From NCBI GenBank assembly GCA_964504365.1, contig CAZDDW010000003.1:8031-72030 (forward strand): 64,000 nt of DNA. The letters are read 5' to 3'. This stretch comes from an uncultured Gammaproteobacteria bacterium. GTDB taxonomy: Bacteria; Patescibacteriota; Patescibacteriia; UBA9934; CAZDDW01. The first letter of the stretch is position 1. Each line of letters begins with the position of its first letter. The position numbers were made by a program, and so were the translations under genes. The notes beneath the pieces were generated by a model. The model was not told where the DNA came from and made no database searches. It saw nothing but the letters and a program-made list of their open reading frames with translations. Below, one piece after another: positions 1-64,000 of this stretch.

Positions 1-520
1 AACTAAGTCCGGTCAAACGAGCTAACGCGATCGTAGCTGAATTATCTGAACCTACTAAACTAGCGTGAAGGATATCGTGAACAGTCACCTGATCATTTAG
101 ATACAAATACAGGTGCCCACCCTCTCGAAGATCCTCATCAGAAACTGCTGCTAAATCATCAAGATCTAAACCGGAACGCAAGGAAACATACGCAGTCATT
201 AATTTAGTGATACTACCAATCGAACGAATTTCATTAGCATTTTTTTCAAACAAAGTACTTCCACTATCTCGATCAAGGACCAATGCACTAACAGCAGTAG
301 TAACAATACCAAGACTACTCTGATCTACTTTTATTGGAGAAGCAGTGGAAGCCAGTGTAGCAATTGGATCAGCCGACCAATCAATCAGCTGCTCAACTCC
401 AAGCGGCCGCGAGGTTGAACTTGGCAGCTGCGCGCGTTGCTCCAATTGCCCAGCATCAATCGGCACGAACTCAACCATTGTCAAAGCCAGAACAACTTGT
501 ATCAAAGCCTTAAAAATCAT
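1..520 (-). CDS. D-alanyl-D-alanine carboxypeptidase (peptidase S11 / PBP5-like), N-terminal part; the gene runs off the window edge
   Basis: Hand translation of the minus strand from the ATG at 520 gives MIFKALIQVVLALTMV (signal-peptide-like), then SIGSITKLMTAY (SxxK active-site motif) and LVGSDNSAT (SxN motif). The ORF track omits it because the 3' end lies beyond position 1. Confidence 0.55.
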   Translation of the reverse strand, partial: MIFKALIQVVLALTMVEFVPIDAGQLEQRAQLPSSTSRPLGVEQLIDWSADPIATLASTASPIKVDQSSLGIVTTAVSALVLDRDSGSTLFEKNANEIRSIGSITKLMTAYVSLRSGLDLDDLAAVSDEDLREGGHLYLYLNDQVTVHDILHASLVGSDNSATIALARLTGLS

Positions 521-1095
521 ACATCCATTTCTGTTTCAGGTTTTGTCTCATCAATAGGGTTCATGTCTGCTAAAACTTGTTCTAAGCTTTCGTGCGCACG
601 AAGGTCATCATAGTCTGGCAAATCCTTCACATTGTGTAGACCAACATGCCGAAGAAAACTATTCGACAATGTGTAAACCGGTTGTAAGCGCGTTTTGTCA
701 TCTTGCTCCTCGATTAGCCCACGCATTAATAAATTACGTAAAATTAGCGAACAATTGATACCTCGAATCTGCTCAATTTCTGGTTTGGTCACTGGTCCAC
801 GGTAAGCGATAATCGTCAGTGTCTCTAATGACGGTCTAGTTAACTCACCTGCCACTTCTTCTTTGACCAAAGACTCAACCACATCTCCGAATGCTGGATT
901 TGTTACTAACTGTAGTTTCCCTTCATGGTCGATCAGGTGTAGACCAGAACTATCAATGTTCAATTGTATTTTCAATTCTTCAATAGCTGTTTCAATCTCT
1001 TGTTTCTTAGAATCCAAAATCTTAACCAAACGATCAACCGCGATCGGCTTACCAGCAACAAACAGTACAGCTTCAATTTTCCCAACCAAAGACAT
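517..1095 (-). CDS. scpB: segregation and condensation protein B
   Basis: 192 aa beginning MSLVGKIEAVLFVAGKP, with the winged-helix ScpB pattern; sits immediately downstream of scpA. Confidence 0.8.
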   Translation of the reverse strand: MSLVGKIEAVLFVAGKPIAVDRLVKILDSKKQEIETAIEELKIQLNIDSSGLHLIDHEGKLQLVTNPAFGDVVESLVKEEVAGELTRPSLETLTIIAYRGPVTKPEIEQIRGINCSLILRNLLMRGLIEEQDDKTRLQPVYTLSNSFLRHVGLHNVKDLPDYDDLRAHESLEQVLADMNPIDETKPETEMDV

Positions 1096-1784
1096 TAGTC
1101 TACTCTTTTAATATTAATATCATCAAATAGGTCTGGCTGACTAACATTAACGATCTTTTGTTTTACTAACTCAAGCAAGGCCAGAAAGTTTACTACCATA
1201 TCAATTTTTGATCCACTGCTCGTGATCTCACTAAATTTGAACCGAGCACGGTCCATAACTGCCTGATGAATATTTTTGATTCGCTCCTGAACCGAGGCCA
1301 CCTGTCGCAGGCTGGCTTTTTGCAAAGCAAGAAATGGCTCTAATCTTTTTACAAGACTACGCATGGCAGATTGAAGAACACTAGCGTCCAACCTTTTCGG
1401 TGGAGCAAACTCAAGAACTTTCTTCACCGGACGCTCACGCACATACATAATTTGATGCTGAGCATACAGCTCTTCAATTGTCTTCGAGGCTTCGACAAAC
1501 TTCTTATACATCTTCAGTTGCTCAGTCAAGTTTCCCTCCTCTTCCTCCTCGATCGTCAGGTCTGGCAAAATTGCCCGTGATTTAATGTAGAGCAGACGTG
1601 AAGCAATAACTAAAAAATCCGCTAACTCCTCCGCTGGTACCTGACCTTTCTCAATATAATCTAAATAGTCTTCAGCAACCTTAGCTAGCGACACCTCCGT
1701 GATTTCCATTTCCTCCTCTTCAATTAACTCAAGCAAAACTTGCAAAGGACCGGCAAATTCCTCCATTTTAAGCTCAAAACTCAT
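1095..1784 (-). CDS. scpA: segregation and condensation protein A
   Basis: 229 aa beginning MSFELKMEEFAGPLQVLLELIEEEEMEITEVSL, typical of ScpA; forms the scpA-scpB pair. Confidence 0.8.
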   Translation of the reverse strand: MSFELKMEEFAGPLQVLLELIEEEEMEITEVSLAKVAEDYLDYIEKGQVPAEELADFLVIASRLLYIKSRAILPDLTIEEEEEGNLTEQLKMYKKFVEASKTIEELYAQHQIMYVRERPVKKVLEFAPPKRLDASVLQSAMRSLVKRLEPFLALQKASLRQVASVQERIKNIHQAVMDRARFKFSEITSSGSKIDMVVNFLALLELVKQKIVNVSQPDLFDDINIKRVD

Positions 1785-1785
1785 G

Positions 1786-3183
1786 TTATTTTTTCTTTTT
1801 TATCTGTATTCCAAGTTCATCAAGTTGCCCTTTTTCAACCTCACTCGGCGCACCAGTCATTGGTTCATTGCCTTCGCTATTCTTTGGAAAAGCAATTACT
1901 TCTCGAATGCTTGGCTCGCCTTCCAAGATCATCATCAAACGATCAATTCCAGGGGCAATCCCACCATGGGGCGGAGCACCGTACTTAAATGCCTCAAGCA
2001 TGTGTCCAAATTTTTTCTCAGCTTCTTCGCCCTTGATTCCAACGATCTCAAGAATCTTCTTTTGCAGTTCTGCATCATGGATACGAATGCTTCCAGATGA
2101 CATTTCATAACCGTTACACACCATGTCAAACAACTGACCCTTAACGTTAAGTGTATCAGAATCTAGTTTGTCCAGATCTTCTTCTGCTGGCATAGTGAAC
2201 ATGTGATGCATCGATTCAGTCTGGCCATTATCATCATTTTTGGTAAATAATGGGAAGTCGACAATCCAGGCAAAGGCCAGCTCATCCGGATCATCTTTGT
2301 CTTTGCGTAAATCTGGTTTATCGGTTCCATACTTTTCCATTGACTCAGCATAGCCCAAGCGAGGCCAAGGTGTAGTCACTTTTTTGTTTGGATACAACTC
2401 CTTAATCATCTTAGTAAACATTTCCTCAGTTATCTGCAAAATCTCTTCCTGAGTCACAAATGACATCTCAACATCAAACTGAGTGAACTCAAGCTGACGA
2501 TCTCCACGAGCATCCTCGTCGCGCAGACATCGAGCCATTTGAAAATAACGCTCATAACCAGCAACCATGAGTAGTTGCTTATACTGCTGTGGTGCCTGCG
2601 GCAAAGCATAAAACTTTCCCTGACTCATTCGACTTGGGACAATATGATCACGAGCACCCTCTGGAGAACTAACTGTTAACAGCGGTGTTTCAATCTCGAT
2701 AAATCCGTTGTCAGTCATGTGATCTCGGAAAAACTTAACCACTTTATCGCGATTACGAATATTCTCTGCTAGTCGTTCAGTGCGCAGATCAAGATAGCGA
2801 TACTTCAAACGCAGTTCCTCGTTAACATCCATGGAATCCTTATCAATCTCAAATGGTGGGGTCTCACAGGTATTCTGAATGACAACCTTCTTGGCCAAAA
2901 TTTCGACTGTACCAGTAGGCAACTTCTCATTCTTCTGCTTTCCACCACGCTCCTGGACAACACCCTCTATTTCAAGCACAAATTCAGGACGAATACCTTC
3001 GATTAATTCCTTTGAAGTATCATCAAGTTCATCTGGAACAATAACAACTTGAAGTAAAGCAGACCGATCGCGCATATCCAAAAAAACGATTTTACCCATG
3101 TTTCGCCGAGAATGTACCCAGCCGTTTAGTCGAACAGTCTGCCCGACTTGTTTTGTTGTTTCTATATTAAGAGTTCTGTCCAT
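1786..3183 (-). CDS. aspS: aspartyl-tRNA synthetase, short form without the GAD insertion
   Basis: Class II motifs RLKYRYLDLR, FRDE and GGIAPGIDRLMMIL...IAFPK are present. The likely start is MDRTLNIETTKQVGQTVRLNGWVHSRR; the long ORF start would overlap asnS. Confidence 0.8.
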   Translation of the reverse strand: MDRTLNIETTKQVGQTVRLNGWVHSRRNMGKIVFLDMRDRSALLQVVIVPDELDDTSKELIEGIRPEFVLEIEGVVQERGGKQKNEKLPTGTVEILAKKVVIQNTCETPPFEIDKDSMDVNEELRLKYRYLDLRTERLAENIRNRDKVVKFFRDHMTDNGFIEIETPLLTVSSPEGARDHIVPSRMSQGKFYALPQAPQQYKQLLMVAGYERYFQMARCLRDEDARGDRQLEFTQFDVEMSFVTQEEILQITEEMFTKMIKELYPNKKVTTPWPRLGYAESMEKYGTDKPDLRKDKDDPDELAFAWIVDFPLFTKNDDNGQTESMHHMFTMPAEEDLDKLDSDTLNVKGQLFDMVCNGYEMSSGSIRIHDAELQKKILEIVGIKGEEAEKKFGHMLEAFKYGAPPHGGIAPGIDRLMMILEGEPSIREVIAFPKNSEGNEPMTGAPSEVEKGQLDELGIQIKKKK

Positions 3184-3187
3184 ATAT

Positions 3188-4477
3188 TTACGGTCTAATT
3201 CGATTGATAAGTCGTGGGAATGGAATAGTTTCCCGAATATGTTTTGTGCCACAGATCCAGCCGGTCAGTCGCTCCAAACCATAACCGAATCCTGAGTGTG
3301 GTACTGATCCGTATTTTCGCAGATCCAAGTACCACTGAAAATCTTCAACTGGAAGCTTGTGCTCTTTGATTCGCTTAAGCAATAAATCATGATCGTCTTC
3401 GCGCTGCGAACCTCCAATAATCTCTCCATACCCTTCTGGTGCCAACAAGTCTGAACACAGAGCAAGATCTGGATTATCTGAATCACGCTTCATATAAAAT
3501 GCTTTCACAGCAGCCGGATATTTTTCTACAAAAATAGGTTTGTCATACTGTTCAGTGAGTTTTGTTTCATCGTCGCCCCCAAGATCATCATTGTCTTTTA
3601 TGTCTGATCCAAGCTCGCGAAGTTTTGTAACAGCCTCAGCGTGAGTCATGCGGACAAATGGTGCCTTTACTTTTTCAAGAGCTGGTATGTCTCGTTCTAA
3701 AACTTTTAGCTCGTGCTCATTCTTTTCCAATACTTTCTCTACAATGAAACACACCAGGTCTTCTTGAATCTTTATATTCTCTTCATGCTCAACAAATGCG
3801 GCCTCAGCATCCATCATCCAGAACTCGGTCAAGTGCCGACGAGTCTTTGACTTCTCTGCCCGGAAAACCGGACCGAAATCAAAAGCACGACCATGACTCA
3901 TGATCGCGGCTTCAAGATACAATTGTCCTGACTGTGACAGGTAAGCCTGTCCTTCATCAAAATATTCAAGCCCGAAAAGTTCAGTTGTTCCCTCGCAAGC
4001 AGATGGGGTCAGAATTGGCGAATCACTTTTAATGAAACCTTCACGATTCAAAAATTCGTAAGTTGCGTTAATGATTGTGTTGCGTATACGTTGGATCGCC
4101 CACTGTCGTTCTGATCGCAACCACAAGTGCCGGTTCTCAAGCAAGAAATCAGGGCCGTGTTCTTTTTTAGAAATCGGATAGTCGTCTGGTGCCAGTTGGA
4201 CAACTTTAATCGAAACTCCTTCTAGTTCAAAACCAGATGGCGCTCGCGACTCTTCTTTAACCACACCCTCGACGATGACAGATGATTCAATCTTCAGATC
4301 CTGCAGCGCCTGCCACTGATCCTCTGGTAAATCAGCTTTTGAGAAAACCACCTGCACTCGGCCGGTTCCATCACGAAACTGCAAAAAAAATATCTTTCCG
4401 CTGGAACGGAAATTATACCCCCATCCTTTCAAGACAACTTTTTCGCTAATTTTAGCGCCAATTTCTGCAACTGTCAT
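3188..4477 (-). CDS. asnS: asparaginyl-tRNA synthetase
   Basis: Carries the FRAEKSKTRRHLTEFWMMDAE and GGSQRE motifs with an N-terminal OB fold (VVLKGWGYNFR). Confidence 0.85.
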   Translation of the reverse strand: MTVAEIGAKISEKVVLKGWGYNFRSSGKIFFLQFRDGTGRVQVVFSKADLPEDQWQALQDLKIESSVIVEGVVKEESRAPSGFELEGVSIKVVQLAPDDYPISKKEHGPDFLLENRHLWLRSERQWAIQRIRNTIINATYEFLNREGFIKSDSPILTPSACEGTTELFGLEYFDEGQAYLSQSGQLYLEAAIMSHGRAFDFGPVFRAEKSKTRRHLTEFWMMDAEAAFVEHEENIKIQEDLVCFIVEKVLEKNEHELKVLERDIPALEKVKAPFVRMTHAEAVTKLRELGSDIKDNDDLGGDDETKLTEQYDKPIFVEKYPAAVKAFYMKRDSDNPDLALCSDLLAPEGYGEIIGGSQREDDHDLLLKRIKEHKLPVEDFQWYLDLRKYGSVPHSGFGYGLERLTGWICGTKHIRETIPFPRLINRIRP

Positions 4478-4494
4478 ATCAACATTCTGAGGCT

Positions 4495-4523
4495 ATTTTA
4501 GCTTATTTTAGGCTTATGTGCAA
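4495..4523 (-). promoter_or_regulatory. sigma70-like promoter of asnS (TTGCAC, 17 nt, TAAAAT on the minus strand)
   Basis: The reverse complement reads TTGCAC ataagcctaaaataagc TAAAAT, ending about 17 nt before the asnS ATG; the spacer contains the TAAGC word seen in other promoters here. Confidence 0.45.
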
Positions 4524-4546
4524 ATCTACTTACTCACACTATCTAA

Positions 4547-4578
4547 AAACCCTGATAACTTACCAGGGTCTTTTATTT
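4547..4578 (-). terminator. rho-independent terminator after the 4601..5683 gene
   Basis: accctg-ataacttacc-agggt hairpin followed by a T-run when read on the minus strand. Confidence 0.5.
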
Positions 4579-4600
4579 GCTCGGTACTAGCCACTGATGA

Positions 4601-5683
4601 TTAGGCCGCCATATCCTTTCCTGTATTTTCAAGCAAACCAGTCAAGTGGGCAAGCATTTCTTCTCTTGCTTGTTTAATTTGATCAGGCTGCAAAAACATT
4701 GCACCGCTTGGGTCAACACCAACATCTTTAAGAAACCCTTGATCATCCGCGCCCTGCACCCGCTCAATAAATCCTGTAATTTGAGCTAAGGCCTTTTCAG
4801 CCCCATCTGAATCTATCAAATCTTGAAATCTTTGCTCACTCAAATTGTCTTTCCATTTATTAAGCCTTTCCATCTGAGCTGCATTTTCTTTTTCTGTTAC
4901 GTCCAAAGATTCGGCTAATCGCTGTGTCTGCAATAATGTATTTTTCCTTCCTACCAATCGACCCCTGGATTTTACCTCAGCTGATTCAATCTTGCCTTGG
5001 AGTGACTTTTGATCTGGCTTATCTACCCTTTGATCAAACTTAGTTGCAAGCGCAATCCCAAATCTCTCGTTTATATCATCAAACTGTTCCCGAATTTCAC
5101 TAAGTTCAGGATCAAGACCGGAGACAGCGTCAGCTATCTCTTCCTTTATTCTCATCACTTCCTGAGCCTCTTCAGGTGTTTTATCAGGTTTAGCAAACAT
5201 CCGATTCCAATCAACAATCTTTGTCCACAACTCATGCGAAGAAGGTTTATCAGGATTAGCTAAAGCCCCTAGTTTACCCTCAGCTGTAACCAACGCATTA
5301 TTCGACTCTGCATCTGAATAGGCAGATTCCAATGAACCCACAAAATCATCAAGGTCTGATTCACCTCTGATTAATTTATCTGCTTCATCTTCATAATGTT
5401 CAGCGCGCTCTTGGCTTGCCTCATCTCGCCCATCAGGATTACGCTGATAGTTCGTCTCACTGGCATTTGCATAAACATTACTATTACCAACTCCAACGTG
5501 CTCTTTGGCCACCAATCCGGTTACCCTTTGTAGCTCAGGCCCTTTTTCAAATCCGACCTCAGCCTTCTCAATAGCGTCAGCATCCAAATCAGGACTTGGT
5601 GCCTCTGGTGATTCTTTTGGAGAACCTTCTTGTTGAGCCTCAAGATGCGCCGCTAATTCGGCAAAACCCATTCCTTCTGCCAT
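4601..5683 (-). CDS. hypothetical acidic protein, no recognisable domain
   Basis: Long minus-strand ORF with a terminator downstream. The start is uncertain: the ORF-track start uses TTG, and ATG candidates lie at 5683 and 5671. Highly acidic and low in complexity. Confidence 0.4.
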   Translation of the reverse strand: MAEGMGFAELAAHLEAQQEGSPKESPEAPSPDLDADAIEKAEVGFEKGPELQRVTGLVAKEHVGVGNSNVYANASETNYQRNPDGRDEASQERAEHYEDEADKLIRGESDLDDFVGSLESAYSDAESNNALVTAEGKLGALANPDKPSSHELWTKIVDWNRMFAKPDKTPEEAQEVMRIKEEIADAVSGLDPELSEIREQFDDINERFGIALATKFDQRVDKPDQKSLQGKIESAEVKSRGRLVGRKNTLLQTQRLAESLDVTEKENAAQMERLNKWKDNLSEQRFQDLIDSDGAEKALAQITGFIERVQGADDQGFLKDVGVDPSGAMFLQPDQIKQAREEMLAHLTGLLENTGKDMAA

Positions 5684-5783
5684 ATAAATAATATTATTAA
5701 TATTTGTGACTACTTTAACCCATTTATCGCTATATTGCAATATATATTGACTTTTGCTAAGCTAAAAACAAGGAGGGCAAAGA

Positions 5784-6050
5784 ATGCCAAAAACAAAAAT
5801 ACCCCGGTCAACCGGGGATACCATTCGTGCAGTGTTCGCTGGCGAGATCGAGCCAAGGCCGGATCCTGAACGTGACCGAGTTACTCGGCAACTGACCGAA
5901 GAAATGTGCGGCACGTACGCCATGGATCACATGCCGAACGTCGGTGCTGAGGGTCCGGTTCGTTCCGAAGAGAATCGTGTCGAAGGTGTTGGTGGCGACC
6001 GCCGCAGCCATCTGCGATCGCCACACTCACGAGCACATCGCCGCCGCTAA
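5784..6050 (+). CDS. small GC-rich hypothetical protein (88 aa) with an Arg/His-rich C-terminus
   Basis: Strong ribosome-binding site aaggagg 8 nt upstream of the ATG, a hairpin terminator immediately downstream, and a GC content far above its neighbours. Confidence 0.4.
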   Translation: MPKTKIPRSTGDTIRAVFAGEIEPRPDPERDRVTRQLTEEMCGTYAMDHMPNVGAEGPVRSEENRVEGVGGDRRSHLRSPHSRAHRRR

Positions 6051-6058
6051 CCAACTTC

Positions 6059-6080
6059 TAGACCCATCTCGGGTCTTTTT
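6059..6080. terminator. bidirectional hairpin terminator between the small ORF and recO
   Basis: tAGACCCatctcGGGTCTttttt, flanked by A's on one side and T's on the other. Confidence 0.55.
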
Positions 6081-6081
6081 C

Positions 6082-6855
6082 TTATACCAAACTAGCAACT
6101 CTTAATGATGTGGCTGGAATGGTTGGAAAATGACAGACCAGGAGTGATTCGACCAGGTCGTGGAATTCGAGCAAGGTCTGGCCAGGGATAGTTGGTTTAA
6201 GAAATTCTGTTGGTGATTCACGTGAAGCAAAGCGGATTAACTTCAAAGCGTCATCTGATATCTCACGCGCAGCAAACCAACTTTCCTGATCAACCATAAC
6301 ACAGCGAGAACAGACTACCCCGCCCTTGAGTCCATGCCAGCGATACGTACCCGGCTCGATCTCTAACTTGCAAGACAAACATCGCGTCAACTCTGGACGA
6401 TATCCTGAAATGCCGAGCAACTTCAAAGCAAAGGCAGCGAGCAAGAATCCAGCACGTTCTTGCGAGATCTCTGGCACACTTTCAATAAATTCAAGCCACT
6501 TTAAAACCTCCTGATACAACACTGGATCCTGCTCTTCGTGACGTGTAGCCAGGTCAACCAGATGCAGTGTCTGGCGCGCCAGGAGCAAACGATTTATGTC
6601 TGTGCAGATTGGATGATACGCTCGCAATCGCTCTACACCAGCAACAGTGTCGACTACACGGCCTCGTACTACCAACAAATCCAGAATCGCGAACGATTCG
6701 AGATGTGGACCAAGCTTGGCTCCAATCTTACGCGAGCCACGAGCATGCAATGACATCTTGCCTCGTTCCTCTGTCAAAACAGAATAAACACGATCATGCT
6801 CTCGATGATCGCGTCGGGCTAAGACTATTCCGTTTGTTTGAAACAGGACTGACAT
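6082..6855 (-). CDS. recO: DNA repair protein RecO
   Basis: 257 aa with an N-terminal OB fold (MSVLFQTNGIVLARRDHREHDRV) and a C-terminal Cys4 zinc motif (CLSC...CSRC). Confidence 0.75.
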   Translation of the reverse strand: MSVLFQTNGIVLARRDHREHDRVYSVLTEERGKMSLHARGSRKIGAKLGPHLESFAILDLLVVRGRVVDTVAGVERLRAYHPICTDINRLLLARQTLHLVDLATRHEEQDPVLYQEVLKWLEFIESVPEISQERAGFLLAAFALKLLGISGYRPELTRCLSCKLEIEPGTYRWHGLKGGVVCSRCVMVDQESWFAAREISDDALKLIRFASRESPTEFLKPTIPGQTLLEFHDLVESLLVCHFPTIPATSLRVASLV

Positions 6856-7247
6856 TATTTGTTTTGATCTAAATACGCTTGCAAGACTAACATGGCAGCC
6901 AGGGCATCGTCCGCAGCCTCAGCACCTTCTTCACGCTGCAAGCGAATGCTCTCAGCGGTTGTGTAGCGTTCGTCTTCTTCGTGGACTGGGATCGAGACAA
7001 CCTCTTGTAAACCTTTAATAAACGACCGTGTCTTTTCTAATTGTGGCGAACCTGGCCCTTCAACCGTAGACAACGGAACCCCTATAACAATCTCATCGAT
7101 CTGTTCAACAGCGATTCGGTCGGCCAGTTTTTGATAAATGTTCTCAACATTCTGGATTACATCCAAAGGCACAGCAATACCGGCTTCTGAATCCCCAAAA
7201 GCTAGTCCGATCTTTTTATCTCCATAGTCGATTCCGAGATACCTCAT
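6855..7247 (-). CDS. ruvX: Holliday-junction resolvase-like RuvX/YqgF
   Basis: MRYLGIDYGDKKIGLAFGD, the RNase H-like YqgF signature. Confidence 0.75.
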   Translation of the reverse strand: MRYLGIDYGDKKIGLAFGDSEAGIAVPLDVIQNVENIYQKLADRIAVEQIDEIVIGVPLSTVEGPGSPQLEKTRSFIKGLQEVVSIPVHEEDERYTTAESIRLQREEGAEAADDALAAMLVLQAYLDQNK

Positions 7248-8020
7248 ACTGGTAGTGGGGTTAAAATCTCAGGACCGGATTCTGTGGCTACCATCGTCAC
7301 TTCAAAGTGAGCCGCCAGCGAGCGATCTGCAGTCACAGCTGTCCAGCCGTCGTCTGCGGTCTCTAATAAATATTCTCCGGCTGTAATCATTGGCTCAAGG
7401 GCCAAACATTCACCTTCTACAATTTTTTTCTTCTTCATTGCTCGATCATAAAAATTTGGAATCCGTGGTTCCTCATGTACTTCATGACCGACTCCGTGTC
7501 CGACCAATTGTCGTACGATTCCATATCCATGCGGTGCAATCGACTTTTCAACAGCCATACCGATATCTGCGATCGTGCCACCGACATGCACAGAAGCAAC
7601 AGCGTCGAGCAAAGCCTGCTTTGTCGCAGCCATTAGATCAGAAGCCTCCTTTGACACATTACCCACTGGCACAGTCACTGCCATGTCCGTGTATAGATCT
7701 TTATATTTGCACCCAAGATCAAGTCCAACAATATCGCCTTCTTTGAGTTCAATGTCGCGATCTGCGGTTCCATGAACAACTTCTTCGTTTATGGAAACGC
7801 ACAATGAACTTGGAAATGGATTGTCATCATGTGGCGTAGAGAAATTCAAAAATGAAGGCTCACCGCCCCCTGCCCTGATCTCAGCTTCTGCGATCTTGTC
7901 CAGCTCAGCAATCTTTGCACCCGGCCGCACCGCTTTGACCGCTTTGCCTAGTGCCTGTGATAGGATCTGCCCACCTTCTCGCATTAACTCAATTTCCTGT
8001 TCAGTCTTCTTTATAGCCAT
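7244..8020 (-). CDS. map: methionine aminopeptidase type I
   Basis: MetAP metal-ligand motifs are present, including DIVGLD and HGVGHEVHE. Confidence 0.85.
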   Translation of the reverse strand: MAIKKTEQEIELMREGGQILSQALGKAVKAVRPGAKIAELDKIAEAEIRAGGGEPSFLNFSTPHDDNPFPSSLCVSINEEVVHGTADRDIELKEGDIVGLDLGCKYKDLYTDMAVTVPVGNVSKEASDLMAATKQALLDAVASVHVGGTIADIGMAVEKSIAPHGYGIVRQLVGHGVGHEVHEEPRIPNFYDRAMKKKKIVEGECLALEPMITAGEYLLETADDGWTAVTADRSLAAHFEVTMVATESGPEILTPLPV

Positions 8021-8022
8021 AT

Positions 8023-8511
8023 TTATTTAACATCTTCAAAGATCCCTAATTTTTTATTCTTTTTAACTTTGTCCCACTGGAAAATATGGCCATTCATGGC
8101 GATATAAACACCGGCCGGCATAGACTGAGCAAAAGCAATAGCACTGCCCAAATTAAATAATCCATCAGAACTACCGAACTTCCAAGGAACCATTGCTCCA
8201 GTCAACACAACGGTCTTGTCTTTAACTTTTTCAGCAACCACTTCTGCGGTATCAACCATAGTGTCAGTACCGTGAGTAATAACAATATTCTTCTCATCAA
8301 CCTCAGCACAATTCTCAGCAACTGTTTTTCGATCTGCATCAGTCATATCCAAAGAATCAATCATCATTAAAGTGCGCATTTCTACATCAACCAAATTTCT
8401 TCCCAACTTAAGCATTTCTGGCAAGTGTGTGTCTTTAAAAAACAACTCACCGTTTAGCTCATTATACTCTTTATCAAACGTCCCTCCGGTTAGAAAAATT
8501 CTTACTTTCAT
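8023..8511 (-). CDS. L-asparaginase-family N-terminal-domain-only protein (162 aa)
   Basis: FLTGGTFDK, ITHGTDTM and VVLTGAM match the asparaginase/glutaminase N-domain motifs; no C-terminal domain follows. Confidence 0.5.
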   Translation of the reverse strand: MKVRIFLTGGTFDKEYNELNGELFFKDTHLPEMLKLGRNLVDVEMRTLMMIDSLDMTDADRKTVAENCAEVDEKNIVITHGTDTMVDTAEVVAEKVKDKTVVLTGAMVPWKFGSSDGLFNLGSAIAFAQSMPAGVYIAMNGHIFQWDKVKKNKKLGIFEDVK

Positions 8512-8513
8512 AA

Positions 8514-9140
8514 TTATATTTTCAGACTTTTAGTTATATTGTTTGCTACTTCCTCAATCGAACCACTGCCATCAATCTCAACCAAAATTCCCATTTCTCG
8601 ATATCGCTCAACCATAGGTTCAGTTTGTTCATGATAAACCTTCAGCCGTTCACGTATCGCCTCTGGTGTATCGTCTTCACGCTGCTCTGGCTTGCCACCA
8701 CAGGGACAACCTTCTGCTGGTGGTGGATTGTATTCAATATGATAAATCCGACCGCAAGCAAAACAGGTGCGCCGCCCAGAAATCCGCTCCACAGCCGTGT
8801 CGTCATCCAGGTTGATCAGTATTGCGTGCGTTGGCTGATCGATTTTTAAAAACAGATCAAGTTGATTCAGGCGCCGAGGAAAGCCGTCAAGGATATAGCC
8901 GTTCTTTGCATCGTCGCGATTCAATCGTTCACGAACAACCTGATCTGTCAGATCATCTGGCAACATCTTACCAGCATTAATTGTCTCATCCACCTGTTTA
9001 CCCAGAGGGTTATCCTGCTCGGCAATCTGACGCAATAGGCGCCCCATAGAAATCGCTGGTATCCCAAGCCTCTCAGACAGCTTTTCCGCCTGAGTACCCT
9101 TCCCAGAGCCCTGCGGCCCAATCATTAATATCTTATGCAT
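8514..9140 (-). CDS. adk: adenylate kinase with a Cys4 zinc lid
   Basis: P-loop MIGPQGSGKGTQ, and the lid motif CFACGRIYH...CPCGG. Confidence 0.85.
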   Translation of the reverse strand: MHKILMIGPQGSGKGTQAEKLSERLGIPAISMGRLLRQIAEQDNPLGKQVDETINAGKMLPDDLTDQVVRERLNRDDAKNGYILDGFPRRLNQLDLFLKIDQPTHAILINLDDDTAVERISGRRTCFACGRIYHIEYNPPPAEGCPCGGKPEQREDDTPEAIRERLKVYHEQTEPMVERYREMGILVEIDGSGSIEEVANNITKSLKI

Positions 9141-9224
9141 ACGCAGACAGTATAGCAAAGGATGAAAGGAATCCAAAGCGAGGTCTTTCGACCCCGCACA
9201 CTTGATACTTACATTATGAAACTT

Positions 9225-10481
9225 CTAATAATCGTACTCCCGCATGGCAACCTGGCCCTCAATCTGCTTGATCATATCAATAATAACTGAAACCACAATC
9301 AAGATTGATGTTCCACCAACAATCATTGAAGCATTACCTGTTGCCTGTTGCATAATCAACGGCAGCACAGCGATCAGGGACAAGAAACTTGCTCCTCCAA
9401 ATAGAATTCGATTTGAAATCCAATCTAGATATTCAGCAGTTGGTGTACCTGGTCGGATACCCGGAACAAAGCCACCTTGTTTCTGCAAGTTGTCTGCAAT
9501 TCTGTCCGGATGAAAAACCACATTGGCATAAAAGTAAGTAAAACCAAATACCAAAACAAAATAAGTAATTCCGTAAAACAGCTGATTCTGGAATAACTGA
9601 TTAATCCAAGTTGCCGCGGTCTGCAAGAACTCACTATTAGCAGCCATAAAAAACTGAGCAACCATGGTTGGGAACAAAACAATCGAGATGGCAAAGATGA
9701 TCGGAATCACACCAGCCAAGTTCACTCGAATTGGCAAGAATGATGCTGATCCACCACCTCCGCGCAAACGACGAGCATACTGAACCGGAATGTTGCGCTG
9801 GCCTTCGTTCATAATTACCACACCAATAATCGTGGCAATGGTCACTACGGCAAACATAATCATAATAAACAGTTGTGACATGTCAAAAGTGGCAAATGTT
9901 CTCTGGAAAAAGCTTGGTAGTCCAGCCAAAATTCCAGCAAAGATCATGATGGAAATACCGTTTCCAATTTTGCGTTCAGAAATCAATTCACCCAACCACA
10001 TCAAAAAAATGGTTCCAGCAGTCATAACTATTAACGATGTAACCAAATGATATCCGGTAATACTAAATCCAAGTGCCCCGCCCTGCTGGCTCAAAAGAGC
10101 AATCAAACCATAGCCCTGCAACACGGCCAATGGAACAGTTGAGTAGCGTGTCCACTGAGTAATCTTTTGTCGTCCAGCCTCTTCCTTTTGCATTTCCTCT
10201 AACTTCGGCACAATCATAGCCAGCAGCTGGAAGATAATTGAGGCAGTAATATATGGGGCCACACCAAGGGCTACAACGGAAAAGTTATCCATAGTTCCAC
10301 CGGCAAAGATGTTCAGCAGCCCAAAGAACTGATTTGTTTCAAATAAACTAGATAGGGCTGTGGCGTCAACACCTGGAACTGGAATATGAGCAGCTAATCT
10401 AAAAATCACGAGCATGCCCAGCACAAAAAGTATGCTTAAACGCAGCTCGCGAATTTTGAATATTTTTTTAAATGTCAGCAT
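9225..10481 (-). CDS. secY: preprotein translocase SecY
   Basis: 418 aa with ten transmembrane segments and the N-terminal SecY pattern [25 protein letters not shown]. Confidence 0.9.
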
Positions 10482-10487
10482 AGGTTG

Positions 10488-10931
10488 CTATGCAATGCTT
10501 CCTCCAGCTTTTTCAATCTTCTCTTTTGCTGAAGCAGAAACCTTACACTCTTTGATGGTCAGCTTAGTTTTGATTTCACCATTTCCCAGAATCTTCACAC
10601 CGTTACGAACAGTAGAAACCAGACCTTTTTCTTTTAGAACACGTGGGTTAACCTCTGCGCCGTCTTTAAAGCTCTTAGCCAATTCTGAAACATTAACCAC
10701 CTCAGCCTTTGGATGAGGGCTCTTAAATCCACGTTTCTTAGGGATATTTAACATGATAAGACGTAATCCTTTCTTTTTCAAGCCCGCTTTTCCACCAGAA
10801 CGAGATCGCTGACCTTTTCGTCCACGACCAGAATATTTTCCTTTTGAAGCCCAACCACGACCAATACGCTTGCGGCTTTTCTTTGCTCCCTTACCAGGTT
10901 TCAGATTGTGTAGAGTAATTTCTTCAGCCAT
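10488..10931 (-). CDS. rplO: 50S ribosomal protein L15
   Basis: LKPGKGAKKSRKRIGRGWASKGKYSGRGRKGQ. Confidence 0.9.
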   Translation of the reverse strand: MAEEITLHNLKPGKGAKKSRKRIGRGWASKGKYSGRGRKGQRSRSGGKAGLKKKGLRLIMLNIPKKRGFKSPHPKAEVVNVSELAKSFKDGAEVNPRVLKEKGLVSTVRNGVKILGNGEIKTKLTIKECKVSASAKEKIEKAGGSIA

Positions 10932-10933
10932 AT

Positions 10934-11581
10934 TTATTTATCAGACTTCTTCTCAGTCGTCTTTTTAGCAGGTTTCTTAGCTGCTGGTTTCTTCACCTCT
11001 CTCTTGACTTCCTTTTTTTCAGCCTTCTTCACCACAGCTTTTTCTTTATCGGTTTTTACACCTTCTGGTACGCGCAGTTCTCGCAATGCTTTCATTGTTG
11101 CATTGGCAATATTGATCTTATTGTTTGATCCAAGAATTTTCGCTGAAGCGTTTGGTACACCACCAAGCTCAAGCAACATGCGCATGGCACCACCAGCTTT
11201 CAGTCCAGTTCCTTTAGGCGCTGGCATTAACAAAACCTTGGCTGCACCAAACTTCATGTTAATGGCGTGTGGTAGTGTCTCTTCAATCATTGGAATATCA
11301 ACAATGTTTTTCTTGGCTTGTCGGAATGCTTTATCAACAGCAAGAGCAACGTCAGCACCTTTAGCTAAACCAACTCCAACACGACCCTTCTTGTCACCAA
11401 TTACTAAACAGGCGCGGAAGCGAAGCCGTTTACCACCAGCAGTAACTCGAGTAACTCGCGCTAGATCCAAAATCTTCTGCTCAAACTCCTTTGGTTCGCG
11501 CTTCATTCGTCGGCGTCCTTTGCCCCTAGGCTTTCCTTTAAAGCCCCCCTTCTTGAATGGTTGTTTCTTCTGTTCTGGCAT
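10934..11581 (-). CDS. rpsE: 30S ribosomal protein S5 with a lysine-rich C-terminal tail; L30 gene absent downstream
   Basis: S5 core (RVTRVTAGGKRLRFRACLVIGD) plus a KK-rich tail; rplO follows directly with no rpmD between them. Confidence 0.9.
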   Translation of the reverse strand: MPEQKKQPFKKGGFKGKPRGKGRRRMKREPKEFEQKILDLARVTRVTAGGKRLRFRACLVIGDKKGRVGVGLAKGADVALAVDKAFRQAKKNIVDIPMIEETLPHAINMKFGAAKVLLMPAPKGTGLKAGGAMRMLLELGGVPNASAKILGSNNKINIANATMKALRELRVPEGVKTDKEKAVVKKAEKKEVKREVKKPAAKKPAKKTTEKKSDK

Positions 11582-11583
11582 AT

Positions 11584-11952
11584 TTAAAAGTCTAGTCCGG
11601 CTTCACGCGCTCCATCAGCCAGAGCTTTTACGCGACCGTGATATTTATAACTTCGTCGATCAAATACTGCCTTTTTGATGTCGGTCTTAACTGCTTTATC
11701 ACCAACAAGCTTTCCTACCATACCAGCCACCTCTACTGGTTTCTTGCCTTTTTTATCAGCATCAGCAATATCTTTATCAGAAGCGCTAACAATGGTTTTC
11801 TTAGTATTATCATCAATCAGTTGTGCAGAAATGTGGCGCAAGCTTCGAAATACGGCCAAACGTGGCTGTTCTTTTGTACCAGAAATCTTTGCTCGACTTC
11901 GTACCTGTCGACGCTTAGCAATTGATCGTTTTTTCAAAATTTTCTTACTCAT
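11584..11952 (-). CDS. rplR: 50S ribosomal protein L18
   Basis: The true start is MSKKILKKRSIAKRRQVRSRAKISG; the longer ORF-track start is a spurious extension. Confidence 0.85.
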   Translation of the reverse strand: MSKKILKKRSIAKRRQVRSRAKISGTKEQPRLAVFRSLRHISAQLIDDNTKKTIVSASDKDIADADKKGKKPVEVAGMVGKLVGDKAVKTDIKKAVFDRRSYKYHGRVKALADGAREAGLDF

Positions 11953-11953
11953 A

Positions 11954-12511
11954 TTATTCAGCAGTCTTAGCAGCTTTACCAGCCTTACGACGAATAACTT
12001 CATCACTATACTTGATCCCTTTTCCTTTATAAGGCTCTGGTTTGCGGATTTTACGCATCTCGGCAGCAATTTTTCCAACCAGTTGTCGATCGATTCCAGA
12101 AACAATAACGTTGTTTTTCTCAATCTTCACATCAATTCCTTCTGGAATCTTGAATTCAACTGGATGTGAATAACCAACTTCGAAAACAACATCTTTTCCT
12201 TTCATGTTTACTTTATAACCAACACCAACAACTTCAAGAGACCTTGAAAAACCTTCAGTCACTCCCGAAACCATATTCGCAATCAGTGCACGAGTGGTTC
12301 CCCACATAGCAATTGCTTCCTTGTCAGCAGTGTCAGTTGCTTTAACTTCAATTATTTTTTCACCATCAGCTTCACCTAAAACAACTTCAGACTTATTATG
12401 AATATCCATTTCTAAAGCACCCTTAGGACCCTTAACAAAAATATGCTTGTCCTCGAGCTTCACTTCAACACCCTCTGGAATTGTGATTGGTTTTTTTCCA
12501 ACTCGAGACAT
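11954..12511 (-). CDS. rplF: 50S ribosomal protein L6
   Basis: MSRVGKKPITIPEGVEV. Confidence 0.9.
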   Translation of the reverse strand: MSRVGKKPITIPEGVEVKLEDKHIFVKGPKGALEMDIHNKSEVVLGEADGEKIIEVKATDTADKEAIAMWGTTRALIANMVSGVTEGFSRSLEVVGVGYKVNMKGKDVVFEVGYSHPVEFKIPEGIDVKIEKNNVIVSGIDRQLVGKIAAEMRKIRKPEPYKGKGIKYSDEVIRRKAGKAAKTAE

Positions 12512-12512
12512 A

Positions 12513-12905
12513 TTAGTAAATTTCACAAATTACTTCCCCACCCAAATGTCGCTTTCGGGCTTCTTTGTTAGTCATCAAGCCATTCGGTGTTGAAACAATC
12601 GCCATACCCATTCCTGATAAAACATTTGGTAACTCATTATGCTTTGCATAGACCCGACGCCCAGGCTTACTGACTCGGCTCAACTTGGCAATAACTGGGG
12701 TAGCATCTTGGTACTTCAATTCAATTCGCAAAACAGCAAATTTCTCATCAGTGTCTTTTTCTACTTTTCCAAGATATCCTTCACGCTCCAAAATCTTTGC
12801 GATACTGTACTTCATATTTGAGTACGGCAAAACCACTTCCGGCTTTTTCACAGCCGATGCGTTACGAATTCTTGTTAACATGTCTGAAATTGGATCTGTA
12901 ATCAT
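12513..12905 (-). CDS. rpsH: 30S ribosomal protein S8
   Basis: MITDPISDMLTRIRNA. Confidence 0.9.
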   Translation of the reverse strand: MITDPISDMLTRIRNASAVKKPEVVLPYSNMKYSIAKILEREGYLGKVEKDTDEKFAVLRIELKYQDATPVIAKLSRVSKPGRRVYAKHNELPNVLSGMGMAIVSTPNGLMTNKEARKRHLGGEVICEIY

Positions 12906-12906
12906 A

Positions 12907-13092
12907 TTACCAACTTGATTTTTTGACGCCCGGAATCTGGCCTTTATTAGCTAACTCTCGGAAACAGATTCGACACAACTTAAAGTCGCGCATGTAACCA
13001 CGCTGACGACCACACTTCCAACAACGTCGAACGTGTCGAGTCGAAAACTTTGGTTGCTTCTTTGATTTAGCTTTCTGGTTTTCAGTAGCCAT
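12907..13092 (-). CDS. rpsN: 30S ribosomal protein S14 type Z (zinc form)
   Basis: 61 aa with [23 protein letters not shown]. Confidence 0.9.
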
Positions 13093-13094
13093 AA

Positions 13095-13649
13095 TTACTT
13101 GTCTTTCTTAAACGGAAATCCGAGTTTTGTAAATAATGCCATTCCTTGGGCGTAATCTGGAGCAGTAGTAGTAACATTAACTTCTAGCCCGTGAATTGTC
13201 TCAATTTCATCTGGTCTAATCTCAGGAAAAGCAACATGCTCTTTAAATCCGTATGAAAAATTTCCATTCTTATCAACTGCTTTTGGACCGATACCACGAA
13301 AGTCACTAACACGTGGGAAGGTGATATTAACTAACTTGTCTAAAAATGCCCACATCTGATTACCACGTAAGGTAACTTTCAATCCAACCACGTTCCCTTC
13401 ACGGATCTTGAAACCAGCAATTGATTTACGTGCTTTTGTCTGAACTGGTTTTTGTCCACTGATACGATTCAAAGTATCTTCAACAATCGCAATGTAACCT
13501 GAATCCTTATACTTTTCACCAAGACCAACATTTAAAGTCACCTTCTCAATTTTAGGAACAGACATTATATTTGCATATCCAAACTCTTCCTTCAAAACAG
13601 GCAAAACTTCTTTCTTGTATTTGTCTTTCAAATTCTCCATATTATTCAA
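13095..13649 (-). CDS. rplE: 50S ribosomal protein L5
   Basis: [36 protein letters not shown]. Confidence 0.9.
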
Positions 13650-13968
13650 CGTCTTCTACTTTACCTTTTGAACGAATAACTCGCACTTTCTGCTTCTTAC
13701 CATCTTTCTCTAACAACTTATAACCAACCCGACCGCTAGTTCCGGTCTTTGCAGAAATTAATTTAACATTCGAAACATGCATCGGTGCTGGGAACTGGAT
13801 CTTCTGACCAGACTGTCCCCGTTGACGTGTTCGTAAGTGTCGAGTTGCTAAATTAATTCCTTCAATTACAATTCTCTCTTGCTTAGGAAATACCTGAAGC
13901 ACTTTTCCCTCTTTGCCTTTCTCTTTACCAGCAATCACTTTTACTTTGTCACCTGTTTTAATCTTCAT
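13642..13968 (-). CDS. rplX: 50S ribosomal protein L24
   Basis: MKIKTGDKVKVIAGKEKGKEGKV (KOW domain). Confidence 0.9.
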   Translation of the reverse strand: MKIKTGDKVKVIAGKEKGKEGKVLQVFPKQERIVIEGINLATRHLRTRQRGQSGQKIQFPAPMHVSNVKLISAKTGTSGRVGYKLLEKDGKKQKVRVIRSKGKVEDVE

Positions 13969-13972
13969 ATCT

Positions 13973-14344
13973 TTAAAGCACTTCCGGGGCTAATGAAATA
14001 ATTTTATTATATCCAGCCGCACGTAGTTCGCGGGCCACAGGTCCAAAAATACGAGTCGCTTTTGGTTCCTTGGTCTTCTTGTCAATAATCACTGCTGAAT
14101 TTTCATCAAAACGAATATATGATCCATCTTTTCGACGAGTCTCTTTTCTTGTTCGTACCATCACAGCATGGATAACATCACCTTTTTTTACAGCCGAATG
14201 AGGCACAGCCTCTTTAACTGAAGCGGTAACAACATCACCAATCACAGCATAGCGCTTTTTATATCCACCAAGAACTCGAATAACCTTGAGCTTTTTAGCC
14301 CCACTGTTATCAGCTACATTTAACATTGTCTCTTCCTGAACCAT
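13973..14344 (-). CDS. rplN: 50S ribosomal protein L14
   Basis: The start is [19 protein letters not shown]; the ORF-track N-terminal extension is spurious. Confidence 0.9.
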
Positions 14345-14346
14345 AT

Positions 14347-14601
14347 TTAACTTACTTTTTTTACAAATCGCCAACACTTATCTTTTGACATTGGTCGACA
14401 TTCTTCAAAAATAATCTTGTCACCCTCAACCAGTTCGTTCTTTTCATCATGTACCTTATACTTCGCACTACGCACATATCGTTTGTGATATTTTGAATGC
14501 TCAACAGTTCGGTCAACCCGAACCAAGGCTGTCTTTTCCATCTTGTTTCCGACAACTTCTCCAGTCAAACGACGACGTTGTGTTTTCTTTTCTTCAGACA
14601 T
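14347..14601 (-). CDS. rpsQ: 30S ribosomal protein S17
   Basis: [23 protein letters not shown]. Confidence 0.9.
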
Positions 14602-14604
14602 AGA

Positions 14605-14790
14605 TTATTTACTTTGATTCAAAGCAGTTTTAATCTTAGCAATTAACTGCTTGGTTTCCCGTACCTGGCGCACCTGTTTCAGCTGGTTCGAAGCCAGTTT
14701 AAACTTGAGCTCTCGTAATTTAGCCCGAGCCTCAACCAACATTTTGTCCAGATCCTCTTTAGTTTTTCCTTTAAATTCTTTGATCTGCAT
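14605..14790 (-). CDS. rpmC: 50S ribosomal protein L29
   Basis: 61 aa helical protein (KLRELKFKLASNQL) at the expected operon position. Confidence 0.85.
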   Translation of the reverse strand: MQIKEFKGKTKEDLDKMLVEARAKLRELKFKLASNQLKQVRQVRETKQLIAKIKTALNQSK

Positions 14791-14792
14791 AA

Positions 14793-15206
14793 TTAGAAAC
14801 GGGTAACAACTTTTGTTTTAACTGGCAACTTGTGAGAGGCCAAACGCAGCGCTTCACGAGCCACATCATCGGGCACACCATCGATCTCGAACATAACTGT
14901 CCCTGGTCGAACTGGAGTGATATAGTGATCTACCCCACCTTTTCCTTTACCCATTGGCACCTCAGCACCTTTCGCAGTCACTGGATGATCCGGAAAAATT
15001 CGAATCCAGATCGAACCACCACGCTTGACGTGACGTGTCATTGCACGACGTGCTGCTTCAATCTGGCGCGAAGTTACCCAAGATTCAGTAACTGCCTTCA
15101 AACCTAATTTACCAAAAGCCAACCGGGTCTTGCTGGTTGCAATCCGTTTTCCACTGGCACGTCCTTTGTGCCATTTTCGGTGCTTCATTTTCTTAGGCAT
15201 CAACAT
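14793..15206 (-). CDS. rplP: 50S ribosomal protein L16
   Basis: [17 protein letters not shown]. Confidence 0.9.
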
Positions 15207-15208
15207 AA

Positions 15209-15862
15209 TTATTTGTCAGTTTTTTTCTCAAAAACTTCTCCACGATTAATCCAAATCTTAATTCCGATAGTTCCATATGTAGTCCAGGCACGCACACGAG
15301 CAAAATCAATGTCAGCACGCAAATTATGCAACGGAATACATCCTTGCGACAACTGCTCAGTTCGAGCAATGTCTGCTCCATTCAAACGACCGGCCACAGC
15401 AATTTTAACTCCTTTAGCCCCACCCTTCATTACTCGCTCGATTGTCTGTTTCATTGAGCGACGGAAAGGCAAACGCTTTTCAAGATCGTCACGAATCTGT
15501 TGACCAACAATTGAAGCAGACAACGATGGCTTAGCCACTTCCTGTACATTTAAATTCAGATTAACTCTTCGTCCACGGAAAAACTGTCCCATGACCTTTT
15601 TCTTCAAATCTTCAATACCAGCCCCTGAACGACCAATGATAAATCCCGGCTTGGCAGAATGAATAGTAACAGTAATATTCTGAGTATTTCTTTCAATGGC
15701 CACGTGATCAACTGCTGCATCTTTCAGCTTCTTTTCTAAGAAAGTACGGATCTTGTGATCTTCCTCAAGTAACTTTGGGTAATCCTTTTTTGCAAACCAA
15801 TTAGAATCCCAACCACGAGTTGTGGGAATACGGAATACCTTTGGGTGTACTTTCTGAGACAT
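15209..15862 (-). CDS. rpsC: 30S ribosomal protein S3
   Basis: [24 protein letters not shown], with a KH domain. Confidence 0.9.
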
Positions 15863-15864
15863 AA

Positions 15865-16317
15865 TTACTTAGTTGATTTGCTTGTTTTCTTAGTCGTTTC
15901 TTTCTTTTTTTCTACTTTCTTTACTGCTTTTTTTACAGCTGGCTTCTTCACATTTTTCTTAACCTCAGTCTTCTTTTCAGCTTTCTCTTTTTCATCTAGG
16001 ACAACGGTAATGTGGGTGGTACGCTTGCGAATCGGAGCCGCTCGGCCTCGAGCCCTTGGCTTGAAACGTTTCAAAGTAGGACCTCCGTCGGCTTTAATGG
16101 TCTTAACAAATAGATCACCTGGTTTCAGTTTAAAGTTATGTTCAGCATTTGCAGCAGCCGAATTAATCAACTTGAGCACTGGCAAAGCTGCAGCCTTATT
16201 CATAAACGTCAGCTGACTTTGTGCCTCAGCCAAATCCATGCCTCTAACAACATCAATCACCAACCGCACTTTTCGCGGTGACATTCTGATATATCTTGCT
16301 TTAGCTGAAACTTCCAT
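15865..16317 (-). CDS. rplV: 50S ribosomal protein L22 with a lysine-rich C-terminal extension
   Basis: AKARYIRMSPRKVRLVIDVVRGM, followed by a KK-rich tail. Confidence 0.9.
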   Translation of the reverse strand: MEVSAKARYIRMSPRKVRLVIDVVRGMDLAEAQSQLTFMNKAAALPVLKLINSAAANAEHNFKLKPGDLFVKTIKADGGPTLKRFKPRARGRAAPIRKRTTHITVVLDEKEKAEKKTEVKKNVKKPAVKKAVKKVEKKKETTKKTSKSTK

Positions 16318-16319
16318 AA

Positions 16320-16595
16320 TTATTTCTGACCTTTGGCCATTTTACCTCCATGACTTACAAACTTTCTTGTCTGAGCAAATTCACCTAATTTATGTCCAAC
16401 CATATTCTCAACGATTCGTATTGGCACATGCGTTCGACCGTTATGCACACCGATAGTAAAACCTACCATTTCTGGAGTAATACTAGAAGCACGAGCCCAA
16501 GTCTTAATTACAGTAGTATCACCTGGTTTCAAGGCTTGAATCTTCTTTAATAGTTTGGCGTCCACATAAGGACCTTTTTTCAAACTTCGTGACAT
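16320..16595 (-). CDS. rpsS: 30S ribosomal protein S19
   Basis: [12 protein letters not shown]...GHKLGEF. Confidence 0.9.
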
Positions 16596-16599
16596 ATCA

Positions 16600-17439
16600 T
16601 TATCGGCGTCGTTTCTTACGTCGCTGCAAAATTAACTTATCTGATGTTTTCTTTCGTCGAGTCTTTACACCCAAGGCCGGCTTTCCAGTCGGGGTCTTTG
16701 GATGTTTCAAACCAATTGGGTTACTTCCTTCTCCACCTCCGTGCGGGTGATCTACTGGGTTCATTACTTTACCACGAACAGTTGGTCTAATACCTCGATG
16801 ACGCATCCTACCAGCTTTTCCCCAACGAATCAAACGTCGATCCGGATTTGAGGTCTGCCCAATGGTAGCCATACAAGATCGTGGAACCATACGCACTTCA
16901 CCTGAAGGTAGTTTCAAAGTCGCGTTCTTTCCTTCAACTGCCATGATCTGAGCTGTTGTTCCAGCACCACGCACCATCTGCCCACCTTTTCCAGGTTCAA
17001 TCTCAATGTTATAAACACCAATTCCCGCCGGAATATTCTCGATTGGGAAACGATTTCCTACTTTGATCTCACCTTTATTCTTTGAACTTACAACTTTGTC
17101 TCCTACTTTCAAACCAATCGGAGCAACCATATACTTCTTATCACCATCAGCATACTGCAACAAGGCAATTCGAGCACCACGTCCTGGATCATACTCGATT
17201 GAAGCCACGGTTGCTGGAACATCAAACTTTGTACGTTTAAAATCGATAACACGGACGTGGCGTTTTGCACCACCGCCACGGTGACGAACAGTAATCTTTC
17301 CCTGAGAGTTTCGTCCAGCCTGCTGTTTTCGTTTCTTTAACAAAGACTTCTCAGGTTTCTTTTTGGTAATATCAGAAAAGGTGTCAACGCTAGAAATACG
17401 TCGTCCCGGAGTAGTTGGTTTGTATTTTCTAATAGCCAT
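16600..17439 (-). CDS. rplB: 50S ribosomal protein L2
   Basis: [14 protein letters not shown] ... GGGEG. Confidence 0.9.
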
Positions 17440-17441
17440 AA

Positions 17442-17885
17442 TTAAACACCTTCGTAAACATCAATTTTACTTCCTTTTGGCAAAGTAACGATTGCTTTTT
17501 TCCAGGCCTTTCGCTTTCCACGAACTCGACCAAAACGAACAGCTTTACCAGCATAATTCTGAACGTTCACCCTAACTGGCAAAACACCGTACAATTCCTT
17601 TACTGCATTACGAATCTGGATCTGGTTAGCATCTGGATGTACTACGAAAACATACTGATTAGCATGAGCCAAAATTGCTGCCTTCTCTGTAATATGTGGC
17701 CGAACGATCACACGATCAGTCTGCTCAGAAACCATTTTCTTTGATTTTGTGGTTGCAGCCTTTCCTTTCTTGGTCTCCTTTTTCTTTTCTTCTTTTGCAA
17801 CCTTAACCTCTTCTGCCTTCTTCTGCGGGGCAGCTTCCAGTGCTTCCTTCTCGTTCTTTTTCTTGAAAATATTCTTCAAAGCCAT
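17442..17885 (-). CDS. rplW: 50S ribosomal protein L23 with a lysine-rich N-terminal region
   Basis: C-terminal L23 core ([23 protein letters not shown]); the start MALKNIF is chosen to avoid overlapping rplD. Confidence 0.85.
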
Positions 17886-17886
17886 A

Positions 17887-18519
17887 TTACTTGCTATAAG
17901 TCTTGTGCAAAATATCAATCGTGTCTTTAGCAACCAAGATATAGTCGTGTCCCAAAATTTCTAAAACATTCAAACTTCCAGCACCCAGTGTATCGACCTT
18001 AGGGACATTCTTAATTGCTCGCTTGATCTCAACATTGCTTGGATCTGTAATCACCAAAGTCTTTTTCCCAGATACAGGCAATTTTTCATAAAATTCAACA
18101 AACATCTTAGTCTTCACTTCTGGCAATTTCAATGAATCAACAACAATAAATTTTTCATGAGCAACCTTGTCAGTCAAAACCATACTTAATGCCTTTTGCC
18201 GCACCTTCTTATTCACTTTTTTTGTAAAATTTCGAACATTACGTGGGCCAAATGTAACTCCACCACCTTTCCAAAGTGGAGAACGAATAGAACCAGCACG
18301 GGCACGCCCAGTTCCTTTCTGTCGCCAAGGCTTTCGACCACCACCACGCACTTCACCACGTGTCTTGGTGTGAGCAATCGGATCACGCGCACCAGCCTCA
18401 AGAGCAACAACAACCTCATGAATCAGGGCTTTATTTGCAGCAACCTCAAACAACTCAGGTTTCAATTCAACCTCACCACTAGCTTTTCCTTCTGCATTGT
18501 ATACTTTAACCTTAGCCAT
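17887..18519 (-). CDS. rplD: 50S ribosomal protein L4
   Basis: MAKVKVYNAEGKASGEVEL ... GGGRKPWRQKGTGRAR. Confidence 0.9.
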   Translation of the reverse strand: MAKVKVYNAEGKASGEVELKPELFEVAANKALIHEVVVALEAGARDPIAHTKTRGEVRGGGRKPWRQKGTGRARAGSIRSPLWKGGGVTFGPRNVRNFTKKVNKKVRQKALSMVLTDKVAHEKFIVVDSLKLPEVKTKMFVEFYEKLPVSGKKTLVITDPSNVEIKRAIKNVPKVDTLGAGSLNVLEILGHDYILVAKDTIDILHKTYSK

Positions 18520-18521
18520 AT

Positions 18522-19148
18522 TTAGTTACCCCAAAGAGTTTTACCAACACGCCCACGAATCATTAATACAGTATTTCGCGCACCTGGAACAGCACCCTTA
18601 ATTGCTAAAATATTATTCTTTGCATCAACTGCAGCAATTTCTAAATTCTTCACAGTCACTCGATCTCCACCCATTCGACCACCCATACGCTTTCCTTTCA
18701 AAACACGCTGTGGACCTTGGGCACCAATTGAACCTGGCATACGCAACTGATCTTTGTGACCGTGTGAAGCCGGACTTCCGTGGAAACCATGGCGTTTAAC
18801 AACACCCTGAAATCCTTTTCCTTTTGATTCTCCAACCACATCAACTTTGTCACCTTCTTCAAAAACAGAAACGTTAATCTTGTCTCCTTGTTTCAATTCA
18901 GTTTCATCTACTCGAAATTCACGTGTCATAGCAACTGGCCCCACCTCTTTAGCACGAGCCTGTTGTGGTTTAGCAACTTTCTTGGTCTGACCATAACCGA
19001 TCTGAACAGCAGTATAACCATTCTTGTCTTCAGTTTGCACACCAGTTACCACACATGGTCCAGCCTGAACCAAGGTCACAGGAATTACTGTGCCATCTTC
19101 CTTGAAGATCTGGGTCATTTCAATTTTCTTACCAAGAATGAATTTCAT
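18522..19148 (-). CDS. rplC: 50S ribosomal protein L3
   Basis: The start is MKFILGKKIEMTQIF; the ORF-track extension is spurious. Confidence 0.9.
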   Translation of the reverse strand: MKFILGKKIEMTQIFKEDGTVIPVTLVQAGPCVVTGVQTEDKNGYTAVQIGYGQTKKVAKPQQARAKEVGPVAMTREFRVDETELKQGDKINVSVFEEGDKVDVVGESKGKGFQGVVKRHGFHGSPASHGHKDQLRMPGSIGAQGPQRVLKGKRMGGRMGGDRVTVKNLEIAAVDAKNNILAIKGAVPGARNTVLMIRGRVGKTLWGN

Positions 19149-19359
19149 ATATAACTGACTAACATAAAAGTCAGAAGTTGTGCCACGAACTAAATTCATA
19201 GAACAGCTTCTGACCCATGCGAGCAAATGGGTTTTCCTAACTTATTTATTTGAATTCCTTTCTTCTACCCAACCCTCAAAGCCCAAGGAGGTTTTCGCCA
19301 TTAGCCCGTCAATAAGCACGCGATCTTTCTCCTTCGTTTTTAGATTGGTGTTCCTCCAA

Positions 19360-19692
19360 CTACATTTTAATCTCTACATCCACGCCAGCTGGCAAATTCA
19401 GACTCATCAATGAATCAATGGTTTTTTCACTAGGATTGATAATATCAATCAATCGTTTGTGAACTCGCATTTCATATTGATCACGTGCTGTCTTGTGAAC
19501 GAAAGTTGATTTATTGACCGTGTACTTACGTTTCTCAGTTGGCAATGGTACCGGACCAAGAATCTTAGCACCAGTTCGCTCAGCCGTCTTGATAATAGTC
19601 TGAGTAGCCTGGTCAATAATCTTGTGGTCGTAAGCTCGAATCTTAATTCGGATTCTTTGCTTTACATCGTTTTGTGTTTTTTCTGTTGGCAT
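19360..19692 (-). CDS. rpsJ: 30S ribosomal protein S10
   Basis: [41 protein letters not shown]; the start is at MPTEK. Confidence 0.9.
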
Positions 19693-19757
19693 GTGTTTAG
19701 GGAAAGAACAGGTCAAAACCTTAAGGAGGGCGATTTTACTCGCCCTCCTGGTTTATA

Positions 19758-20945
19758 TTAATTGATAACTTTGGTTACAACTCCAGCTCCTACAGTTCGT
19801 CCACCTTCACGGATAGCAAAGCGCTGTTTTTCCTCAAGAGCAATCGGCTGAATCAACTTAACTGTAACATTAACCTCATCTCCAGGCATAACCATTTCTA
19901 CTCCGTCTGGCAAAGTAACTTCACCGGTAACATCAGAGGTTCGTGTGAAAAACTGTGGCTTGTATCCTTTGAAGAATGGCTTGTGTCGTCCACCCTCTTC
20001 TTTGGTCAAAGCATATACCTGAGCTTCAAACTCTGTGTGTGGAGTAACTGAACCTGGTTTAGCCAAAACCTGTCCGCGCTCAACCTCGTCTTTCTTAGTA
20101 CCACGCAGCAAAATTCCAGCATTATCACCAGCCTGTCCCTGATCAAGAGTTTTGTTAAACATCTCAACACCAGTAACAGTTGTTTTTGTAGTCTCCTTCA
20201 AACCAACCATTTCTACTTCTTCACTAACGTTTACAATACCACGCTCAATACGACCAGTAACCACAGTTCCTCGTCCCTCAATTGAGAAAACGTCTTCGAT
20301 AGGCATCAGGAATGGCTGATCAGTAGCACGTTCTGGCTCTGGAACATTTTCATCAAGAGCTGCTAGAAGATCTTTAATTGACTTTGTGGCTTCTTCATCA
20401 TCTGGATTCTCAAGAGCTTTCAAAGCAGAACCACGAATAATTGGAGTCTCATCACCTGGGAACTCATATTTCTTAAGCAAATCTCGGATCTCCTCCTCAA
20501 CAAGGTCAACCAATTCAGGATCATCAACCTGGTCAACTTTATTCATATAAACAACAATGGCAGGTACACCAACCTGACGAGCAAGCAAAATGTGCTCACG
20601 AGTCTGTGGCATAGGACCATCAGCAGCAGATACTACCAAAATAGCACCGTCCATCTGTGCAGCTCCAGTGATCATGTTCTTCACATAATCAGCGTGCCCT
20701 GGACAGTCAACGTGCGCGTAGTGGCGCTTTTCAGTTTCATATTCAACGTGAGCAGTAGCAATAGTAATTCCACGCTCTCGCTCCTCTGGTGCTTTGTCAA
20801 TCTGGTCAAAAGCTTTTGCTTGACCCTGACCCATATTAGCAGCAACCTGAGTAATAGCCGCAGTTAAAGTTGTTTTACCGTGGTCAACGTGACCAATAGT
20901 ACCAACGTTTACGTGCGGTTTTGATCGATCAAATGTTTCGGCCAT
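19758..20945 (-). CDS. tuf: elongation factor Tu
   Basis: [18 protein letters not shown] and NKVD motifs across the 395 aa protein. Confidence 0.95.
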
Positions 20946-21052
20946 AAATTTGGCTAAAAATAGTAATTAATTCTAAGAAAATAGATTCTAAATGAATGCG
21001 GGCAATAGTATAACAGATACCTTAAAATAATGCAAGTCTAAATAAAGGGGAA

Positions 21053-21463
21053 TTATTCGACTGGCTCAAGGTAAAACTGCTCTTCTGGCTCATCGTCTGA
21101 TTTACCCGCCTTATCTTCGCTTAAGTTAGCGTTAATCTTAACATCTAGCTCTGATTCCTCTTGCACCAACTCTGCCCCTAGCTTATCTATCAACTCCACT
21201 GGCGGTTCAGGAGCAAATTCTTCATCAGACGATGACTCAACTACATCATCGAATATAAAATCCTCATCTAAATCCTCAGGCTCAAAATCGCCAAACATGT
21301 CTTCGTCTCCACAATATGGCTCAATCAAGCCGTTTTCCTCCAACAAGATCTCATATTCGTCTAAATCCATGACCACAAAGGCTTGTTCCCCATCAGGGTC
21401 AGTAACCACCAACTTATCGCCAGTGCGACGAACTAAATCTAAAATGCGTTTAAAGTTATTCAT
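21053..21463 (-). CDS. hypothetical acidic protein whose N-terminus resembles Phd/YefM antitoxins
   Basis: ILDLVRRTGDKLVVTDPDGEQAFVVMDLDEYEILLE fits the YefM beta-alpha pattern, followed by a long tail rich in D and E. A TTGACA-type promoter lies upstream and no toxin partner sits adjacent. Confidence 0.4.
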   Translation of the reverse strand: MNNFKRILDLVRRTGDKLVVTDPDGEQAFVVMDLDEYEILLEENGLIEPYCGDEDMFGDFEPEDLDEDFIFDDVVESSSDEEFAPEPPVELIDKLGAELVQEESELDVKINANLSEDKAGKSDDEPEEQFYLEPVE

Positions 21464-21542
21464 AGTATATTTTAAGTTGAGCTTATCTTAGCTTATTTAC
21501 CCAAACTGTCAAGTGCATATTCTGGGGTTAAGTAGTCGATCA

Positions 21543-21734
21543 GGCCGGCCACTCCTCTTGTCGTCAGAAGCAAAGAGCCGAAGGGTTTTGAATTGTGGAA
21601 CGATCGGAGGCCGGTGTCCTTACTAATTTTCAATTTTCATTCAATAACCAATGACCATTGTGACATTGAAAATTCAATGTAAATTCTAAATTGAAAATTG
21701 TAAATTTATTATCTGAGGCTCCCTGTGGCCGGCC
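21543..21734. mobile_element. MITE-like element copy 1 (about 190 bp, terminal inverted repeats GGCCGGCCAC...GTGGCCGGCC)
   Basis: The left 75 bp (GGCCGGCCACTCCTCTTGTCGTCAGAAGCAAAGAGCCGAAGGGTTTTGAATTGTGGAACGATCGGAGGCCGG) and right end (CTGAGGCTCCCTGTGGCCGGCC) are near-identical to the ends of a second copy at 39009..39218. The termini are inverted repeats and the interior is AT-rich. Confidence 0.5.
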
Positions 21735-21740
21735 AAAAGA

Positions 21741-21770
21741 AAAGGCCCCGCCGCAGTCAAGCGACGGGGT
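21741..21770 (-). terminator. terminator of the 21798..23015 gene
   Basis: ccccgccgc-agtcaa-gcgacgggg hairpin followed by TTTTCTTTT on the minus strand. Confidence 0.5.
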
Positions 21771-21797
21771 CGTGTTGAACGATGGAGCCAGTTCGTT

Positions 21798-23015
21798 CTA
21801 CTGGGGAGTCTGTACCTGAGCCACGGGTTCGGGCGGCGTGTTGAGCGCGGCCAGCTGTCCGGCGACCATGGTCTGGTAACTCGCCGTGTACTTCAGCGTA
21901 CGCACCGTGCGCAGATCCGTGGCCACTCGCGCGGTCATGCCGCGGACCTCGTCGGCCTCCATACCGGACCACTGGGCAGCCAGAGTCAGCCAGACCCGGG
22001 TGTTGACCACCCAGTCCTCGTACTGCTGGACCGTGCCACCGAGAGCCACGATGTCCTCGTAGCGGCGCATGTAGAATCCGTCATACCCGGATCCGGTCGT
22101 GGTCTCGGCATCGATCTTGCGCCGCAGCTCGACCGGGTCCACGAACGAACCGGACCAGTAGCCGCTGATGTAGTCGTGCGCGTTGTTGGTCAGATGCTCG
22201 GGCAGCATCGGCTTGACCGTTTCGTAGTCCTGGCTGAGGATCAGCCAGGAACCGACGTTGCTCAGCACGTCCTCGTCGAGCACGGCCTGGCGTGCGGCCA
22301 GGATGAGCTCCTCGCAGGGACGATCGACATCGCCGTCGACCTCGCAGATCTCACCGTTGATCAGGCCGTGGTAGGAGATCGTGTCCCCGAGACCACCGAG
22401 AACCCAGGCACCAACGAAGGTGCGTGCGTTGACCGGAACCGGGAAGGTCTCGGCCAGGCGGGTGATCAGCTCGGGCTGACCGTCGGTGTTGACGACCAGT
22501 GCCTGCTCCTCACGCATCAGCTGCATGGCATTCAGACCCTCGGGCAAGGCCGGGAATCCGCCGGTATCGAGGGCGGCCGTGAAGGCACGCAGGGTGTCGA
22601 ACGGCTTCTTCTTCTCGTCGAAGCTCTTCTGCTGCTCGGCATTGAACTTGTCGGCCAACGCCTCCAGGCTCGCCGGCGTGGCTGCCAGCTCCGCCTCGAC
22701 CTTGGTCAGATCGGATTCGAGGGTGGCGATCTTGGCCTTCAGCGCGGCCATATTCTCGCGGTGCTCCCGCTCCTCGTCGGTCTCGCCGATCGGGGGCATG
22801 CGCTGCTCCCCAGACGAATCGTCGGCGACTGCATTGGTCTCGTCCCCGTCCGCAGTCGGATCCGCGGGCACGGTCTCCTCGGCTGCCTCGGCCTCGTCGT
22901 TTCCGAAAGCCCAGCGCAAGGCCGGCTTGAAACCGATCACGATGACGAACAGCACAACGCCGATACCGACGAACCAGGGCCAGCGGCGGGAACTCTTGGT
23001 GGTGGGATCTCCCAT
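21798..23015 (-). CDS. GC-rich hypothetical type II membrane protein: short N-terminal tail, one transmembrane helix, acidic linker, coiled coil, and a ~270 aa C-terminal domain
   Basis: Start at MGDPTTKSS with ribosome-binding site gaggagag; transmembrane segment WPWFVGIGVVLFVIVIGF; coiled coil ENMAALKAKIATLESDLTKVEAELAA. Far more GC-rich than the flanking tuf and fusA genes. Has its own TTGACA, 17 nt, TATTAT promoter and its own terminator. Confidence 0.5.
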   Translation of the reverse strand: MGDPTTKSSRRWPWFVGIGVVLFVIVIGFKPALRWAFGNDEAEAAEETVPADPTADGDETNAVADDSSGEQRMPPIGETDEEREHRENMAALKAKIATLESDLTKVEAELAATPASLEALADKFNAEQQKSFDEKKKPFDTLRAFTAALDTGGFPALPEGLNAMQLMREEQALVVNTDGQPELITRLAETFPVPVNARTFVGAWVLGGLGDTISYHGLINGEICEVDGDVDRPCEELILAARQAVLDEDVLSNVGSWLILSQDYETVKPMLPEHLTNNAHDYISGYWSGSFVDPVELRRKIDAETTTGSGYDGFYMRRYEDIVALGGTVQQYEDWVVNTRVWLTLAAQWSGMEADEVRGMTARVATDLRTVRTLKYTASYQTMVAGQLAALNTPPEPVAQVQTPQ

Positions 23016-23130
23016 GATTTCTCTCCTCTTCTCGATTGAGATGAACGTTGTTGAAGCGACCCTCCATAGGCCGCGCTTGGGTTGATCTCGCGCTTGACTG
23101 TCCACCAAATCGGACAGTTAGCAACGCCGA

Positions 23131-23159
23131 ATAATAACACGTTTAAGCTTATCTGTCAA
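23131..23159 (-). promoter_or_regulatory. consensus sigma70 promoter of the 21798..23015 gene
   Basis: The minus strand reads TTGACA gataagcttaaacgtgt TATTAT, with AT-rich UP-like sequence (aagcttatttaagc) upstream. Confidence 0.5.
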
Positions 23160-23187
23160 CCCCAACAGGCTTAAATAAGCTAAAAAG

Positions 23188-23215
23188 AAAAACCCGTTGC
23201 AAGCAACGGGCAGGG
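23188..23215 (-). terminator. terminator of the 23235..23920 gene
   Basis: cccgttgc-aag-caacggg hairpin followed by TTTTTCTTTTT on the minus strand. Confidence 0.5.
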
Positions 23216-23234
23216 CCTAGCCCCTAGAGTCGTT

Positions 23235-23920
23235 CTACTGTGCTTCGGGCCACTTCTCGGGCAGCTCGGCCAGCATGCGATCGATGTCTTCCCGATAGGC
23301 CTCCGTATACAGGAGACCCTCCGGCGGATTGACCAGAGTGGCTTGAGCAGCCTTGAGCGAGGTCTCGGCAATTGACCGGCTGGTACAGCGGAAGGTCTGA
23401 ACTCCATCCCAGTACCGGGCCGTCGCGTGCTCGGGTGTTCCTTCTTCGAAGCACCCGTACAGAGCAATCCAGAGATGGAGGCTCTTGCATCCGTCTGGAT
23501 GATTGGCAAAGACCTCGTTGCCGAGCGCGTTGATCTCATCCTCATCAAGGAAGCTCAACGCTTCGCAACGAGCTGCTTCCCGCTCTTCGGCCTGCTCTGA
23601 CATGTTCTGCACGATCTCAGCCTTGAGACGCTCGTTCTCAGCCTTGAACTCGTCCAGCTCTTCCTGGAACGGATTGACCTCAGGCTCTTCAGGAACCGGA
23701 TCCATAGGTACGGCATTGGCAGCCTGCCCAGAATCACTATTCAGGGGCAGAAGACCAAAACAATCCCAACCGTTCCGGATATCCAAGTACCCCATTCCAA
23801 TGATCACCAGAAGAAAGACCAGGACCACCAAGACCCATAACCACCATAAACTCCTGCGCGAACCAGCCGCCCCAGAACCACTGGCGTCGTGTACCTTCTT
23901 TGTTTTATCGTCGGACATGA
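23235..23920 (-). CDS. GC-rich hypothetical type II membrane protein with the same architecture as its neighbour (transmembrane helix, Pro/Glu linker, coiled coil, ~110 aa Cys-containing C-terminal domain)
   Basis: Start at MSDDKTKK with ribosome-binding site gaaagg; transmembrane segment LWWLWVLVVLVFLLVIIGMGY; coiled coil EELDEFKAENERLKAEIVQNMSEQAEE; own promoter and terminator. Confidence 0.5.
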
Positions 23921-23973
23921 TCTGCCTTTCAACAGTAGAGCTGTTTAGTGAATGAACATTTTCGTAACGCAAA

Positions 23974-24002
23974 ATAATAGCATAAATAAGCCTAATTGTC
24001 AA
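23974..24002 (-). promoter_or_regulatory. consensus sigma70 promoter of the 23235..23920 gene
   Basis: The minus strand reads TTGACA attaggcttatttatgc TATTAT. Confidence 0.5.
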
Positions 24003-24029
24003 GGTAGTGAGCACAAAGCCGACGAACGG

Positions 24030-24062
24030 AAAAGACAAAACCGACGAACATTCGTCGGTTTT
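24030..24062 (-). terminator. fusA terminator
   Basis: Perfect hairpin ccgacgaa-ca-ttcgtcgg followed by TTTTGTCTTTT on the minus strand. Confidence 0.6.
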
Positions 24063-24087
24063 GTGCTTATTTTAGTCGGTTTCGTGC

Positions 24088-26172
24088 TTACTCTTTCTTC
24101 CCTCGCTTTTCAATAATCGCATCAGATACATTGCGTGGAACATCCTCATAGTGATCAAATTCCATTGAATAGCTAGCTCGTCCCTGAGTAATCGAACGCA
24201 ATTCAGTAGCATAACCAAACATCTCAGCCAACGGCACAAACGCTTCAACCACTTTCATGTTTCCACGATCACGCATTTCCTGAATCTTGGCTCGCTTAGA
24301 ATTCAAATCACCAACAACTGTTCCCATAAAATCTTCCGGTGTCACCACCTCAACTTTCATCACAGGCTCTTGCAAAGTAATTCCAGCTGCCTTGGCTGCG
24401 GCTTGGAAAGCCATAGAACCAGAAATCTTAAACGCAGCCTCAGAAGAGTCAACTTCGTGATAAGAACCATCATAAACAGTACATTTAATATCTAGCACTG
24501 GATATCCAGCCAACACACCACGCTCCATCGCCTCTTTAACACCCTTGTTAATCGGTTGGATATATTCCTTTGGAATCACACCACCTTTAATCTCATCAGT
24601 AAATTCATAACCACCACCAGCCTCAAGAGGCTCAATTCGCAACCAACAGTGACCGTACTGACCACGACCACCAGACTGACGAACAAATTTCCCCTCAGCT
24701 TCAGCCAACTTTTTGATCGACTCTTTGTAAGCCACCTGCGGAGCACCAACATTGGCCTCTACTTTAAACTCGCGCTTCATTCTATCAACAATAATATCTA
24801 AGTGCAGTTCTCCCATTCCAGAAATAATTGTTTGCAAAGTTTCATCATCTGTACGCACTTTGAAAGTTGGGTCCTCTTCAGCTAACTTAGCTAAAGCAAC
24901 TCCCATCTTTTCCTGGTCAGGCTTTGTCTTTGGTTCAATAGCAACAGAAATCACAGGTTCTGGGAATGTAATATTTTCCAAAACCACTGGATTATTTTCA
25001 TCACACAATGTTTGTCCGGTAGTCGTCCCTTTCAAACCAACTACAGCCGCAATGTCACCAGCATAAATCTCATCAATCTCTTCACGGTGATTAGCGTGCA
25101 TACGCAACAGTCGTCCGATGCGTTCTTTCTTTCCAGTTGATGCATTCAACACATAAGAACCTGACTTCAACACACCAGAGTAAACGCGGATAAAAGCTAA
25201 CTTACCAACAAACGGATCAGTAGCAATCTTGAATGCTAATGCAGCAAACGGCTCCTCATCAGAAGCTGGACGTGGAATAACTTTTTCTTCATCGTCTGGA
25301 TCAGTTCCTTCAACAGGTGGAACCTCCAATGGACTTGGTAGGTAATCAACAATCGCATCTAGCAATGGCTGCACACCCTTGTTCTTCAAGGCAGTACCAC
25401 AAAGCACAGGGATAATCTCTAGTTTCAAAACAGCCTCGTGCAAAATCTTTTTAATATCTTCCAAAGGGATCTCTTCACCAGCCAAATATTTTTCCATGGC
25501 CGCCTCATCATTTTCCACAATCGCTTCCATTAATTTCCCGCGCCACTCATCAGCTAACTCTTTCATGTCTTCAGGAATATCAGTCTCTTCCATTTCTTGC
25601 CCAAGATCATCTTTATAAATAGTTGCCTTCATGGTTAACAAATCAACAATCCCAGTAAACTTATCTTCAGCACCGATTGGCAGCTGCAAAGGATATGCTT
25701 TCTTGGTCAACCGCTCATGAATCGAATTCAGATCGTAAAAGAAATCTGCACCGGTTCGATCTAGTTTGTTAATAAAACAAATTCGCGGCACATTGTACTT
25801 GTCAGCCTGGTGCCAAACAGTCTCTGACTGTGGCTCAACACCAGCAACACCGTCAAAGATAACAGCACCACCGTCAAGCACACGCAATGAACGCTCCACC
25901 TCAACGGTAAAGTCTACGTGCCCTGGGGTATCAATAATATTAACTCGGTGATCTTTCCAGAAACAAGTTGTTGCAGCGGAAGTAATAGTAATACCGCGCT
26001 CTTGCTCTTGCTCCATCCAGTCCATCTCAGCTTCACCCTCATGCACCTCACCGATCTTATGCTTTTTACCAGTATAAAACAGAACTCGCTCAGTAACCGT
26101 AGTCTTACCAGCGTCAATATGAGCAATGATTCCAATGTTACGAGTTTTCTCAAGTGAATATTCTCTTGGCAT
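24088..26172 (-). CDS. fusA: elongation factor G
   Basis: 694 aa with [17 protein letters not shown] and NKLDR motifs. Confidence 0.95.
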
Positions 26173-26190
26173 ATTTTTGTATTTGATCGA

Positions 26191-26658
26191 TTAGCGTGCA
26201 AAGTGAGCAAAGGCACGGTTTGCCTCAGCCATTTTCTGCACATCAGTTTTCTTTTTAATAGCATCGCCCTCATTGTTGGCTGCGGCAATAAACTCATCAG
26301 CTAGACGATCAGCCATTGGACGACCTTTTTTGCTACGAGCAGCAGCCAACAACCATCGATAGCTCAAAGCAACACGGCGCTCGCCGCGTACAGGAATAGG
26401 GATCTGATAGTTGGCTCCACCGATTCGACGTGAACGAACCTCAAGTGATGGACCAATATTCTTCATGGCAGTATCAAAAACCTCTACTGGATCTTGCTTA
26501 GTTTTCTCAGCCACAATATCAAAAGCATCGTAAACTACTTTCTGTGCAGTTGACTTCTTTCCCCCTTTCATAACGTAATTAATAAATTTAGCAACGAGAA
26601 CGTTGCTATACTTGGGGTCGGGTGTAATAACCCGCTTTGGTGCTTGTTTCCCACGCAT
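26191..26658 (-). CDS. rpsG: 30S ribosomal protein S7
   Basis: [36 protein letters not shown]. Confidence 0.9.
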
Positions 26659-26732
26659 ATGTTCTGGTTAAGCCAGCGTTTCTTCCCCCGTGGCGAGGTA
26701 CTGCGCTAGCAAGACTTAAATGATTTTAACGT

Positions 26733-27152
26733 TTAGCTTTTAGGCTTTTTAGTTCCGTATTTAGATCGACTACGCTTTCGTCCATCAACACCCTGAGTGT
26801 CATAAACTCCACGAACAACGTGATACCGAACACCAGGCAAATCTTTCACTCGACCACCACGGATCATCACGATTGAGTGCTCCTGCAAATTGTGACCTTC
26901 ACCTGGAATGTAAGCTGTTACCTCAGTACCATTTGAAAGACGCACACGAGCAATCTTTCGAATAGCTGAGTTTGGTTTCTTTGGTGTAGCAGTTGTCACC
27001 TTAACACAAACACCACGCTTAAAGGCACTTCCCTTTTTGAGCGCAGTAGTTTTTCTATGCAAAGAATCCAGCGTGTACTGCATTGCTGGAGATTTACTGT
27101 TTTTCTTTGAGGTCTTCCGACCCTTTCTAATCAATTGAGAAATTGTAGGCAT
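26733..27152 (-). CDS. rpsL: 30S ribosomal protein S12
   Basis: The start is [13 protein letters not shown]; PKKPNSA is also present. Confidence 0.9.
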
Positions 27153-27238
27153 ATTTCTGAAGTGCCGAAATAATAACATGAGGTTAAAATTAGGTCAAGT
27201 GGCTCTGTGAGGAAAACATTGGTCAGAGCATAATAAGC

Positions 27239-27267
27239 TTGACAATAATACATTTTTCTGTTAATGT
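27239..27267 (+). promoter_or_regulatory. sigma70-like promoter (TTGACA, 17 nt, TAATGT)
   Basis: TTGACA ataatacatttttctgt TAATGT lies upstream of the 27315 gene, preceded by taagctt. Confidence 0.4.
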
Positions 27268-27314
27268 TTCCTATTATTCCTGATCCTTCAACTAACAATG
27301 CAGAAAGGGTTGCC

Positions 27315-27752
27315 ATGTCAACCAAACCCAGAACCTTGCGTAGAGTCATCCGTGAATTCTGTGCCGATCATGGCATCGTCTATGACCAATCTATCGTGAA
27401 CCTTCGTTTCAGAGATACGGCAATTGCCAAGTTACTCAGCCGCAAGGTACTGCAGGTAGAACAAGTACCCCAACAACAGTTCCTCGTTTGGACTGAAGCG
27501 GCCATACGTATTGGTATGCGTCAGCCGGTGTTCGAAATCACATTCCAAGATAGGCCGGACCAGACTCTAGTGATGTTCTTGAATACGACATCCGATGATG
27601 AAGAGGAAGAAGAACCTTTGACAGAGGTTGATTTACTCTTCCGTCATGAGTTGGACCGTTCAATCGATACTGATACCGACGAGGTTGTGGGCGGCAGGAC
27701 TCTTGATCAGCAAGAGTTCGATGATTGGCAAAGAAGCGATGCCAAGGACTAG
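27315..27752 (+). CDS. hypothetical acidic protein
   Basis: Start at MSTKPRTLRRV with ribosome-binding site aaaggg; EEEEE stretch; hairpin terminator at 27786..27815. Confidence 0.4.
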   Translation: MSTKPRTLRRVIREFCADHGIVYDQSIVNLRFRDTAIAKLLSRKVLQVEQVPQQQFLVWTEAAIRIGMRQPVFEITFQDRPDQTLVMFLNTTSDDEEEEEPLTEVDLLFRHELDRSIDTDTDEVVGGRTLDQQEFDDWQRSDAKD

Positions 27753-27837
27753 ACCACCCCATCCAGATGACCCTTACGACAACAACACCGCGCGGTCTCC
27801 CGTGCGGCTTTTTCTTTTTCTAATTTTCTCTATATCA

Positions 27838-28518
27838 CTAACCTGCGAAAACCAAACTCAATATGGCAATACAATTCTCACCAACCAAAGCGCTGCAGGT
27901 TTGGAATGCTGGGAGGCTAATGAAGAAGAAGACTGGGATACTGGTTAGGATAGCGATAAAAACTGCAAGAAATAGAATCTGCGGACCACGCACAGCAACG
28001 AACTTGCGCAAGGCTGCATACTTTGGTGCGTCAAAGATGGCGAACAGTAATTTCGAACCATCAAGCGGATGGATCGGGATAATATTGAAGAACATCAGGA
28101 ACAAATTGATTAGTACCAGCAAGAACAGGAAGACAACTAGTAGATTCAATTCAACTAACCAGCTGCCGTTGAGCATCAAACGCAGGACCAAGGCCGATAG
28201 CATGGCCAAGACCAAATTCGAAGCAGGCCCAGCTAAACCAACAATCACAGAATCCCACTTCGGGTTCTTTAGATTATTCGGATTATATGGCACTGGCTTG
28301 GCCCAACCGAATCCGAGTAACAACAGCGGAATAAATCCCATCCAGTCAATATGAGCCAATGGATTCAGGGTTAAGCGACCGGCCCGCTCAGCTGTATGAT
28401 CTCCGCGAAGCTTAGCAGCCAGACCATGCGAAAACTCGTGCACAGTTAAAGCAACCAGGATGGCCAAGATCCAGGCAAAAGCGATTGGCGCGTTGTTCCA
28501 AAGTAATGATAAAAACAT
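27838..28518 (-). CDS. site-2 protease family zinc metallopeptidase (peptidase M50)
   Basis: HEFSHG zinc motif and the NIIPIHPLDGSK second motif, with multiple transmembrane segments. Confidence 0.7.
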   Translation of the reverse strand: MFLSLLWNNAPIAFAWILAILVALTVHEFSHGLAAKLRGDHTAERAGRLTLNPLAHIDWMGFIPLLLLGFGWAKPVPYNPNNLKNPKWDSVIVGLAGPASNLVLAMLSALVLRLMLNGSWLVELNLLVVFLFLLVLINLFLMFFNIIPIHPLDGSKLLFAIFDAPKYAALRKFVAVRGPQILFLAVFIAILTSIPVFFFISLPAFQTCSALVGENCIAILSLVFAG

Positions 28519-28574
28519 GCCGCTATTCTACCCTACTTGCCAAAATTAGTCGACCATGATAGTATCTCGACGTT

Positions 28575-28805
28575 ATGTCAAAGTTCTGCGAGGCCTGTGG
28601 CCGTGGACCGCTTTCAGCACAAAGCCGCTCAAAGTCCATGATGATCACTAAGCGCCGTCAAAAAGTCAATCTACAAAACAAAACCATTGATGGTAAAAAG
28701 GTAAAACTTTGTACCAAGTGCTTGAAGTCTAGTACTAAGGAAGGTTTTGTACTCAAGTTCGGAGCCAAGCCAAGAGTTGGTAAACGAACTAAGAAGAGTA
28801 AATAA
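28575..28805 (+). CDS. rpmB: 50S ribosomal protein L28
   Basis: MSKFCEACGRGPLSAQSRSKSMMITKRRQKVNLQ. Confidence 0.85.
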   Translation: MSKFCEACGRGPLSAQSRSKSMMITKRRQKVNLQNKTIDGKKVKLCTKCLKSSTKEGFVLKFGAKPRVGKRTKKSK

Positions 28806-28848
28806 AGGAAACAAAAAATCACGACCTGGCGTCGCGATTTTTGAATTC

Positions 28849-30144
28849 TCATTTTCTGATTATATCTGCTCCTATTCCGCGCAACTTTTCTTCTAAACGC
28901 TCGTACCCGCGATCTAAATGTTCGATCCCTGTCAGCGTTGATGTTCCTTCAGCAACCAAGGCAGCAAGCACCAAAGCCAGTCCTGCGCGAATGTCTGGAA
29001 CAACAATATCTGTTGCCGATAACTTGGTCGCACCACTAACAATCGCTGAATGTTTATGATTCTTGTCTTTGAAACGACACGGCAATTCACCTAAACATTT
29101 ATAAGATCGCTCAACATTTGCCCCCATCGAATTCAAAGTTTCTGTAAACCCGAGCCGATCTTCGTATACAGTTTCGTGCACACGCGAGACTCCGGTCACT
29201 TGAGTTAGCAAAACAACAAACGGTTGCATCCAGTCAGTTCTAAATCCCGGATACGTATCAGTTTCAACGTCAATGCTGTGATACTCTCCGTTGGATTGAA
29301 ATAAGATGCCGTCATCTCGCACTTCATATACCCCACCAAGCCGACGGACTGCATTCAAAAAAGTAATCATGTATTCATGCTGTGCACCGCGAACGAATAC
29401 TTCACCTCGTGTTGCCAATGCAGCGCAGGCATAGCTTGCTGCTTCCAACGCATCTGGAATCACTTGCACCTGACACCCGTGTAATTTCTCAACACCAACG
29501 ATCTCAATAACTCGGTTGGCTCGGACCTCAACAATCGCCCCCATTTTCTGCAACATCTTAACTAACTCAAAAATCTCTGGTTCAACAGCTGCGTTGCGAA
29601 TCACGGTTCGTCCTTCAGCTAAGACACCAGCAAACAAACAAGTCTCAGTTGCACCAACCGACGGATACGGTAACTCGATCAATGCCCCGCGTAGTCGACC
29701 ATCAACAGTTGCATGATATGCATCGCCTCGAGATTCAAATTTGGCTCCCATCTGTTCCAAGGCATCAGTATGAAAATTCACCGGACGCGGTCCGATCTTG
29801 TCTCCACCGACAATTGGCACAGTTGCTTCACCTGCGCGATGTAACAAAGGTGCAATCGCTAAAACACTTAAACGATTCTTGCGCGACAACTTGGTCACCT
29901 CAGTGCTTGTGATCGAACCGGTTCGCGTTGTCACCACGTGATCATCCCAAGAAACCGAAGCACCGACCGTTTCCAAAATCTCCTGCGTGATTGCAGTCTC
30001 GTTCTGCTTTGGGGCATTGGCAACAACAACTTCCTCGTCTGTGAGCAAAGACGCCAATAACAATTTCGAGGCCGAATTTTTGGTCCCAGACAATTCAACT
30101 TCACCTTTCAATGGCTTGCCACCAGTGATTAAAAACGATTCCAT
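28849..30144 (-). CDS. murA: UDP-N-acetylglucosamine 1-carboxyvinyltransferase
   Basis: 431 aa beginning MESFLITGGKPLKGEVELSGTKNSASKLLLASLL, the EPT-fold protein MurA. Confidence 0.9.
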   Translation of the reverse strand: MESFLITGGKPLKGEVELSGTKNSASKLLLASLLTDEEVVVANAPKQNETAITQEILETVGASVSWDDHVVTTRTGSITSTEVTKLSRKNRLSVLAIAPLLHRAGEATVPIVGGDKIGPRPVNFHTDALEQMGAKFESRGDAYHATVDGRLRGALIELPYPSVGATETCLFAGVLAEGRTVIRNAAVEPEIFELVKMLQKMGAIVEVRANRVIEIVGVEKLHGCQVQVIPDALEAASYACAALATRGEVFVRGAQHEYMITFLNAVRRLGGVYEVRDDGILFQSNGEYHSIDVETDTYPGFRTDWMQPFVVLLTQVTGVSRVHETVYEDRLGFTETLNSMGANVERSYKCLGELPCRFKDKNHKHSAIVSGATKLSATDIVVPDIRAGLALVLAALVAEGTSTLTGIEHLDRGYERLEEKLRGIGADIIRK

Positions 30145-30260
30145 AACATGACTAGCTTACCAATATTTACAGGCCAAGACAACAACTTGACGGATAAGAC
30201 AAATAGGAGTACTCTGGCCTTCCTGGTTCCTTCAACCCCGCGACACAAAGGAGATAACAT

Positions 30261-30983
30261 ATGTCGCTGGTATTCCAACCTCTTCCCAACGCGCTACTGG
30301 CCCTGGCCAAGCTGCCCCATGGCAGGATCATCGACGACGATGACAACACCTACACCATCATGCACGAAGGTGAGGCCGAAGCGGCCCTGGTCGCACTGAG
30401 CGAAGCTGGGTGCGACGAAGACATGGTCGAACTCATGCGCACCGAGCTGATCGCGCTCAACTTCCCAGCGGATCTAGGCGAGCTGATCCTGGCCCTGACC
30501 CAGGTCAACCTGGGCGATGACTTCGACCCGGGCGACCTGAGCTTCGAAATCTGCGAACCCGACGAGGACATCAAGGTGCCGCATGGCCAGATCATTCAGG
30601 ACGATCACCTCGCCGGCGCCTCGGCAATCACCAGCATGGAGCACGCGCTCTCCATCATGATGGTCGGTGCCAGGGATGGGTTCATTACCGCCGAACAGGG
30701 AATCTTCCTGCTCAAGCAAATGGCTGCGGCCGACCTGATGCTCACCCAGAAGCAAGTGCTGGCCCACCACGGCTACACCCGAGACACTGACGGCACCTAC
30801 CGCTCCGAGGCCCGGGACGGATCGACCAAAGTCGAAACGGCTACCCGGATCCTTCACATGGGACCGCTGACGATCCTCGTTTCCAGAATCGAGACCACCG
30901 AGATCGACGGCGAGGACGAGCCGCGCGACACGGTCGAGGATGACGAGGGCGGTGACAGCCCGACCGAGGGCGGCGGCTGGTAG
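30261..30983 (+). CDS. GC-rich hypothetical acidic protein
   Basis: Ribosome-binding site aaaggaga 6 nt before the ATG; promoter TTGACG, 17 nt, TACTCT upstream. High GC; no recognisable motif. Confidence 0.45.
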   Translation: MSLVFQPLPNALLALAKLPHGRIIDDDDNTYTIMHEGEAEAALVALSEAGCDEDMVELMRTELIALNFPADLGELILALTQVNLGDDFDPGDLSFEICEPDEDIKVPHGQIIQDDHLAGASAITSMEHALSIMMVGARDGFITAEQGIFLLKQMAAADLMLTQKQVLAHHGYTRDTDGTYRSEARDGSTKVETATRILHMGPLTILVSRIETTEIDGEDEPRDTVEDDEGGDSPTEGGGW

Positions 30984-31061
30984 CCCAGACCAGCACAGAA
31001 CACAAAACTGACCCACACAGGATCAGTCGACTCTATACCACGGACGCAAGTTCGTGGTTCT

Positions 31062-31802
31062 TTATTTCTCCACCCGAACCACTTGATCAATAAACAAATT
31101 CAAAATCCGGTTTGCTTCTGGCGTTTCTTTAGATTCATTAATCACTTTATCCAATTCTTCGCTTTGTTCAAAATATTTCTTTTTATAAAAACTCATCCGT
31201 ACTACCACGTCTTTATGTTCCAACTCTGGATGAAACTGAATTGCATATATCGGCCGATCCTCAAAAACAAATACTTCGCAACAATTCTTTTTATGATTAG
31301 TAATAATATCTCTTGTCCCTGGTGGAGGTGCAATAACACTGTGGCTGTGTCCAATCTGAACAAAAAAACTTTCTGGCAAGTACCGAAAAATTGGATCGTC
31401 TTTTCCTTCTTCAGTGCAACGCATTTCAATCGTACCAATTTCCCGTAATGCAGGATCCTGAACAACCTCTCCACCAAAAGCTAAGGCAACTACTTCGTGT
31501 CCGTAACCGATAGCCAACATAGGAATTTTTTTATCATGAATTTCTTTAATTAATGCAATCAATTCTGGCAGCCTATCCATTTGTCCTTCTCCAGAAAAAT
31601 AATGTCCAGTCCCCGCCAAAATCACAGCATCCATATCATTAAGCAACGAAGGGTCTAACTGATCACGAAAAATATCAACTCGGAAAAAATTCTCTTGTGG
31701 CACATTTATTAAACGATCAAAACACAAAAACTCGTGTTCTTTCATTTCGTCTTCACGAACTTGCAGAAAAAGTATTTTTAAATTATTTCTGTTCTTGATC
31801 AT
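31062..31802 (-). CDS. class I glutamine amidotransferase-like protein whose nucleophile Cys is replaced (GYG), likely a catalytically dead paralogue
   Basis: GATase1 layout with LAIGYGHEVVA where G-C-G is expected; QFHPELEH retained; low GC like the host backbone. Confidence 0.55.
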   Translation of the reverse strand: MIKNRNNLKILFLQVREDEMKEHEFLCFDRLINVPQENFFRVDIFRDQLDPSLLNDMDAVILAGTGHYFSGEGQMDRLPELIALIKEIHDKKIPMLAIGYGHEVVALAFGGEVVQDPALREIGTIEMRCTEEGKDDPIFRYLPESFFVQIGHSHSVIAPPPGTRDIITNHKKNCCEVFVFEDRPIYAIQFHPELEHKDVVVRMSFYKKKYFEQSEELDKVINESKETPEANRILNLFIDQVVRVEK

Positions 31803-32145
31803 ACATAAATATTCATATCATAAAAAAGAAGAAGCGTCGACCCGACACATCTTCTGGACCAGCTATGCTGGCCTGCCATCCGAAGCTTTAGCGAAGGATG
31901 GCGCTCCAGCCCGGCTGGGCTGCAATGGCTCTGTATCTATTACGGATATACCTTGCCAGGTTACGCACTGATCAGCCGCGAAGCCAATGAGAACGCTCTG
32001 ACAAGACGCGAACCGGTTGGACCTTGCTAAAAAGCTTGATCCGAATGTTTGAAAATTTGACCCATAGCAGTTACCAACCGTCTGAAGCCTTTATATTATA
32101 CCATTTTTTTGCTGTCTTTTGCGCTTTTCCGTATAAGTACGTATA

Positions 32146-32166
32146 AGAAAAAGAGGACAAGCTGTC
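32146..32166 (-). terminator. terminator of the 32169 gene
   Basis: agaggacaagctgtcctct hairpin followed by a T-run on the minus strand. Confidence 0.5.
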
Positions 32167-32168
32167 CT

Positions 32169-32945
32169 CTATTGATCCACACGTTTTTCCACAGCTACAG
32201 TGGAAAAGTCAAAGCCAAAAACATGGGCCATGAAGAGCTGAAGCAGACCAGAGGCTTCAGGCGAAGGCTTAAGACCGTCATGGATTCGTTGCAGTGCATC
32301 GCGATCCTCTACGTACAAAGCCTTGTAGTAGGCCAAACGCTCTTTAAAGCTGTCTTCATCCAACTCAGCGTGGAACTGAGTGGCATAGATTGGCTTATCT
32401 GGAAAAGCAAAAGCCTGGACCAGTGAAGCTTCGCTGCGGGCCAAAACAACTGCCCCATCAGGCACCCTAGTAATGAAATCCTTATGCCCTTGCTGGGTAT
32501 TAAAACTACCGGGCAGCTGGGAGAAGATCGGATCCACTTGGCCCTCTTGGGTCAAGGAAACTGTGTAGCTTCCCATTTCCTGATCTTCTGGACGGTACTC
32601 GACTCGACCACCAAGTGCTTCAGCTAAAATCTGAGCACCAAAACAAATACCAAAAGTTGGCATGTTCTGTGTGGCTGCAGCACGAACCACCTCAAGCAAT
32701 TCTTGCCAATGTGGCAGGTCACCCTTGGACACAGCGAAAGATCCGCAGCCAGGTAACAAGAGAAGGTCATGACCATCAAGATCACTGACCCGAGGTGCCG
32801 TGGTCAGAGTATCAACTATCGTCAACTGATCTTCAGGAAGACCGCTGATTCGTTTTAGACATTCTAGTTCTGGACCTTTTGTGTCCGCTTCTCGGAATTG
32901 GTAGATGAGCACTTTCAGCTCCTTTGGTTGTTTTAAGGATTTCAT
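32169..32945 (-). CDS. class I glutamine amidotransferase-like protein (active-type, peptidase C26-like); paralogue of the 31062 gene
   Basis: GICFGAQILAEALGG with the nucleophile Cys, and QFHAELDE; same layout as the 31062 gene but with visibly higher GC. Confidence 0.6.
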   Translation of the reverse strand: MKSLKQPKELKVLIYQFREADTKGPELECLKRISGLPEDQLTIVDTLTTAPRVSDLDGHDLLLLPGCGSFAVSKGDLPHWQELLEVVRAAATQNMPTFGICFGAQILAEALGGRVEYRPEDQEMGSYTVSLTQEGQVDPIFSQLPGSFNTQQGHKDFITRVPDGAVVLARSEASLVQAFAFPDKPIYATQFHAELDEDSFKERLAYYKALYVEDRDALQRIHDGLKPSPEASGLLQLFMAHVFGFDFSTVAVEKRVDQ

Positions 32946-33042
32946 GTTTTCATGTTTTAATTATTTTCTCTTTTCTTTCATGGCCTCTGTTGAGACCAGG
33001 AAAGAGAAGAGCTGCGCGCTTGCATTGCGCGCAGCGTAGAAG

Positions 33043-34383
33043 TTAGAGAGGCAGGAACACTCGACTGCGTCGTGTCTCGATCCGATGCAATCGATCGTGG
33101 TAGCGGTGACGAACACCCTCAGCCTGATCACGATTGGCACCCACAAAGAACAGAGTGGCCTTGCCTGAACCGCGCCAGCAGCCCGGATTACCAGGAACGA
33201 TTCCAGGACGATCCGTACCGTCATAGAGCATCCCATCGACCCGATGATGAATCAGGTCTTCGTGGCCCATACCCTTAGGTATTTCAGTGTTCTCCATAAC
33301 CACACTGCAACTGCCACCGAAACGCGGAGCAACCTGATCAGCGAACGAGCAGACATACTTGGCCGCAGTACCGCGACCATTGATCTCGATCACGTAGACA
33401 AAGACCATTCCGGCGAAACGGATGACCAACAGGTCGATCCCAATAGTCCGAACCATTTCCTGGTCTGGTTGACCGCCACGACCAACACCCCGTCGAACAG
33501 CTTCGTTGCAAAACGGAATGATTGCTCGCATGATCGCCTGGTAGACTTGTACATCGACCAAGAACTGACCGACCGAGACAATATTGCCCTTGTGGGCATT
33601 GCCTTCGGTGATCTGCTGCGTTAGTTTGAGCAGTTTCCAACCGCCCAAACCAACAGCCACCTGGGCGCTGATCTCAGTCATATCGAACATGTCAGCCGGA
33701 TAAGCCGCCTCGATCACCAGTTGCTTGTGGCCATGCTCGGCCAAGAACTGAGCCACCTCAGCAGGATCCGTTCCTGGACCAACGAGCAAGTTGCTTGCTC
33801 CCCCATCAGCACCTGGGTCCTTGAGCATGACCGAATCAGTCTCCAGAACTTCGGCCGCCTCAGCCAAAACTTGTTGACGCAAGCGATCGAAATCGCCTAG
33901 ATTGCGAAACATGCTCCGCCAGGCCGTGAAGTGACCAGCTGCACCAGGCAAGAGTCGAGCACTGAGCTTGTGATCGAACAGTTCTGCCAGGTTTGGCTCG
34001 ATCGCCGCAGTATCACGGAAGCGCAGACCAAGCATCTGGCGAACCAAGAAGCTCAGCCGCGGGGTGAACAAACTCAACGGCCTTCCCTGCGCAACAGATC
34101 GTTGCACCTGTTGCAGCTCATCAGCGTAGCGCAGCAATCCCCGGGTCAGGTCACCACCAGGAACGACCACTAGCTGGTCAGCCCCAAGCTCGATCTGACG
34201 CATGTAGGCAAAAGTATCTTCGATATCCAGACGCGTCCCCTGCGTATCGGCACCAGTCACAGTCATGCCTGGGCAGACCAGGCTCCGGCTGGCGTAGTTA
34301 GCCAACCCACCGATATCAATCCCGCGACTCCGAAACGGAGTCATGTCGTCTACGTTCGTCTGCAGCCGCGTGAATGCGTCCAC
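33043..34383 (-). CDS. GC-rich putative ATP-grasp family ligase
   Basis: VMLKDPGADGGASNLL resembles the ATP-grasp glycine-rich loop (compare glutathione synthetase VKPLDGMGGASI), and VFVYVIEINGRG resembles the E-x-N motif. Likely GTG start at VDAFTRLQ with ribosome-binding site aaagagggg. Confidence 0.4.
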   Translation of the reverse strand: MDAFTRLQTNVDDMTPFRSRGIDIGGLANYASRSLVCPGMTVTGADTQGTRLDIEDTFAYMRQIELGADQLVVVPGGDLTRGLLRYADELQQVQRSVAQGRPLSLFTPRLSFLVRQMLGLRFRDTAAIEPNLAELFDHKLSARLLPGAAGHFTAWRSMFRNLGDFDRLRQQVLAEAAEVLETDSVMLKDPGADGGASNLLVGPGTDPAEVAQFLAEHGHKQLVIEAAYPADMFDMTEISAQVAVGLGGWKLLKLTQQITEGNAHKGNIVSVGQFLVDVQVYQAIMRAIIPFCNEAVRRGVGRGGQPDQEMVRTIGIDLLVIRFAGMVFVYVIEINGRGTAAKYVCSFADQVAPRFGGSCSVVMENTEIPKGMGHEDLIHHRVDGMLYDGTDRPGIVPGNPGCWRGSGKATLFFVGANRDQAEGVRHRYHDRLHRIETRRSRVFLPL

Positions 34384-34634
34384 TGGTTTCCCCTCTTTGG
34401 TTAAAATGTGCACAAAACAAAACGACCTCACTCATGAGGCCGTCCCTGTTTACCAGATTATGTCTAAATAATCAAGAACGGCCTTATGAAATAAAGAGGT
34501 CAATAATAAGTCCTACGAACATGTCGCGGTCAACTTTTCCAATTTGTGTCGCAGGATAATTCATATCGAATGTAAATCTATCATACCTTATTTTTCCGGT
34601 CAAATTAAGGGGGGCTGTGGATAGTCGACCAGGC

Positions 34635-34663
34635 CTTGATTCTTTTCGCTCAATCAACTATAA
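34635..34663 (+). promoter_or_regulatory. sigma70 promoter of ndk (TTGATT, 17 nt, TATAAT)
   Basis: TTGATT cttttcgctcaatcaac TATAAT lies about 30 nt upstream of the ndk start. Confidence 0.5.
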
Positions 34664-34691
34664 TATGGCCAAAATTAACCTAAGAATAATT

Positions 34692-35285
34692 ATGCCAGAA
34701 AATCCAAAACAGGAAAAAACTTTTCTGATGGTAAAGCCAGACGGTGTCAAACGCGGTATCATCGGTGACATTATCACTCGCTGTGAGCAGCGTAACCTGA
34801 AAGTCGTAGCAATCAAAATGGAACTTGCCACTCACGAGCAAATGGATAATCATTATCCAAAAGATCCAGCCTGGGTTACTCGAGTTGGTGAAAAAACCTT
34901 AAAGACCTATCACAAGGCTGGTTGGGATGCTAAGAATGAACTTGGTACTGATGACCCAGCAGAGATTGGTGCCATGGTCCGTAAATGGTTGATTGAATTC
35001 ATGACTTCAGCACCTGTAGTCAAGATGGTCATCCAAGGTGTGCGTTCTGTAGATATGGTCCGCAAGATCGCCGGATCAACCATGCCAGCTGATGCAGACA
35101 TGGGAACTATCCGCGGCGACTATTCAGTTGACACCGCATTAATCGCCAATGCTGAAAAACGTCCAGTACGAAACATTGTTCATGCTTCAGAGACACCAGA
35201 AGAAGCAGCACATGAGATTGAACATTGGTTTGATGCTGGCGAGATCTGTGAGTATAGTAGAAGCGAAGAAGAAATGCAGTTCTAG
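34692..35285 (+). CDS. ndk: nucleoside diphosphate kinase with an internal insertion
   Basis: TFLMVKPDGVKRGIIGDIITRCEQ and the NIVHASE catalytic region; about 50 aa longer than a canonical Ndk. Confidence 0.8.
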   Translation: MPENPKQEKTFLMVKPDGVKRGIIGDIITRCEQRNLKVVAIKMELATHEQMDNHYPKDPAWVTRVGEKTLKTYHKAGWDAKNELGTDDPAEIGAMVRKWLIEFMTSAPVVKMVIQGVRSVDMVRKIAGSTMPADADMGTIRGDYSVDTALIANAEKRPVRNIVHASETPEEAAHEIEHWFDAGEICEYSRSEEEMQF

Positions 35286-37660
35286 AAAATTAGCGGCTTG
35301 GATCGGATAACTTGATCCAAACCATCAGAAATCAAAAGTACATCAGCATCCAGGTCTGTTCGCCAGATCTGGATGTTTTGATCCTGTAGCCGCTGCAACA
35401 CAACCGGATGTGGGTGGCCGTAGGAGTTGTCTTCGCCAACAGTAATCACCGCGGTTTCGATATCAAGTAATTCTAAAAACCGGACTGAACTCGAGCTGAT
35501 ACTGCCGTGGTGCGGGACTTTGAGTACATCAATCTGATTTGAAACATTGCGCAGCACTTCGGCTTCTTGCTCTTGATACATGTCGCCGGTGAACAGAATC
35601 ACAGTCTCACCATGGGCTAACTCAATCACGATCGAGGTCTCGTTGACTTCGTCGATATTTTCATTTTCAAATGATTGATCAGGGAACACAGCTCGCAAAC
35701 CATAACCAAGATCCATTGAATCATCCACGATCGTCACCTGCCCCACCCTTTCTTCAAACGCGTCTAAATAACTTGACCGATAATTCACTCCGGTCATGAC
35801 CACCTGATCGATCTGGTAACGATCCAAAACTTCGATCAAACCAGAGATGTGATCTGAGTGCGGGTGTGTTGAAATAATCATGTCAATCGAACGATCCCAA
35901 AACGGCATAACTGCGCCCAGTTTCGATAACACAGCTTCTCCTGGACCGCCATCAATCAAAATCTGTTTGTTGTCAGGAGTTTGAATAAACACGGCGTCAC
36001 CTTGTCCGACATCAAAAAACCATACGCGGAGCTGTTTGTTTGTATTCAATGTTGAGCCAGTACTATCGAATGTTTGAAAACCAAAACATGCTACGAATAA
36101 AATTGTAAATGATGTGATCGCTAACCCCCAACGTCTACTTCCGTGAAAATGTTCTCGTCGCAATCTGGTTTTGCGATACAACCAGAACAACCAAGCGATC
36201 AGCGCTATCGCGATCACGCTGGCTACGACTTCACTCCAGGGAATCGACACGCTGGCGATCGAAAGTGAACCAAACCAGCGGATAATGTAAAGCATGGTTG
36301 ACAAGCATGTCCAGGCAGCAATTGAAACAAACGCGGCCAGCTTAGTCGAGATAAATCCAACAACGATCGCAATCGCACCAAAGCCCATGGCATACGGAAC
36401 CAGTGGCAGAACCAAGAAATTAACTAATGGCGATACGATCGAGAGCTGTCCAAACTGCAAAATGAGAATTGGCAAAGTCATGATCGTTGCTGCCAAAGTT
36501 GAAACGATCGCCTCGCGAAAACCTCCGGTCGCAGGAATGAATCGGAACTTGTGCTCGATCCGAGGAACAATCATAACCAGCCCGATCGTGGCTAAAAACG
36601 ATAACTGAAAACCAACGTCGTCGAGCAATAATCTTGGATTCACAAAAAGCATCGCCACCGCAGTCAGAGCCAGAATATTTCGCAACGCAGAATCATTTCG
36701 CGCTCGACCCAAAGACCGGCCAAAGACAACAATCAAGCCCATCACTCCAGCACGAGTCACGGCTGGATCAAACCCGGCAACAACAACGTAAATCCCAATC
36801 GCTCCAGCCACCAGAGCCAACGCTGTACGCCGGCGAAAGAGCAGAGCAACGAGGGCCAAGAATAAAAAGCGAGAAAAAATACTAACGTTATATCCAGACG
36901 CGGCTAGGATATGCGAAGTGCCAGTGTCAACAAAATCTTGTCGCAGATCAGAAGAGATTGAGCCCTTGCCCCCAAAAAGCAGGCCGGACAAAAAAGTCGA
37001 ATGTGGTTCAGAAAATATCTGTTCAGTTTTGTTGTATATCACTTGTTTAAAATCGAACAATGTTGATCGAAGTGTTGTCACCTGATTTGATCGAACATCA
37101 ACTGCATCCGGCCACCAACACACAGCAAGCACGCCGCGCGTACGCAAATATCGATCATAAGCAAACCCATCAAATGGTTCTGGTACTTCAAGCTCACATC
37201 GAAAAGCCACCTCGTCCCCGAAACTTATCGTTGGATACTTTGGCATCCAAACCATGACCTTGCCCAAAGCATGCTCATCAGCGACCAGAACATGATCAAT
37301 CGTCACCTGCTGCGACTGAGCTTTTTCAACCACCTCATCAGAAACAACACCTTCGATGCGCACTTCGCGATTCAAAGTATCAGAGACTAGAAACGCATCA
37401 ACTGGTAAAAAAACCTGTGAAAAGCGCCAAAGTCCAAGAAGAAAGAAAAAAAGAAATAAAAATACAAAACACATGGCACGACGTGCGACGTGCGACACGC
37501 TCACCACTACCCCAACCAAACACCCCAACATTCCACCAACCAACCACCCATTCCATAAAGGTTCACCAACTAACCCACCAACAAAAATCCCGAGCAAAAA
37601 CCCGAGCAACACCACGAACAAAGATCGTGAAGGAGATTTAACGATTGATTCCAACTCCAT
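35282..37660 (-). CDS. comEC: DNA internalization competence protein ComEC/Rec2 with a C-terminal metallo-beta-lactamase domain
   Basis: Polytopic transmembrane region followed by ISTHPHSDHISGL. Confidence 0.8.
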   Translation of the reverse strand: MELESIVKSPSRSLFVVLLGFLLGIFVGGLVGEPLWNGWLVGGMLGCLVGVVVSVSHVARRAMCFVFLFLFFFLLGLWRFSQVFLPVDAFLVSDTLNREVRIEGVVSDEVVEKAQSQQVTIDHVLVADEHALGKVMVWMPKYPTISFGDEVAFRCELEVPEPFDGFAYDRYLRTRGVLAVCWWPDAVDVRSNQVTTLRSTLFDFKQVIYNKTEQIFSEPHSTFLSGLLFGGKGSISSDLRQDFVDTGTSHILAASGYNVSIFSRFLFLALVALLFRRRTALALVAGAIGIYVVVAGFDPAVTRAGVMGLIVVFGRSLGRARNDSALRNILALTAVAMLFVNPRLLLDDVGFQLSFLATIGLVMIVPRIEHKFRFIPATGGFREAIVSTLAATIMTLPILILQFGQLSIVSPLVNFLVLPLVPYAMGFGAIAIVVGFISTKLAAFVSIAAWTCLSTMLYIIRWFGSLSIASVSIPWSEVVASVIAIALIAWLFWLYRKTRLRREHFHGSRRWGLAITSFTILFVACFGFQTFDSTGSTLNTNKQLRVWFFDVGQGDAVFIQTPDNKQILIDGGPGEAVLSKLGAVMPFWDRSIDMIISTHPHSDHISGLIEVLDRYQIDQVVMTGVNYRSSYLDAFEERVGQVTIVDDSMDLGYGLRAVFPDQSFENENIDEVNETSIVIELAHGETVILFTGDMYQEQEAEVLRNVSNQIDVLKVPHHGSISSSSVRFLELLDIETAVITVGEDNSYGHPHPVVLQRLQDQNIQIWRTDLDADVLLISDGLDQVIRSKPLIF

Positions 37661-38954
37661 AATAAGCAAATCCTTTTTCAAACAAATCCATATCAGCCAA
37701 TAAATTACGGCCATCAAAAATCACGGCCCGATGCATACCTTCACGCACACTGTTAAACTGCGCTGCTCGGAACTCTGGCCATTCAGTTAATACCAACAAA
37801 GCGTCGGCACCCTGCACCGCATCCAATGCAGAACCAGCAAGCTCAATCCGATCAGAGAAAATTTGCTTGGCATTCTCAGCTGCTTGCGGATCATAAGCAA
37901 CCACGTCCGCGCCCTCGGCAAAACACTTAGAAATAATATCGATCGCTGCTGACTCACGCACATCATCCGTCCCAGCCTTGAAAGCCAAGCCCCAAACAGC
38001 AATCCTCTTACCACCCAGCTCACCGATAACTGAACGCACCTTGTTTACAAAACGTTCGCGCTGCACGTTATTCACTTCAATTACCGAAGACAACAAACGA
38101 AAATCATGACCATTTTCCCCGGCCAGCTGATGCAAGGCAGTTACATCCTTAGGAAAACATGATCCACCATAACCAATCCCAGCCTTTAGAAACGAACTGC
38201 CGATTCTTCTATCCAAACCAATTGCCTGCGCCACCTGACGTACATCTGCTCCACTAGCCTCGGCCATGTTAGCGATTTCGTTGATAAAAGAAATCTTGGT
38301 TGCCAAAAAAGCATTGGCAGCATACTTGGTTAACTCAGAAGACTCTGGATTCATTACCAACTTCGGACACTCAATCGGTTTGTATAACTCCATGATCAAA
38401 TCCCCGGCCCAAAGTTGATCAACCCCAACAACAATCCGGTCTGGATGTAAAAAATCATTAATCGCTGAACCTTCACGCAAAAACTCTGGGTTCGAAGCAA
38501 CAACAACATTAACCAACATGGTATCACGACCAGAATCAACAACACCTTGATCAACTAATTTCTTTACCTGCCGTGATGTACCGACTGGAACCGTGCTCTT
38601 AGTAATCACGTAAGCATTATGTGCAACGTGCTGCCCAACCTCATAAGCCACCTGCTCAACAAAAGACAGATCAACTCGTCCATCAACTTTCGGTGGCGTA
38701 CCAACACAAATAAAAATAAACGAAGCGTTAGCCACCCCGTCTTTAATCGAATCTTTAAAATGCAGCTTCCTGGCCTGAACCCCATCGCTAACCAACTCAG
38801 CTAGGCCTGGCTCATAAAACGGCATCTTTCCAGCCTGCAACTGCCTGACCTTGTCCGGATCATTATCTACACAAACCACATTATGCCCGAAGCTAGCCAA
38901 ACAAGCTCCGGTTACCAAACCAACATATCCTGTGCCGATTATCGCAATTTCCAT
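37638..38954 (-). CDS. ugd: UDP-glucose 6-dehydrogenase
   Basis: MEIAIIGTGYVGLVTGACLA (Rossmann fold) and GGSCFPKD. Confidence 0.85.
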   Translation of the reverse strand: MEIAIIGTGYVGLVTGACLASFGHNVVCVDNDPDKVRQLQAGKMPFYEPGLAELVSDGVQARKLHFKDSIKDGVANASFIFICVGTPPKVDGRVDLSFVEQVAYEVGQHVAHNAYVITKSTVPVGTSRQVKKLVDQGVVDSGRDTMLVNVVVASNPEFLREGSAINDFLHPDRIVVGVDQLWAGDLIMELYKPIECPKLVMNPESSELTKYAANAFLATKISFINEIANMAEASGADVRQVAQAIGLDRRIGSSFLKAGIGYGGSCFPKDVTALHQLAGENGHDFRLLSSVIEVNNVQRERFVNKVRSVIGELGGKRIAVWGLAFKAGTDDVRESAAIDIISKCFAEGADVVAYDPQAAENAKQIFSDRIELAGSALDAVQGADALLVLTEWPEFRAAQFNSVREGMHRAVIFDGRNLLADMDLFEKGFAYYGVGINR

Positions 38955-39008
38955 AGGTCGACACCTTACCAAAAAACTGGCCTTTACGCCAGATGATTTA
39001 TCAAGATA

Positions 39009-39218
39009 GCCGGCCACTTCTCTTGTCGTCAGAAATAAAGAGCCGAGGGGTTTTGAATTGTGGAACGATCGGAGGCCGGACTATCAAATCCACTCTATAA
39101 ATAAGTATCATTTTAATGTTCCGGCCGACGCCGAGCGAGGCAATGATCATTCTCGACCCAACCACCCTGCGGGCCGAGCGCTTCCACAATCAAAACCCTG
39201 AGGCTCCCGTGGCCGACC
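39009..39218. mobile_element. MITE-like element copy 2
   Basis: Same terminal sequences as copy 1 (CCGGCCACTTCTCTTGTCGTCAGAAATAAAGAGCCGAGGGGTTTTGAATTGTGGAACGATCGGAGGCCGG ... CTGAGGCTCCCGTGGCCGACC). Sits in the 3' untranslated region of the MFS gene, upstream of ugd. Confidence 0.5.
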
Positions 39219-39222
39219 TAGA

Positions 39223-40401
39223 TTAGTCAATCATGTTAATAAACAGCGCTGCGATCGCGGCAAGGAAAAAGGCCCACGGCAAAGTAACAAAACCGAGCAA
39301 GATCAGCAGCGCAGCTATCATAACCACTCGCCCAATAGTAATCGCCATATCGCGAAGCACCGTATACTCGTCAACATAATGCCCAGCATCTGCAGCCTTC
39401 TCATACATCAGTGCATCAAACGGCGTTCGCATCATGATCAAGGCAAAGTTATGGAAGGTTGAAGCGATGAAGATAGTAAAGGCTGTAGTAACAAAAGCTT
39501 TGATTATCCAACCAATAGCGTAGATCCCGGTTCCAATCTTAAGCAATTTCTTTTTTGATTTGTGGTCAGCCAAGTCACCCATGACCAGACGTATAACCAC
39601 ACTAACCAAAACGATCAAGGTTGAAATAAAACCAACTTCTAAATAATTCCCGTCAAGAACCTCAAAAATGAATATCGGCCAGATCAGATAACCAACCATG
39701 CTCTGAGCACCGTCGGCCATGTAGGCCAAGAACATGTGTCGATGTTCTTTATCAAATAATTTTCTGAAAGTCTCAAAGTAACCAAAGCTATATTCTTCTG
39801 TGACGTGCTGTGAGAAAAACAAAGGTAAAACCGATGCTAGGATGATCGCCCCAGAAGCAAGGAACAATGAGTCATAACCAAACTTGACGATGATGAAACC
39901 GGCCACAAACGGCACAGCGATACTGACGAGTGACGAGATGCTCGACAAAAAGCCAATCGTTCGGCCACGATGACGACGATCAGTAAACTCAGCAAACTCG
40001 GTATGAAATGGAGTCCAATAAAGCATTCGCCAAATATTGTTCAGAGTCAGGGCAATACCAAGAAAAAGCCAAACGTTCTCGAAGTTATCAAAGAAGGCAT
40101 AAAAACCGTGACAGAGCCCGTAGGATAGAACCGCTAAAATCATCATCCACTTCAAACCGATCTTGTTCATTAGCTTGGCCCCGGGAACGAACAAGAAAAC
40201 GGTCAGTCCAAAGTTGATCATGAAGTACCAAAGCAGCACGGTCGGATCATTGCCAAAACTTTCGTACAAAAAAATCGGCAAGAACAGGCCAATCAGGCCA
40301 GCACCGAACTGAATAATCAAACGGTTTGAATACAACGAAACCATGCCCGCGCTAAACTGCGGATGGAATCGGCTGAATCCTCTCATTTTCCTCCAAGGCA
40401 T
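39223..40401 (-). CDS. MFS-type transporter
   Basis: About 12 hydrophobic transmembrane segments; start uncertain. Confidence 0.65.
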   Translation of the reverse strand: MPWRKMRGFSRFHPQFSAGMVSLYSNRLIIQFGAGLIGLFLPIFLYESFGNDPTVLLWYFMINFGLTVFLFVPGAKLMNKIGLKWMMILAVLSYGLCHGFYAFFDNFENVWLFLGIALTLNNIWRMLYWTPFHTEFAEFTDRRHRGRTIGFLSSISSLVSIAVPFVAGFIIVKFGYDSLFLASGAIILASVLPLFFSQHVTEEYSFGYFETFRKLFDKEHRHMFLAYMADGAQSMVGYLIWPIFIFEVLDGNYLEVGFISTLIVLVSVVIRLVMGDLADHKSKKKLLKIGTGIYAIGWIIKAFVTTAFTIFIASTFHNFALIMMRTPFDALMYEKAADAGHYVDEYTVLRDMAITIGRVVMIAALLILLGFVTLPWAFFLAAIAALFINMID

Positions 40402-40403
40402 AT

Positions 40404-43310
40404 TTAGATAACAAAGTTAATCAATCGTCCTGGGACGTAAACTGTTTTCTTGATTTTATTGTCTGCAACAAACTTCTGAACATTCTCTTCTGCCAAAGCC
40501 AGCTTCTCTGCCTCCTTCTGGTCTAGATCTGGAGCTACCATTATTGTACCACGTAACTTTCCATTAACCTGAATCGGCAACTCAATCGTTTCGTCCTTAG
40601 CCAACTTTGGATCAAACTCTGGCCAAGCCTCAAACGTGATCGACTTCTTGTTTCCTAACTGCTGCCAGATCTCCTCAGTCACATGTGGAGCAAACGGTGC
40701 AAACACGGTCAGAAACTTAGCAAGGCTTTCTTTTGTAATCGAACCAGTGTCTTGTATCTTGTTAACCAGAATCATCATCTGCGATACGGCTGTGTTATAT
40801 TTCATTTCTTCGATATCAGAAGTTACCTTCTTGATTGTCTTGTGCAGCTCGCGAGTCACATCTTCGTCTTCTTTCTTTGCAACCATGTCCTGCAAATTCC
40901 AAACCTTTTCCAGGAACCTACGCACACCAACTACACCAGTCGTACTCCAAGGAATTGCTTCGCTAAAAGGACCCATGAACATTAAATACACTCGCAGCGT
41001 ATCAGCCCCATACTGCTCAACAATCTCATCCGGATTAATCACATTGCCAAACGACTTAGACATCTTGCGCCCGTCCTCAGCCAGAATCATCCCATGTGAA
41101 GTGCGCTTTTGGTATGGTTCGCTAGTTGGCACATGCCCTTGGTCGTGCAGGAACTTATTCCAGAAACGAGAGTAGAGCAAGTGCAGCGTGGTGTGCTCCA
41201 TTCCGCCGTTGTACCAATCAACTGGCATCCAATTCTTCAACTTATCTTCAGCCGCAAACACCTTATCGTTCTTTGGATCGATATAGCGCAGGAAATACCA
41301 ACTAGACCCAGCCCAGTTTGGCATCACATCAGTCTCACGCCTGGCAGGACCACCACATTCAGGACAAGTCGTGTTCACCCAATCGTCAACATTAGCCAAC
41401 GGTGATTCACCAGACTCAGTTGGTTCGAACTTCTTTACCTCAGGTAATTCAACTGGAAGCTGTTCATCTTTAACCGGCACCCAACCACCGTTTCGTTTCG
41501 AACCTTCATTATCCCAATCCGACACCGGCTTCTTATAACACTCTTCACAATGAACCAAAGGAATCGGCTCACCCCAATATCGTTGTCGAGAAAAAACCCA
41601 ATCACGTAACTTGTAATTAACTGCGGCCTTGCCCTTACCTTCTTTTTCCAACCACTGATTCATCTTCTTAATCGCCTCTGGCGTGTGCAGACCATCAAGA
41701 AAATCCGAATTAATACATTCGCCTTCACCAACAAAAGCCTGACCTTGATCTGAGTCAAGCTCCGACTTCCAACACCGCAGTTCAGAACAAGCCATACTCT
41801 CTTCTGTAATCTCACAACGATCAACCCAGCGTATTTCATGGGCTGCTTTTTCCTTATCCTCAACATCCACTTGCTTTTCACTTTTCAGATCAAACACGAT
41901 CGCGGTACTGTAAGCAACGCGATTCTCTTTTTTATGAGCAGCATAATATTCTGAACGAATCTCCTGACTCATAAACTTTCGAAATTCCAAATCAACATAT
42001 CCTGTTTCTTCTTCAATCTCACGTTTAGCAGCATCGATCAAATCCTCTCCATCATCAACCCCACCTAGAACAAAAGTTGTCCAAGGGTGTTTTTTCCAAT
42101 CAAGACACAAATATTTGTCAGTCTTTGGATTATGGACAATAGCCATTATCATTTTTCGAGTCACAATCTTCTTGCCTTTTTGTGGTGGATTATTTTTATC
42201 ACATACGCAAGGTGCTACCACTTGTTGAATCAGTAGACCAAACTTTATAGCAAACTCAAAGTCACGCTCATCATGCGCAGGAACAGCCATGATCGCACCA
42301 GTACCGTAGCCCATCAAAACATAATCAGCGATCCAGATTGGAATCTTTTCATTGTTCACTGGATTAGTCGCATACGCGCCAGTAAACACTCCTGTTTTTT
42401 CTTTTGATACATCACCGCGCTCAATATCCGTTTTCGCGGCAGCCTCTTTCTTATACTTGGTCACGGCCTTCATCTGCTCCTTGGTCGTGATCTGCTCTAC
42501 TAACTCATGCTCAGGCGCCAAGACCATATATGTAGCTCCAAACAAAGTATCCGGACGAGTTGTAAAGACTTTCAAATACGGTGTCACTCCGCCGGACTTT
42601 TGATCAACCTCAAACTCAACAATCGCACCTTCAGATCGGCCGATCCAGTTAGCCTGCTGCGCTTTGATCTTGTCCAAGAAATCAACAGTATCCAAATCAT
42701 CTAACAACTTGTCGGCATAGCGAGTGATCTCCAACATCCATTGCTCACGATCCCGCTTCTCAACTTCCCCACCACAACGCTCACACTTTCCATCAACCAC
42801 TTCCTCATTAGCCAAACCAATCTTGCAAGACAAACACCAATTAATCGGCATCTTGGATTTGTAAGCCAAACCAGCCTTGAACAACTGCAAGAAAATCCAT
42901 TGTGTCCATTTGTAATAATTCGGATCTGTCGTGTCCACCTCACGCGACCAATCAAAAGAAAAACCAATAGACTTCAGCTGACGCTTAAAGGTTGCGATGT
43001 TCTGCTGAGTCGCCTCACGCGGATGAGTCCCAGTCTTGATCGCGTAGTTCTCGGTCGGCAAACCAAAAGCGTCCCAACCAATTGGATACAAAACATTATG
43101 CCCCTCAGCTCGTCGCTTACGCGCCACAATATCCAGCGCGGTGTAAGATCGCGGATGTCCAACGTGCAAACCGGCTCCTGACGGATAAGGAAACTCAACT
43201 AAACAAAAATACTTCGGCTTGTCCGAATTATCCTGCGCTTCGTATAATTTTTTCTCCTCCCAAAACTTTTGCCATTTAGGCTCGATTTCTAAGTGGTTGT
43301 ACCGATCCAT
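40404..43310 (-). CDS. leuS: leucyl-tRNA synthetase carrying an inserted Nudix hydrolase domain
   Basis: HVGH, TRPDT editing motif and KMSKS are present. About 165 extra residues lie between AHDERDFEFA and NSDFLDG, containing a perfect Nudix box GGVDDGEDLIDAAKREIEEETGY. Confidence 0.9.
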   Translation of the reverse strand: MDRYNHLEIEPKWQKFWEEKKLYEAQDNSDKPKYFCLVEFPYPSGAGLHVGHPRSYTALDIVARKRRAEGHNVLYPIGWDAFGLPTENYAIKTGTHPREATQQNIATFKRQLKSIGFSFDWSREVDTTDPNYYKWTQWIFLQLFKAGLAYKSKMPINWCLSCKIGLANEEVVDGKCERCGGEVEKRDREQWMLEITRYADKLLDDLDTVDFLDKIKAQQANWIGRSEGAIVEFEVDQKSGGVTPYLKVFTTRPDTLFGATYMVLAPEHELVEQITTKEQMKAVTKYKKEAAAKTDIERGDVSKEKTGVFTGAYATNPVNNEKIPIWIADYVLMGYGTGAIMAVPAHDERDFEFAIKFGLLIQQVVAPCVCDKNNPPQKGKKIVTRKMIMAIVHNPKTDKYLCLDWKKHPWTTFVLGGVDDGEDLIDAAKREIEEETGYVDLEFRKFMSQEIRSEYYAAHKKENRVAYSTAIVFDLKSEKQVDVEDKEKAAHEIRWVDRCEITEESMACSELRCWKSELDSDQGQAFVGEGECINSDFLDGLHTPEAIKKMNQWLEKEGKGKAAVNYKLRDWVFSRQRYWGEPIPLVHCEECYKKPVSDWDNEGSKRNGGWVPVKDEQLPVELPEVKKFEPTESGESPLANVDDWVNTTCPECGGPARRETDVMPNWAGSSWYFLRYIDPKNDKVFAAEDKLKNWMPVDWYNGGMEHTTLHLLYSRFWNKFLHDQGHVPTSEPYQKRTSHGMILAEDGRKMSKSFGNVINPDEIVEQYGADTLRVYLMFMGPFSEAIPWSTTGVVGVRRFLEKVWNLQDMVAKKEDEDVTRELHKTIKKVTSDIEEMKYNTAVSQMMILVNKIQDTGSITKESLAKFLTVFAPFAPHVTEEIWQQLGNKKSITFEAWPEFDPKLAKDETIELPIQVNGKLRGTIMVAPDLDQKEAEKLALAEENVQKFVADNKIKKTVYVPGRLINFVI
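41715..42210 (-). other. Nudix (MutT-like) domain embedded in leuS, about residues 368..532
   Basis: Nudix box G-x5-E-x7-REUxEExGU matched exactly, with flanking strands of the Nudix fold (MAIVHN, AIVFDL, HEIRWV). Confidence 0.6.
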
Positions 43311-43317
43311 AAGTTTT

Positions 43318-43357
43318 CTGGTTATCTGGTTATCTGGTTATCTGGTTATCTGGTTAA
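43318..43357. repeat. tandem octamer repeat (GTTATCTG, 4.5 copies) followed by three AGACAAC repeats, upstream of leuS
   Basis: ctggttatctggttatctggttatctggttatctggtta, then tagacaactagataaccagacaacaagacaac. Confidence 0.7.
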
Positions 43358-43448
43358 AACTAGACAACTAGATAACCAGACAACAAGACAACTCATACAG
43401 CCAAAATCGTATCATATTTAAGGCTCCAAGGCAATTTACTGCTTTACC

Positions 43449-43478
43449 TTGACAAACCCATCTTTCCATGCTTAAATA
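43449..43478 (+). promoter_or_regulatory. sigma70-like promoter (TTGACA, 18 nt, TAAATA)
   Basis: Lies upstream of the 43605 gene. Confidence 0.4.
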
Positions 43479-43604
43479 CCTTCTCATGCCACGCGCTGGG
43501 CAAGGCTCTCACAGGGTACTACGACCTCACCGGTCCTGGGCTCTACCAAATGGGACTTGATCCCTGATCCTTGTACTAGCGTCTACCACGAAAGGAGATG
43601 TGCC

Positions 43605-44900
43605 ATGAGTCGTGACGAAAAAGAAACCCCTCTTTCCAAATTCGTATCCACCCTGGGACGGCTATTGCCGAAGTTCGAACGCCGAGAGCTTCCGCTCTCA
43701 CGTTTGGACAACGCGCGCATGGCTCTGGATGGAGCAGCCGTCCCGCTTCCGAACAGCGCTGGACCGCAGCTACCGACCAAACTCTACGGCGGCGTCAACG
43801 AGGTCGCTCTGGCTGCTGATGGCACCAGATTCGTGACCGGAAAGCGACACGGGAGAAAAGGTGAAAAGGTCGTTCTCTTGAGGGCGATGCCGGGCAGCGA
43901 TCAGTTCGAAGAGGTCGACTCGGCACCGGTCATCGAGCGACTCTTCGTACCAGAAGGATCGAACAAGCCAGCCTACATGCGCGCCATCGAACGTGGTGTC
44001 AGCCATGCCGAGTGGGTCTGGAACGGCCTGACTCTGCCCGGCGACCAGAACGACATGGACACTCGCCCGCTGTTCTGGACCAATGATCAAGGGATCAACG
44101 GGGCCGTAATCACCAAGGGAAAGTTGTACGTGTGGCATTCCGGCCAGCGGCACATCGTTGGTCTTCCTCACCGATACAGAGAATACAAACCAACTCACAT
44201 CCAGCTCATCAGTAAAAGCCTGTTCCAGATCTGGGGTCTTCCAGCCCACCAGGATGTGGTTGTCTGGCGCGACAAGGTGGGTCCTGCGGGAATGTACATT
44301 GACCGTGAATCAGTAGTCAGGGGCGTCAACGCCGAGCCCTGGTTCTTGGCCCGAGCCAACGCTGCCCATGGCCCTGTCCACGTCTGCAACATGGACGGGC
44401 TAGAGCGGATGCTCGAACACAAGCCCGAGGGCATCTGGACCGCTCCTGGGAAGATCTTCGTCCTGGAAGAGACCCTGACTGGGCCCGACGGTCCGAGCTG
44501 TCGCGTCCATGAGGTCATCTCAGGCTGGAGTTCAGACTTGCTCGACCAGCAGGTCGAGCAAGTCTGGGCACTGAGTGGTCACTCCAGTGACATCGCCCTT
44601 CACAACCGAAACTCGGGAGTGCTGCGCTATCTGAGTGAAAGTAGCAGCGTCATCGGACAAGCACCGGCAATGTCACGCGCCAGTGTCCGACAGATGGGCA
44701 ACCTGTTCGTCTATCAGATCGGCGATACCTTCGCCTTCCTGAAAGACACCAACATCGAATTCTCAGCCCACAGAATTCCGCGACAAGAACTGGGGCTCGA
44801 ACATCTGGTGCTCATGAACGACGGGACGATCCAGGGCATAGTCAAATCCGGTACGAGTGTGGTGACGTATACCTTCTTCGATCCAAGCAAGCGCGCGTAA
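43605..44900 (+). CDS. GC-rich hypothetical protein (431 aa)
   Basis: Start at MSRDEKETPL with ribosome-binding site aaaggag; hairpin terminator cccccg-aacgact-cggggg plus T-run at 44905..44940; no recognisable motif. Confidence 0.45.
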   Translation: MSRDEKETPLSKFVSTLGRLLPKFERRELPLSRLDNARMALDGAAVPLPNSAGPQLPTKLYGGVNEVALAADGTRFVTGKRHGRKGEKVVLLRAMPGSDQFEEVDSAPVIERLFVPEGSNKPAYMRAIERGVSHAEWVWNGLTLPGDQNDMDTRPLFWTNDQGINGAVITKGKLYVWHSGQRHIVGLPHRYREYKPTHIQLISKSLFQIWGLPAHQDVVVWRDKVGPAGMYIDRESVVRGVNAEPWFLARANAAHGPVHVCNMDGLERMLEHKPEGIWTAPGKIFVLEETLTGPDGPSCRVHEVISGWSSDLLDQQVEQVWALSGHSSDIALHNRNSGVLRYLSESSSVIGQAPAMSRASVRQMGNLFVYQIGDTFAFLKDTNIEFSAHRIPRQELGLEHLVLMNDGTIQGIVKSGTSVVTYTFFDPSKRA

Positions 44901-45008
44901 CGGATCATCTCCCCCCCCGAACGACTCGGGGGATTTTTTATTGAAACATAAAAGGACACCCGCAAGGAGTGCCCCACGTACGGGTCAACGGCCGTTGACC
45001 CCTACATT

Positions 45009-45347
45009 TTAACTTTCTTCCCCAAACTGTAACTGGTGTCCAGCTTCCATCCAGCCGTGCAAGCCGCTGTCAAACAAGTCGACCTGCTGGTAACCAAGCT
45101 CTTGCAGTTTCTTAATCGCGTCAAAGCATTCTTGCTTGCCATGGAAGTCAGCATAAACAATTACCGGAACTTCCTTGTCTAGCAAAACCTTAGCCGCGGT
45201 CTCGACAAAATTAGTATCGTACGGCAGATTGACCGCACTGGCAATGTGATTGTGTTCGTAATGTTCAGCATTACGAATATCAACAAGCATAAAAGTCTCA
45301 TCAGCATCCATCTTAGCTTTTAGCTCGTCAGCAGTAAGTGTAAGCAT
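45009..45347 (-). CDS. rhodanese-like domain protein, probably inactive (Asp in place of the catalytic Cys)
   Basis: 112 aa with the rhodanese fold pattern; the active-site loop reads VIVYADFHGKQ where Cys is expected. Confidence 0.65.
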   Translation of the reverse strand: MLTLTADELKAKMDADETFMLVDIRNAEHYEHNHIASAVNLPYDTNFVETAAKVLLDKEVPVIVYADFHGKQECFDAIKKLQELGYQQVDLFDSGLHGWMEAGHQLQFGEES

Positions 45348-45364
45348 ACATTTACACTATAACA

Positions 45365-46618
45365 TTAGATGATATTTTTGTCCTTCATTGCTTGTTCAAT
45401 CCGTTTCATGGCCACGATAAATGCGCCTGTTCGAAGATCAATCGACTTTTCTTTCGCCACACTCGATACGGCTGCGAACGACTCTTGCATGATCGGCTGC
45501 AACTTTCCAAAAACATCTTCCTCAGTCCAGCGCTCGCCTTTAAGATTCTGTTCCCACTCAAACGAGCTAACGGTCACACCACCGGCATTGGCCAGAATAT
45601 CCGGGAGAACTGGGACACCTTTTTCAAACAAGACCTGATCGGCTTCTGGGGTAATTGGTCCGTTGGCCAGCTCTAAGATAACTTTTGTCCGAACACGATC
45701 AACGTTTTCTTTTGTAATTGAATTTTCAAGAGCTGCAGGAACTAATACATCGCACTCGACCTCAAGCAATTCTTGTTTTGATATCTGGGTACCAGCGTAA
45801 AAATCATTTACTGGCTTGCGTTCAGCTTTGTGTTCCATCAACTTCGGAATGTCTAGACCGCTTGGATCCTGGATACCACCTTGCGAATCTGAAACTGCGA
45901 TCACTTTATAACCAGCTTCGTGAAATAGTTTTGCGATGAACTGTCCAGCGTTTCCAAATCCCTGGACAACCACAGTCGATCCTTGGGCCAGGTTCAATTC
46001 TTTGTTCATCTCTTCGAACACATAAAAACCACCTTGTGCTGTTGCCGTCCCTCGACCTTCGCTGCCTCCTTGCTCAACCGGCTTACCAGTGATCACGGCA
46101 CCAGTAGTATCGCCAGAAATCTTTGAATACTCATCAGAAATCCAGTTCATGATTTGTGGTGTGGTGTTCACGTCTGGTGCTGGGATATCTCGATCAGGTC
46201 CAATCACATCAGCCATGCCACGAGCCCAGCCGCGAGACAACTTCTCGATCTCAGTCTCAGACAGCTCTTTTGGATTCACAGTAATACCACCCTTGCCTCC
46301 GCCAAGCGGGATGTTAACCACAGCACATTTCAAAGCCATCCAAAAAGCCAAGGCCTTAACTTCGTCAATATCCGTATCCTGATGATAACGAATACCACCC
46401 TTGTACGGGCCGCGGGCTGAGTTGAACTGGACACGATAACCTTCGTAGACTTCAAGCGAACCATCATCTTTACGTACCGGGATCGAGATACGGACCTCGC
46501 GCTCTGGCGCAGCCAGTACATCAAGAAAGTCGTTAGTAAAATCGCCGACCTCTGAGGCTCGGCGAAGTTGCTCTAATGCATTTTGAAATGGATTGGTCAT
46601 ATTATTCTTGTTCATCAA
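45365..46618 (-). CDS. gdhA: glutamate dehydrogenase
   Basis: KGGIRYH, PLGGGKGG and the GFGNAG Rossmann motif. Confidence 0.85.
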   Translation of the reverse strand: MMNKNNMTNPFQNALEQLRRASEVGDFTNDFLDVLAAPEREVRISIPVRKDDGSLEVYEGYRVQFNSARGPYKGGIRYHQDTDIDEVKALAFWMALKCAVVNIPLGGGKGGITVNPKELSETEIEKLSRGWARGMADVIGPDRDIPAPDVNTTPQIMNWISDEYSKISGDTTGAVITGKPVEQGGSEGRGTATAQGGFYVFEEMNKELNLAQGSTVVVQGFGNAGQFIAKLFHEAGYKVIAVSDSQGGIQDPSGLDIPKLMEHKAERKPVNDFYAGTQISKQELLEVECDVLVPAALENSITKENVDRVRTKVILELANGPITPEADQVLFEKGVPVLPDILANAGGVTVSSFEWEQNLKGERWTEEDVFGKLQPIMQESFAAVSSVAKEKSIDLRTGAFIVAMKRIEQAMKDKNII

Positions 46619-47525
46619 GATATCGTTTTACATCAATCGCGGCTTGGCAACCTTCACCAGCAGCAGTGATTGCCTGGCGATATTTCCAATCAGCCACATC
46701 ACCAGCAGCAAAAACACCTTCGACTGATGTTGTGGTTGAATCATCCTTAGTTACAATGTAACCCTTAGCCATCTCAAGTTTATCAATTACGAAATCTGTA
46801 CTTGGTCGTCGACCGATAGCAACAAACATTCCATCAGCCTCGATCTCGGTTTCTTCGTTAGTCTTGTTATTAACGATTTTAGCTCCGGTCATCTTAGCAT
46901 CATCTCCGAGAACTTCCTTAACTTCGGTGTTGTATACAAACTCAATCTTCGGATCATTCTTGGCCCGCTTTTCCATAATCTCTGAAGCCTTGACCTCGTC
47001 CTTGCGAACCAAGACCTTCACTTCAGTAGCGAACTTGGTCAAGAAGGTTGCTTCTTCCATAGCCGAATCACCACCACCAACAACAATCAACTTTTTATCT
47101 TTAAAGAAAAATCCGTCGCATGTTGCACAAGCAGACACACCACGGCCTTTATATTTTTCCTCGCCTTCAACACCCAACCATCGCGCCTCAGCGCCGGTTG
47201 AAATAATCACAGTCTTGGCTTGAAATTCTTTATCAGCAGTTTTGATTTTAAAAGGCTGTGCAGAAAAATCCACTTCAGTCACTGTATCAACCACAAACTC
47301 AGTTCCAAATCGTTCAGCTTGCTTTTTAAACAGACCCATTAAATCTGGACCCTGAATCCCTTCAGGAAAACCAGGATAGTTTTCAACTTCCGTAGTCCAC
47401 ATCAGCTGCCCGCCAGTTTGTGGACCATCAATCATTAGTGGTTTGAGCTCGGCTCGAGCAGCGTAAATTGCTGCCGTATATCCAGCAGGACCAGAGCCGA
47501 TAATAATTACGTCGCGCACCTCCAT
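46602..47525 (-). CDS. trxB: thioredoxin reductase
   Basis: IIGSGPAGYTAAIYAARA, the CATC redox centre and GGGDSAME. Confidence 0.9.
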   Translation of the reverse strand: MEVRDVIIIGSGPAGYTAAIYAARAELKPLMIDGPQTGGQLMWTTEVENYPGFPEGIQGPDLMGLFKKQAERFGTEFVVDTVTEVDFSAQPFKIKTADKEFQAKTVIISTGAEARWLGVEGEEKYKGRGVSACATCDGFFFKDKKLIVVGGGDSAMEEATFLTKFATEVKVLVRKDEVKASEIMEKRAKNDPKIEFVYNTEVKEVLGDDAKMTGAKIVNNKTNEETEIEADGMFVAIGRRPSTDFVIDKLEMAKGYIVTKDDSTTTSVEGVFAAGDVADWKYRQAITAAGEGCQAAIDVKRYLDEQE

Positions 47526-47526
47526 A

Positions 47527-47838
47527 CTAAGCCAACTTTTCCAAACGCTCTTGCAGAGCTTCTTTAGTCATTGCTCCGGAAAACTGGTCAACCACTTGTC
47601 CGCCTTTGAAAACAATGAAAGTTGGGATGGACAAAATATTATGTTGCTGAGCCAGGTCTTGAGCTTCGTCAACATTGACTTTACCAACTTTGACCTTGCC
47701 TTCAAGAGCCTTGGCCACCTCATCAATGACCGGAGCCATCATTTTACAAGGACCACACCATGGAGCCCAAAAATCCACTAAGACCGGCAGATCAGACTGC
47801 ATTACTTCAGTTTGAAAATTTTCAGAATTCAAATCCAT
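47527..47838 (-). CDS. trxA: thioredoxin
   Basis: WAPWCGPCK. Confidence 0.9.
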   Translation of the reverse strand: MDLNSENFQTEVMQSDLPVLVDFWAPWCGPCKMMAPVIDEVAKALEGKVKVGKVNVDEAQDLAQQHNILSIPTFIVFKGGQVVDQFSGAMTKEALQERLEKLA

Positions 47839-47848
47839 ATAATTATAT

Positions 47849-47958
47849 TAATGACCAATGATCAATAACCAATTACCCAGATAATAATCAATGACCGAAT
47901 TTTCGAACATTGGTTATTTGGTAATTATTTTGATCATTGTTATTTGGTTATTGGTTAT
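47849..47958. repeat. ~110-bp AT-rich repeat copy A, built from inverted ATGACCAATGATCAATAACCAATTACC / GGTAATTATTTTGATCATTGTTATTTGGTTATTGG arms around TTCGAA
   Basis: About 85 percent identical to 61530..61641. The spurious plus-strand ORFs at 47891 and 61599 share the peptide IILIIVIWLLVILL. Sits between the infB stop and the trxA start. Confidence 0.7.
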
Positions 47959-47963
47959 TCTAC

Positions 47964-49994
47964 TTAGCGTTTTGAAACCCCTTCAATTTCAAGAACCTTT
48001 TTCTCTGCCTTTTCTGAATATAGTTCAAACACATCACCAGGCTCAGCTTTTACTTTTCCTTTATATTGAATACCACACTCCTGGTTCTTCAAAACCTCGC
48101 TGGTATCTTGTTTGTTGGCCTGGAGCTTAAGCATGATCGCCTCACCAATTATCTCATCTCCGCGCATCAGGCGCAACTTAGAATCTTTCAAAGCTGTACC
48201 TTCAATCACCTTAGCACCAATAATCCAACCGTTATCAGTCTTTTTAAAATTCATCAGCACTTCAACTTTACCAGTCTCTGTAACTACGATTTCCTCTGGC
48301 ATTAATTTTTCAAGACGTTCAACCATGTCTTCGAAAATCTTGTAAATAACCGAATTCTCCATGATTTCAACATTTTTATCACGAGCCAACTCCGCAGCCG
48401 TACCAGTTGGTTTAACACTAAAGGCGTAGATCACGGCCTTACTTGCCTCAGCTGCCAAAACCTCAGAGTCTGTCACATCTCCAAGACCCTTGTCCAAAAT
48501 CTTCACCTCAACGTGCGGATTTTTTTGCAGCTTCTCAATCATCCCAAGCAGTGCCTCCAAAGAACCAAGCACATCGGCTTTAATGATCATGGTCAAACAC
48601 GGCTTGGTCTGTTCCTCATCTTCAACAACAGGGGCAATCTTAGTCGCAGTAACCTCATCAATTGCAGCAGATTTAACTGTCTTGAACTTTGTTTTTTTCA
48701 AATCTTTTATATTTTCTGGAACTTCAATCACATCACCCACAGTTGGTGCAGCCTTGAAGCCAAGAACACGAACCGGGGTCGATGGTAATGCCTCTTTAAC
48801 ATTTTTATTCTGCCAATCTTGCATTGCCTTAACTTTTCCATAAAGCATGCCGCGCACACCAAGCGGATCACCAACGCGGAGTGTTCCAGTCTGAACCAAT
48901 GCAGTAACCACAGGCCCAGCACCTGGATCAATTTTAGAATCAATCACTGTTCCAATTGCTGTGCGTTCTGGATTGGCCACAATCTTTTCTTTTTCCATGT
49001 CAGCCACCAAAATCAACATGTCTAAAATATCGTCGATACCAATCTGTTTCTTTGCCGAAATTGGAACCATGATCGTATCCCCTCCCCAATCTTCTGGATT
49101 CAAACCTTTTTCTGCTAGCTGGCCTTTTACCATGTCAATATTCTGTTCCGCTTTGTCGATCTTGTTCAATGCAACAATAAAAGGCATGCCTGATGCCTTG
49201 ATAATATCAATTGCCTCGCGAGTCTGCGGCTGAATTCCATCGTCCACAGCAACAACCAAAATTGCAATATCAGCCACCTTGGCTCCACGCGAACGCATGA
49301 CCGTAAAAGCTTCATGTCCAGGAGTATCAATAAATGTCAGCTGTCGGTTCTTGCGCTCAACCTGATAAGCACCGATGTGCTGAGTAATTCCACCAGCCTC
49401 TTCGTCAACCACGTTAGTTGTTCTAATAGCATCAAGCAATTTGGTCTTTCCATGATCAACGTGTCCCATGACAACAACAACCGGAGGTCGCTCAACTGCA
49501 TCTTTTTTATCTTCCCCTTCCAAAATCTCACCAACTCGTTCTAGATCTGCCTCCTGTTCTTCATCTGGACTTTCCTCCTCAGCCTTAGCTTCAAACCCAA
49601 GGTCAGAAGCAATAATGGCTGCGGTTTCAAAATCGATCGTATCATTCAACGAGGCCAAGATTCCGGCCTTCATCAACTCTTGCATTACCTTGGCAACCGG
49701 CAATTCCAAACGTCCGGCAAATTCACGCACAGCAATTGTTGGCGGCAAAGCAACTGGCTTTTTTGGAGCCTGATCTTCTGCTCCAGCTCCGGCTGCTTGC
49801 TGCTGCTGGGCCTCACGTTTCATCTTCAGTCTCTGTCGTCGACGATACTCACCCCAAGCATTCATGATCTGATTAGCAATCCGATCATCAACCTTAATCG
49901 CTTTCTTTCCAATACTAAAACCGAGCTCAGGCAACTTCTCCCTAAGCTCTTCTGGGTTAACATTTAATCGTCGTGCTAGTTCAGTTACATTCAT
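47964..49994 (-). CDS. infB: translation initiation factor IF-2
   Basis: [16 protein letters not shown] and NKID motifs; C-terminal beta-barrels. Confidence 0.9.
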   Translation of the reverse strand: MNVTELARRLNVNPEELREKLPELGFSIGKKAIKVDDRIANQIMNAWGEYRRRQRLKMKREAQQQQAAGAGAEDQAPKKPVALPPTIAVREFAGRLELPVAKVMQELMKAGILASLNDTIDFETAAIIASDLGFEAKAEEESPDEEQEADLERVGEILEGEDKKDAVERPPVVVVMGHVDHGKTKLLDAIRTTNVVDEEAGGITQHIGAYQVERKNRQLTFIDTPGHEAFTVMRSRGAKVADIAILVVAVDDGIQPQTREAIDIIKASGMPFIVALNKIDKAEQNIDMVKGQLAEKGLNPEDWGGDTIMVPISAKKQIGIDDILDMLILVADMEKEKIVANPERTAIGTVIDSKIDPGAGPVVTALVQTGTLRVGDPLGVRGMLYGKVKAMQDWQNKNVKEALPSTPVRVLGFKAAPTVGDVIEVPENIKDLKKTKFKTVKSAAIDEVTATKIAPVVEDEEQTKPCLTMIIKADVLGSLEALLGMIEKLQKNPHVEVKILDKGLGDVTDSEVLAAEASKAVIYAFSVKPTGTAAELARDKNVEIMENSVIYKIFEDMVERLEKLMPEEIVVTETGKVEVLMNFKKTDNGWIIGAKVIEGTALKDSKLRLMRGDEIIGEAIMLKLQANKQDTSEVLKNQECGIQYKGKVKAEPGDVFELYSEKAEKKVLEIEGVSKR

Positions 49995-50024
49995 AGTGCG
50001 CCTATTCTACTAAATTCCGCTTAA

Positions 50025-50440
50025 AAAGTAAAGACCGCCGGGTTAATCGGCGGTAAGGACGCAGAACGTCCTAGAGATTCGGAAGTGGCCCAGAACAGGA
50101 ACCGTTGCAGTTCCTGCCTGGGACCACCCGACCACGTCGCATAGCCGTCGCACGACTTTTCATCGTCGGGTATTACCCGGCCAGCTGGCTCTTGGGAAAC
50201 GGTGTTCCGGCGCAAGCAGTGCCCGACCCTTTGGTAGTATTGCGCCACCATCGGTCGAGATTATTCGCGTTTTGTGGTTTCCCAGTCTGCCCCCTCGTAG
50301 CGAATAGCGTGCGTGGGCGTAAGAGACGTGGGTTTTGAAAGAGGATGGTGCGGCCCGGGGTGGTCGGGGTCGAGATCCGGACCGCACCAAACGGGACAGG
50401 CAACAGGAGGTGGGGCACGTTTTAGCCTCCTATCGCCGGG
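50025..50440 (-). ncRNA. GC-rich ~400-nt non-coding block, candidate structured RNA of unassigned class (RNase P RNA, tmRNA or an infB leader considered)
   Basis: No consistent reading frame (five short overlapping ORFs across frames), GC much higher than the flanks, many local helices (for example GGTGCGG...CCGCACC and CCCAGAACAGGAAC..GTTCCTGCCTGGG), and a minus-strand intrinsic terminator (accgccg-attaac-ccggcggt plus CTTTACTTTTT) ending 30 nt before the infB ATG. Confidence 0.35.
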
Positions 50441-50499
50441 CAAAGATTAAGATATCATGATTGTTGATTTACGTCAACAATGTGCTAGGATATGAGCAT

Positions 50500-51156
50500 A
50501 TGAATAACTTTTTGTTAATAGATAAACCAGCTGGGATGACTTCGCATGATGTTATTGATCAGGTACGTCAGATCACTGGCGAGCGCAGGGTTGGGCATGC
50601 TGGCACACTGGATCCATTTGCTACCGGACTCTTAATCGTAGCTGTAGGACGAGACTCGACCAAGAAGCTGAGTGAATATGTTGGTTTAGACAAAGAGTAC
50701 GAAGCAGTTTTTGTTTTGGGAATGCGCTCTGAGACTGATGATCCTGAAGGACCAGTCGCACCCAGCGAAACCGACCGAGATATCACCCGCGAAGAAATCG
50801 AAACAGCGATGCAGAAATTCATCGGTCAGATCGAACAAGTTCCACCGAAATATGCTGCGATCAAAGTTGGCGGTCGAAAGCTTTACCAAGCCGCACGTGC
50901 AGGTCAGGAGATCGAACGCAAACCCCGCTCAGTCAAGATCGACGAGTTTGAATTGCTCGATACTTCAGAAGACAATCACAAATTAACTGTACGTATCAAA
51001 TGCGGATCCGGAACATACATCCGCGCCCTTGCACGAGACCTTGGTGACGAACTAGGCGTTGGCGGATACGTTGAGCAACTTCGCAGAACCAAAATCGGAG
51101 AATACAAAATCGAAAACGCAAAAACTTTAGAGCAAATAAAAAATGGGTCCAATTAG
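50500..51156 (+). CDS. truB: tRNA pseudouridine(55) synthase
   Basis: LLIDKPAGMTSHDV and GHAGTLDPFATGLL. Confidence 0.85.
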   Translation: MNNFLLIDKPAGMTSHDVIDQVRQITGERRVGHAGTLDPFATGLLIVAVGRDSTKKLSEYVGLDKEYEAVFVLGMRSETDDPEGPVAPSETDRDITREEIETAMQKFIGQIEQVPPKYAAIKVGGRKLYQAARAGQEIERKPRSVKIDEFELLDTSEDNHKLTVRIKCGSGTYIRALARDLGDELGVGGYVEQLRRTKIGEYKIENAKTLEQIKNGSN

Positions 51157-51172
51157 GACCCGAGAAGTGAGA

Positions 51173-51565
51173 CTAGAATTCGTCAGGGGAGACCAAGTGC
51201 TGCAAAGAGGCATAGACCGTCTGAATTGCCCCGATCGTCTCAGGATCCTTCAAAACCTCGAAAAGCTTGTCCAAGGGAATACCTTGGCTTTTGCACAGCA
51301 TGATCAGCCTGGTCAGGCTGGAAGCTTGAGACATCATCAAGATAGAAAAACAGGACTCTCGATCTACCCCCATGCTCTCGGCGATACCGTCGAGCAAGGT
51401 CATCAGGTGGTCAGGCAGAGAAATCCAGTTCCCCTCTCGCGACAGAGAATCCTGGTAGACATTTGCCAGATATTCTTCGACCGTGATTCCACGAGCTGCG
51501 GCAGCCTCGACTGCTTGCGCGTGAAATTCATCTTCGACCTCGATTTCGATAGTGACTCGTGGCAC
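51173..51565 (-). CDS. GC-rich hypothetical protein whose N-terminus looks like a ribbon-helix-helix fold
   Basis: GTG start with ribosome-binding site gaaggga; N-terminus VTIEIEVEDEFHAQAVEAAAARGITVEEYLANV (strand plus two helices); convergent with truB. Confidence 0.35.
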   Translation of the reverse strand: MPRVTIEIEVEDEFHAQAVEAAAARGITVEEYLANVYQDSLSREGNWISLPDHLMTLLDGIAESMGVDRESCFSILMMSQASSLTRLIMLCKSQGIPLDKLFEVLKDPETIGAIQTVYASLQHLVSPDEF

Positions 51566-51923
51566 GATATATCCCTTCTGAAGGTGCTACGAGTAGTCTA
51601 TCAGCACCTCACAAACTGTCAAGAATACAAATTAGCTAAACTCCCCTACAAAACCCTCCCACCCCTTGTCAGCCTCCTCTATATATGCTAGTCTGAGCAA
51701 TGTAATTAATGAAAATTCTTGAAGGCTGGGAGTATACGAAAGGCACTGAACCGAGCGCACCTGGAAGAAACACCTCTATGACGTTTAAATTTTCTCTCTT
51801 AAAACTTCTGTTCGGTCAAGTTGAACCCGAACATAAGCCACAATCTAACGTCAGAGCTTAAGGACAGCGGTCCTAAATTTTTCGTAACTCAGACCTTCGG
51901 ATCTGAATATTTTAATATAATAT

Positions 51924-53453
51924 ATGGAAGCTGTATTTGCCCTGATTGCCCTAGCTGCACTTGGAATCGGTGTGTTCGGTGGATACTTGATCCGCAAAAC
52001 CATTGCCAAGAGCAACATTCATACTGCTGAGTCAAAGGCTGAGCAGATGGTGCAGGAGGCCAAGACCAAACAACAGGAGGTACTTCTCAAAGCTAAGGAG
52101 AAGGCCATCGCCATTATTGACGATGCAAAGAAAGATGAGGGTGAACGTCGAGCTGAATTACAAAAAGCTCGTCAACGTTTGGAAAAACGTGAATCTTTGT
52201 TTGATAAAAAATTACTTGACCTAGAAGATCGAAAAGGAAAACTGGAAAACAAGGTTAAGAAGGTTGAAGAAATTAAAGTCAACCTGGAGCAGGTCAAGGA
52301 AAGCCAGATGGCTAAGCTGCAAGAGATTGCTGGCATGGACCAGGAGACAGCTAGCAAGCGCTTGTTTGAAATGGTTGAAGAAGAGCAGCAAGATGCGCTG
52401 ATGAGTCGAGTGCGTAAAATGGAACAAGCCACTGAAGAAGAGTTGGAACGCGAAAGCCGAAAGCTCTTGTCTTTGGCGATTACTCGTTATGCAAGTTCAC
52501 AAGCAACTGACACAACCACCACTCAGGTTGACCTCCCTTCTGATGAGATGAAGGGGCGAATCATCGGAAAAGAAGGTCGTAACATTAAGGCCTTAGAGCA
52601 ACTGACTGGTTGTGAGATTATTGTTGATGACACTCCAGAGATGATCACTATTAGTGGTTTCTCTCCAATCCGTCGACAAGTTGCTAAACGCGCATTAGAT
52701 ATTTTGATCAAAGACGGACGCATTCATCCAGCACGTATTGAAGATTCAGTACAAGAGGCTAAGAAAAGTCTGGCTCTGGAGATTAGAAAAGCTGGAGAAG
52801 AGGCGTTGTATCAGTTGGGTCTTCCTGTTTCTTCGATCGATCCAAAGCTTGTTTCAATCTTAGGACGCCTACGCTTCCGATCTAGTTACGGACAAAACGT
52901 TCTTCAACACTCAATCGAAGTGGCTCAACTTTCTGCCTCAATGGCCGAGGAGCTTGGGGCTGACGTGGCTGTATGTCGAAAAGGTGGCCTGTTCCATGAT
53001 ATTGGAAAAGCTGTTGACCATGATATGCAGGGCGCCCACCCAGAGATCGGTTACAACATCATGAAAAAATTCAAGTTTGCTGAAGAGGTCTGTTATCAGT
53101 CTATTGCTCACCACGAGGATAAGCCAAAAACAATCGAAGGAGCAATTATTAAAGCTGCTGATGGAATCAGTGGTGCACGACCTGGTGCACGTAAGCAAAC
53201 CCTGGAACAATTCTTGCAGCGTATGGAAGAACTTGAGGACACAGCATCAAACTTCCCTGGTGTAGAAAAAGCTTATGCTATTCAGGCTGGACGTGAAGTG
53301 CGCGTGTTTGTGCAACCGCAAGAGATTGATGACTTCAATGCTTACAAAATGGCTAAGGACATTGCACAGAAAATTGAAAGCGAATTGCAGTATCCAGGAG
53401 AGGTCAAAGTTACTTTGATCCGTGAAACTCGAGTTATCGAGTACGCGCGGTAG
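51924..53453 (+). CDS. rny: ribonuclease Y
   Basis: N-terminal transmembrane helix, coiled coil, KH domain (GRIIGKEGRNIKALE) and HD domain (LFHDIGKA). Confidence 0.85.
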   Translation: MEAVFALIALAALGIGVFGGYLIRKTIAKSNIHTAESKAEQMVQEAKTKQQEVLLKAKEKAIAIIDDAKKDEGERRAELQKARQRLEKRESLFDKKLLDLEDRKGKLENKVKKVEEIKVNLEQVKESQMAKLQEIAGMDQETASKRLFEMVEEEQQDALMSRVRKMEQATEEELERESRKLLSLAITRYASSQATDTTTTQVDLPSDEMKGRIIGKEGRNIKALEQLTGCEIIVDDTPEMITISGFSPIRRQVAKRALDILIKDGRIHPARIEDSVQEAKKSLALEIRKAGEEALYQLGLPVSSIDPKLVSILGRLRFRSSYGQNVLQHSIEVAQLSASMAEELGADVAVCRKGGLFHDIGKAVDHDMQGAHPEIGYNIMKKFKFAEEVCYQSIAHHEDKPKTIEGAIIKAADGISGARPGARKQTLEQFLQRMEELEDTASNFPGVEKAYAIQAGREVRVFVQPQEIDDFNAYKMAKDIAQKIESELQYPGEVKVTLIRETRVIEYAR

Positions 53454-53533
53454 TTTTAAGGTAGAGAGTAGAAGGTAGAAAGTAGAAAGAATCAGTCTCT
53501 CTCTACTATCTACTCTCTACTTTCTACATATTT

Positions 53534-54337
53534 ATGGAATCCACAATACTTATCTTCGGTGACGTCATTGGACGTATTGGTCGGGAAGCCCTTGCAAAGG
53601 CGCTTCCCGATTTGCGTTCTCAATACCAACCAGACCTGGTCCTAGCCAACGGCGAAAACCTGGCTCATGGTTTTGGAATCACTCCAAAGACCGTTCGCTT
53701 CATGTTGAATGCTGGAGTCGACGTGCTCACCAGCGGAAACCATATCTGGGCCAACCCGGCTTACAAGGATGTCTTTTCTGATCCAGAACTAAACCGCCGC
53801 GTAGTTCGTCCGCTGAACGATCCACACACCGAGGGTATCGGATATACAATTCATGAAAACGATCACGGCCGCTTTTTGATCATCTGCCTAAACGGCCGCG
53901 TCTTTATCGACGAATCCTATGGCATATTTTTCGATCCAATCGACCGCGTTCTCACAGATCTAAAAGACGAACACTTTGACGCTGTGCTGGTTGACTTCCA
54001 TGCCGAAGCCACTTCAGAAAAAAACGTGCTTGGTTTGTATCTAGACGGCCGCGTCTCTTGCCTTTACGGAACCCACACTCATGTACCAACTGCTGACGAG
54101 CGAGTCCTGCCCAAAGGCACAGCTTACATCTCCGATGTTGGAATGGTTGGTGCTCACAACCAAGCCTTGGGTGGTGAATACGAACCGATTCTGGAAGGAA
54201 TGAAGCAGGGCGGACTGGGCAAATACCATGTTCCAGAATCCGACCCAGTGGAAATCAATGCTGTCTTGGTCAAGACAAAAGACGGTCAAGCCACCTCAAT
54301 CGAACGGATTCAAAAAATACTTGCCAAGTTTCCATAA
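53534..54337 (+). CDS. ymdB: YmdB-like metallophosphoesterase (2',3'-cyclic-nucleotide phosphodiesterase family)
   Basis: ILIFGDVIGRIGREAL, GNH and GTHTHV metal-ligand motifs; conserved rny-ymdB synteny. Confidence 0.8.
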   Translation: MESTILIFGDVIGRIGREALAKALPDLRSQYQPDLVLANGENLAHGFGITPKTVRFMLNAGVDVLTSGNHIWANPAYKDVFSDPELNRRVVRPLNDPHTEGIGYTIHENDHGRFLIICLNGRVFIDESYGIFFDPIDRVLTDLKDEHFDAVLVDFHAEATSEKNVLGLYLDGRVSCLYGTHTHVPTADERVLPKGTAYISDVGMVGAHNQALGGEYEPILEGMKQGGLGKYHVPESDPVEINAVLVKTKDGQATSIERIQKILAKFP

Positions 54338-54388
54338 TTCCGCTATACTGACACGTGAATTCATAAACAAACTTTTAAAACCAAGCAT

Positions 54389-54682
54389 ATGAACAAAGCA
54401 GAACTTGCAGCACGTGTTGCCGACCGAGTCGGTGTTTCTAAAAAACAAGGTGAGGAATTTGTTATAGCCTTCCAAGAAATTGTAACCAAAACTTTGGTCG
54501 AGGGCGGTGAGGTAACCATTGCCGGATTCGGTACATTCTCAGCTCGAACTCGTAAAGGCCGTATCGGTGTGAACCCACAGAATCCAACAGAAAAGATCCA
54601 GATTCCACCAGTAGTTGTTCCAAAATTCAAAGCTGGAAAAGCATTAAAGGATTCATTGAAAGGAAAGCGAGAAGTACACTAG
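54389..54682 (+). CDS. hup: DNA-binding protein HU
   Basis: MNKAELAARVADRVGVSKKQGEEFV ... GFGTFSARTRKGR. Confidence 0.85.
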   Translation: MNKAELAARVADRVGVSKKQGEEFVIAFQEIVTKTLVEGGEVTIAGFGTFSARTRKGRIGVNPQNPTEKIQIPPVVVPKFKAGKALKDSLKGKREVH

Positions 54683-54729
54683 GAAATAATAAAAAGCGGA
54701 AGCATTTGCTCCCGCTTTTTTGATTCTAA

Positions 54730-55275
54730 CTAATCCAGTTCCCGCAGCGTTTCCATTATTTCCTCCCAATACACTTCTTGATTAACAAATGGTGAGAAAA
54801 TAATTAATCCATCTTCACGCTCTTGAATGTAATTTGTTTTAGTTACCTCACCCATTGCTGTTGTATTCTCTAATGCAGTCAAAATAATACCACCTTGGTT
54901 GATCTGCTCTTCTAGAACAATCTGCCCAGTTCCCTCAACACCACCATACCCACTAGCTGTGACTTCTTTAAACTGATCCAAAGTCATCCCTTGAGCAAAG
55001 AAAGCGTACATGAGTTGTTCTGCGCTCTCAGCTACAGTAGGATCATAAATTGAGAACAGCAAGCGCATCTCTGCACTCAGATAATAGATGTTGTCGTCGG
55101 CTTCTTTGTTGTTGAATGTATACTTGCCTGGATATTGGAAAGCAAAATTAAATTCTTCACTTTCAAAAATTTCCCAAGTCGGCTGAACAGTTGGCAGGTT
55201 CTTTTTTGGACCACCACAACCAAGTCCAGTAGTGACAAGCAAGGTTAATACTAATACTGAAAGTATATAGCGCAT
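54730..55275 (-). CDS. hypothetical lipoprotein
   Basis: Signal peptide followed by the lipobox LGCGG. Confidence 0.55.
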   Translation of the reverse strand: MRYILSVLVLTLLVTTGLGCGGPKKNLPTVQPTWEIFESEEFNFAFQYPGKYTFNNKEADDNIYYLSAEMRLLFSIYDPTVAESAEQLMYAFFAQGMTLDQFKEVTASGYGGVEGTGQIVLEEQINQGGIILTALENTTAMGEVTKTNYIQEREDGLIIFSPFVNQEVYWEEIMETLRELD

Positions 55276-55276
55276 A

Positions 55277-56551
55277 CTATTTCTTGTTTACAAAACTTTT
55301 TACTTCTTTAACGATCTGGTCGATCTTAACTAAACTGAATTCTTTGTTGGTTCGTTCTTTCCACTCAACAGAATCCTCAGCCAAGGTCTTTTCTGATACA
55401 ACTAAACGCAATGGAATTCCGATCAAGTCAGCATCACCAAATTTCTCACCAGGTGACATGCCTTCACGATCATCCCACAATACTTCGATTCCAGATTTTT
55501 CTAGATCATTATGTAAAGCAGACGCAACATCGTTGATTCGTGATACAACGGCCTCGTCTTTAGAACTCAGAGAAATAATCTCAACTGCATATGGAGCAAT
55601 CGACTTTGGCCAGATCATTCCTCGATCATCATGCGATACCTCAACCACAGCACCCATTACACGTGAAGGGCCGATTCCGTAAGAACCCATAACAATCTGT
55701 TGACTCTCCCCTTTTTCATCCTTCATGCTCATCTTGTTAGCGTCTGTGAACTTGGTTCCTAGCGGGAAAATATTTCCAACCTCGATTGACTTCATCTCTT
55801 CTACTTTACCACCACAATCCTTTGGACAAGCATCGCCATCTTTACCATCAAAGATCTCCTTGTTCCAAGCGTAGTCACAGCCTTCACAGAAGTAAATTGT
55901 GTCCTCACCAGATTCTGTTGGGGTTTGGAACTCATGCGAGTCCTTTGAAAAGTCGCCACCTGAAGCTTCGGTGTAAATGGCCCGGATTCCAATGCGATCA
56001 AAAACTTTTCGATAAGCATCAGCGGATTTCAAATAAAACTCAGCACGATCTTCTTCTGACAAATGAAAACTGTAAAAGTCCTTCATTGAGAACTCGCGTC
56101 CACGCAACAACCCAGACTTAGCCCGAGCCTCGTTGCGGAACTTGTCCTGAACCTGATACAAGAAGACTGGAAAGTCCTTATACGAATTCACGTACTGTTT
56201 AACCAGCGGCGTAATCACGTCCTCATGAGTCAAACCAAGACAATAGTCCTTGTCACCATGACCTTTCAGTTTGAACATGACGTCGATAGTATCCCAGCGA
56301 CCAGTTGTGGTCCAAGGTTCTTTTGGTTGAAGTGCTGGCAAATAAACCTCTTGTCCACCAATGGCTTCCATTTCCTCGCGAACAATATCTTGAATCTTTT
56401 TCAAGACCCGCAAACCAAGCGGCAGGTACGAGAAAATCCCAGCAGCGAGTTGATTTATAAATCCAGCCTGAAGCAAGAGCTGAGCATTGGCTGAATCAGC
56501 ATCAGCCGGCTTCATCTTATTGGTCTTACCAAATAGTTTTGAATATTTCAT
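55277..56551 (-). CDS. proS: prolyl-tRNA synthetase, short form without the INS editing domain
   Basis: Class II motifs with a zinc-binding C-terminal domain (FCEGCDYAWN..CPKDCGG); 424 aa. Confidence 0.85.
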   Translation of the reverse strand: MKYSKLFGKTNKMKPADADSANAQLLLQAGFINQLAAGIFSYLPLGLRVLKKIQDIVREEMEAIGGQEVYLPALQPKEPWTTTGRWDTIDVMFKLKGHGDKDYCLGLTHEDVITPLVKQYVNSYKDFPVFLYQVQDKFRNEARAKSGLLRGREFSMKDFYSFHLSEEDRAEFYLKSADAYRKVFDRIGIRAIYTEASGGDFSKDSHEFQTPTESGEDTIYFCEGCDYAWNKEIFDGKDGDACPKDCGGKVEEMKSIEVGNIFPLGTKFTDANKMSMKDEKGESQQIVMGSYGIGPSRVMGAVVEVSHDDRGMIWPKSIAPYAVEIISLSSKDEAVVSRINDVASALHNDLEKSGIEVLWDDREGMSPGEKFGDADLIGIPLRLVVSEKTLAEDSVEWKERTNKEFSLVKIDQIVKEVKSFVNKK

Positions 56552-56642
56552 ACGCCGCTTATGGTACCAAGATAGGCTAATTTATTCAAGGCTTGACCTT
56601 GCGCTGTCCATGTGCTTAAATAGCCGCACAAGGGAGAACATC

Positions 56643-56936
56643 ATGTTCCAAAAACTCGCAAAAAATACCTGGTTGCTCCTGCTGGCCATTGCTGGACTGG
56701 CAACTATCCTCGTCATCAAGATCGAAAATCCTTTCGTGTTGGCGATAGGCTCTTATTACCTGTTCTATGGCGTGATCCATTTGATGGGCAAGACCTTGCC
56801 CCTGTTCACTGACAAACACCGCAGATCGAAAGCTGCTCCGATCAAGCTTGTCGCCAGCCCGCTCGCAACGCTTTTCCTGTTCGCTACCGGAGCTTGCCTG
56901 ATCTACTTCTACCACTTCCCACTCTCGGCTTCGTAG
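56643..56936 (+). CDS. small membrane protein (97 aa, 2-3 transmembrane helices)
   Basis: Ribosome-binding site gggag, hydrophobic helices, and hairpin terminator gcgcc-tcact-ggcgc followed by seven T's immediately after. Confidence 0.45.
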   Translation: MFQKLAKNTWLLLLAIAGLATILVIKIENPFVLAIGSYYLFYGVIHLMGKTLPLFTDKHRRSKAAPIKLVASPLATLFLFATGACLIYFYHFPLSAS

Positions 56937-56942
56937 CCACCT

Positions 56943-57025
56943 CGCGCCTCACTGGCGCTTTTTTTGTTGGCTAAACAGACCGCCGACCAATAAAAAACCG
57001 GCCCTGGAAAGGGTCGGTGCTGTGT
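56943..57025. terminator. convergent terminator module A: plus-strand hairpin plus T7, then a minus-strand hairpin (ccgaccc-tttcca-gggccgg plus T6)
   Basis: Homologous to module B at 58048..58150 (shared GCGCC.ACTGGCGCTTTTTTTGTTGGC...AGACCGC.GACCAA...AAAAAA). Confidence 0.55.
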
Positions 57026-57045
57026 GAAGTAAGGAACGATGGTAA

Positions 57046-57711
57046 CTACTCAGAGTCGCTTTTCTGGGCCTGTCTCATCATGTACATGGCCAAGCCCTCA
57101 CGTTCGAAGGCCTGCAGGATCTTCTCAGCGTGGTCTAGAGCTGTACGTCGTTTGTCGACCCACATCCTAACCAGACAGAAAACCTGGTACGCAATCTGTT
57201 GCCCGTCTTCCTCGGTCTTGGCACAGATCTCAGACAACGGAGTCTCTTTGACAGTCACCTTGACCGCACGGTCATAGCCATGATCACACACGAAGTCGAC
57301 TCTGACCAAGACCCAGCGAGCCGTCCGCGTCAGCCCCCAAAAATGATGACACCCTGTCTCCTGGTCATCAGCGATAACCGTACCTAGGTTGCGGCTCCGT
57401 GACACAAAGAGGCCCTTGCTCTTCAGGCTCGAGACTCCATCAACCGAAGACACCAACTCGGGCTCATCATCCTCAATCTTGTGCTGGGACGAAGAGCTTC
57501 CGCCCCCCTTCTCGCCTTTGAGACACCTGACACCGCCCAGGCTCCAGAGCTTGATGTTTCTCTCCAGGTCTGGAGCAAGGACCCTGGCTCTTGCCTCCAG
57601 GATGACGGCCCAGTCCTCCTCGGTTACAGGTTCACGACGGGCCAGCTGTCTTTGTCCAACTGACAATGCTTCCAAATACTCCTCATAGGAGTCGAATCCT
57701 GGCACGGGCAT
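57046..57711 (-). CDS. GC-rich hypothetical protein (222 aa)
   Basis: Start at MPVPGFDSYEEYLE with a perfect ribosome-binding site aaaggagg and a terminator downstream; no recognisable motif. Confidence 0.45.
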   Translation of the reverse strand: MPVPGFDSYEEYLEALSVGQRQLARREPVTEEDWAVILEARARVLAPDLERNIKLWSLGGVRCLKGEKGGGSSSSQHKIEDDEPELVSSVDGVSSLKSKGLFVSRSRNLGTVIADDQETGCHHFWGLTRTARWVLVRVDFVCDHGYDRAVKVTVKETPLSEICAKTEEDGQQIAYQVFCLVRMWVDKRRTALDHAEKILQAFEREGLAMYMMRQAQKSDSE

Positions 57712-57866
57712 ACCCGGCCTCCTTTCGTCACCCAAAGGGCAAACCCAATGGTGATATTAACTTACTACAATATATAAATCCCATCAAATGTATCATCAGC
57801 ACCTGGTGCAACTCGGCGCTTTTTTCTTTGTCTGATTTCATGCTATGCTAAATACAAGGAGGATTA

Positions 57867-58034
57867 ATGGGAGAGAAATCGAATCTTTGGACAGAATTCA
57901 AGGAATGGCTTGGAGGAGACGCTTTGTTCTTTCTCCGCCTCGCCTTCATCGTTCTTTGCCTCTGGGCCCTCGTACCGTTCGTCTTCGCATTCTTGGAAAC
58001 ACTCTTTGGCGGAAGCACTTCGCAATCCTGAGAC
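57867..58034 (+). CDS. small membrane protein (55 aa: MGEKSNLWTEFKEWLGGDALFFLRLAFIVLCLWALVPFVFAFLETLFGGSTSQS)
   Basis: Translated by hand; ribosome-binding site aaggagg 4-5 nt before the ATG, one transmembrane helix, followed directly by terminator module B. Not in the ORF track because it is shorter than 60 aa. Confidence 0.45.
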
Positions 58035-58047
58035 AATTCCTTCCGCC

Positions 58048-58150
58048 TTGCGCCACCTGGCGCTTTTTTTGTTGGCCGAATAGACCGCTGACCAACAACC
58101 CGCCCGAAGCTTTAGCGAAGGCGGGTCATTCAATAAAAAATCGGCCAGGA
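58048..58150. terminator. terminator module B (gcgcc-acct-ggcgc plus T7), containing an inserted CGAAGCTTTAGCGAAGG-loop hairpin and a minus-strand hairpin
   Basis: Duplicate of module A, with an extra hairpin cccgcCCGAAGCTTTAGCGAAGGcgggt at 58100..58128. Confidence 0.55.
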
Positions 58151-58380
58151 CGACCGATGTGTCTGTGTCGGGCAATCCGACAAACAAGGCAGATGAGATC
58201 AGGAATGTCATGAGAAAGAACAGGAGCAGGACCAGACAAAGAACAACAGCCCAAGCAGACTTTCTGGTCACAGCAAGTGCAGTAAACAATCCGGACAGGA
58301 AAGAGCTAGCCGCAATCATTAGAAACAAGATCATCATTTCCTCCAAAACCAACCTTACACCAACCCGCTAGAAAAGAAAA

Positions 58381-58405
58381 ATCCCTCGTTGCCGAGGGGC
58401 GATGA
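58381..58405 (-). terminator. terminator of the 58434 gene
   Basis: ccctcg-ttgc-cgaggg hairpin followed by ATTTTTCTTTT on the minus strand. Confidence 0.5.
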
Positions 58406-58433
58406 GGGACAGGTCCAATCAAGGGCGATCGGA

Positions 58434-58640
58434 CTAGATGGGCTTGTACTGCCAGCCCTGCCGTTCGCAGAACTCGGCCACCGAGACAGAGCCCTCGCGG
58501 AGTCGTTGGTGCAGTTCGTCGGCCTCGTCAGCCGGGATCACGGGCGGGCGAGTCGGATTGCCCTGGTCGTCGAAGAAACGGATCGGATGTGTGCGTGCGT
58601 TGGATGCTGGACCGGCTTCCCAGTCGGGTTTGGCCATACT
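58434..58640 (-). CDS. GC-rich small hypothetical protein (about 68 aa)
   Basis: ATG preceded by ribosome-binding site aggagg with 5 nt spacing; sequence MAKPDWEAGPASNARTHPIRFFDDQGNPTRPPV...; terminator downstream. Confidence 0.4.
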   Translation of the reverse strand, partial: SMAKPDWEAGPASNARTHPIRFFDDQGNPTRPPVIPADEADELHQRLREGSVSVAEFCERQGWQYKPI

Positions 58641-58717
58641 CACCTCCTAATTAGACCATATCATTATTTTACCAAAAATAAAAATCCGACCAGGTGGTCG
58701 GAATGAGTACGTGCGGT

Positions 58718-59149
58718 CTAGGCGCTTGCAGGTACGGCAGCGGGTGGGACCAGGCGGAAGATGCGTGCAGCGAAGATCGAGCAACTGTGAGCAAAGACCC
58801 TTGCTACACCACTCTTCTGGCTGACCGCGACCAGTGGGCTACCTGCCCTATAGCTGATCCAGGGTCCGGGCTTCATCATCTTCGCCGGAATCTCGTGCTC
58901 GGCACCTTCGGCGTAGGCGGGCAGGAGCTGATCATCTTGCTCGGCCATCCTGCGTACGAGCACGGTTCGCCAGGAACGATCGTCAGACCACACCTGGAGC
59001 TGCTCACCGATCGTTCCCTCTCGCGGGAATTCGATGCTGTCCGTCTGGACTGGAGCTTCTCCGGTTCGATCCTCGAAATATCGTCTGTCGTTTTCGCGTT
59101 CTCCCGTGTCTCCCATGAGAACGAACACTCCGACCGGCTGACTACTCAT
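58718..59149 (-). CDS. GC-rich hypothetical protein (about 144 aa)
   Basis: Start at MSSQPVGVFVLMGDTGE with ribosome-binding site aaggagg. Confidence 0.45.
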   Translation of the reverse strand: MSSQPVGVFVLMGDTGERENDRRYFEDRTGEAPVQTDSIEFPREGTIGEQLQVWSDDRSWRTVLVRRMAEQDDQLLPAYAEGAEHEIPAKMMKPGPWISYRAGSPLVAVSQKSGVARVFAHSCSIFAARIFRLVPPAAVPASA

Positions 59150-59229
59150 GAGGCCTCCTTGCTGTCGTAGCTCACGACTAAAAGATCTTGCCACAAAAAC
59201 CTGATACTGTCAATTCCTGGTATTTCAGG

Positions 59230-59258
59230 TTGACATTTATCAAGAAATATAGTATATT
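59230..59258 (+). promoter_or_regulatory. sigma70 promoter upstream of tRNA-Lys (TTGACA, 17 nt, TATATT)
   Basis: TTGACA tttatcaagaaatatag TATATT lies about 15 nt before the tRNA 5' end. Confidence 0.5.
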
Positions 59259-59273
59259 TGCGACCACAAGTAT

Positions 59274-59350
59274 GCCCCGTTAGCTCAGCCCGGTAGAGCA
59301 GTTGGCTCTTAACCAAACGGTCGCAGGTTCGAGTCCTGCACGGGGCACCA
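59274..59350 (+). tRNA. tRNA-Lys (anticodon CUU), CCA encoded
   Basis: Hand-folded cloverleaf: acceptor GCCCCGT/ACGGGGC, D arm GCTC/GAGC, anticodon loop CTCTTAA, T arm GCAGG-TTCGAGT-CCTGC, discriminator A, then CCA. Confidence 0.8.
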
Positions 59351-59473
59351 GCCGTCGCTTCATCAGATCATTTATTGATGGCGCGACGGCTGCCCTTCGA
59401 AGCCTCGGCGAAGAAGGGCCGTGAATAAGATTGTGATGAAGCTATGGCTGGCAGGCCATGCTAATCACAGTAT

Positions 59474-59550
59474 GCAGGCGTAGCTCAGTTGGATAGAGCG
59501 TCTGGCTTCGGACCAGAAGGTCGGGGGTTCGAGCCCTCCCGCCTGTACCA
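59474..59550 (+). tRNA. tRNA-Arg (anticodon UCG), CCA encoded
   Basis: Acceptor GCAGGCG/CGCCTGT (G1-U72 wobble), anticodon stem TCTGG/CCAGA with loop CTTCGGA, T arm GGGGG-TTCGAGC-CCTCC. Confidence 0.8.
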
Positions 59551-59552
59551 AA

Positions 59553-59580
59553 AAACCACCGAATTACCGGTGGTTTTTTG
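59553..59580 (+). terminator. terminator after the tRNA pair
   Basis: ccaccg-aatta-ccggtgg hairpin followed by six T's. Confidence 0.6.
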
Positions 59581-59651
59581 TTTGTGTATTTGTATAAATT
59601 TAAAAAAACTGATAAAACTACTTCAGCACCTTCAGCATCAAAGGGGACGTG

Positions 59652-60263
59652 ATGGGCGAACTGACCAGAGACGAAGTCATTAACTGTTTTCGTGATTACT
59701 ATCAAGGTACTGTATACGCCTCAACAACAAACCAGATTGCCGCACGGGCAATGCAGAATGACTATTCCGGCAACACTCTTTACGAAAAAATTCTCAGTTG
59801 GCTTTCTCAATCTGATCAGGATCGTTCAATTTCATTGATCGAACTGACTATTGCCCATGACGTTCATACTCAACTTCTGGAAGACGATGACAAAGTCCAG
59901 GCTGAAAGGCTTGAAAGACTACTCCGTATTCGAGCAGGACTGATCGGAAATAGAACGGTAATAAACCCCACAGAGATCATTCTGGCCACTGAGCAAATCT
60001 CCCAGGCTTTAGATGACCTTCGACGAGAACAACGAATCGAAAGCTTTTTCAAAAAGCTGGATCAGTTGAAACAGATCTTGGGAACAGACGACCCAGAGAA
60101 GCTCGCGCAAGCCTGCCACTTACCAGCCGAGGTCGTCAAGACGGTCATCCTCCGACACGCCGAGGACCCGAATTATTGCCCTCACTACTTCATACTGACC
60201 ATGCTTTTCACAGCTGTCCGAACCGGTCTCAGAGAACCAGTAGCTAGTGTCCAAGAGACCTAA
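59652..60263 (+). CDS. hypothetical protein
   Basis: 203 aa, helical and acidic; hairpin terminator cccacatc-acgacg-atgtgggg plus T-run at 60266..60295. Confidence 0.45.
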   Translation: MGELTRDEVINCFRDYYQGTVYASTTNQIAARAMQNDYSGNTLYEKILSWLSQSDQDRSISLIELTIAHDVHTQLLEDDDKVQAERLERLLRIRAGLIGNRTVINPTEIILATEQISQALDDLRREQRIESFFKKLDQLKQILGTDDPEKLAQACHLPAEVVKTVILRHAEDPNYCPHYFILTMLFTAVRTGLREPVASVQET

Positions 60264-60271
60264 AACCCACA

Positions 60272-60829
60272 TCACGACGATGTGGGGTTTTTCTTTTTAG
60301 ACTGAGAATAAACACAACCACAATATTCTTGGCGGTATACCCCTAAGTCGCGAGCGCGGATCTGAGATAAATCTTCGCCACCGGCTTTTTTGAAATCTCG
60401 ATCTAAGAATTCGATCCCTGTCTCTTCGGCGATGCGCTGGCCGATCGGATTCACGTCGCTGGCCTTTTTGCGTCTTCCAACCGTAAGTGTGGTTGCAAAA
60501 CAATCAAATCCATGGTCACGCGCGTATTCGGCTGTTGCTCGCAAGCGATGCTTGAAGCAAAGATGACAGCGTGTGCCTCCTTCCTGATCTGACGCGTGAC
60601 CTTGCATTGATTCAAACCAAGCCCTTGGATCATACTCGCCTTCGATCAATTCCAGACCCAACTCTTTAGCCATTAATCGAGCTCCGGCAAGGCGCTTTTG
60701 ATATTCCTCTTCTGGATGAATATTTGGATTAAAATAAAACAAAGTCACTTCGTGATCGTGACTAAGTTTCTTCGGGACCCAAGCGCCACAGGTTCCGCAA
60801 CAAACATGGAGGAGTAATTTCTTTACCAT
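60272..60829 (-). CDS. queH: epoxyqueuosine reductase QueH (DUF208 family)
   Basis: LLLHVCCGTCGA plus the conserved Cys pattern (CHLCF, CGC). Confidence 0.65.
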   Translation of the reverse strand: MVKKLLLHVCCGTCGAWVPKKLSHDHEVTLFYFNPNIHPEEEYQKRLAGARLMAKELGLELIEGEYDPRAWFESMQGHASDQEGGTRCHLCFKHRLRATAEYARDHGFDCFATTLTVGRRKKASDVNPIGQRIAEETGIEFLDRDFKKAGGEDLSQIRARDLGVYRQEYCGCVYSQSKKKNPTSS

Positions 60830-61521
60830 CCCTTCTTTTCCAAAGCTGCGGCTGCTGCTGCCACTTGTCCTTCGTGTTTACTGGTTCCTTCCCCTTCAGC
60901 AATCAATTCTTTATTCAAATAAACTCCAACAACAAACTTCTTATTGTGATCTGGGCCTGATTCTTCCAGAACTTTATACGACGGGGTAACGCTAAATCGA
61001 TCCTGAGATGCTTCCTGAAAACGGCTCTTTGGATCAATGTATAACTTCTGCTCCAAAATTCGAGGCAGTTCAGCCAGGTTTGTTCGAGTAATAAATTCTT
61101 TTGACACATCCCAACCTTGATCCTCATAGATTGCTCCGATGATTGCTTCAAAAGCGTTAGCCAAAATGTATCGTCTTGCCTTAGAATCCGTATCCTTGGA
61201 CTCACCCTTAGACAAATACAGATAGTCATCAACATCCAACTTGATACACATATCAGCGTTCATCTCAGCATTTACCAAAGCTGCACGCCAGTTAGTTAGC
61301 TCTCCTTCGGGATTATCAAAATTGTCATACAAGTGCTCTGTAACAACCAACTCAAGCACAGCATCTCCCAAAAACTCTAAACGTTCATTATGCCCCAAAT
61401 GAAAACTTGGGTGTTCATTAATATAACTGCGATGAACAAGCGCTTGGCGCAAATTATCAATTTTTTGAAACTTCACGCCGAGCGTTTCTTCTAGTTTAGA
61501 CAAATCTTTTTCTTCAGACAT
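60823..61521 (-). CDS. rnc: ribonuclease III
   Basis: HRSYINEH...NERLEFLGDAVLELVV signature plus a C-terminal dsRBD; start at MSEEKDL. Confidence 0.85.
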   Translation of the reverse strand: MSEEKDLSKLEETLGVKFQKIDNLRQALVHRSYINEHPSFHLGHNERLEFLGDAVLELVVTEHLYDNFDNPEGELTNWRAALVNAEMNADMCIKLDVDDYLYLSKGESKDTDSKARRYILANAFEAIIGAIYEDQGWDVSKEFITRTNLAELPRILEQKLYIDPKSRFQEASQDRFSVTPSYKVLEESGPDHNKKFVVGVYLNKELIAEGEGTSKHEGQVAAAAAALEKKGW

Positions 61522-61529
61522 AATCGTAG

Positions 61530-61641
61530 AATGACCAATGATCAATAACCAATTACCGAGATAATGATCAATAATCGAATTTTCGAACATTAGATCATTT
61601 GGTCATTATCTTGATCATTGTTATTTGGTTATTGGTTATTC
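61530..61641. repeat. ~110-bp AT-rich repeat copy B
   Basis: Matches 47849..47958; lies between the nusB stop and the rnc start. Confidence 0.7.
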
Positions 61642-62153
61642 TTCTCTTCCTCCTTGACCTCCGGTTTCTTTTCTTCTTTATTTTCTTTATCCTTATCTTT
61701 CTTTGGTGGCTCTTTATCAACTGCCTTTTCTTCTCCATGAGCGATCATGTGTTTATAAATAGCACCAAGTACACCGTTAACAAATCGACCAGATGCTTCA
61801 CCACCAAAACCTTTAGCCAACTCAATCGCTTCATTAATCGCCACCTTAGAAGGTACTTTCTCAGAAAACTTTAACTCGTAAGTTCCTAAACGCAACACAT
61901 TGCGATCTACTATAGTTATAGTATCCAAAGGCCAGTCAGGGGCAAAGTGAGTAATCAACTCATCAATATCTTTCTGATTTTTTAAAACTCCCTCAACAAG
62001 CTCAGAAATAAAACCACCGTCATCAAACTGCGGTGCGAATTCTTGTTTACTGTACTCCATCAAATCTGGAATACTATCTTTTGATTGTCCGGCAAAGTCC
62101 CATTGATACAATGTTTGCAAAGCAATGGTTCGAGCCAAGTGTCGATTAGACAT
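61629..62153 (-). CDS. nusB: transcription antitermination factor NusB with a lysine-rich C-terminal tail
   Basis: MSNRHLARTIALQTLYQWDF, with a KDKDKENKEEKK tail. Confidence 0.8.
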   Translation of the reverse strand: MSNRHLARTIALQTLYQWDFAGQSKDSIPDLMEYSKQEFAPQFDDGGFISELVEGVLKNQKDIDELITHFAPDWPLDTITIVDRNVLRLGTYELKFSEKVPSKVAINEAIELAKGFGGEASGRFVNGVLGAIYKHMIAHGEEKAVDKEPPKKDKDKENKEEKKPEVKEEEKNNQ

Positions 62154-62194
62154 AAATAAGGTCCTTAAGAACGAATGAACTTATCTTGATTCTA

Positions 62195-62222
62195 TCATAA
62201 AATAATAAACCAAAAAAGAGGC
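62195..62222. terminator. bidirectional hairpin terminator
   Basis: aagaggc-ttag-gcctctt flanked by A's and T's. Confidence 0.5.
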
Positions 62223-62510
62223 TTAGGCCTCTTTTTTATCTTCTTTTTTCTTTTCAGTTTTAGGCTTGGCTTCAGCTGGCTCAGACTTAGCCTCGGCTGC
62301 GGCCTGAGTTTTGCGCAAAGCACGCTCACTCTGACGAGCAGTGCTCAAAACCTGCTTGTCACCATAGTGACCACAGAATCCACAAGCTCGATGCGGCTGA
62401 ACTGCCTTTTTACATTTTGAACACACAGACAAAACCACTTTTTTTAACGCGTGATGAGCACGACGTCGGCGAGTTTTTCCATGAGTTTGTCGTCTAACTG
62501 GTACTGACAT
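62223..62510 (-). CDS. rpmF: 50S ribosomal protein L32 with a C-terminal extension
   Basis: MSVPVRRQTHGKTRRRRAHHAL ... CSKC...CGFCGHY. Confidence 0.85.
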   Translation of the reverse strand: MSVPVRRQTHGKTRRRRAHHALKKVVLSVCSKCKKAVQPHRACGFCGHYGDKQVLSTARQSERALRKTQAAAEAKSEPAEAKPKTEKKKEDKKEA

Positions 62511-62570
62511 ATCTAAAATTCAAATTTAATCGTGGCCGAATAATATCAGATAAGGCTAAATCTGTCAATC

Positions 62571-64000
62571 CTACACCAATGTCACAGAGGCAACCCTATC
62601 CTTTTCTTTCTTAAAGCTCATTACTCGGACACCTTGCGTAGCTCGTCCAAGAACTGAAACAGAACTCAACGAGGTTCGGATCACTTGCCCACCATCTGAC
62701 ATTACTAGCAAGTCTCGCTCGTCCTTTCCTTTAACCACCCGACCAGCAACAATATCCCCGGTCTTAGCTGTTACATTAGCTGTCTTGATTCCAGAACCTC
62801 CACGCCCCTGAACCTTGTACTCGGTCAAATCAGTGCGCTTCCCGTATCCATGACGCATAATGACCATTAGCTGATAATCTCCTTTCTTAATCTTGGCCGG
62901 AATCACATCCATCCCAACAACGATATCATCACCCTTCAACTTGATCGCGCGTACACCAGCCGCAGTTCGTCCCATTGGCCGAATATCTGATTCTTTAAAA
63001 TGAATTGCTTGTCCGTTGCGTGTAGCCAAAGCAACATTATCTTTTCCGGTTGAAGCACGTACGGCCCATAGACTATCGCCGTCCTTCAATTTCAGCGCAA
63101 TCAAACCAGATCGTCGAACTGTATCAAATTCTTTCAACTCGGTTTTCTTGATCGTGCCTTTGATAGTAACCATGGTCAGATACTTGTGGTCGTCGATATC
63201 TTCGTACGAGAACGTTGCCTCAACAACCTCACCTGGGGCCAGCTGCAAAAAGTTAACTAAAGCCTGCCCTTTTGCAGTTCGTGTTGATTCAGGGACTTCG
63301 TAAGCTTTCAATTTAAATACGCGTCCGCGGTTGGTGAAGAATAACAAATCTTTATGAGTTGAAGTTGAGAACACGCGTGTGATCACATCCTCTTCCTTGG
63401 CAGTTAAACCAGAAACACCTTTTCCACCTCGTCCTTGTTGTTTGAAAGCGTCTGGTGGAATGCGTTTGATGTAACCATCACGGGTAATCATGACCACAGT
63501 CGGCGTATCTGGAATCACATCTTCCATGCGGAAATCCTTAACTCCATGGGCGACCACCTGGGTACGCCGTTCATCAGCAAACTTTTCTCTAACCTCTTGG
63601 ACACCGTCTTTAATCAAACCAAGAATCTTTTTCTTAGATTTCAAAATCGACTCTAATTCTTTAATCAACTTTTGCTTTTCCTTATACTCTTGTTCAACTT
63701 TCAAACGCTCCAAGTTAGCCAACTGCTGCAGCTTCATCTCCAAAATAGCCACAGACTGTCGCTCAGTCAACTTGAACTTCTTCATCAAATTCTTACGCGC
63801 TTCATCCTTGTCTTTTGATTTCTTAATCGTAGCAATAATTTTATCGATCTTCATGATCGCAATACGCAAGCCCTCTAAAATATGCGCCCGCTCCTTGGCA
63901 CGATCAAGATCAAACTGGGTTCGACGACGAATCACTTCTTGACGATGAGCAACATACTCTTCCAAAATCGTCTTTAAGTTCAGTAGTCGTGGCTGAATTC
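62571..64000 (-). CDS. gyrA: DNA gyrase subunit A, C-terminal portion; the 5' part lies beyond the window
   Basis: GyrA box QGRGGKGV and beta-pinwheel repeats; the ORF continues past position 64000. Confidence 0.8.
   Translation of the reverse strand, partial: IQPRLLNLKTILEEYVAHRQEVIRRRTQFDLDRAKERAHILEGLRIAIMKIDKIIATIKKSKDKDEARKNLMKKFKLTERQSVAILEMKLQQLANLERLKVEQEYKEKQKLIKELESILKSKKKILGLIKDGVQEVREKFADERRTQVVAHGVKDFRMEDVIPDTPTVVMITRDGYIKRIPPDAFKQQGRGGKGVSGLTAKEEDVITRVFSTSTHKDLLFFTNRGRVFKLKAYEVPESTRTAKGQALVNFLQLAPGEVVEATFSYEDIDDHKYLTMVTIKGTIKKTELKEFDTVRRSGLIALKLKDGDSLWAVRASTGKDNVALATRNGQAIHFKESDIRPMGRTAAGVRAIKLKGDDIVVGMDVIPAKIKKGDYQLMVIMRHGYGKRTDLTEYKVQGRGGSGIKTANVTAKTGDIVAGRVVKGKDERDLLVMSDGGQVIRTSLSSVSVLGRATQGVRVMSFKKEKDRVASVTLV

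What the first reader, a model, noticed from the sequence alone, without database searches (positions are those of the whole stretch)
31062..34383. GATase1 (active), GATase1 (Cys-to-Tyr, inactive) and ATP-grasp ligase cassette
Two paralogous class I glutamine-amidotransferase-like (peptidase C26-like) genes sit side by side. The lower-GC copy has GYG where the nucleophile Cys should be and is likely a dead enzyme. The higher-GC copy keeps GICFGAQ. Immediately upstream on the same strand is a GC-rich about 446 aa protein whose glycine loop (VMLKDPGADGGASNLL) and IEINGRG segment resemble ATP-grasp ligases such as glutathione synthetase or RimK. An ATP-grasp ligase paired with a gamma-glutamyl-hydrolase-like amidase suggests a make-and-break system for a gamma-glutamyl or other amide-linked small molecule or peptide tail. 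The differing GC implies the active pair was imported next to a resident paralogue.
Basis: partly seen in the sequence, partly recalled or inferred. Interest (0 to 1): 0.6.

Follow-up and report, generated by a model that had tools for sequence, protein, structure and literature searches.

The report
ATP-grasp ligase, amidase, Cys-less paralogue, RNA
In a tiny-genome (Uhrbacteria-like) bacterium, a rare peptide-bond-forming ATP-grasp ligase sits next to an active cysteine amidase, and a well-conserved amidase copy without the catalytic cysteine follows a previously unclassified folded RNA; the chemistry is probably small-peptide make-and-break, but the substrate is unknown.

Summary
All three genes are real. 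The 446-aa protein (33043..34383, minus) is an ATP-grasp ligase of the PGM1/BesA/LdmS kind. This rests on a profile-to-PDB match (E=3e-17), an AF2 model (pLDDT 93) matched by Foldseek (prob 1.0), and invariant Lys/Asp/Glu-x-Asn-x-Arg.

GAT-C (32169..32945) keeps the triad Cys101-His192-Glu194.

GAT-G (31062..31802) lacks the nucleophile, but the change is Cys-to-Gly (Gly99). Tyr100 replaces the residue after the Cys. All 16 orthologues found carry this change, and dN/dS is about 0.07, so it is not a decaying gene.

The locus is syntenic in Uhrbacteria relatives (ndk ... murA) and falls into two modules.
- **Variable module.** One or two ATP-grasp ligases plus a hydrolase. The hydrolase is GAT-C, or in two genomes a PepT-like M20 peptidase. 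That swap favours amide hydrolysis over ammonia channelling.
- **Constant module.** A 267-nt structured RNA (31822..32088, z=-6.6, covarying helices, no Rfam match) directly upstream of GAT-G.

Substrate and RNA role remain unknown. Interest is moderate.

The parts
34384..34570 (-). 5' leader of the ATP-grasp gene. It holds a terminator-like hairpin (34446..34419) plus U-run and a candidate antiterminator strand (about 34484..34476, AGGCCGUUC). An SD-like GAGGGG lies just before the GTG at 34383.
   Evidence: Promoter-like and terminator-like sites. The leader is conserved at DNA level in L002 (77%/120 nt) and L001 (73%/94 nt). The antiterminator pairing AGGCCGUUC/GGACGGCCU changes to GGGCCGUUC/GAGCGGCUC in L001; this was read from the alignment and is an inference.
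33043..34383 (-). A-type ATP-grasp amide-bond ligase (PGM1/BesA/LdmS-like), 446 aa. Catalytic signature: K139, K188 plus Gly loop, D317, E333-x-N335-x-R337.
   Evidence: Profile vs PDB: PGM1 3wvq E=3.2e-17, 8ynd 1.5e-15, LdmS 7r8p 4.6e-12, BesA 8yi6. AF2 pLDDT 93.1. Foldseek: BesA/8ynd/PGM1/LdmS E about 1e-15, TM 0.60-0.67. Invariant columns. Only 35 hits among 1.84e9 representatives.
33011..33035 (-). Terminator-like GC-rich hairpin just after the ligase stop codon.
   Evidence: 9 pairs, 8 GC, weak U tail.
32169..32945 (-). GAT-C: class I glutamine-amidotransferase / peptidase C26-like protein with an intact Cys101-His192-Glu194 triad. Predicted thiol amidohydrolase.
   Evidence: Pfam GATase 80 bits, Peptidase_C26 45 bits. 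Alignment to GMP synthase subunit A structures. Residue numbers. Fast evolving: 41% identity to the L001 copy, dN 0.59.
32143..32170 (-). Intrinsic terminator of GAT-C (GAGGACAgcttGTCCTC plus T-run).
32095..32103 (-). Extended -10 promoter TGGTATAAT. The TGnTATAAT box is present in 7 of 7 loci that cover this position.
31822..32088 (-). Conserved structured RNA, about 267 nt. A 5' domain is closed by a 22-26-bp long-range stem (P0-P1-P2). It also has a variable hairpin and a GGC-UNCG-GCUG hairpin. The 3' stem ends in a U-run 20 nt before the GAT-G ATG.
   Evidence: Conserved in L001, L002, L003, L005, L088, L212, L213, L214. MFE -111.7 kcal/mol, z=-6.6. Seven homologues fold independently into the same architecture. 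Covariation counts. No Rfam family.
31062..31802 (-). GAT-G: class I GATase-fold paralogue without the nucleophile (Gly99, Tyr100). His191 and Glu193 are kept, and a lineage-specific Cys174-Cys175 is present.
   Evidence: Pfam GATase 66.8 bits. Alignments. 16 orthologues, all Gly at this position. 70 invariant columns. dN/dS about 0.07.
30261..30983 (+). Neighbour, convergent with GAT-G: a conserved acidic protein of unknown function (ORF240 family), very GC3-rich (0.81).
   Evidence: Homologues at the same position in L005, L212, L213. GC3. No Pfam/NCBIfam/PADLOC/PHROGs hit.

Best explanation
The locus holds two adjacent modules in an Uhrbacteria-like (CPR/Patescibacteria) genome.

**Module 1.** A PGM1/BesA/LdmS-type ATP-grasp ligase uses Mg-ATP to turn a carboxylate into an acyl-phosphate and joins it to the amine of an amino acid or short peptide. 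GAT-C, a Cys-His-Glu thiol amidase of the GATase1/C26 kind, hydrolyses an amide bond of that product or of a related small, possibly gamma-glutamyl-type, peptide. Together they would build and break a small amide-linked metabolite. The ligase gene is preceded by a terminator/antiterminator leader, so its expression is probably conditional.

**Module 2.** GAT-G keeps the GATase fold, His and Glu, but has Gly in place of the nucleophile. It is most likely a non-hydrolytic binding or regulatory protein, that is, a pseudoenzyme. It is transcribed from its own promoter through, or just after, a 267-nt structured RNA. In this window that RNA ends in an intrinsic terminator 20 nt before the start codon, which suggests attenuation control.

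**Shown:** folds, motifs, synteny, conservation, RNA structure.
**Inferred:** substrate class, hydrolase role of GAT-C, non-catalytic role of GAT-G, cis-regulatory role of the RNA.
For: - **Ligase.** Profile-PDB hits, AF2/Foldseek and invariant K/D/ExNxR. A second, distant paralogue family (B-type) keeps the same motifs and sits in the same slot in relatives.
- **Characterised neighbours.** BesA makes gamma-Glu-propargylglycine (bioRxiv 10.1101/2025.10.10.681649). PGM1 joins a non-proteinogenic amino acid to a peptide (PMC8939145). LdmS (7R8P/7R8Q) is described as an amino acid ligase (PMC9486568).
- **GAT-C.** Intact triad. Its slot between ligase and RNA is taken by a PepT-like M20 peptidase in L088 and L212.
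- **GAT-G.** Gly at the nucleophile position in 16 of 16 orthologues. dN 0.19 and dN/dS about 0.07, against 0.59/0.26 for GAT-C.
- **RNA.**. RNA and GAT-G co-occur in 9 of 9 loci, whatever lies upstream.
- **Leader attenuator.**
Against: - No substrate, product or precursor peptide was identified.
- Terminators separate the three genes, so they need not be co-expressed.
- L003/L004 have a ligase and GAT-G but no hydrolase.
- Sister-lineage A-type ligases (L007, L090, L091) have no GATase nearby.
- In L214, GAT-G follows PurC rather than an ATP-grasp gene.
- In the long-form loci the RNA has its own terminator and a 60-250-nt spacer before GAT-G, which fits an independent sRNA as well as a leader.
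- A ligase-plus-hydrolase pair acting on one bond would be futile unless the two are regulated or act on different bonds.
Confidence: 0.45

Rival explanations
1. Glutamine-dependent amidation. GAT-C is a true amidotransferase subunit that hydrolyses glutamine and passes ammonia to a carboxylate activated by the ATP-grasp enzyme, as CarA does for CarB, or GatD for MurT. The product is an amide, not a peptide. GAT-G would be a non-catalytic structural partner, like the Cys-less GATase domain of ammonia-dependent CPS I.
For: GAT-C has a complete GATase triad, and its best solved relatives are GMP synthase glutaminase subunits. ATP-grasp plus class I GATase is the architecture of carbamoyl-phosphate synthetase (established knowledge). 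CPS chains are among the profile hits.
Against: A PepT-like M20 peptidase, which cannot donate ammonia, replaces GAT-C in two genomes. A terminator-like hairpin and about 100 nt separate the ligase from GAT-C. The ligase's closest relatives are amino-acid/peptide ligases, not ammonia-using enzymes. NCBIfam GMP-synthase and other amidotransferase models are all far below their cut-offs.
Confidence: 0.2
2. GAT-G is not dead. The nucleophile has moved to Cys174 or Cys175, on the strand that by hairpin register lies opposite His191, so GAT-G would be an active thiol hydrolase with an altered pocket.
For: C174-C175 is invariant in all Gly-variant orthologues and absent from Cys-bearing relatives, including GAT-C. 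His191 and Glu193 are retained. Purifying selection is strong.
Against: No coordinates could be examined, so the Cys-His geometry is untested. M. jannaschii GMP synthase subunit A also aligns a Cys at this position while keeping its canonical elbow Cys, so a Cys at this position need not be catalytic. I recall no precedent for nucleophile migration in this fold (own knowledge, not searched).
Confidence: 0.1
3. Neighbours by accident. The ndk-murA interval is a variable-insertion spot in these genomes. The ligase/hydrolase module, the RNA and GAT-G are functionally unrelated, and the RNA is a free-standing small RNA.
For: The interval's content varies: A and/or B ligase; GAT-C, M20 or none; a 455-aa unknown in L001; PurC in L214. 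The ligase genes have deviant GC3 in all relatives. Each gene has its own terminator-like site. The long-form RNA loci carry their own terminators.
Against: A ligase of the same rare superfamily branch lies in the interval upstream of RNA+GAT-G in all 7 loci that cover it, on the same strand. GAT-C and GAT-G are paralogues (32-44% identity). In the window, L001 and L212 there is no room for a separate GAT-G promoter after the RNA terminator.
Confidence: 0.2

Closest known systems
PGM1 (pheganomycin peptide ligase, PDB 3WVQ) and the Streptomyces ATP-grasp peptide ligase 8YND
   Same: Best sequence-profile match (E=3e-17 and 1.5e-15), aligned over roughly residues 64-409 of the profile. Whole-chain fold match (TM 0.62-0.67). 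Same Lys, Gly loop and E-x-N-x-R.
   Different: Only about 14-18% identity. The Pfam PGM1_C domain scores below threshold (15.4 vs 22.5 bits). There is no biosynthetic cluster (amidinotransferase, PKS, precursor peptide) around it. The host is a CPR bacterium, not an actinomycete.
BesA (L-propargylglycine--L-glutamate ligase, PDB 8YI6)
   Same: Top Foldseek hit (E=2e-15). BesA makes a gamma-glutamyl dipeptide, the kind of bond a C26-type amidase would cut.
   Different: 14% identity. No Bes pathway genes are present. Gamma-glutamyl specificity here is untested.
LdmS (SAOUHSC_02373, PDB 7R8P/7R8Q), an L-amino acid ligase of S. aureus
   Same: Profile hit E=4.6e-12 and fold match TM 0.59-0.67. 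A stand-alone ATP-grasp enzyme described as an amino acid ligase (PMC9486568).
   Different: 12-13% identity and a different gene context.
Peptidase C26 / stand-alone class I GATases (PuuD, gamma-glutamyl hydrolase, Arabidopsis GGP1 PDB 9K7I; GMP synthase subunit A)
   Same: GAT-C and GAT-G match PF00117 and PF07722 above threshold. GAT-C has the Cys-His-Glu triad. GGP1 and GMP synthase subunit A are among the solved relatives.
   Different: All NCBIfam equivalog models fall below their cut-offs. GAT-G lacks the nucleophile. No partner synthetase domain is known.
Ligase/hydrolase pairs: PuuA/PuuD, cyanophycin synthetase/cyanophycinase, LysX/LysK (own knowledge)
   Same: The logic is shared: an ATP-dependent amide ligase is encoded with a hydrolase that removes the same kind of bond. 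CphA contains an ATP-grasp module and CphB has a GATase1-like fold. LysX is ATP-grasp and LysK is M20, echoing the GAT-C/M20 alternation.
   Different: None is a sequence relative of this ligase at family level. No carrier protein, polymer or modifying enzymes are encoded here. This is a resemblance of logic only.
Cys-less GATase domain of ammonia-dependent carbamoyl-phosphate synthetase I (own knowledge)
   Same: A class I GATase fold that has lost its nucleophile yet is retained next to ATP-grasp chemistry.
   Different: There it is a fused domain of one polypeptide. Here it is a separate gene with its own promoter and RNA, and the lost Cys is replaced by Gly.

Membership tests
ATP-grasp superfamily | Three-domain ATP-grasp fold | tested here: met
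   AF2 model pLDDT 93.1. Foldseek probability 1.0 to more than 200 ATP-grasp chains, top TM 0.60-0.67.
ATP-grasp superfamily | Phosphate-binding Lys residues and Gly-rich flexible loop | tested here: met
   K139 and K188 are invariant in 34 homologues. K188 in MLKDPGADGG aligns with VILKQDYGSGSDG of PGM1.
ATP-grasp superfamily | Mg-binding Asp/Glu/Asn and catalytic Arg (D...E-x-N-x-R) | tested here: met
   D317, E333, N335 and R337 are invariant. They align with FTEHNGRAT of PGM1.
ATP-grasp superfamily | ATP-dependent carboxylate-amine ligation via acyl-phosphate | not testable with these tools
   Needs an enzyme assay.
PGM1-like peptide ligases (Pfam PGM1_C PF18105 / PreAtp-grasp PF18604) | Pfam domain hits above the gathering score | tested here: not met
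   PGM1_C scores 15.4 bits against a cut-off of 22.5 in the window protein. Only 1 of 34 family members hits PGM1_C or PreAtp-grasp at E<0.01.
PGM1-like peptide ligases (Pfam PGM1_C PF18105 / PreAtp-grasp PF18604) | Closest solved relatives by profile and by fold are PGM1-type ligases | tested here: met
   This shows remote homology, not family membership at Pfam level.
Class I glutamine amidotransferase (PF00117) - GAT-C | Domain match and Cys-His-Glu triad | tested here: met
   80 bits. Cys101 in GICFGAQ, His192 and Glu194 in QFHAE.
Class I glutamine amidotransferase (PF00117) - GAT-G | Domain match | tested here: met
   66.8 bits.
Class I glutamine amidotransferase (PF00117) - GAT-G | Nucleophilic Cys at the elbow (G-x-C-x-G) | tested here: not met
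   Gly99 aligns with the Cys of GAT-C and with the Cys of the GICLGHQ motif of M. jannaschii GMP synthase subunit A. The same holds in 16 of 16 orthologues.
Peptidase C26 (gamma-glutamyl hydrolase-like, PF07722) | Domain match above the gathering score | tested here: met
   45.2 bits (GAT-C) and 31 bits (GAT-G) against 20.5. The model overlaps PF00117.
Peptidase C26 (gamma-glutamyl hydrolase-like, PF07722) | Gamma-glutamyl amide hydrolysis | not testable with these tools
   Needs an enzyme assay.
GMP synthase glutaminase subunit (GuaA-A) | NCBIfam equivalog score above cut-off | tested here: not met
   PRK00758: 76.7 and 61.1 bits against 198. TIGR00888: 71.4 and 63.8 against 172.
Any Rfam RNA family (riboswitch, RNase P, tmRNA, SRP, 6S, T-box ...) | Covariance-model match | tested here: not met
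   No minus-strand hit at E<=1 in a 5-kb query. In queries of 311-621 nt on three homologues at E<=10, the only same-strand hits scored 13.6-21.7 bits, far below their gathering scores of 42-82 bits. Nothing at gathering scores in the window.
Transcription-terminating riboswitch / attenuator | Conserved structured domain followed by an intrinsic terminator directly upstream of the regulated ORF | tested here: inconclusive
   Met in the window, L001 and L212, where the U-run ends about 20-40 nt before the ATG. In L003, L005, L088 and L213 a separate terminator and a 60-250-nt spacer follow. No ligand or alternative fold was shown.

The most novel reading that the evidence does not exclude
The 267-nt RNA is a new riboswitch (or protein/tRNA-sensing leader) class confined to Uhrbacteria. 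It controls a ligand-binding pseudo-glutaminase (GAT-G). The neighbouring rare ATP-grasp ligases and interchangeable peptidases make and degrade the small peptide or gamma-glutamyl compound that this RNA/GAT-G pair senses. That would be a self-contained small-peptide metabolism and sensing unit in a reduced CPR genome.
Probability: 0.15. Interest if true: 0.8.

Novelty: new variant of a known kind. Interest (0 to 1): 0.55.

Why it matters
CPR/Patescibacteria genomes are stripped of most biosynthesis, so a retained ATP-grasp peptide ligase with its own attenuator points to a small amide-linked metabolite that matters to these episymbionts. The ligase family is very rare, with 35 representatives among 1.84 billion.

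The nucleophile-less GATase paralogue is the best-conserved gene of the locus. That makes it a clean natural example of a pseudoenzyme retained for a non-catalytic or re-wired role.

The structured RNA that always precedes it has no Rfam family. It is long, strongly folded and covarying, so it is a concrete candidate for a new regulatory or functional RNA class. It is also mis-annotated as antisense ORFs in at least two of the public loci examined.

Tried and rejected
- **First AF2 run.** The ligase with a 3-sequence alignment failed (pLDDT 35). A 34-sequence alignment fixed it.
- **Word-indexed search with the ligase.** It found only 3 proteins.
- **GAT-G scan of genome contigs.** It was swamped by the generic motif [IL]YAxQFHPE and returned only distant GATases. 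The weak ATP-grasp hits next to them in Arthrobacter are acyl-CoA carboxylase biotin carboxylases, which are unrelated.
- **Metagenome DNA-pattern scans for the RNA.** The strict pattern gave 0 hits. The loose pattern gave 120 loci, none real by nhmmer.
- **RNA family tests.** Tested against all Rfam families, which include RNase P, tmRNA, SRP, 6S, T-box and cobalamin models; no family matched.
- **RNAalifold pairing GGUUC/GAGCC.** Rejected in favour of the extended P2 helix CUGNNAUGG/CCAUUNCAG, which covaries.
- **Small ORFs inside the RNA region.** Considered and set aside: the conservation pattern is compensatory in stems, and the apparent N-terminal extensions in P0009 and P0012 are read-through of the RNA.
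- **Defence-system and phage origin.** No PADLOC or PHROGs hits.
- **ORF240 as a LysW-like carrier.** The C-terminus is not conserved.
- **Unavailable or uninformative.** The afdb50 fold library was unavailable. Iyer et al. 2009 (PMC3268129) is not held. The listing of cluster members gave only 'hypothetical protein'.

Full report
**1. Observation**

Both small proteins match Pfam GATase (PF00117, E=2.7e-18 and 2.3e-22) and Peptidase_C26 above the gathering scores. They are about 32% identical to each other.

GC content differs as stated: 0.363, 0.486 and 0.562, against 0.458 for the window.

The surrounding genes are fusA, rpsG, rpsL, an M50 peptidase, murA, ndk, comEC and a UDP-glucose dehydrogenase. 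Close homologues are named Candidatus Uhrbacteria, so the window belongs to the Parcubacteria/Patescibacteria (CPR) group.

**2. The large protein is an ATP-grasp ligase**

The single sequence gives nothing significant: only a sub-threshold PGM1_C hit in Pfam (15.4 bits) and no NCBIfam or PDB match.

The family is very rare. The word-indexed database gave 3 proteins. A full HMMER scan of 1.84 billion representatives gave 35 hits at E<=1e-3.

A profile of 34 members matches solved ATP-grasp enzymes:
- PGM1 (3wvq): E=3.2e-17
- a Streptomyces ATP-grasp peptide ligase (8ynd): 1.5e-15
- LdmS (7r8p): 4.6e-12
- then PurD, CPS, BesA (8yi6), Ddl and biotin carboxylases

Ten members hit Pfam ATP-grasp_3 on their own.

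Invariant columns are K139, K188, G266, D317, E333, N335 and R337. These are the phosphate-binding lysines, the Mg ligands and the E-x-N-x-R motif.

With the deep alignment AF2 gives pLDDT 93.1 and pTM 0.92. With three sequences it gave pLDDT 35.

Foldseek against the PDB ranks BesA, 8ynd, PGM1 and LdmS first (E about 1e-15 to 1e-14, TM 0.60-0.67 over the whole chain). PurK, biotin carboxylase and PurT follow.

The characterised neighbours all form amide bonds to amino acids or peptides:
- BesA makes gamma-Glu-propargylglycine.
- PGM1 links a non-proteinogenic amino acid to a peptide.
- LdmS is described as an amino acid ligase.

The GTG at 34383 has a GAGGGG Shine-Dalgarno-like sequence upstream, and the N-terminal residues before Met14 are conserved in relatives. 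Public gene calls disagree on it (433, 446 or 456 aa).

**3. The two GATase paralogues**

GAT-C has Cys101 (GICFGAQ), His192 and Glu194 (QFHAE).

In GAT-G the aligned segment is AIGYGHE. Against GAT-C, against Cys-bearing relatives such as P0020 (GLCYGFH), and against GICLGHQ of M. jannaschii GMP synthase subunit A, the Cys column holds Gly99. Tyr100 occupies the next column. His191 and Glu193 remain.

All 16 orthologues found (56-100% identical) carry Gly at this position. They also share an invariant Cys174-Cys175 that Cys-bearing relatives lack.

GAT-G is not decaying. Window versus L001 (dS is saturated, so the ratios are rough):

| Gene | dN | dN/dS |
|---|---|---|
| GAT-G | 0.19 | about 0.07 |
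| ligase | 0.33 | 0.20 |
| GAT-C | 0.59 | 0.26 |
| murA | 0.08 | 0.04 |

Protein identities tell the same story: GAT-G 55-72% and GAT-C 41-45% where present, against murA 71-87%. The 'dead' copy is the best-conserved gene of the cassette.

GAT-C has only two close relatives in 5.8 billion proteins, and identity then drops to 41% or less. No recent donor is visible.

**4. Neighbourhood in relatives**

Nine further distinct loci were recovered. The frame comEC - ndk(-) ... murA - M50 - rpsL - rpsG - fusA is conserved. The interval between ndk and murA varies:

| Locus | Content |
|---|---|
| window | A ligase, GAT-C, RNA, GAT-G |
| L001 | 455-aa unknown, A, GAT-C, RNA, GAT-G |
| L002 | B, A, GAT-C, RNA, GAT-G |
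| L005 | B, GAT-C, RNA, GAT-G |
| L003/L004 | B, RNA, GAT-G |
| L088/L089 | B, A, PepT-like M20, RNA, GAT-G |
| L212 | B, PepT-like M20, RNA, GAT-G |
| L214 | RNA, PurC, GAT-G |

'B' is a second, distant paralogue family. It matches the ATP-grasp profile at E=1e-13 to 1e-21 and keeps the Lys, the Asp and E-x-N-x-R (one member has E-x-D-x-R).

The M20 proteins score 241-256 bits on TIGR01883 'peptidase T-like', just under its cut-off of 274.

A peptidase that cannot deliver ammonia takes GAT-C's slot. That is the best available argument that the second gene of the module acts as an amide or peptide hydrolase, not as an amidotransferase subunit.

A-type ligases of a sister lineage (L007, L090, L091) stand alone, without GATases.

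**5. The gap between the two GATase genes holds a structured RNA**

After the GAT-C stop codon comes an intrinsic terminator (32170..32152 plus a T-run) and then an extended -10 box, TGGTATAAT (32103..32095).

About 267 nt follow (32088..31822, minus strand). In DNA terms they are better conserved across relatives than the flanking genes. nhmmer finds the element in every locus that covers the position, including a 3' fragment at the start of L214 upstream of PurC-GAT-G.

The window copy folds to -111.7 kcal/mol, against -81.0 +/- 4.7 for shuffles (z=-6.6).

Seven homologues folded independently give the same architecture:
- A 22-26-bp closing stem joins nt 1-30 to about nt 160-200. It consists of P0 (GCUUCA/..GGAGC), P1 (GGUUGG/CCAACC) and P2 (CUGNNAUGG/CCAUUNCAG).
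- A hairpin has a different stem in each genome: GGAUC/GGUCC, GGUUC/GAACC, GAGAC/GUCUC, GAGGC/GCCUC, GAAUC/GAUUC, GAGCU/AGCUC.
- A GGC-UNCG-GCUG hairpin tolerates an inserted stem in L001 and L002.
- A long 3' stem has an apical loop (U)CCGACAAG in L001, L212 and the long forms; the window copy is shortened and lacks it. The outer pairs of the stem switch from AGAUGGU/ACCAUCU to AGAAGA/UCUUCU.

P1 shows double compensatory changes: AACUGG/CCAGUU in L001 and GAUUGG/CCAAUC in L088.

Counts on a 7-sequence alignment:

| Measure | Observed | Slid registers |
|---|---|---|
| cells paired | 83.6% | 25-50% |
| pairs changed on both sides | 7 | 1-3 |
| covariation score | 0.204 | 0.107 or less |

No shuffle out of 500 reached the observed covariation score. 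The sample is small and the structure came from one member, so this is supportive and not conclusive.

G-U pairs in the stems, the promoter and the terminator all fit the minus strand.

No Rfam 15 family matches, even with 311-621-nt queries at E<=10.

In the window, L001 and L212 the 3' stem is followed by a U-run ending about 20-40 nt before the GAT-G start. There GAT-G can only be made by read-through, which is the riboswitch or attenuator arrangement.

In L003, L005, L088 and L213 a separate terminator and a 60-250-nt spacer follow, which suits an independent small RNA. I cannot decide between the two.

Gene callers have placed antisense ORFs over this RNA in at least two public loci (for example L002 7270..7902 and L088 8464..8931).

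**6. Leader of the ligase gene**

Upstream of the GTG at 34383 is a terminator-like hairpin (34446..34419) with a U-run. The roughly 120-nt stretch around it is conserved in L002 and L001.

A segment AGGCCGUUC, about 30 nt upstream, can pair with the 5' arm of that hairpin (GGACGGCCU). In L001 both sides differ (GGGCCGUUC/GAGCGGCUC) and still pair. This was read.

It looks like a terminator/antiterminator switch. The evidence is two to three sequences, so I treat it as a lead.

**7. Composition**

- In L001 the two GATase genes have the same GC (0.385 and 0.384).
- In every relative it is the ligase genes (A and B; GC3 0.52-0.81) and the unknown convergent ORF240 family (GC3 0.79-0.81) that exceed the flanks (GC3 0.36-0.57).
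- The whole arrangement is syntenic among genomes whose synonymous sites are saturated.

A single import of 'the active pair' next to a resident copy is therefore not what the data show. Why the GC3 excess persists is unexplained. Possibilities are repeated transfer among relatives or selection on codon or RNA properties.

**8. Mechanism and rivals**

- **Best-supported reading (about 0.45).** An amino-acid/peptide ATP-grasp ligase is paired with an amide hydrolase (C26-type thiol amidase or PepT-like metallopeptidase) acting on a small amide-linked compound. A separate, constant unit consists of the structured RNA and a nucleophile-less GATase that probably binds and does not cleave.
- **Rival 1 (about 0.2).** Glutamine-dependent amidation in the manner of CarA/CarB or MurT/GatD.
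- **Rival 2 (about 0.1).** A relocated nucleophile at C174/C175.
- **Rival 3 (about 0.2).** Mere neighbours in a variable interval.

No PADLOC or PHROGs family matches any of the proteins.

**9. Novelty and verdict**

The folds are known. The new elements are:
- a very rare and divergent branch of PGM1-like ligases in CPR bacteria
- a Cys-to-Gly GATase paralogue under strong constraint
- an unclassified structured RNA tied to that paralogue

I rate this as a new variant of known kinds, with interest about 0.55. The RNA is the element most likely to repay further work.

Noticed in passing
window 31822..32088 (-); also L001 4536-4801, L002 7509-7904, L003 7617-7896, L005 7606-7898, L088 8625-9004, L212 7705-7962, L213 1-243, L214 1-85: A conserved, strongly folded RNA of 260-400 nt with covarying helices and no Rfam match. 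It is always directly upstream of the Cys-less GATase gene (or of PurC plus that gene). In at least two public loci examined it is annotated as antisense ORFs.
   Followed up: yes
window 34384..34570 (-): The leader of the ATP-grasp gene has a terminator-like hairpin plus U-run (34446..34419) and a possible antiterminator strand (about 34484..34476). It is conserved in L001 and L002, which suggests attenuation control of the ligase.
   Followed up: partly
window 33043..34383 and 30261..30983; L002 3552-6525; L003 6214-7431; L005 4804-6102 and 8785-9432; L088 4735-7302: ATP-grasp genes of both paralogue families and the ORF240 family are GC3-rich (0.52-0.81) against flanks of 0.36-0.57 in every relative, although the loci are syntenic and dS is saturated. 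The persistence of this excess is unexplained.
   Followed up: partly
window 30261..30983 (+): A conserved acidic protein of unknown function, convergent with GAT-G. Homologues (22-33% identity) lie at the same position in L005, L212 and L213. No hit in Pfam, NCBIfam, PADLOC or PHROGs.
   Followed up: partly
L214 199-1936: In one relative the Cys-less GATase gene follows a PurC-like gene directly, with a 44-nt gap. The PurC-like protein scores 218 bits on NF010568, below its cut-off of 251. The RNA lies upstream of the pair, and no ATP-grasp gene is seen on this short contig.
   Followed up: partly
L002 3552-4862, L003 6214-7431, L005 4804-6102, L088 4735-5976, L212 5130-6407: A second, distant ATP-grasp paralogue family (B-type, about 405-436 aa) occupies the ndk-proximal slot in most relatives. 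It keeps the catalytic motifs and is absent from this window.
   Followed up: partly
L001 533-1900: A 455-aa protein of unknown function lies between ndk and the ligase in the closest relative. It has no homologue in the other loci and no family hit.
   Followed up: no
window 32169..32945 versus 31062..31802: The catalytically intact copy (GAT-C) evolves about three times faster at non-synonymous sites than the Cys-less copy (dN 0.59 versus 0.19, window versus L001).
   Followed up: yes
window 27264..27752 (+): A 162-aa ORF with an acidic tail lies between rpsL and the M50 peptidase gene. It has no family hit.
   Followed up: no
window 59274..59350 and 59474..59550 (+): tRNA-Lys(CTT) and tRNA-Arg(TCG). 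These are the only Rfam or ARAGORN hits in the 64-kb window.
   Followed up: no

Follow-up and report, generated by a model that had tools for sequence, protein, structure and literature searches.

Since the same short hairpin recurs within one stretch of DNA from an Uhrbacteria-like CPR bacterium, the question arises whether it serves as a signal for the genes beside it or represents a small element that spreads in its own right. In the window, i.e. the whole stretch of 64,000 nucleotides analysed here, the original prediction had reported three such hairpins, and all of them were recovered: a search with CGAAGCYTYRGCGAAG gave three matches, each on the plus strand, versus 0.17 expected, and three or more were reached in 0 of 100 shuffles. 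A covariance model of 121 family members returned the same three sites, the next match scoring 11.7 bits, and the window thus holds exactly three copies:

31874 to 31903, plus strand: copy 1, predicted RNA fold of -16.9 kcal/mol (z -2.7), 46.7 bits; its 30-nt unit consists of the head CCTG (31872-31875), the arm CCATC, the core CGAAGCTTTAGCGAAG (31881-31896) and the arm GATGG
58098 to 58126, plus strand: copy 2, arms ACCCGCC/GGCGGGU, core at 58105-58120, 34.6 bits
59392 to 59419, plus strand: copy 3, arms GCCCUUC/GAAGGGC, core CGAAGCCTCGGCGAAG (59398-59413), 28.3 bits

Copy 3 is the hairpin that had been described, but it lies about 13 nt to the left of the position first given for it (about 59405..59432). 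Copies 1 and 2 had been said to share an identical 17-nt loop. The identity holds and extends over 18 nt (CCGAAGCTTTAGCGAAGG), with none outside this stretch; the stretch is, however, not a loop but internally structured, with GAA facing GAA, a GC/GC clamp and a tetraloop. The complete fold comprises an outer stem, the 3x3 purine internal loop formed by the opposing GAA triplets, two G-C pairs and a variable tetraloop, which in the window is UUUA or, in copy 3, CUCG. Copy 2 carries one extra C that converts the internal loop to CGAA/GAA (4x3).

Across the family, the unit measures 26-33 nt (typically 30) and is composed of a 3-4 nt head (YTTG or CCTG), a 5-6 nt arm, a core of the form C-G(A/T)A-GC-(tetraloop or extra stem)-GC-G(A/T)A-G and the complementary arm, positions -10 to -6 of the family consensus reading S-Y-T-T-G. 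The apex is TTTA, CTTG, CTCG, TTCA or a longer apical stem, and this stem itself covaries (GCTC/GAGC, GCGC/GCGC, GCCC/GGGC). Among the matches listed, the internal loop is GAA/GAA in 90, GTA/GAA in 9, GAA/GTA in 5 and GTA/GTA in 4, and a fully paired GAA/TTC is absent from the recurrent forms.

The motif is not confined to the window. A genome scan with the exact 16-mer core yielded at least 120 loci in about 12 phyla, among them CPR bacteria, Bacteroidota, Proteobacteria, Verrucomicrobiota, Planctomycetota, Nitrospirota and others, and the carriers of more than 100 independent loci include cultured isolates and one complete genome. At most of the listed loci the core is enclosed by GC-rich, complementary arms of differing sequence. 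As three copies are too few to judge stem covariation, we assessed it across 120 distinct family members, where 168 double-change cells stood against 58.7 +/- 6.7 in shuffles (0/500) and 24-52 double changes in slid controls. The proposal that differing but complementary stems present a conserved core is thus genuine for the family as a whole. Copies cluster and carriers hold many of them: the seed loci, 838 kb in total, contain about 40 copies beyond the seeds, versus none in 653 kb of unselected metagenome loci. Rfam covariance models detected tRNAs alone in the window at gathering thresholds and nothing credible at E<=10; eight arm variants had no match in plasmid and cultured-phage collections, and our literature search found no paper matching the hairpin family. 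As such, a family of GC-rich hairpins of about 30 bases, present in many phyla, appears to have gone undescribed so far.

What could be recognised in such a unit? C-GAA-G opposite C-GAA-G, or GUA opposite GAA, is a context of stacked sheared purine pairs, which are unusually stable in both DNA and RNA. One strand of the unit, as ssDNA or RNA, would fold with its two GWA triplets facing each other, probably as stacked sheared G.A / W.W / A.G pairs, and the opposite strand would present a pyrimidine mismatch instead. The core resembles the d(GCGAAGC) mini-hairpin, 3x3 GAA/GAA RNA loops and the GUA/GAA of loop E and the sarcin-ricin motif, all by structural analogy only; GUA opposite GAA occurs, at the level of sequence, in 9 of about 110 members, whereas the window copies are GAA/GAA, and the sarcin-ricin motif differs further in being asymmetric (AGUA/GAA, with a bulged G) and in its GNRA loop. 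A k-turn requires tandem G.A / A.G pairs preceded by a 3-nt bulge on one strand; it is ruled out here, as the loop is symmetric (3x3, or 4x3 in copy 2), flanked by G-C pairs on both sides and devoid of such a bulge. Recognition of the internal loop by a protein would be plausible.

Most copies are intergenic: among the matches listed, 81% lie outside long open frames, compared with 28% of random positions. With respect to neighbouring ORFs (19/17/15/12) and to GC skew (52:55) they are oriented at random, as are the copies inside ORFs (14 same, 20 opposite). About 18 of the matches listed are nevertheless situated in frame within conserved proteins, IleRS, LigA and Tgt among them, where they encode the peptides SFAKASE, EALAKA, RSFSEGG or SLKLRR, and in three cases a 30-nt unit is set into the tetraloop of another copy (TTT^A, CTT^G). 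Of 122 copies, 32 are located no more than 400 nt from a tRNA or tmRNA gene, and the single-copy ssrA is flanked by five seeds. Copies accumulate at the 3' ends of these genes: in Bacteroidota they begin 0-7 nt past the gene end, and in Proteobacteria, Nitrospirota, Verrucomicrobiota and Planctomycetota they overlap the encoded CCA. The arm at tRNA 3' ends takes in the tRNA's own CCA, and a layout S-core-S'-CAGG-S recurs there across phyla, a pattern not accounted for if a fixed unit had simply been inserted.

In the window, the copies may be regarded as passengers, in a 3' UTR or intergenic spacer, between convergent terminators and in the spacer of a tRNA operon, respectively. Copy 1 is bordered on each side by one of two GATase paralogues; as both are encoded on the minus strand, any mRNA across it would carry the UUC/UUC version. 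The surroundings of the three copies contain the following features:

31834 to 31848, minus strand: terminator-like hairpin with T-run, just downstream (in the minus sense) of copy 1
56944 to 57002, no strand assigned: paralogous bidirectional terminator module, 88% identical over 42 nt, without the hairpin
58050 to 58072, plus strand: intrinsic terminator of a small plus-strand ORF, GCGCCACCTGGCGC plus T7, left of copy 2
58131 to 58158, minus strand: intrinsic terminator of the convergent minus-strand gene, right of copy 2
59274 to 59350, plus strand: tRNA-Lys(CTT), with a promoter-like site at 59230-59258 (11/12 match)
59348 to 59392, plus strand: trailer hairpin whose 5' arm starts with the tRNA's own CCA (CCAGCCGTCGCTTCATCA ... 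TGATGGCGCGACGGCTG)
59449 to 59458, plus strand: 10-mer TGGCAGGCCA
59474 to 59550, plus strand: tRNA-Arg(TCG), followed by a canonical intrinsic terminator (59549-59580)

Copy 2 occupies the gap separating the two convergent terminators, and the module at 56944-57002 provides an empty-site comparison that differs in length by about 33-38 nt. In line with what had been suggested, copy 2 therefore looks inserted into a duplicated terminator module. Copy 3 lies in the tRNA-Lys/tRNA-Arg spacer and is transcribed in the GAA orientation. The arm of the trailer hairpin has a second, inverted copy at 59434-59451, and the 10-mer TGGCAGGCCA also occurs 3' of CCA-overlapping hairpins at tRNA ends in the loci L014, L056, L086 and L121. 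The presence of the unit is lineage-specific: in relatives with 72-77% ProRS identity, tRNA-Lys and tRNA-Arg are each directly followed by an ordinary terminator and no hairpin, and no family member was found in some 80 kb of sequence from relatives whose EF-G is 89-95% identical.

From our point of view, the explanation that best accommodates these observations, and to which we would give even odds, is that the three hairpins belong to a widespread family of very small, GC-rich palindromic insertion elements similar to REPs, RPEs and mitochondrial GC clusters. The earlier suggestion that the hairpin is mobile in its own right fits the in-frame copies in ORFs, the nested copies and the absence from relatives. 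The asymmetric internal loop with its G-C clamps would be the feature that a trans-acting factor recognises. This factor would be encoded away from the copies. The Pfam calls for the window genes include no transposase, and no such gene turns up repeatedly across the 120 listed 8-kb loci; our best guess is a single-strand-specific transposase of the HUH/Y1 type, as used by REPs. It may copy or insert the unit into non-essential DNA, with hairpin tips, tRNA and tmRNA gene ends, terminator gaps and tolerant protein loops as putative target sites. For copies in protein loops, 30 nt correspond to ten codons.

Several known systems invite comparison. REP and BIME elements are moved by RAYT (TnpA-REP) transposases and fall into GTAG- and CGTC-tagged superfamilies (PMC3733652). 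Like the present hairpins of 26-33 nt, REPs are GC-rich imperfect palindromes of 20-40 nt with a short head beside the hairpin; they are mostly extragenic, clustered and present in both orientations, most copies have no adjacent transposase, and occasional copies lie in ORFs such as those of tRNA synthetases and DNA ligase (PMC3733652). The head, however, is YTTG or CCTG here and GTAG or CGTC in REPs. Each REP family is restricted to a species or genus, and its members are nearly identical within one genome (PMC3733652), whereas here the arms differ between copies of one genome and a 12-nt core is found in about 12 phyla. A terminal GTAG or CGTC tetranucleotide is absent from the family, GTAG occurring only inside the core of GTA variants; the conserved part is the internal purine-purine loop rather than the arm, and the window copies share just a 16-18 nt core instead of the near-identity expected of a REP family within one genome, arms differing even between copies of a single locus. 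REPs go together with a RAYT (Y1 transposase) gene in the same genome, often with REPs on its flanks; among the Pfam calls for the window genes, which represent 64 kb of the genome, no transposase was seen. Rickettsia palindromic elements (RPE) are 100-150 bp long and confined to Rickettsia. They likewise lie in frame in protein genes, where the added peptide is tolerated, and in stable RNA genes such as that of tmRNA, but the present unit has 30 nt and occurs in many phyla.

Fungal and sponge mitochondria harbour mobile GC clusters and hairpin elements (PMC2800124). Like the present units, these are very small, GC-rich hairpins in genomes richer in AT; they reach intergenic regions, RNA genes and ORFs and encode no enzyme themselves. 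They are, however, organellar and unrelated in sequence to the present family, and no conserved GWA/GWA core is known in them. The family resembles integron attC sites and IS200/IS605 ends in its variable terminal loop and in a recognition that would depend on structure rather than arm sequence. Both are recognised as folded single strands, where structure, unpaired bases and strand asymmetry count over arm sequence; attC sites have at least 57 nt with R''/R' boxes (RYYYAAC / GTTRRRY), and the ends of IS200/IS605 border a transposase gene, their insertion taking place 3' of a fixed tetra- or pentanucleotide. We rule out attC by the length of 26-33 nt and a consensus without GTTRRRY, and the IS200/IS605 signature is absent from the family. 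A MITE, defined by terminal inverted repeats and a target-site duplication, does not fit either, as flanking direct repeats reach 10/120 at best, which is not beyond chance.

Neither a target-site duplication nor a relationship between arms and flanks is generally detectable, which also counts against the insertion-element explanation itself. The same applies to the lack of a recurring transposase, to the eight arm variants unmatched in plasmid and cultured-phage collections, to the layout at tRNA 3' ends that takes in the CCA, to the three window copies being fixed and identical in all strain-level contigs, to the failure to obtain a clean filled-versus-empty pair between near-identical genomes and to the arms, which vary between copies of one genome while the core stays constant across phyla. 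The latter is what selection on a recognised motif leaves behind, rather than recent copy-and-paste. One could imagine, as an unlikely competitor, a host-beneficial structural motif, namely an RNA or extruded-DNA binding or processing site for a conserved housekeeping protein (it might serve a tRNA/tmRNA-maturing nuclease, block an exonuclease or, as has been proposed for REPs, be a site for nucleoid proteins or topoisomerase), which selection keeps and for which spread is secondary. It would account for the conservation of the core, which far exceeds that of the arms both between phyla and at Bradyrhizobium sites that appear to be orthologous, for the precise positioning at tRNA and tmRNA 3' ends, for the arrangement tRNA + TCCG + hairpin + T-run kept between two Bacteroidales families and for the GAA sense in which copy 3 is transcribed. 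It sits poorly, however, with the random orientation relative to transcription, the in-frame copies in both orientations, a copy 2 beyond both terminators, related Uhrbacteria that process the same tRNAs without the hairpin, the empty 653 kb of other metagenome loci and the lack of a known partner protein.

That the copies are ordinary intrinsic terminators or 3' stabilising hairpins sharing a stable core by chance appears improbable. T-runs follow some copies, mainly in Bacteroidota and beside tRNA genes, and separate terminators adjoin copies 1 and 2, but a T-run lies on the 3' side of only 7/119 copies (on the other strand of 2/119) and of none of the three in the window; copies also lie in frame in ORFs, and exact 16-nt identity across phyla would not be expected from convergence. 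Slightly less probable still is the original prediction's idea of a cis-acting RNA element whose conserved loop would be recognised by a protein or kiss another RNA. The predicted plus-strand hairpins of the window copies (z -2.1 to -3.3), the covarying arms and the self-complementary AAGCUU of the commonest variant are compatible with it; yet the conserved nucleotides are paired or stacked in the purine-purine internal loop and the GC clamp, not exposed, and the apical loop is variable, which leaves a kissing loop without basis. The random orientation relative to flanking genes argues against any strand-specific cis-acting RNA signal and largely refutes this explanation; moreover, copy 1 is antisense to both neighbours, copy 2 lies outside transcription units, copies occur in ORFs on both strands and no Rfam family corresponds to the hairpin. 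Chance similarity, a HindIII-containing repeat fragment (raised at the outset as a possible refutation) or an assembly or adapter artefact could be suspected from three window copies of which two contain AAGCTT, but is already refuted by the shuffle statistics and by more than 100 independent loci with covarying arms; the HindIII site is incidental, being absent from copy 3 and many variants. Lastly, CPR bacteria often carry TIGR-Tas and CRISPR-type systems, in which short conserved motifs lie on either side of variable segments. Tandem G.A pairs that recall box C/D RNAs (PMC12045711), the CPR host and the 5-6 nt variable segments beside conserved motifs would suit guide-RNA-like units of this kind. 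TIGR units, however, come in regular tandem arrays, 5-15 to an array and beside a Nop-domain gene, with alternating edge and loop repeats and two non-covarying 9-nt spacers (PMC12045711), while the present copies are dispersed singletons with complementary arms and no Nop or Tas gene is among the Pfam calls of the window genes; the anatomy thus refutes this idea as well.

Taking the insertion-element explanation further, one could tentatively speculate, at somewhat less than even odds, that these form an undescribed, pan-bacterial class of mobile hairpins of about 30 nt whose conserved G(A/U)A.G(A/U)A internal loop is recognised by a widespread single-strand-specific enzyme, and that the hairpins home to tRNA and tmRNA 3' ends, rebuild the CCA in their own stem and persist in frame in essential proteins of streamlined CPR genomes, to which they would add ten-residue peptides of the SFAKASE/EALAKA type.

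Overall, small palindromic repeats such as REPs, RPEs and organellar GC clusters are normally lineage-specific, whereas here one core of 12-16 nt, with a defined non-Watson-Crick internal loop, is common to many phyla, which suggests either a very widespread recognition machinery or an unusually effective horizontal spread. The practical consequences concern protein databases, where the units give rise to spurious or extended ORFs and to the recurring 'junk' peptides SFAKASE, EALAKA and RSFSEGG, and essential genes, which a unit can split or pad; the units are moreover located exactly where the 3' ends of tRNAs and tmRNA are made.

The three sequences named in the original prediction are all present in the window as described, and the degenerate 16-mer CGAAGCYTYRGCGAAG matches there three times, on the + strand each time, against an expected count of 0.17 in dinucleotide shuffles of the window (none of 100 shuffles reaches three). 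A covariance model of the proposed kind, built from 121 family members, recovers exactly these places at 46.7, 34.6 and 28.3 bits (copies 1, 2 and 3), the best other match in the window reaching only 11.7 bits; the third copy lies about 13 nt further left than predicted. The copies and their settings are as follows.

Window 31874-31903, + strand: copy 1, in the 366-nt spacer between two GATase paralogues and antisense to both, since both genes are on the - strand.
Window 58098-58126, + strand: copy 2, in a short gap flanked by two convergent intrinsic terminators.
Window 59392-59419, + strand: copy 3, in the 123 nt that separate tRNA-Lys(CTT) from tRNA-Arg(TCG) in their operon.

No similarity among the three copies was found outside an 18-nt core. 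RNA and DNA folding predictions give a single common architecture, namely an outer stem of 7-8 bp, GAA facing GAA, two G-C pairs and a tetraloop, with CGAA/GAA as the internal loop of copy 2. What had been read as a conserved 17-nt loop is indeed a core common to the copies, but it is predicted to be mostly structured, since the folds place the GAA/GAA, the two G-C pairs and the tetraloop within it.

Since the copies stand in three different transcriptional situations, one cis-regulatory role for all of them is unlikely. Viewed on the - strand, copy 1 has a terminator-like hairpin directly downstream; in the EF-G-anchored loci of close relatives, its site is out of reach or unconserved. Copy 1 is also flanked by small palindromes (CCAGC-TAT-GCTGG, window 31861-31873; CCAGCC-C-GGCTGG, 31906-31918), whose arms match the CCAGCC arm subfamily of tRNA 3' ends elsewhere and which may be related to the element as decayed or core-less forms. 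The suspected insertion of one copy into a duplicated terminator module is supported for copy 2 by a paralogous bidirectional module 1.1 kb away, which is 88% identical and lacks the approximately 33-38 nt that contain the hairpin. The two modules (window 56944-57002 and 58050-58158) lie between convergent small hypothetical genes, and the 162-aa ORF listed at 57864-58352 (-), which spans both terminators and the copy 2 hairpin, is probably no real gene. The operon of copy 3 has a strong promoter-like site in front and a terminator 3' of tRNA-Arg.

The host belongs to the Patescibacteria (CPR) and is a near relative of Candidatus Uhrbacteria, its EF-G sharing 90-91% identity with that of named Uhrbacteria; metagenomes are its sole known source. 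In its strain-level contigs, all three copies are unchanged although neighbouring bases vary. Two relatives (ProRS 77% and 72% identical) keep both tRNA genes and the L32-NusB-RNase III ... ProRS neighbourhood; there, tRNA-Lys and tRNA-Arg are divergent, each has a canonical terminator directly 3', and the hairpin is absent at both tRNAs, which rejects copy 3 as a conserved tRNA-processing element. The copies are therefore fixed in the window population but lineage-specific. The two tRNA genes are in tandem at window 59274-59550 and divergent in two loci of related CPR genomes (L277:5642-5868 and L278:4107-4335), hence the hairpin-filled spacer arose along with an inversion or rearrangement.

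Some further features of the window were recorded. QueH (60272-60829) has 185 aa in some strain-level contigs and 133-135 aa in others (locus L280 versus L281 and L284), which suggests that strains differ in start site or by a frameshift. At 43313-43356, about five tandem repeats of the 8-nt unit GTTATCTG lie directly upstream of a 968-aa - strand ORF ending at 43310. Between the EF-Tu and EF-G genes lies a GC-rich island (21800-24040; 0.59 versus about 0.43 in the flanks) with two ORFs without Pfam match (405 and 267 aa in locus L001) and a PhdYeFM-like antitoxin nearby; relatives carry different genes at this spot of the str operon.

Beyond the three copies of the window, a single scan of the exact core CGAAGCTTTAGCGAAG against a species-representative genome collection found at least 120 loci. 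Among the 120 matches listed, with taxa assigned from record titles, there are about 35 Bacteroidota plus 3 Balneolaceae, about 22 CPR, about 22 Alphaproteobacteria, about 10 other Pseudomonadota, 8 Verrucomicrobiota/Kiritimatiellia, 4 Omnitrophota, 3 each of Planctomycetota, Nitrospirota and Bdellovibrionota, 2 Desulfobacterota and a few others; cultured isolates and one complete genome are included, and Bacillota, Actinomycetota, Cyanobacteria and Archaea do not occur among them. Carriers known in culture are Bradyrhizobium spp., Mesorhizobium sp. SOD10, Sphingorhabdus sp. EL138, Akkermansia muciniphila, Geomonas diazotrophica and Pseudobdellovibrio HCB154. Copies cluster, and genomes with one copy have many: about 40 further family matches were found within 838 kb of seed loci (those with an exact core match), none in 653 kb of unselected metagenome loci and none in roughly 80 kb of sequence from the host's close relatives. 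A QueH-based search for empty sites in metagenomes yielded relatives of at most 56% identity, which served as a negative control set instead. Eight arm variants gave no match in plasmid and cultured-phage collections, and in the 63 matching stretches from IMG/VR true members are mixed with chance matches or conserved sequences of other kinds.

In most of the 120 matches listed, the core is enclosed by GC-rich complementary flanks of 4-9 bp; information content is zero outside -10/+21, and the family consensus is SYTTG-YCCKC-[core]-GMGGR. The suspected compensatory pattern is real, as an ungapped alignment of 120 distinct copies lies far above its controls: 87.6% of the arm cells are paired (73.8% in shuffles), 168 cells are changed on both sides (58.7 +/- 6.7; 0 of 500 shuffles reach this), and the covariation score is 0.386, compared with 0.04-0.10 when the 3' partners are slid. 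The core could not vary in this set, since it served as the search key. A less biased sample is given by the additional copies inside the same seed loci, which keep the GC clamps and the GWA/GWA internal loop, with W being A or T (GAA/GAA 90, GTA/GAA 9, GAA/GTA 5, GTA/GTA 4); their recurrent combinations do not include GAA/TTC, which would be fully complementary. Their tetraloop varies (TTTA, CTTG, CTCG, TTCA, CTTA, ATCA), and the apical stem can lengthen with covariation (GCTC..GAGC, GCGC..GCGC, GCCC..GGGC). The CTCG-loop form represented by copy 3 of the window recurs exactly in other loci such as L102. There, a tandemly repeated 61-nt unit (7380-7625) joins the final 12 nt of a tRNA-Arg gene to a hairpin copy, the arms being identical between repeats and the core differing (GTA or GAA; CTCG or CTTG loop).

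With respect to neighbouring ORFs, copies are oriented at random (>H> 19, <H< 17, >H< 15, <H> 12); neither these counts nor those within ORFs (14 on the same, 20 on the opposite strand) reveal a gene-orientation bias, and a replication-strand bias is likewise missing (GC-skew split 52:55). T-runs are rare 3' of the copies (7 of 119), which speaks against terminators. Outside any open frame of at least 600 nt lie 81% of the copies versus 28% of random positions. About 18 copies are in frame within long ORFs of conserved proteins, including IleRS, NAD-dependent DNA ligase, Tgt, alanine racemase, a dihydrolipoamide-dehydrogenase-like protein, a sulfatase and a histidine kinase, and use all four stop-free frames to give the peptides (P/S)(S/A)FAKAS(E/A)G, EALAKA, RSFSEGG and SLKLRR. 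In the IleRS of a Saccharibacteria MAG, PSFAKASEGK sits in a surface loop that exceeds that of the closest homologues by 7-8 residues; as this loop is length-variable, alignment narrows the size of the insert no further than 8-10 residues. Another family of small hairpins, GCCCTTCGACAGGCTCAGGGC, was also seen in frame near the IleRS N-terminus (Saccharibacteria, L120:2200-2230; homologues P0002, P0005, P0007 and P0118), encoding LRQAQG, PSTGSG or SGQGKS by homologue. Its reverse complement resembles the present element (CCTTCG..AAGCT..GG..ACAAG), and there may hence be a superfamily of about 30-nt hairpin insertions in CPR proteins.

At three loci, a copy lies within the tetraloop of another copy, and removal of the nested 30-nt unit (CTTG, 5-nt arm, 16-nt core, 5-nt arm; ten codons) restores a TTTA or CTTG loop. 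In Alphaproteobacteria, the hairpin is a module within larger conserved mosaic repeats (loci L038, L081, L084; L049, L050, L053, L097), one of which reads CCTCTCCCCGC..GCGGGGAGAGG-TCG-[hairpin]-CGGGTGAGGGG. In a Bradyrhizobium block, a fluoride riboswitch lies about 170 nt from a second, oppositely oriented copy. Across the family, neither a target-site duplication nor an arm-versus-flank relationship gave a general signal at any offset; arms derived from the target and a classic MITE are therefore both rejected, the former also being contradicted by the nested copies. No transposase-like family recurs among proteins near copies, only generic ones (ABC ATPases, response regulators, four-helix-bundle proteins). 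The recurrence of four-helix-bundle genes resembling the '23S rRNA intervening sequence protein' (L013, L078, L117 and L119; Bacteroidota or unclassified) is probably coincidental.

A tRNA or tmRNA gene stands no more than 400 nt away from 32 of 122 copies; the single-copy gene ssrA has five seeds beside or inside it, and the placement at these ends is precise. In Bacteroidota, where CCA is not encoded, the copy has the orientation of the gene and begins 1-7 nt past its 3' end (...ACC|TTCG|hairpin). A copy opposite to the gene is seen in Proteobacteria, Nitrospirota, Verrucomicrobiota, Planctomycetota and a Doudnabacteria MAG, where the encoded CCA forms the first stem bases (CCAGCC-TTCGC..GCTTCG-GCTGG); in 6-7 of 11 such cases, CAGG and the repeated arm (CCAGCC) follow, then GCGAAGGCTG and a second copy in gene orientation. 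The tRNA-Lys trailer of the window resembles this arrangement: its first hairpin begins with the tRNA's own CCAGCC, the arm is repeated twice inverted (59376-59392, 59434-59451), and its 10-mer TGGCAGGCCA recurs. This composite is not explained by a fixed 30-nt unit and would fit a 5-6 nt duplication, against which stand the missing duplication and arm/flank relationship in the family at large and the nested copies.

From our point of view, there is about an even chance that the hairpins are a small insertional palindromic element whose folded form is read by a trans-acting protein. An element of this kind is favoured over a regulatory RNA because of orientation independence, the intergenic preference with in-frame survivors, nesting, clustering, patchy lineage-specific presence and absence from the paralogous module. 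In-frame copies within ORFs, nesting and absence from relatives likewise fit the suggestion that a copy may be mobile in its own right, but neither a mobilising enzyme nor a duplication was found, nor any filled/empty polymorphism among near-identical genomes. The main rival, which we regard as rather improbable, is that the motif is kept for its use by a conserved housekeeping protein, at tRNA and tmRNA 3' ends for instance, and has spread secondarily; both readings could hold at once.

The kind of element is already known from REPs, RPEs and organellar GC clusters, and REPs have been reported within tRNA synthetase and ligase genes (PMC3733652). The family differs from REPs in head tetranucleotide and within-genome identity, and falls outside MITEs, terminators, k-turns and attC sites as these are defined; TIGR-Tas guide arrays were rejected on anatomy. 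No Rfam family matches the hairpins at the gathering threshold or at E<=10. Keyword literature searches returned general REP and TIGR papers only, and searches by DNA/RNA sequence and encoded peptides nothing relevant, within a coverage short of most subscription journals, so that an earlier description is possible.

The conservation pattern is unusual, as the arms drift with compensation while the non-Watson-Crick core is constant across phyla and independent of apical length. Judged from sequence, this would mean that the two GWA triplets are read face to face, within one folded strand, and not as two sites on duplex DNA. A trans-acting protein would then recognise the folded hairpin, and by analogy to REP/RAYT, IS200/IS605 and attC/IntI one could guess at a single-strand-specific HUH/Y1 enzyme. 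The window itself is modest, with three passenger hairpins; the interest lies in the family behind them.

Follow-up and report, generated by a model that had tools for sequence, protein, structure and literature searches.

Few enzymes have been studied as much as aminoacyl-tRNA synthetases (aaRSs), whose CP1 editing domain is a textbook inserted module. In the classic LeuRS, IleRS and ValRS enzymes CP1 is inserted in the Rossmann fold, and lineage-specific extra CP1 segments are known in archaeal and eukaryal LeuRS. Contact between CP1 and the tRNA acceptor end during editing is established LeuRS biology. A 2026 survey of domain insertions counted the CP1 family, PF13603, as insertion-exclusive ('100% insertion behavior' in 213 events) and said of such families that they show 'zero instances of host function' (PMC13114784).

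The LeuRS encoded in the window, which is the whole stretch of 64,000 nucleotides analysed here, likewise has CP1 inserted in the Rossmann fold and has kept the editing motifs. Unlike a classic CP1, this one is itself host to a complete foreign enzyme domain, a Nudix domain. A CP1 that hosts a second intact enzyme in many CPR bacteria contradicts the recent claim that the family has no host role (PMC13114784). A precedent for an aaRS with an extra catalytic domain is an IleRS that carries an N-acetyltransferase domain (NF040702, ileS_w_GNAT), but that domain has another fold and another chemistry, and the window protein falls outside this family (73 bits against a cutoff of 1999). Duplicated Nudix architectures have been documented (cited in PMC5389931). 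The double MutT/Nudix and Nudix-hydrolase fusions are joined end to end, whereas the LeuRS insert lies within a loop of another domain. Human NUDT2, the lupin and Aquifex Ap4A hydrolases, T. thermophilus Ndx1, M. tuberculosis Rv2985 and E. coli RppH are 15-19% identical to the insert. No enzyme of this Ap(n)A hydrolase and RppH set sits inside a synthetase, and the insert family has Phe as its X-loop aromatic in half of its members. A comprehensive survey of the Nudix clan makes no mention of tRNA or of a synthetase (PMC5389931), and we found no description of a Nudix domain within LeuRS or any other aaRS in the open-access literature, though a subscription journal may hold one.

The leuS gene and its nested insert

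The host of the insert is leuS, an ORF on the minus strand (40404..43310) that encodes a bacterial-type LeuRS of 968 aa, the length that the first-pass annotation had given. The protein scored 999.8 bits against TIGR00396 leuS_bact (cutoff 548.4) in an NCBIfam profile search and aligned with Thermus thermophilus (Tt) LeuRS 1H3N from residue 1 (E = 4.9e-224). It was the single LeuRS ORF detected within the window, and the one ORF with a LeuRS-Nudix architecture. The class I signatures are HIGH, present as HVGH (aa 49-52; 43155..43166, minus strand), and KMSKS (aa 749-753; 41052..41066, minus strand). The threonine-rich editing-site motif TTRPDT (aa 250-255; 42546..42563, minus strand) is intact, and is at least 90% conserved in proteins with and without the insert. 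Another editing-site motif, AHDERDFEFA (aa 345-354; 42249..42278, minus strand), lies 11 residues upstream of the insertion point, contains the universally conserved editing Asp, and in its AHDERD part likewise shows at least 90% conservation in the family. TTRPDT, AHDxRD, HIGH and KMSKS are all conserved in LeuRS regardless of the Nudix insert, and the CP1 editing domain PF13603 of leuS was matched by Pfam with 210.5 bits. The intact motifs suggest that the leuS product is a functional bacterial-type LeuRS with leucylation and editing activity. Since both synthetic and editing motifs are intact, the Nudix insert adds something to the enzyme and does not replace editing.

In the alignment with 1H3N, leuS aa 1-365 correspond to Tt 1-362 and aa 524-745 to Tt 375-580, so that about 158 residues (aa 366-523; 41742..42215, minus strand) stand in place of 12 loop residues, Tt 363-374, where a CP1 beta-hairpin has its tip. 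The first-pass annotation had placed an insert of about 165 residues at 41715-42210; this interval translates to aa 367-532 and is indeed the insert, and the length given is close to ours. It had also named flanking motifs, of which AHDERDFEFA and NSDFLDG (aa 534-540) are present as written, while the supposed YRLRDW actually reads YKLRDW (aa 566-571). Between AHDERDFEFA and NSDFLDG there are 179 residues in leuS, compared with 13-57, typically 26-35, in thirty close insert-less relatives. The segment that follows the insert, AFVGEGECINSDFLDG... (aa 524-565; 41616..41741, minus strand), comprises the return strand and the C-terminal part of the CP1 editing domain, aligns with Tt 375 onward, and is conserved in insert-bearing and insert-less relatives alike.

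The possibility that the insert is a normal LeuS subdomain, which had been raised at the outset, did not survive this comparison. The Pfam editing-domain match is interrupted at profile position 146 of 185, precisely where the NUDIX match starts, and in solved LeuRS structures the insertion point is occupied by no more than a short loop. The insert is cleanly absent from close relatives that are 68-83% identical. The Nudix domain is nested in CP1, a domain within an already inserted domain.

Two alternative origins were rejected. The identical 968-aa protein occurs in independent NCBI (80-kb contig) and ENA assemblies, its 90%-identity cluster also has JGI fragments, and the reading frame is continuous, which speaks against an assembly chimera or a frameshift. 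An intein or other self-splicing element was dismissed on the predicted fold, which is Nudix and not HINT, and on the sequence, in which a His-Asn junction and splice-junction residues are not visible.

Identity of the inserted domain

Pfam NUDIX (PF00293) matched aa 389-501 with 44.6 bits (cutoff 21.1; E = 1.8e-11). The Nudix box GGVDDGEDLIDAAKREIEEETGY (aa 416-438; 41997..42065, minus strand) agrees with GX5EX7REUXEEXGU at every pattern position, and had rightly been called a textbook example. A six-frame translation of the window contains this strict pattern once, against a mean of 0.0 in 200 shuffles. An AF2 model of the insert (pLDDT 94.9) has the alpha/beta/alpha sandwich of the Nudix fold. 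With the Pfam score this model bears out the fold proposed earlier, and the insert is almost certainly a true Nudix-fold domain. A two-domain model of CP1 with the Nudix domain (pTM 0.85, pLDDT 91.1) predicts a defined interface between them and not a loose tether.

Conservation was evaluated in 41 diverse homologous inserts. All of them have G416, E431, E434, E435 and G437, and conservation reaches at least 90% at E422 and R430, so the loss of catalytic Glu residues that careful alignment might have revealed did not materialize. Identity between inserts falls to about 36% across hosts, yet the metal-binding and catalytic residues are under strong purifying selection. A variant box is found in about 11/86 inserts, in which the first Glu is replaced by Gln, Tyr or Asp, or the Arg by Lys or Met. 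The insert is probably catalytically active. We infer that it is an active Mg2+-dependent pyrophosphohydrolase held at a fixed position on CP1.

Downstream of the box is a putative X-loop specificity segment, EYYAAHKKENR (aa 454-464; 41919..41951, minus strand), with aromatics at +17 (Y455) and +18 (Y456) from the box and a conserved K460 and N463. Residue 456 is aromatic in 41/41 inserts (Y 21, F 19, W 1) and residue 455 in 36/41, while K460 and N463 are each found in 39/41. Ap(n)A hydrolases and RppH are described as having a conserved X-loop Tyr some 16-18 residues past the Nudix box (PMC5389931). Y456 aligns with the specificity Tyr of NUDT2, the human Ap4A hydrolase, in an alignment that is weak (E = 0.015). 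Among the top six matches in a profile search of PDB sequences were the Ap4A hydrolases of lupin and Aquifex and, in second place, the decapping enzyme AvrM14.

No NCBIfam Nudix subfamily model came near its cutoff with the insert. RppH gave 24.4 bits against 118, NudB 30 against 103, and MutT 13.5 against 98. The RppH models NF001934-NF001938 as a group scored 14-24 bits against cutoffs of 116-259, and the insert fell outside the MutT equivalogs TIGR00586 and NF008044 (13.5 bits against a cutoff of 97.9 for TIGR00586). The NCBIfam, PADLOC and PHROGs libraries produced generic or sub-threshold Nudix matches only, and hence no link to a defence system or phage. The best structural match was 2AZW (UniProt Q836H1), a structural-genomics entry for a free-standing MutT/Nudix protein of 148 residues from Enterococcus faecalis. 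It is about 16% identical to the insert and has a segment similar to the X-loop. Its function is listed as undetermined (PMC5389931), so 2AZW says nothing about the substrate of the insert.

Distribution of the insert among LeuRS

The insert is present in 86/120 of the closest LeuRS, in the same hairpin and mostly in Patescibacteria/CPR MAGs, and a few Firmicutes-like LeuRS also carry a Nudix insert in this CP1 hairpin. The first-pass annotation had stated that the domain is not a standard LeuS feature, which is correct for model bacteria but not for the organism's own lineage, where the insert is the majority state. It is lineage-enriched and not a one-off. Together, a full-length search and an exhaustive HMMER search returned hundreds of carriers. 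LeuRS accounted for 102/148 top matches of the HMMER search, and 11 of these LeuRS have two or three copies; in these multi-copy proteins the same Nudix subfamily occupies other LeuRS hot-spots, at up to three separate sites. An insert-only word-indexed search had returned a single match, and the extreme rarity that this implied was traced to a word-index artefact.

At least 16 gain/loss state changes were counted among the 120 LeuRS, and relatives as close as 83% identity are without the insert, which has been repeatedly gained or lost. Clean loss in close relatives indicates that it is not essential for aminoacylation, and the many losses indicate that its role is dispensable. Host and insert pairwise identities gave a Spearman coefficient of 0.06, which is uninformative and not evidence of transfer since the sample is star-like, with most host pairs 55-62% identical.

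Domains of other families were also observed at other hot-spots of CPR LeuRS. These are Ham1/ITPase (180.8 bits), HAD phosphatase, Ser_hydrolase (an alpha/beta-hydrolase), ASCH and an NTase-like domain.

Related domains in other hosts and free-standing proteins

A class II synthetase, a ProRS from DPANN archaea, carries the same Nudix subfamily (180.8 bits against the LeuRS-insert profile). Its insertion point lies between the anticodon-binding and C-terminal domains, away from any editing module. The three closest free-standing relatives adjoin aaRS genes: one is 13 bp after argS and upstream of ileS, one is 2 bp before a leuS, and one is two genes before the Nudix-bearing DPANN proS. More distant free-standing relatives had no adjacent aaRS gene, their neighbours being uridine kinase, MarR, Fic and another Nudix. 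One of the nine free-standing relatives examined, P0158, follows fpg/MutM at a distance of 4 bp in three contigs. This GO-system context suggests a MutT-like role; the window locus itself has no GO-system neighbour. RNA-degradation genes, such as those for RNases, were not found beside the free-standing relatives examined. Locus L082 encodes an IleRS with a His_Phos_1 insert, along with a dUTPase, thymidylate kinase, an ITPase-type NTPase and four Nudix genes. Tandem copies of the subfamily occur in P0182 and P0187, and P0268 is a Ser_hydrolase-Nudix protein. No second Nudix of this family was found in the window.

Proposed function

All aaRSs convert ATP to aminoacyl-AMP, and in a side reaction the adenylate can combine with ATP or another NTP to yield Ap4A and related Ap(n)N. 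Assays of Ap4A production by synthetases are established; the physiological role of Ap4A is a long-standing open question. The linkage of the Nudix subfamily to synthetases of both classes points to something common to all aaRSs. A Nudix domain in this position would hydrolyse dinucleoside polyphosphates where they are synthesised, and as a built-in scavenger would keep the alarmone or by-product low in minimal-genome organisms. Among the functions suggested in the first-pass annotation, Ap4A-type hydrolysis is the best supported, by indirect evidence: the conserved aromatic residue of the putative X-loop resembles the specificity Tyr of Ap(n)A hydrolases, and two Ap4A hydrolases rank high among the PDB sequence matches. 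Against an Ap(n)A reading, this residue is Phe about as often as Tyr and 2AZW has a comparable segment, no subfamily model reaches its cutoff, the more distant free-standing relatives are away from aaRS genes, and the insert is dispensable. ArgRS, the product of the gene beside one free-standing relative, is not a known producer of Ap4A, nor is LeuRS known as one of the strongest. Our leading reading, put forward tentatively, is that the insert is an active pyrophosphohydrolase on adenylate-derived dinucleoside polyphosphates such as Ap4A. That Ap4A/Ap(n)N is the physiological substrate is a slightly more tentative proposal. If the Ap4A role is true, this would be the first aaRS to destroy its own Ap4A.

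A broader version of the proposal is that the subfamily is an aaRS-specialised mobile Nudix 'domain cassette', moved laterally and kept for destruction in cis of Ap4A/Ap(n)N as by-product or alarmone. Such a cassette would have entered the CP1 hairpin of CPR and Firmicutes-like LeuRS, reached further LeuRS loops as multiple copies, and also entered a DPANN ProRS. Its hosts would be minimal-genome symbionts that might otherwise be unable to control Ap4A/Ap(n)N. We consider this version doubtful as a whole; if true, control of an alarmone or by-product from within an aaRS would be a class not recognised before.

The close rival of the Ap4A reading is a fused general nucleotide house-cleaner, a nucleotide-pool sanitiser (MutT-like 8-oxo-(d)GTPase or non-canonical NTP pyrophosphatase) with no mechanistic link to leucylation. 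Streamlined genomes might fuse small housekeeping hydrolases into tolerant loops of a protein that is essential and constitutively expressed, an arrangement that would guarantee co-expression and save regulatory DNA. The Ham1/ITPase, HAD and alpha/beta-hydrolase domains at other hot-spots fit general house-cleaning at least as well as Ap4A hydrolysis, and the ASCH and NTase-like domains, the nucleotide-metabolism setting of the His_Phos_1-bearing IleRS, the fpg/MutM neighbour, the frequent gain and loss of the insert and its absence from relatives at 83% identity all favour it too. On the other hand, the host is overwhelmingly LeuRS and not a random essential protein, the same subfamily recurs in a second synthetase of the opposite class, and the closest free-standing relatives adjoin aaRS genes. 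The MutT-family HMM scores are far under cutoff, and the modelled CP1-Nudix interface, as predicted, is a defined one. We rate house-cleaning as possible but on balance unlikely.

An RNA-directed Nudix of the RppH/NudC type is improbable. Such an enzyme would strip a 5' triphosphate, NAD cap or Np4A cap, exploiting the proximity of CP1 to bound tRNA-Leu or other RNAs. The contact of CP1 with the acceptor end agrees with this, as do the rank of the mRNA-decapping effector AvrM14 and the presence of RppH HMMs among the best NCBIfam matches, though these are sub-threshold by a wide span of bits. Mature tRNA, with the 5' monophosphate that RNase P processing leaves, is not an obvious substrate, CP1 works on the 3' CCA end and not the 5' end, and the free-standing relatives examined have no RNase-type neighbours.

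Less probable again is a Nudix fold that serves as a non-catalytic appendage, whether structural, tRNA-binding or ligand-sensing, comparable with NrtR-type regulators or ribosomal protein L46. Its role might be to make up for a missing leucine-specific domain: in the 1H3N alignment the window LeuRS has no equivalent of the Tt leucine-specific region (Tt 581-636). The inserts with a variant box are also consistent with lost catalysis. Insert-less relatives (795-826 aa; Tt LeuRS has 878 aa) are nevertheless widespread although they too are without the leucine-specific region. In non-catalytic Nudix domains the metal-binding Glu and other box residues are typically gone, whereas here E431, E434, E435 and the box glycines are retained in all 41 inserts as the rest has drifted.

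Extra proofreading, one of the functions suggested in the first-pass annotation, in which the Nudix domain would hydrolyse leucyl-AMP or non-cognate aminoacyl-adenylates as pre-transfer editing beside CP1 post-transfer editing, is very improbable despite the location within the editing domain and the association with two different synthetases: the pyrophosphate linkage that Nudix enzymes cleave is absent from aminoacyl-adenylates, which are mixed anhydrides of the acyl-phosphate type, and this makes the activity chemically the least likely, the fully conserved CP1 editing site leaves no editing deficit to compensate, and the ProRS insertion is not near an editing module.

The occurrence of the subfamily in a DPANN class II synthetase and of other hygiene domains at LeuRS hot-spots suggests a general, undescribed coupling of tRNA charging to the control of nucleotide by-products or alarmones in minimal-genome symbionts. 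If the cassette version is true, the aaRSs of ultra-small cells would serve as scaffolds on which nucleotide-hygiene enzymes of several kinds are mounted (Nudix, ITPase, HAD, histidine phosphatase, alpha/beta hydrolase).

Several insert-bearing proteins are named in NCBI with the generic 'class I tRNA ligase family protein' and not as leucine--tRNA ligase. We suspect that the Nudix insert is the cause. If so, genome-completeness estimates and metabolic reconstructions of CPR bacteria may under-call leuS.

The Nudix domain lies within the CP1 editing domain of a bacterial LeuRS

The leuS gene occupies 40404-43310 on the reverse strand of the window and is an ORF with a 968-aa product. TIGR00396 matches the product at 999.8 bits (vs 548.4), and by its sequence the host is a genuine LeuRS of the bacterial type. 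Since the identical 968-aa protein is present in NCBI (80-kb contig) and in ENA contigs, the window LeuRS is not an assembly artefact. The translation contains AHDERDFEFA (aa 345-354), the Nudix box GGVDDGEDLIDAAKREIEEETGY (aa 416-438, window 41997-42065) and NSDFLDG (aa 534-540), all on the reverse strand. All three landmarks had been quoted in the first-pass annotation, which gave the downstream motif as YRLRDW; the sequence is YKLRDW.

Pfam places a NUDIX match on aa 389-501 (44.6 bits, cutoff 21.1, E = 1.8e-11). The domain is nested in the LeuRS editing domain, whose match ends at profile position 146/185 (aa 371). The insert was placed using T. thermophilus LeuRS (Tt; 1H3N). Residues 1-365 align to Tt 1-362 and residues 524-745 to Tt 375-580, so that ~158 residues (aa 366-523, window 41742-42215) stand in place of a 12-residue loop, Tt 363-374, within CP1. 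The exact junction is given by P0009 (VVSGGDISKEAYVGDGKLINS), an insert-less relative 83% identical to the window LeuRS; the window LeuRS itself reads VVAP[~157 aa]AFVGEGECINS at this point. The Nudix domain occupies a beta-hairpin tip 11 residues past the AHDxRD editing motif. The proposal that a Nudix domain interrupts LeuRS is therefore confirmed; with only a 12-residue loop in Tt and a Pfam editing match broken by NUDIX, the insert is not a normal LeuRS subdomain.

HIGH, KMSKS, TTRPDT and AHDxRD are ≥90% conserved in relatives with the insert and in those without it, indicating that the Nudix domain adds to LeuRS and replaces nothing. The region equivalent to the Tt leucine-specific domain (Tt 581-636) is absent from the window LeuRS (aa 745-749). 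Insert-less LeuRS from Patescibacteria (CPR) are 795-826 aa long, also below the 878 aa of Tt LeuRS.

Predicted structure and catalytic residues

For the insert, AlphaFold modelling with 41 homologs gave a very confident model (pLDDT 94.9, pTM 0.89) with the secondary-structure order of a Nudix fold. A two-domain model of CP1 plus Nudix was also confident (pLDDT 91.1, pTM 0.85), which suggests that the two domains would share a defined interface and not a floppy tether.

The window Nudix box fits GX5EX7REUXEEXGU in all positions. Six-frame translation of the window yields the strict pattern once, and 200 shuffles yield it 0 times. Across 41 diverse inserts G416, E431, E434, E435, G437 and W495 are invariant, so alignment leaves the catalytic Glu residues of the box in place, and E422, R430, K460 and N463 are ≥90% conserved. 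Overall identity has drifted to ~36% in the inserts vs ~62% in the host LeuRS; conservation of these residues despite the drift is the pattern that would be expected from a working active site. A variant box, with the first Glu or the Arg substituted, is found in ~11/86 inserts, and EExG is retained in these.

Distribution among LeuRS

A first search using only the insert returned one match, which was misleading, and a full-length search was then used. Most of the 120 closest LeuRS have PF00293. The Nudix insert, bounded by the same anchor motifs, is present in 86/120 and spans 154-185 residues, nearly all 173-185. Another 4/120 carry a different insert at the same site, one nucleotidyltransferase-like and three without a Pfam match, and 30/120 have no insert. 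Where source names are given, they are those of the CPR groups Uhrbacteria, Magasanikbacteria, Kerfeldbacteria and Paceibacterota. Among species-representative genome loci that bear the name of a CPR group, the closest is a Candidatus Uhrbacteria MAG (80% identity). GenBank gives five loci (L002, L009, L011, L014 and L019) the title Pseudomonadota or Gammaproteobacteria; their LeuRS are 52-81% identical to that of the window over the best aligned segment, and such titles on MAGs with a CPR-type LeuRS look like mislabelled taxonomy. The NCBI name of several insert-bearing proteins is "class I tRNA ligase family protein", not leucine--tRNA ligase.

With the insert alone as the query, HMMER was run exhaustively against 1.84 billion representatives and identified 382 proteins at E ≤1e-3 and 202 at ≤1e-10. 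The new top matches comprise LeuRS (102/148), free-standing proteins of ~140-230 aa (35/148) and others (11/148), including a ProRS, tandem Nudix proteins and a Ser_hydrolase-Nudix protein. In eleven of the LeuRS the domain is present two or three times, at other sites. LeuRS with 2-3 copies of the same Nudix subfamily are P0122-P0127, P0133, P0145, P0156, P0162 and P0191; P0122 has two copies ahead of the editing domain and one within it.

A neighbour-joining tree built from the host columns requires at least 16 changes of insert state, some of them losses in the window's own clade. The Nudix domain in LeuRS is a lineage-wide, labile architecture rather than a curiosity of one genome, and is possibly spreading laterally.

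The insert outside CPR LeuRS

The same hairpin of CP1 holds a Nudix insert in three low-GC gut MAGs (27-32% GC; LeuRS ORFs ~5900-8820) labelled Lachnospiraceae, Bacillota and Bacilli (L004, L006 and L007). Over the C-terminal 330 aa, the L004 and L006 LeuRS are 81-83% identical to insert-less Clostridia LeuRS (L032, L065), while the nearest relatives of L007 are Bacilli LeuRS (~57-60%). The flanks in L004 are 70-95% identical to an insert-less relative, up to clean junctions in that hairpin. With insert-less proteins as the closest relatives of L004 and L006, a domain-level lateral gain or a recent loss outside CPR is suggested.

A ProRS at locus L086 (2762-4693) has a domain between its anticodon-binding and C-terminal domains that matches the LeuRS-insert profile at 180.8 bits. 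Only five ProRS clusters carry this domain; the labels on their insert-less relatives are Nanoarchaeota or Woesearchaeota, both DPANN archaea. P0270-P0273 and P0218 form a small clade of Nanoarchaeota/Woesearchaeota-like class II ProRS with the same Nudix subfamily.

GC3 is 0.31 in the insert (41742-42215) vs 0.49 in the rest of leuS (~4.5 SD), and is also lower in 8/9 relatives with DNA (L002-L012; z -1.3 to -5.3). Lateral origin, relaxed codon selection or slow translation aiding folding could each account for the low value.

LeuRS, CP1 and the Nudix fold are well-known parts, the sequences are public, and PF00293 is already annotated on them. No description of a Nudix domain in any synthetase was found in open-access papers. 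A 2017 survey of the Nudix clan never mentions tRNA or synthetases (PMC5389931), and a 2026 survey of domain insertions lists the LeuRS editing domain as exclusively inserted, never as a host (PMC13114784). What appears to be new is a nested Nudix module, predicted to be catalytically intact, that is found widely across CPR LeuRS and has counterparts in DPANN ProRS and some Firmicutes LeuRS.

Genomic neighbors and free-standing relatives

The three closest free-standing relatives (~1e-30) all adjoin aminoacyl-tRNA synthetase (aaRS) genes. P0146 lies 13 bp past argS and upstream of an IleRS with a His_Phos_1 insert, P0147 two genes ahead of the Nudix-bearing proS of L086, and P0152 2 bp ahead of a Nudix-bearing leuS. 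The P0146 locus (L082) is rich in Nudix genes and also encodes dUTPase, Tmk (thymidylate kinase) and an ITPase-type NTPase (PF01931). Its IleRS (8702-12256, 1184 aa) is preceded by argS and flanked by free-standing Nudix genes. P0158 lies 4 bp past fpg/MutM on three contigs, and five more distant relatives have unrelated neighbors. Overall, 3/9 free-standing relatives are within two genes of an aaRS (P ~0.04 on a rough 9% expectation).

In the window, an MFS transporter gene (39223-40401, reverse strand) begins 2 bp beyond the stop codon of leuS; given this gap and the shared strand, the two are probably co-transcribed. The leuS flanks also include UDP-glucose dehydrogenase, comEC, glutamate dehydrogenase and infB, and the window has no second member of this Nudix family. 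Directly upstream of leuS is an island of 58-62% GC (43400-45200; 45.8% for the window), which may be foreign DNA. It contains a 447-aa ORF (43557-44900) on the forward strand, opposite to all its neighbors, with no Pfam or PHROGs match and no exact copy in a 15-billion-protein collection.

Candidate substrates

The substrate of the Nudix domain is not settled by homology. The best structural match is the E. faecalis MutT/Nudix protein 2AZW, followed by RppH (13.7), a B. thuringiensis Nudix protein, the Ap6A hydrolase Ndx1 (13.1), the Ap(n)A hydrolase Rv2985 and the decapping effector AvrM14 (12.9), with many other Nudix classes at 12-13. In a profile search of PDB sequences the top ranks went to 2AZW, AvrM14 and the lupin and Aquifex Ap4A hydrolases, and no NCBIfam subfamily model came near its cutoff. 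As one hint, an aromatic residue lies 18 positions past the box in 41/41 inserts (Y 21, F 19, W 1) and aligns weakly with the X-loop Tyr, a specificity motif of Ap(n)A hydrolases (PMC5389931).

Synthetases of both classes carry or adjoin this Nudix subfamily. Conversion of ATP to aminoacyl-AMP, and the side reaction that yields Ap4A, are common to both classes. Because of this shared chemistry we tentatively favor an embedded dinucleoside-polyphosphate hydrolase, and a dinucleoside polyphosphate is a possible substrate. The main rival, nearly as likely, is an enzyme for generic nucleotide house-cleaning, for which LeuRS would be an expression scaffold. It is favored by the domains present at other LeuRS hot-spots (Ham1/ITPase, HAD, Ser_hydrolase, ASCH and NTase-like), by the insertion of His_Phos into IleRS, by the fpg context of P0158 and by how often the insert has been lost. 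RNA 5'-end processing, adenylate proofreading and a non-catalytic role are less likely.

Other insertion hot-spots in CPR LeuRS

In window-protein numbering, further hot-spots follow aa ~239, 322, 605, 652 and 812-820. Domains at these sites, among P0011, P0053, P0045, P0108 and P0062, are Ser_hydrolase (alpha/beta), HAD phosphatase, Ham1/ITPase (180.8 bits) and ASCH. P0033 has its nucleotidyltransferase-like domain in the Nudix hairpin itself, and P0022 and P0116 carry DUF559/MTES_1575 endonuclease-like domains.
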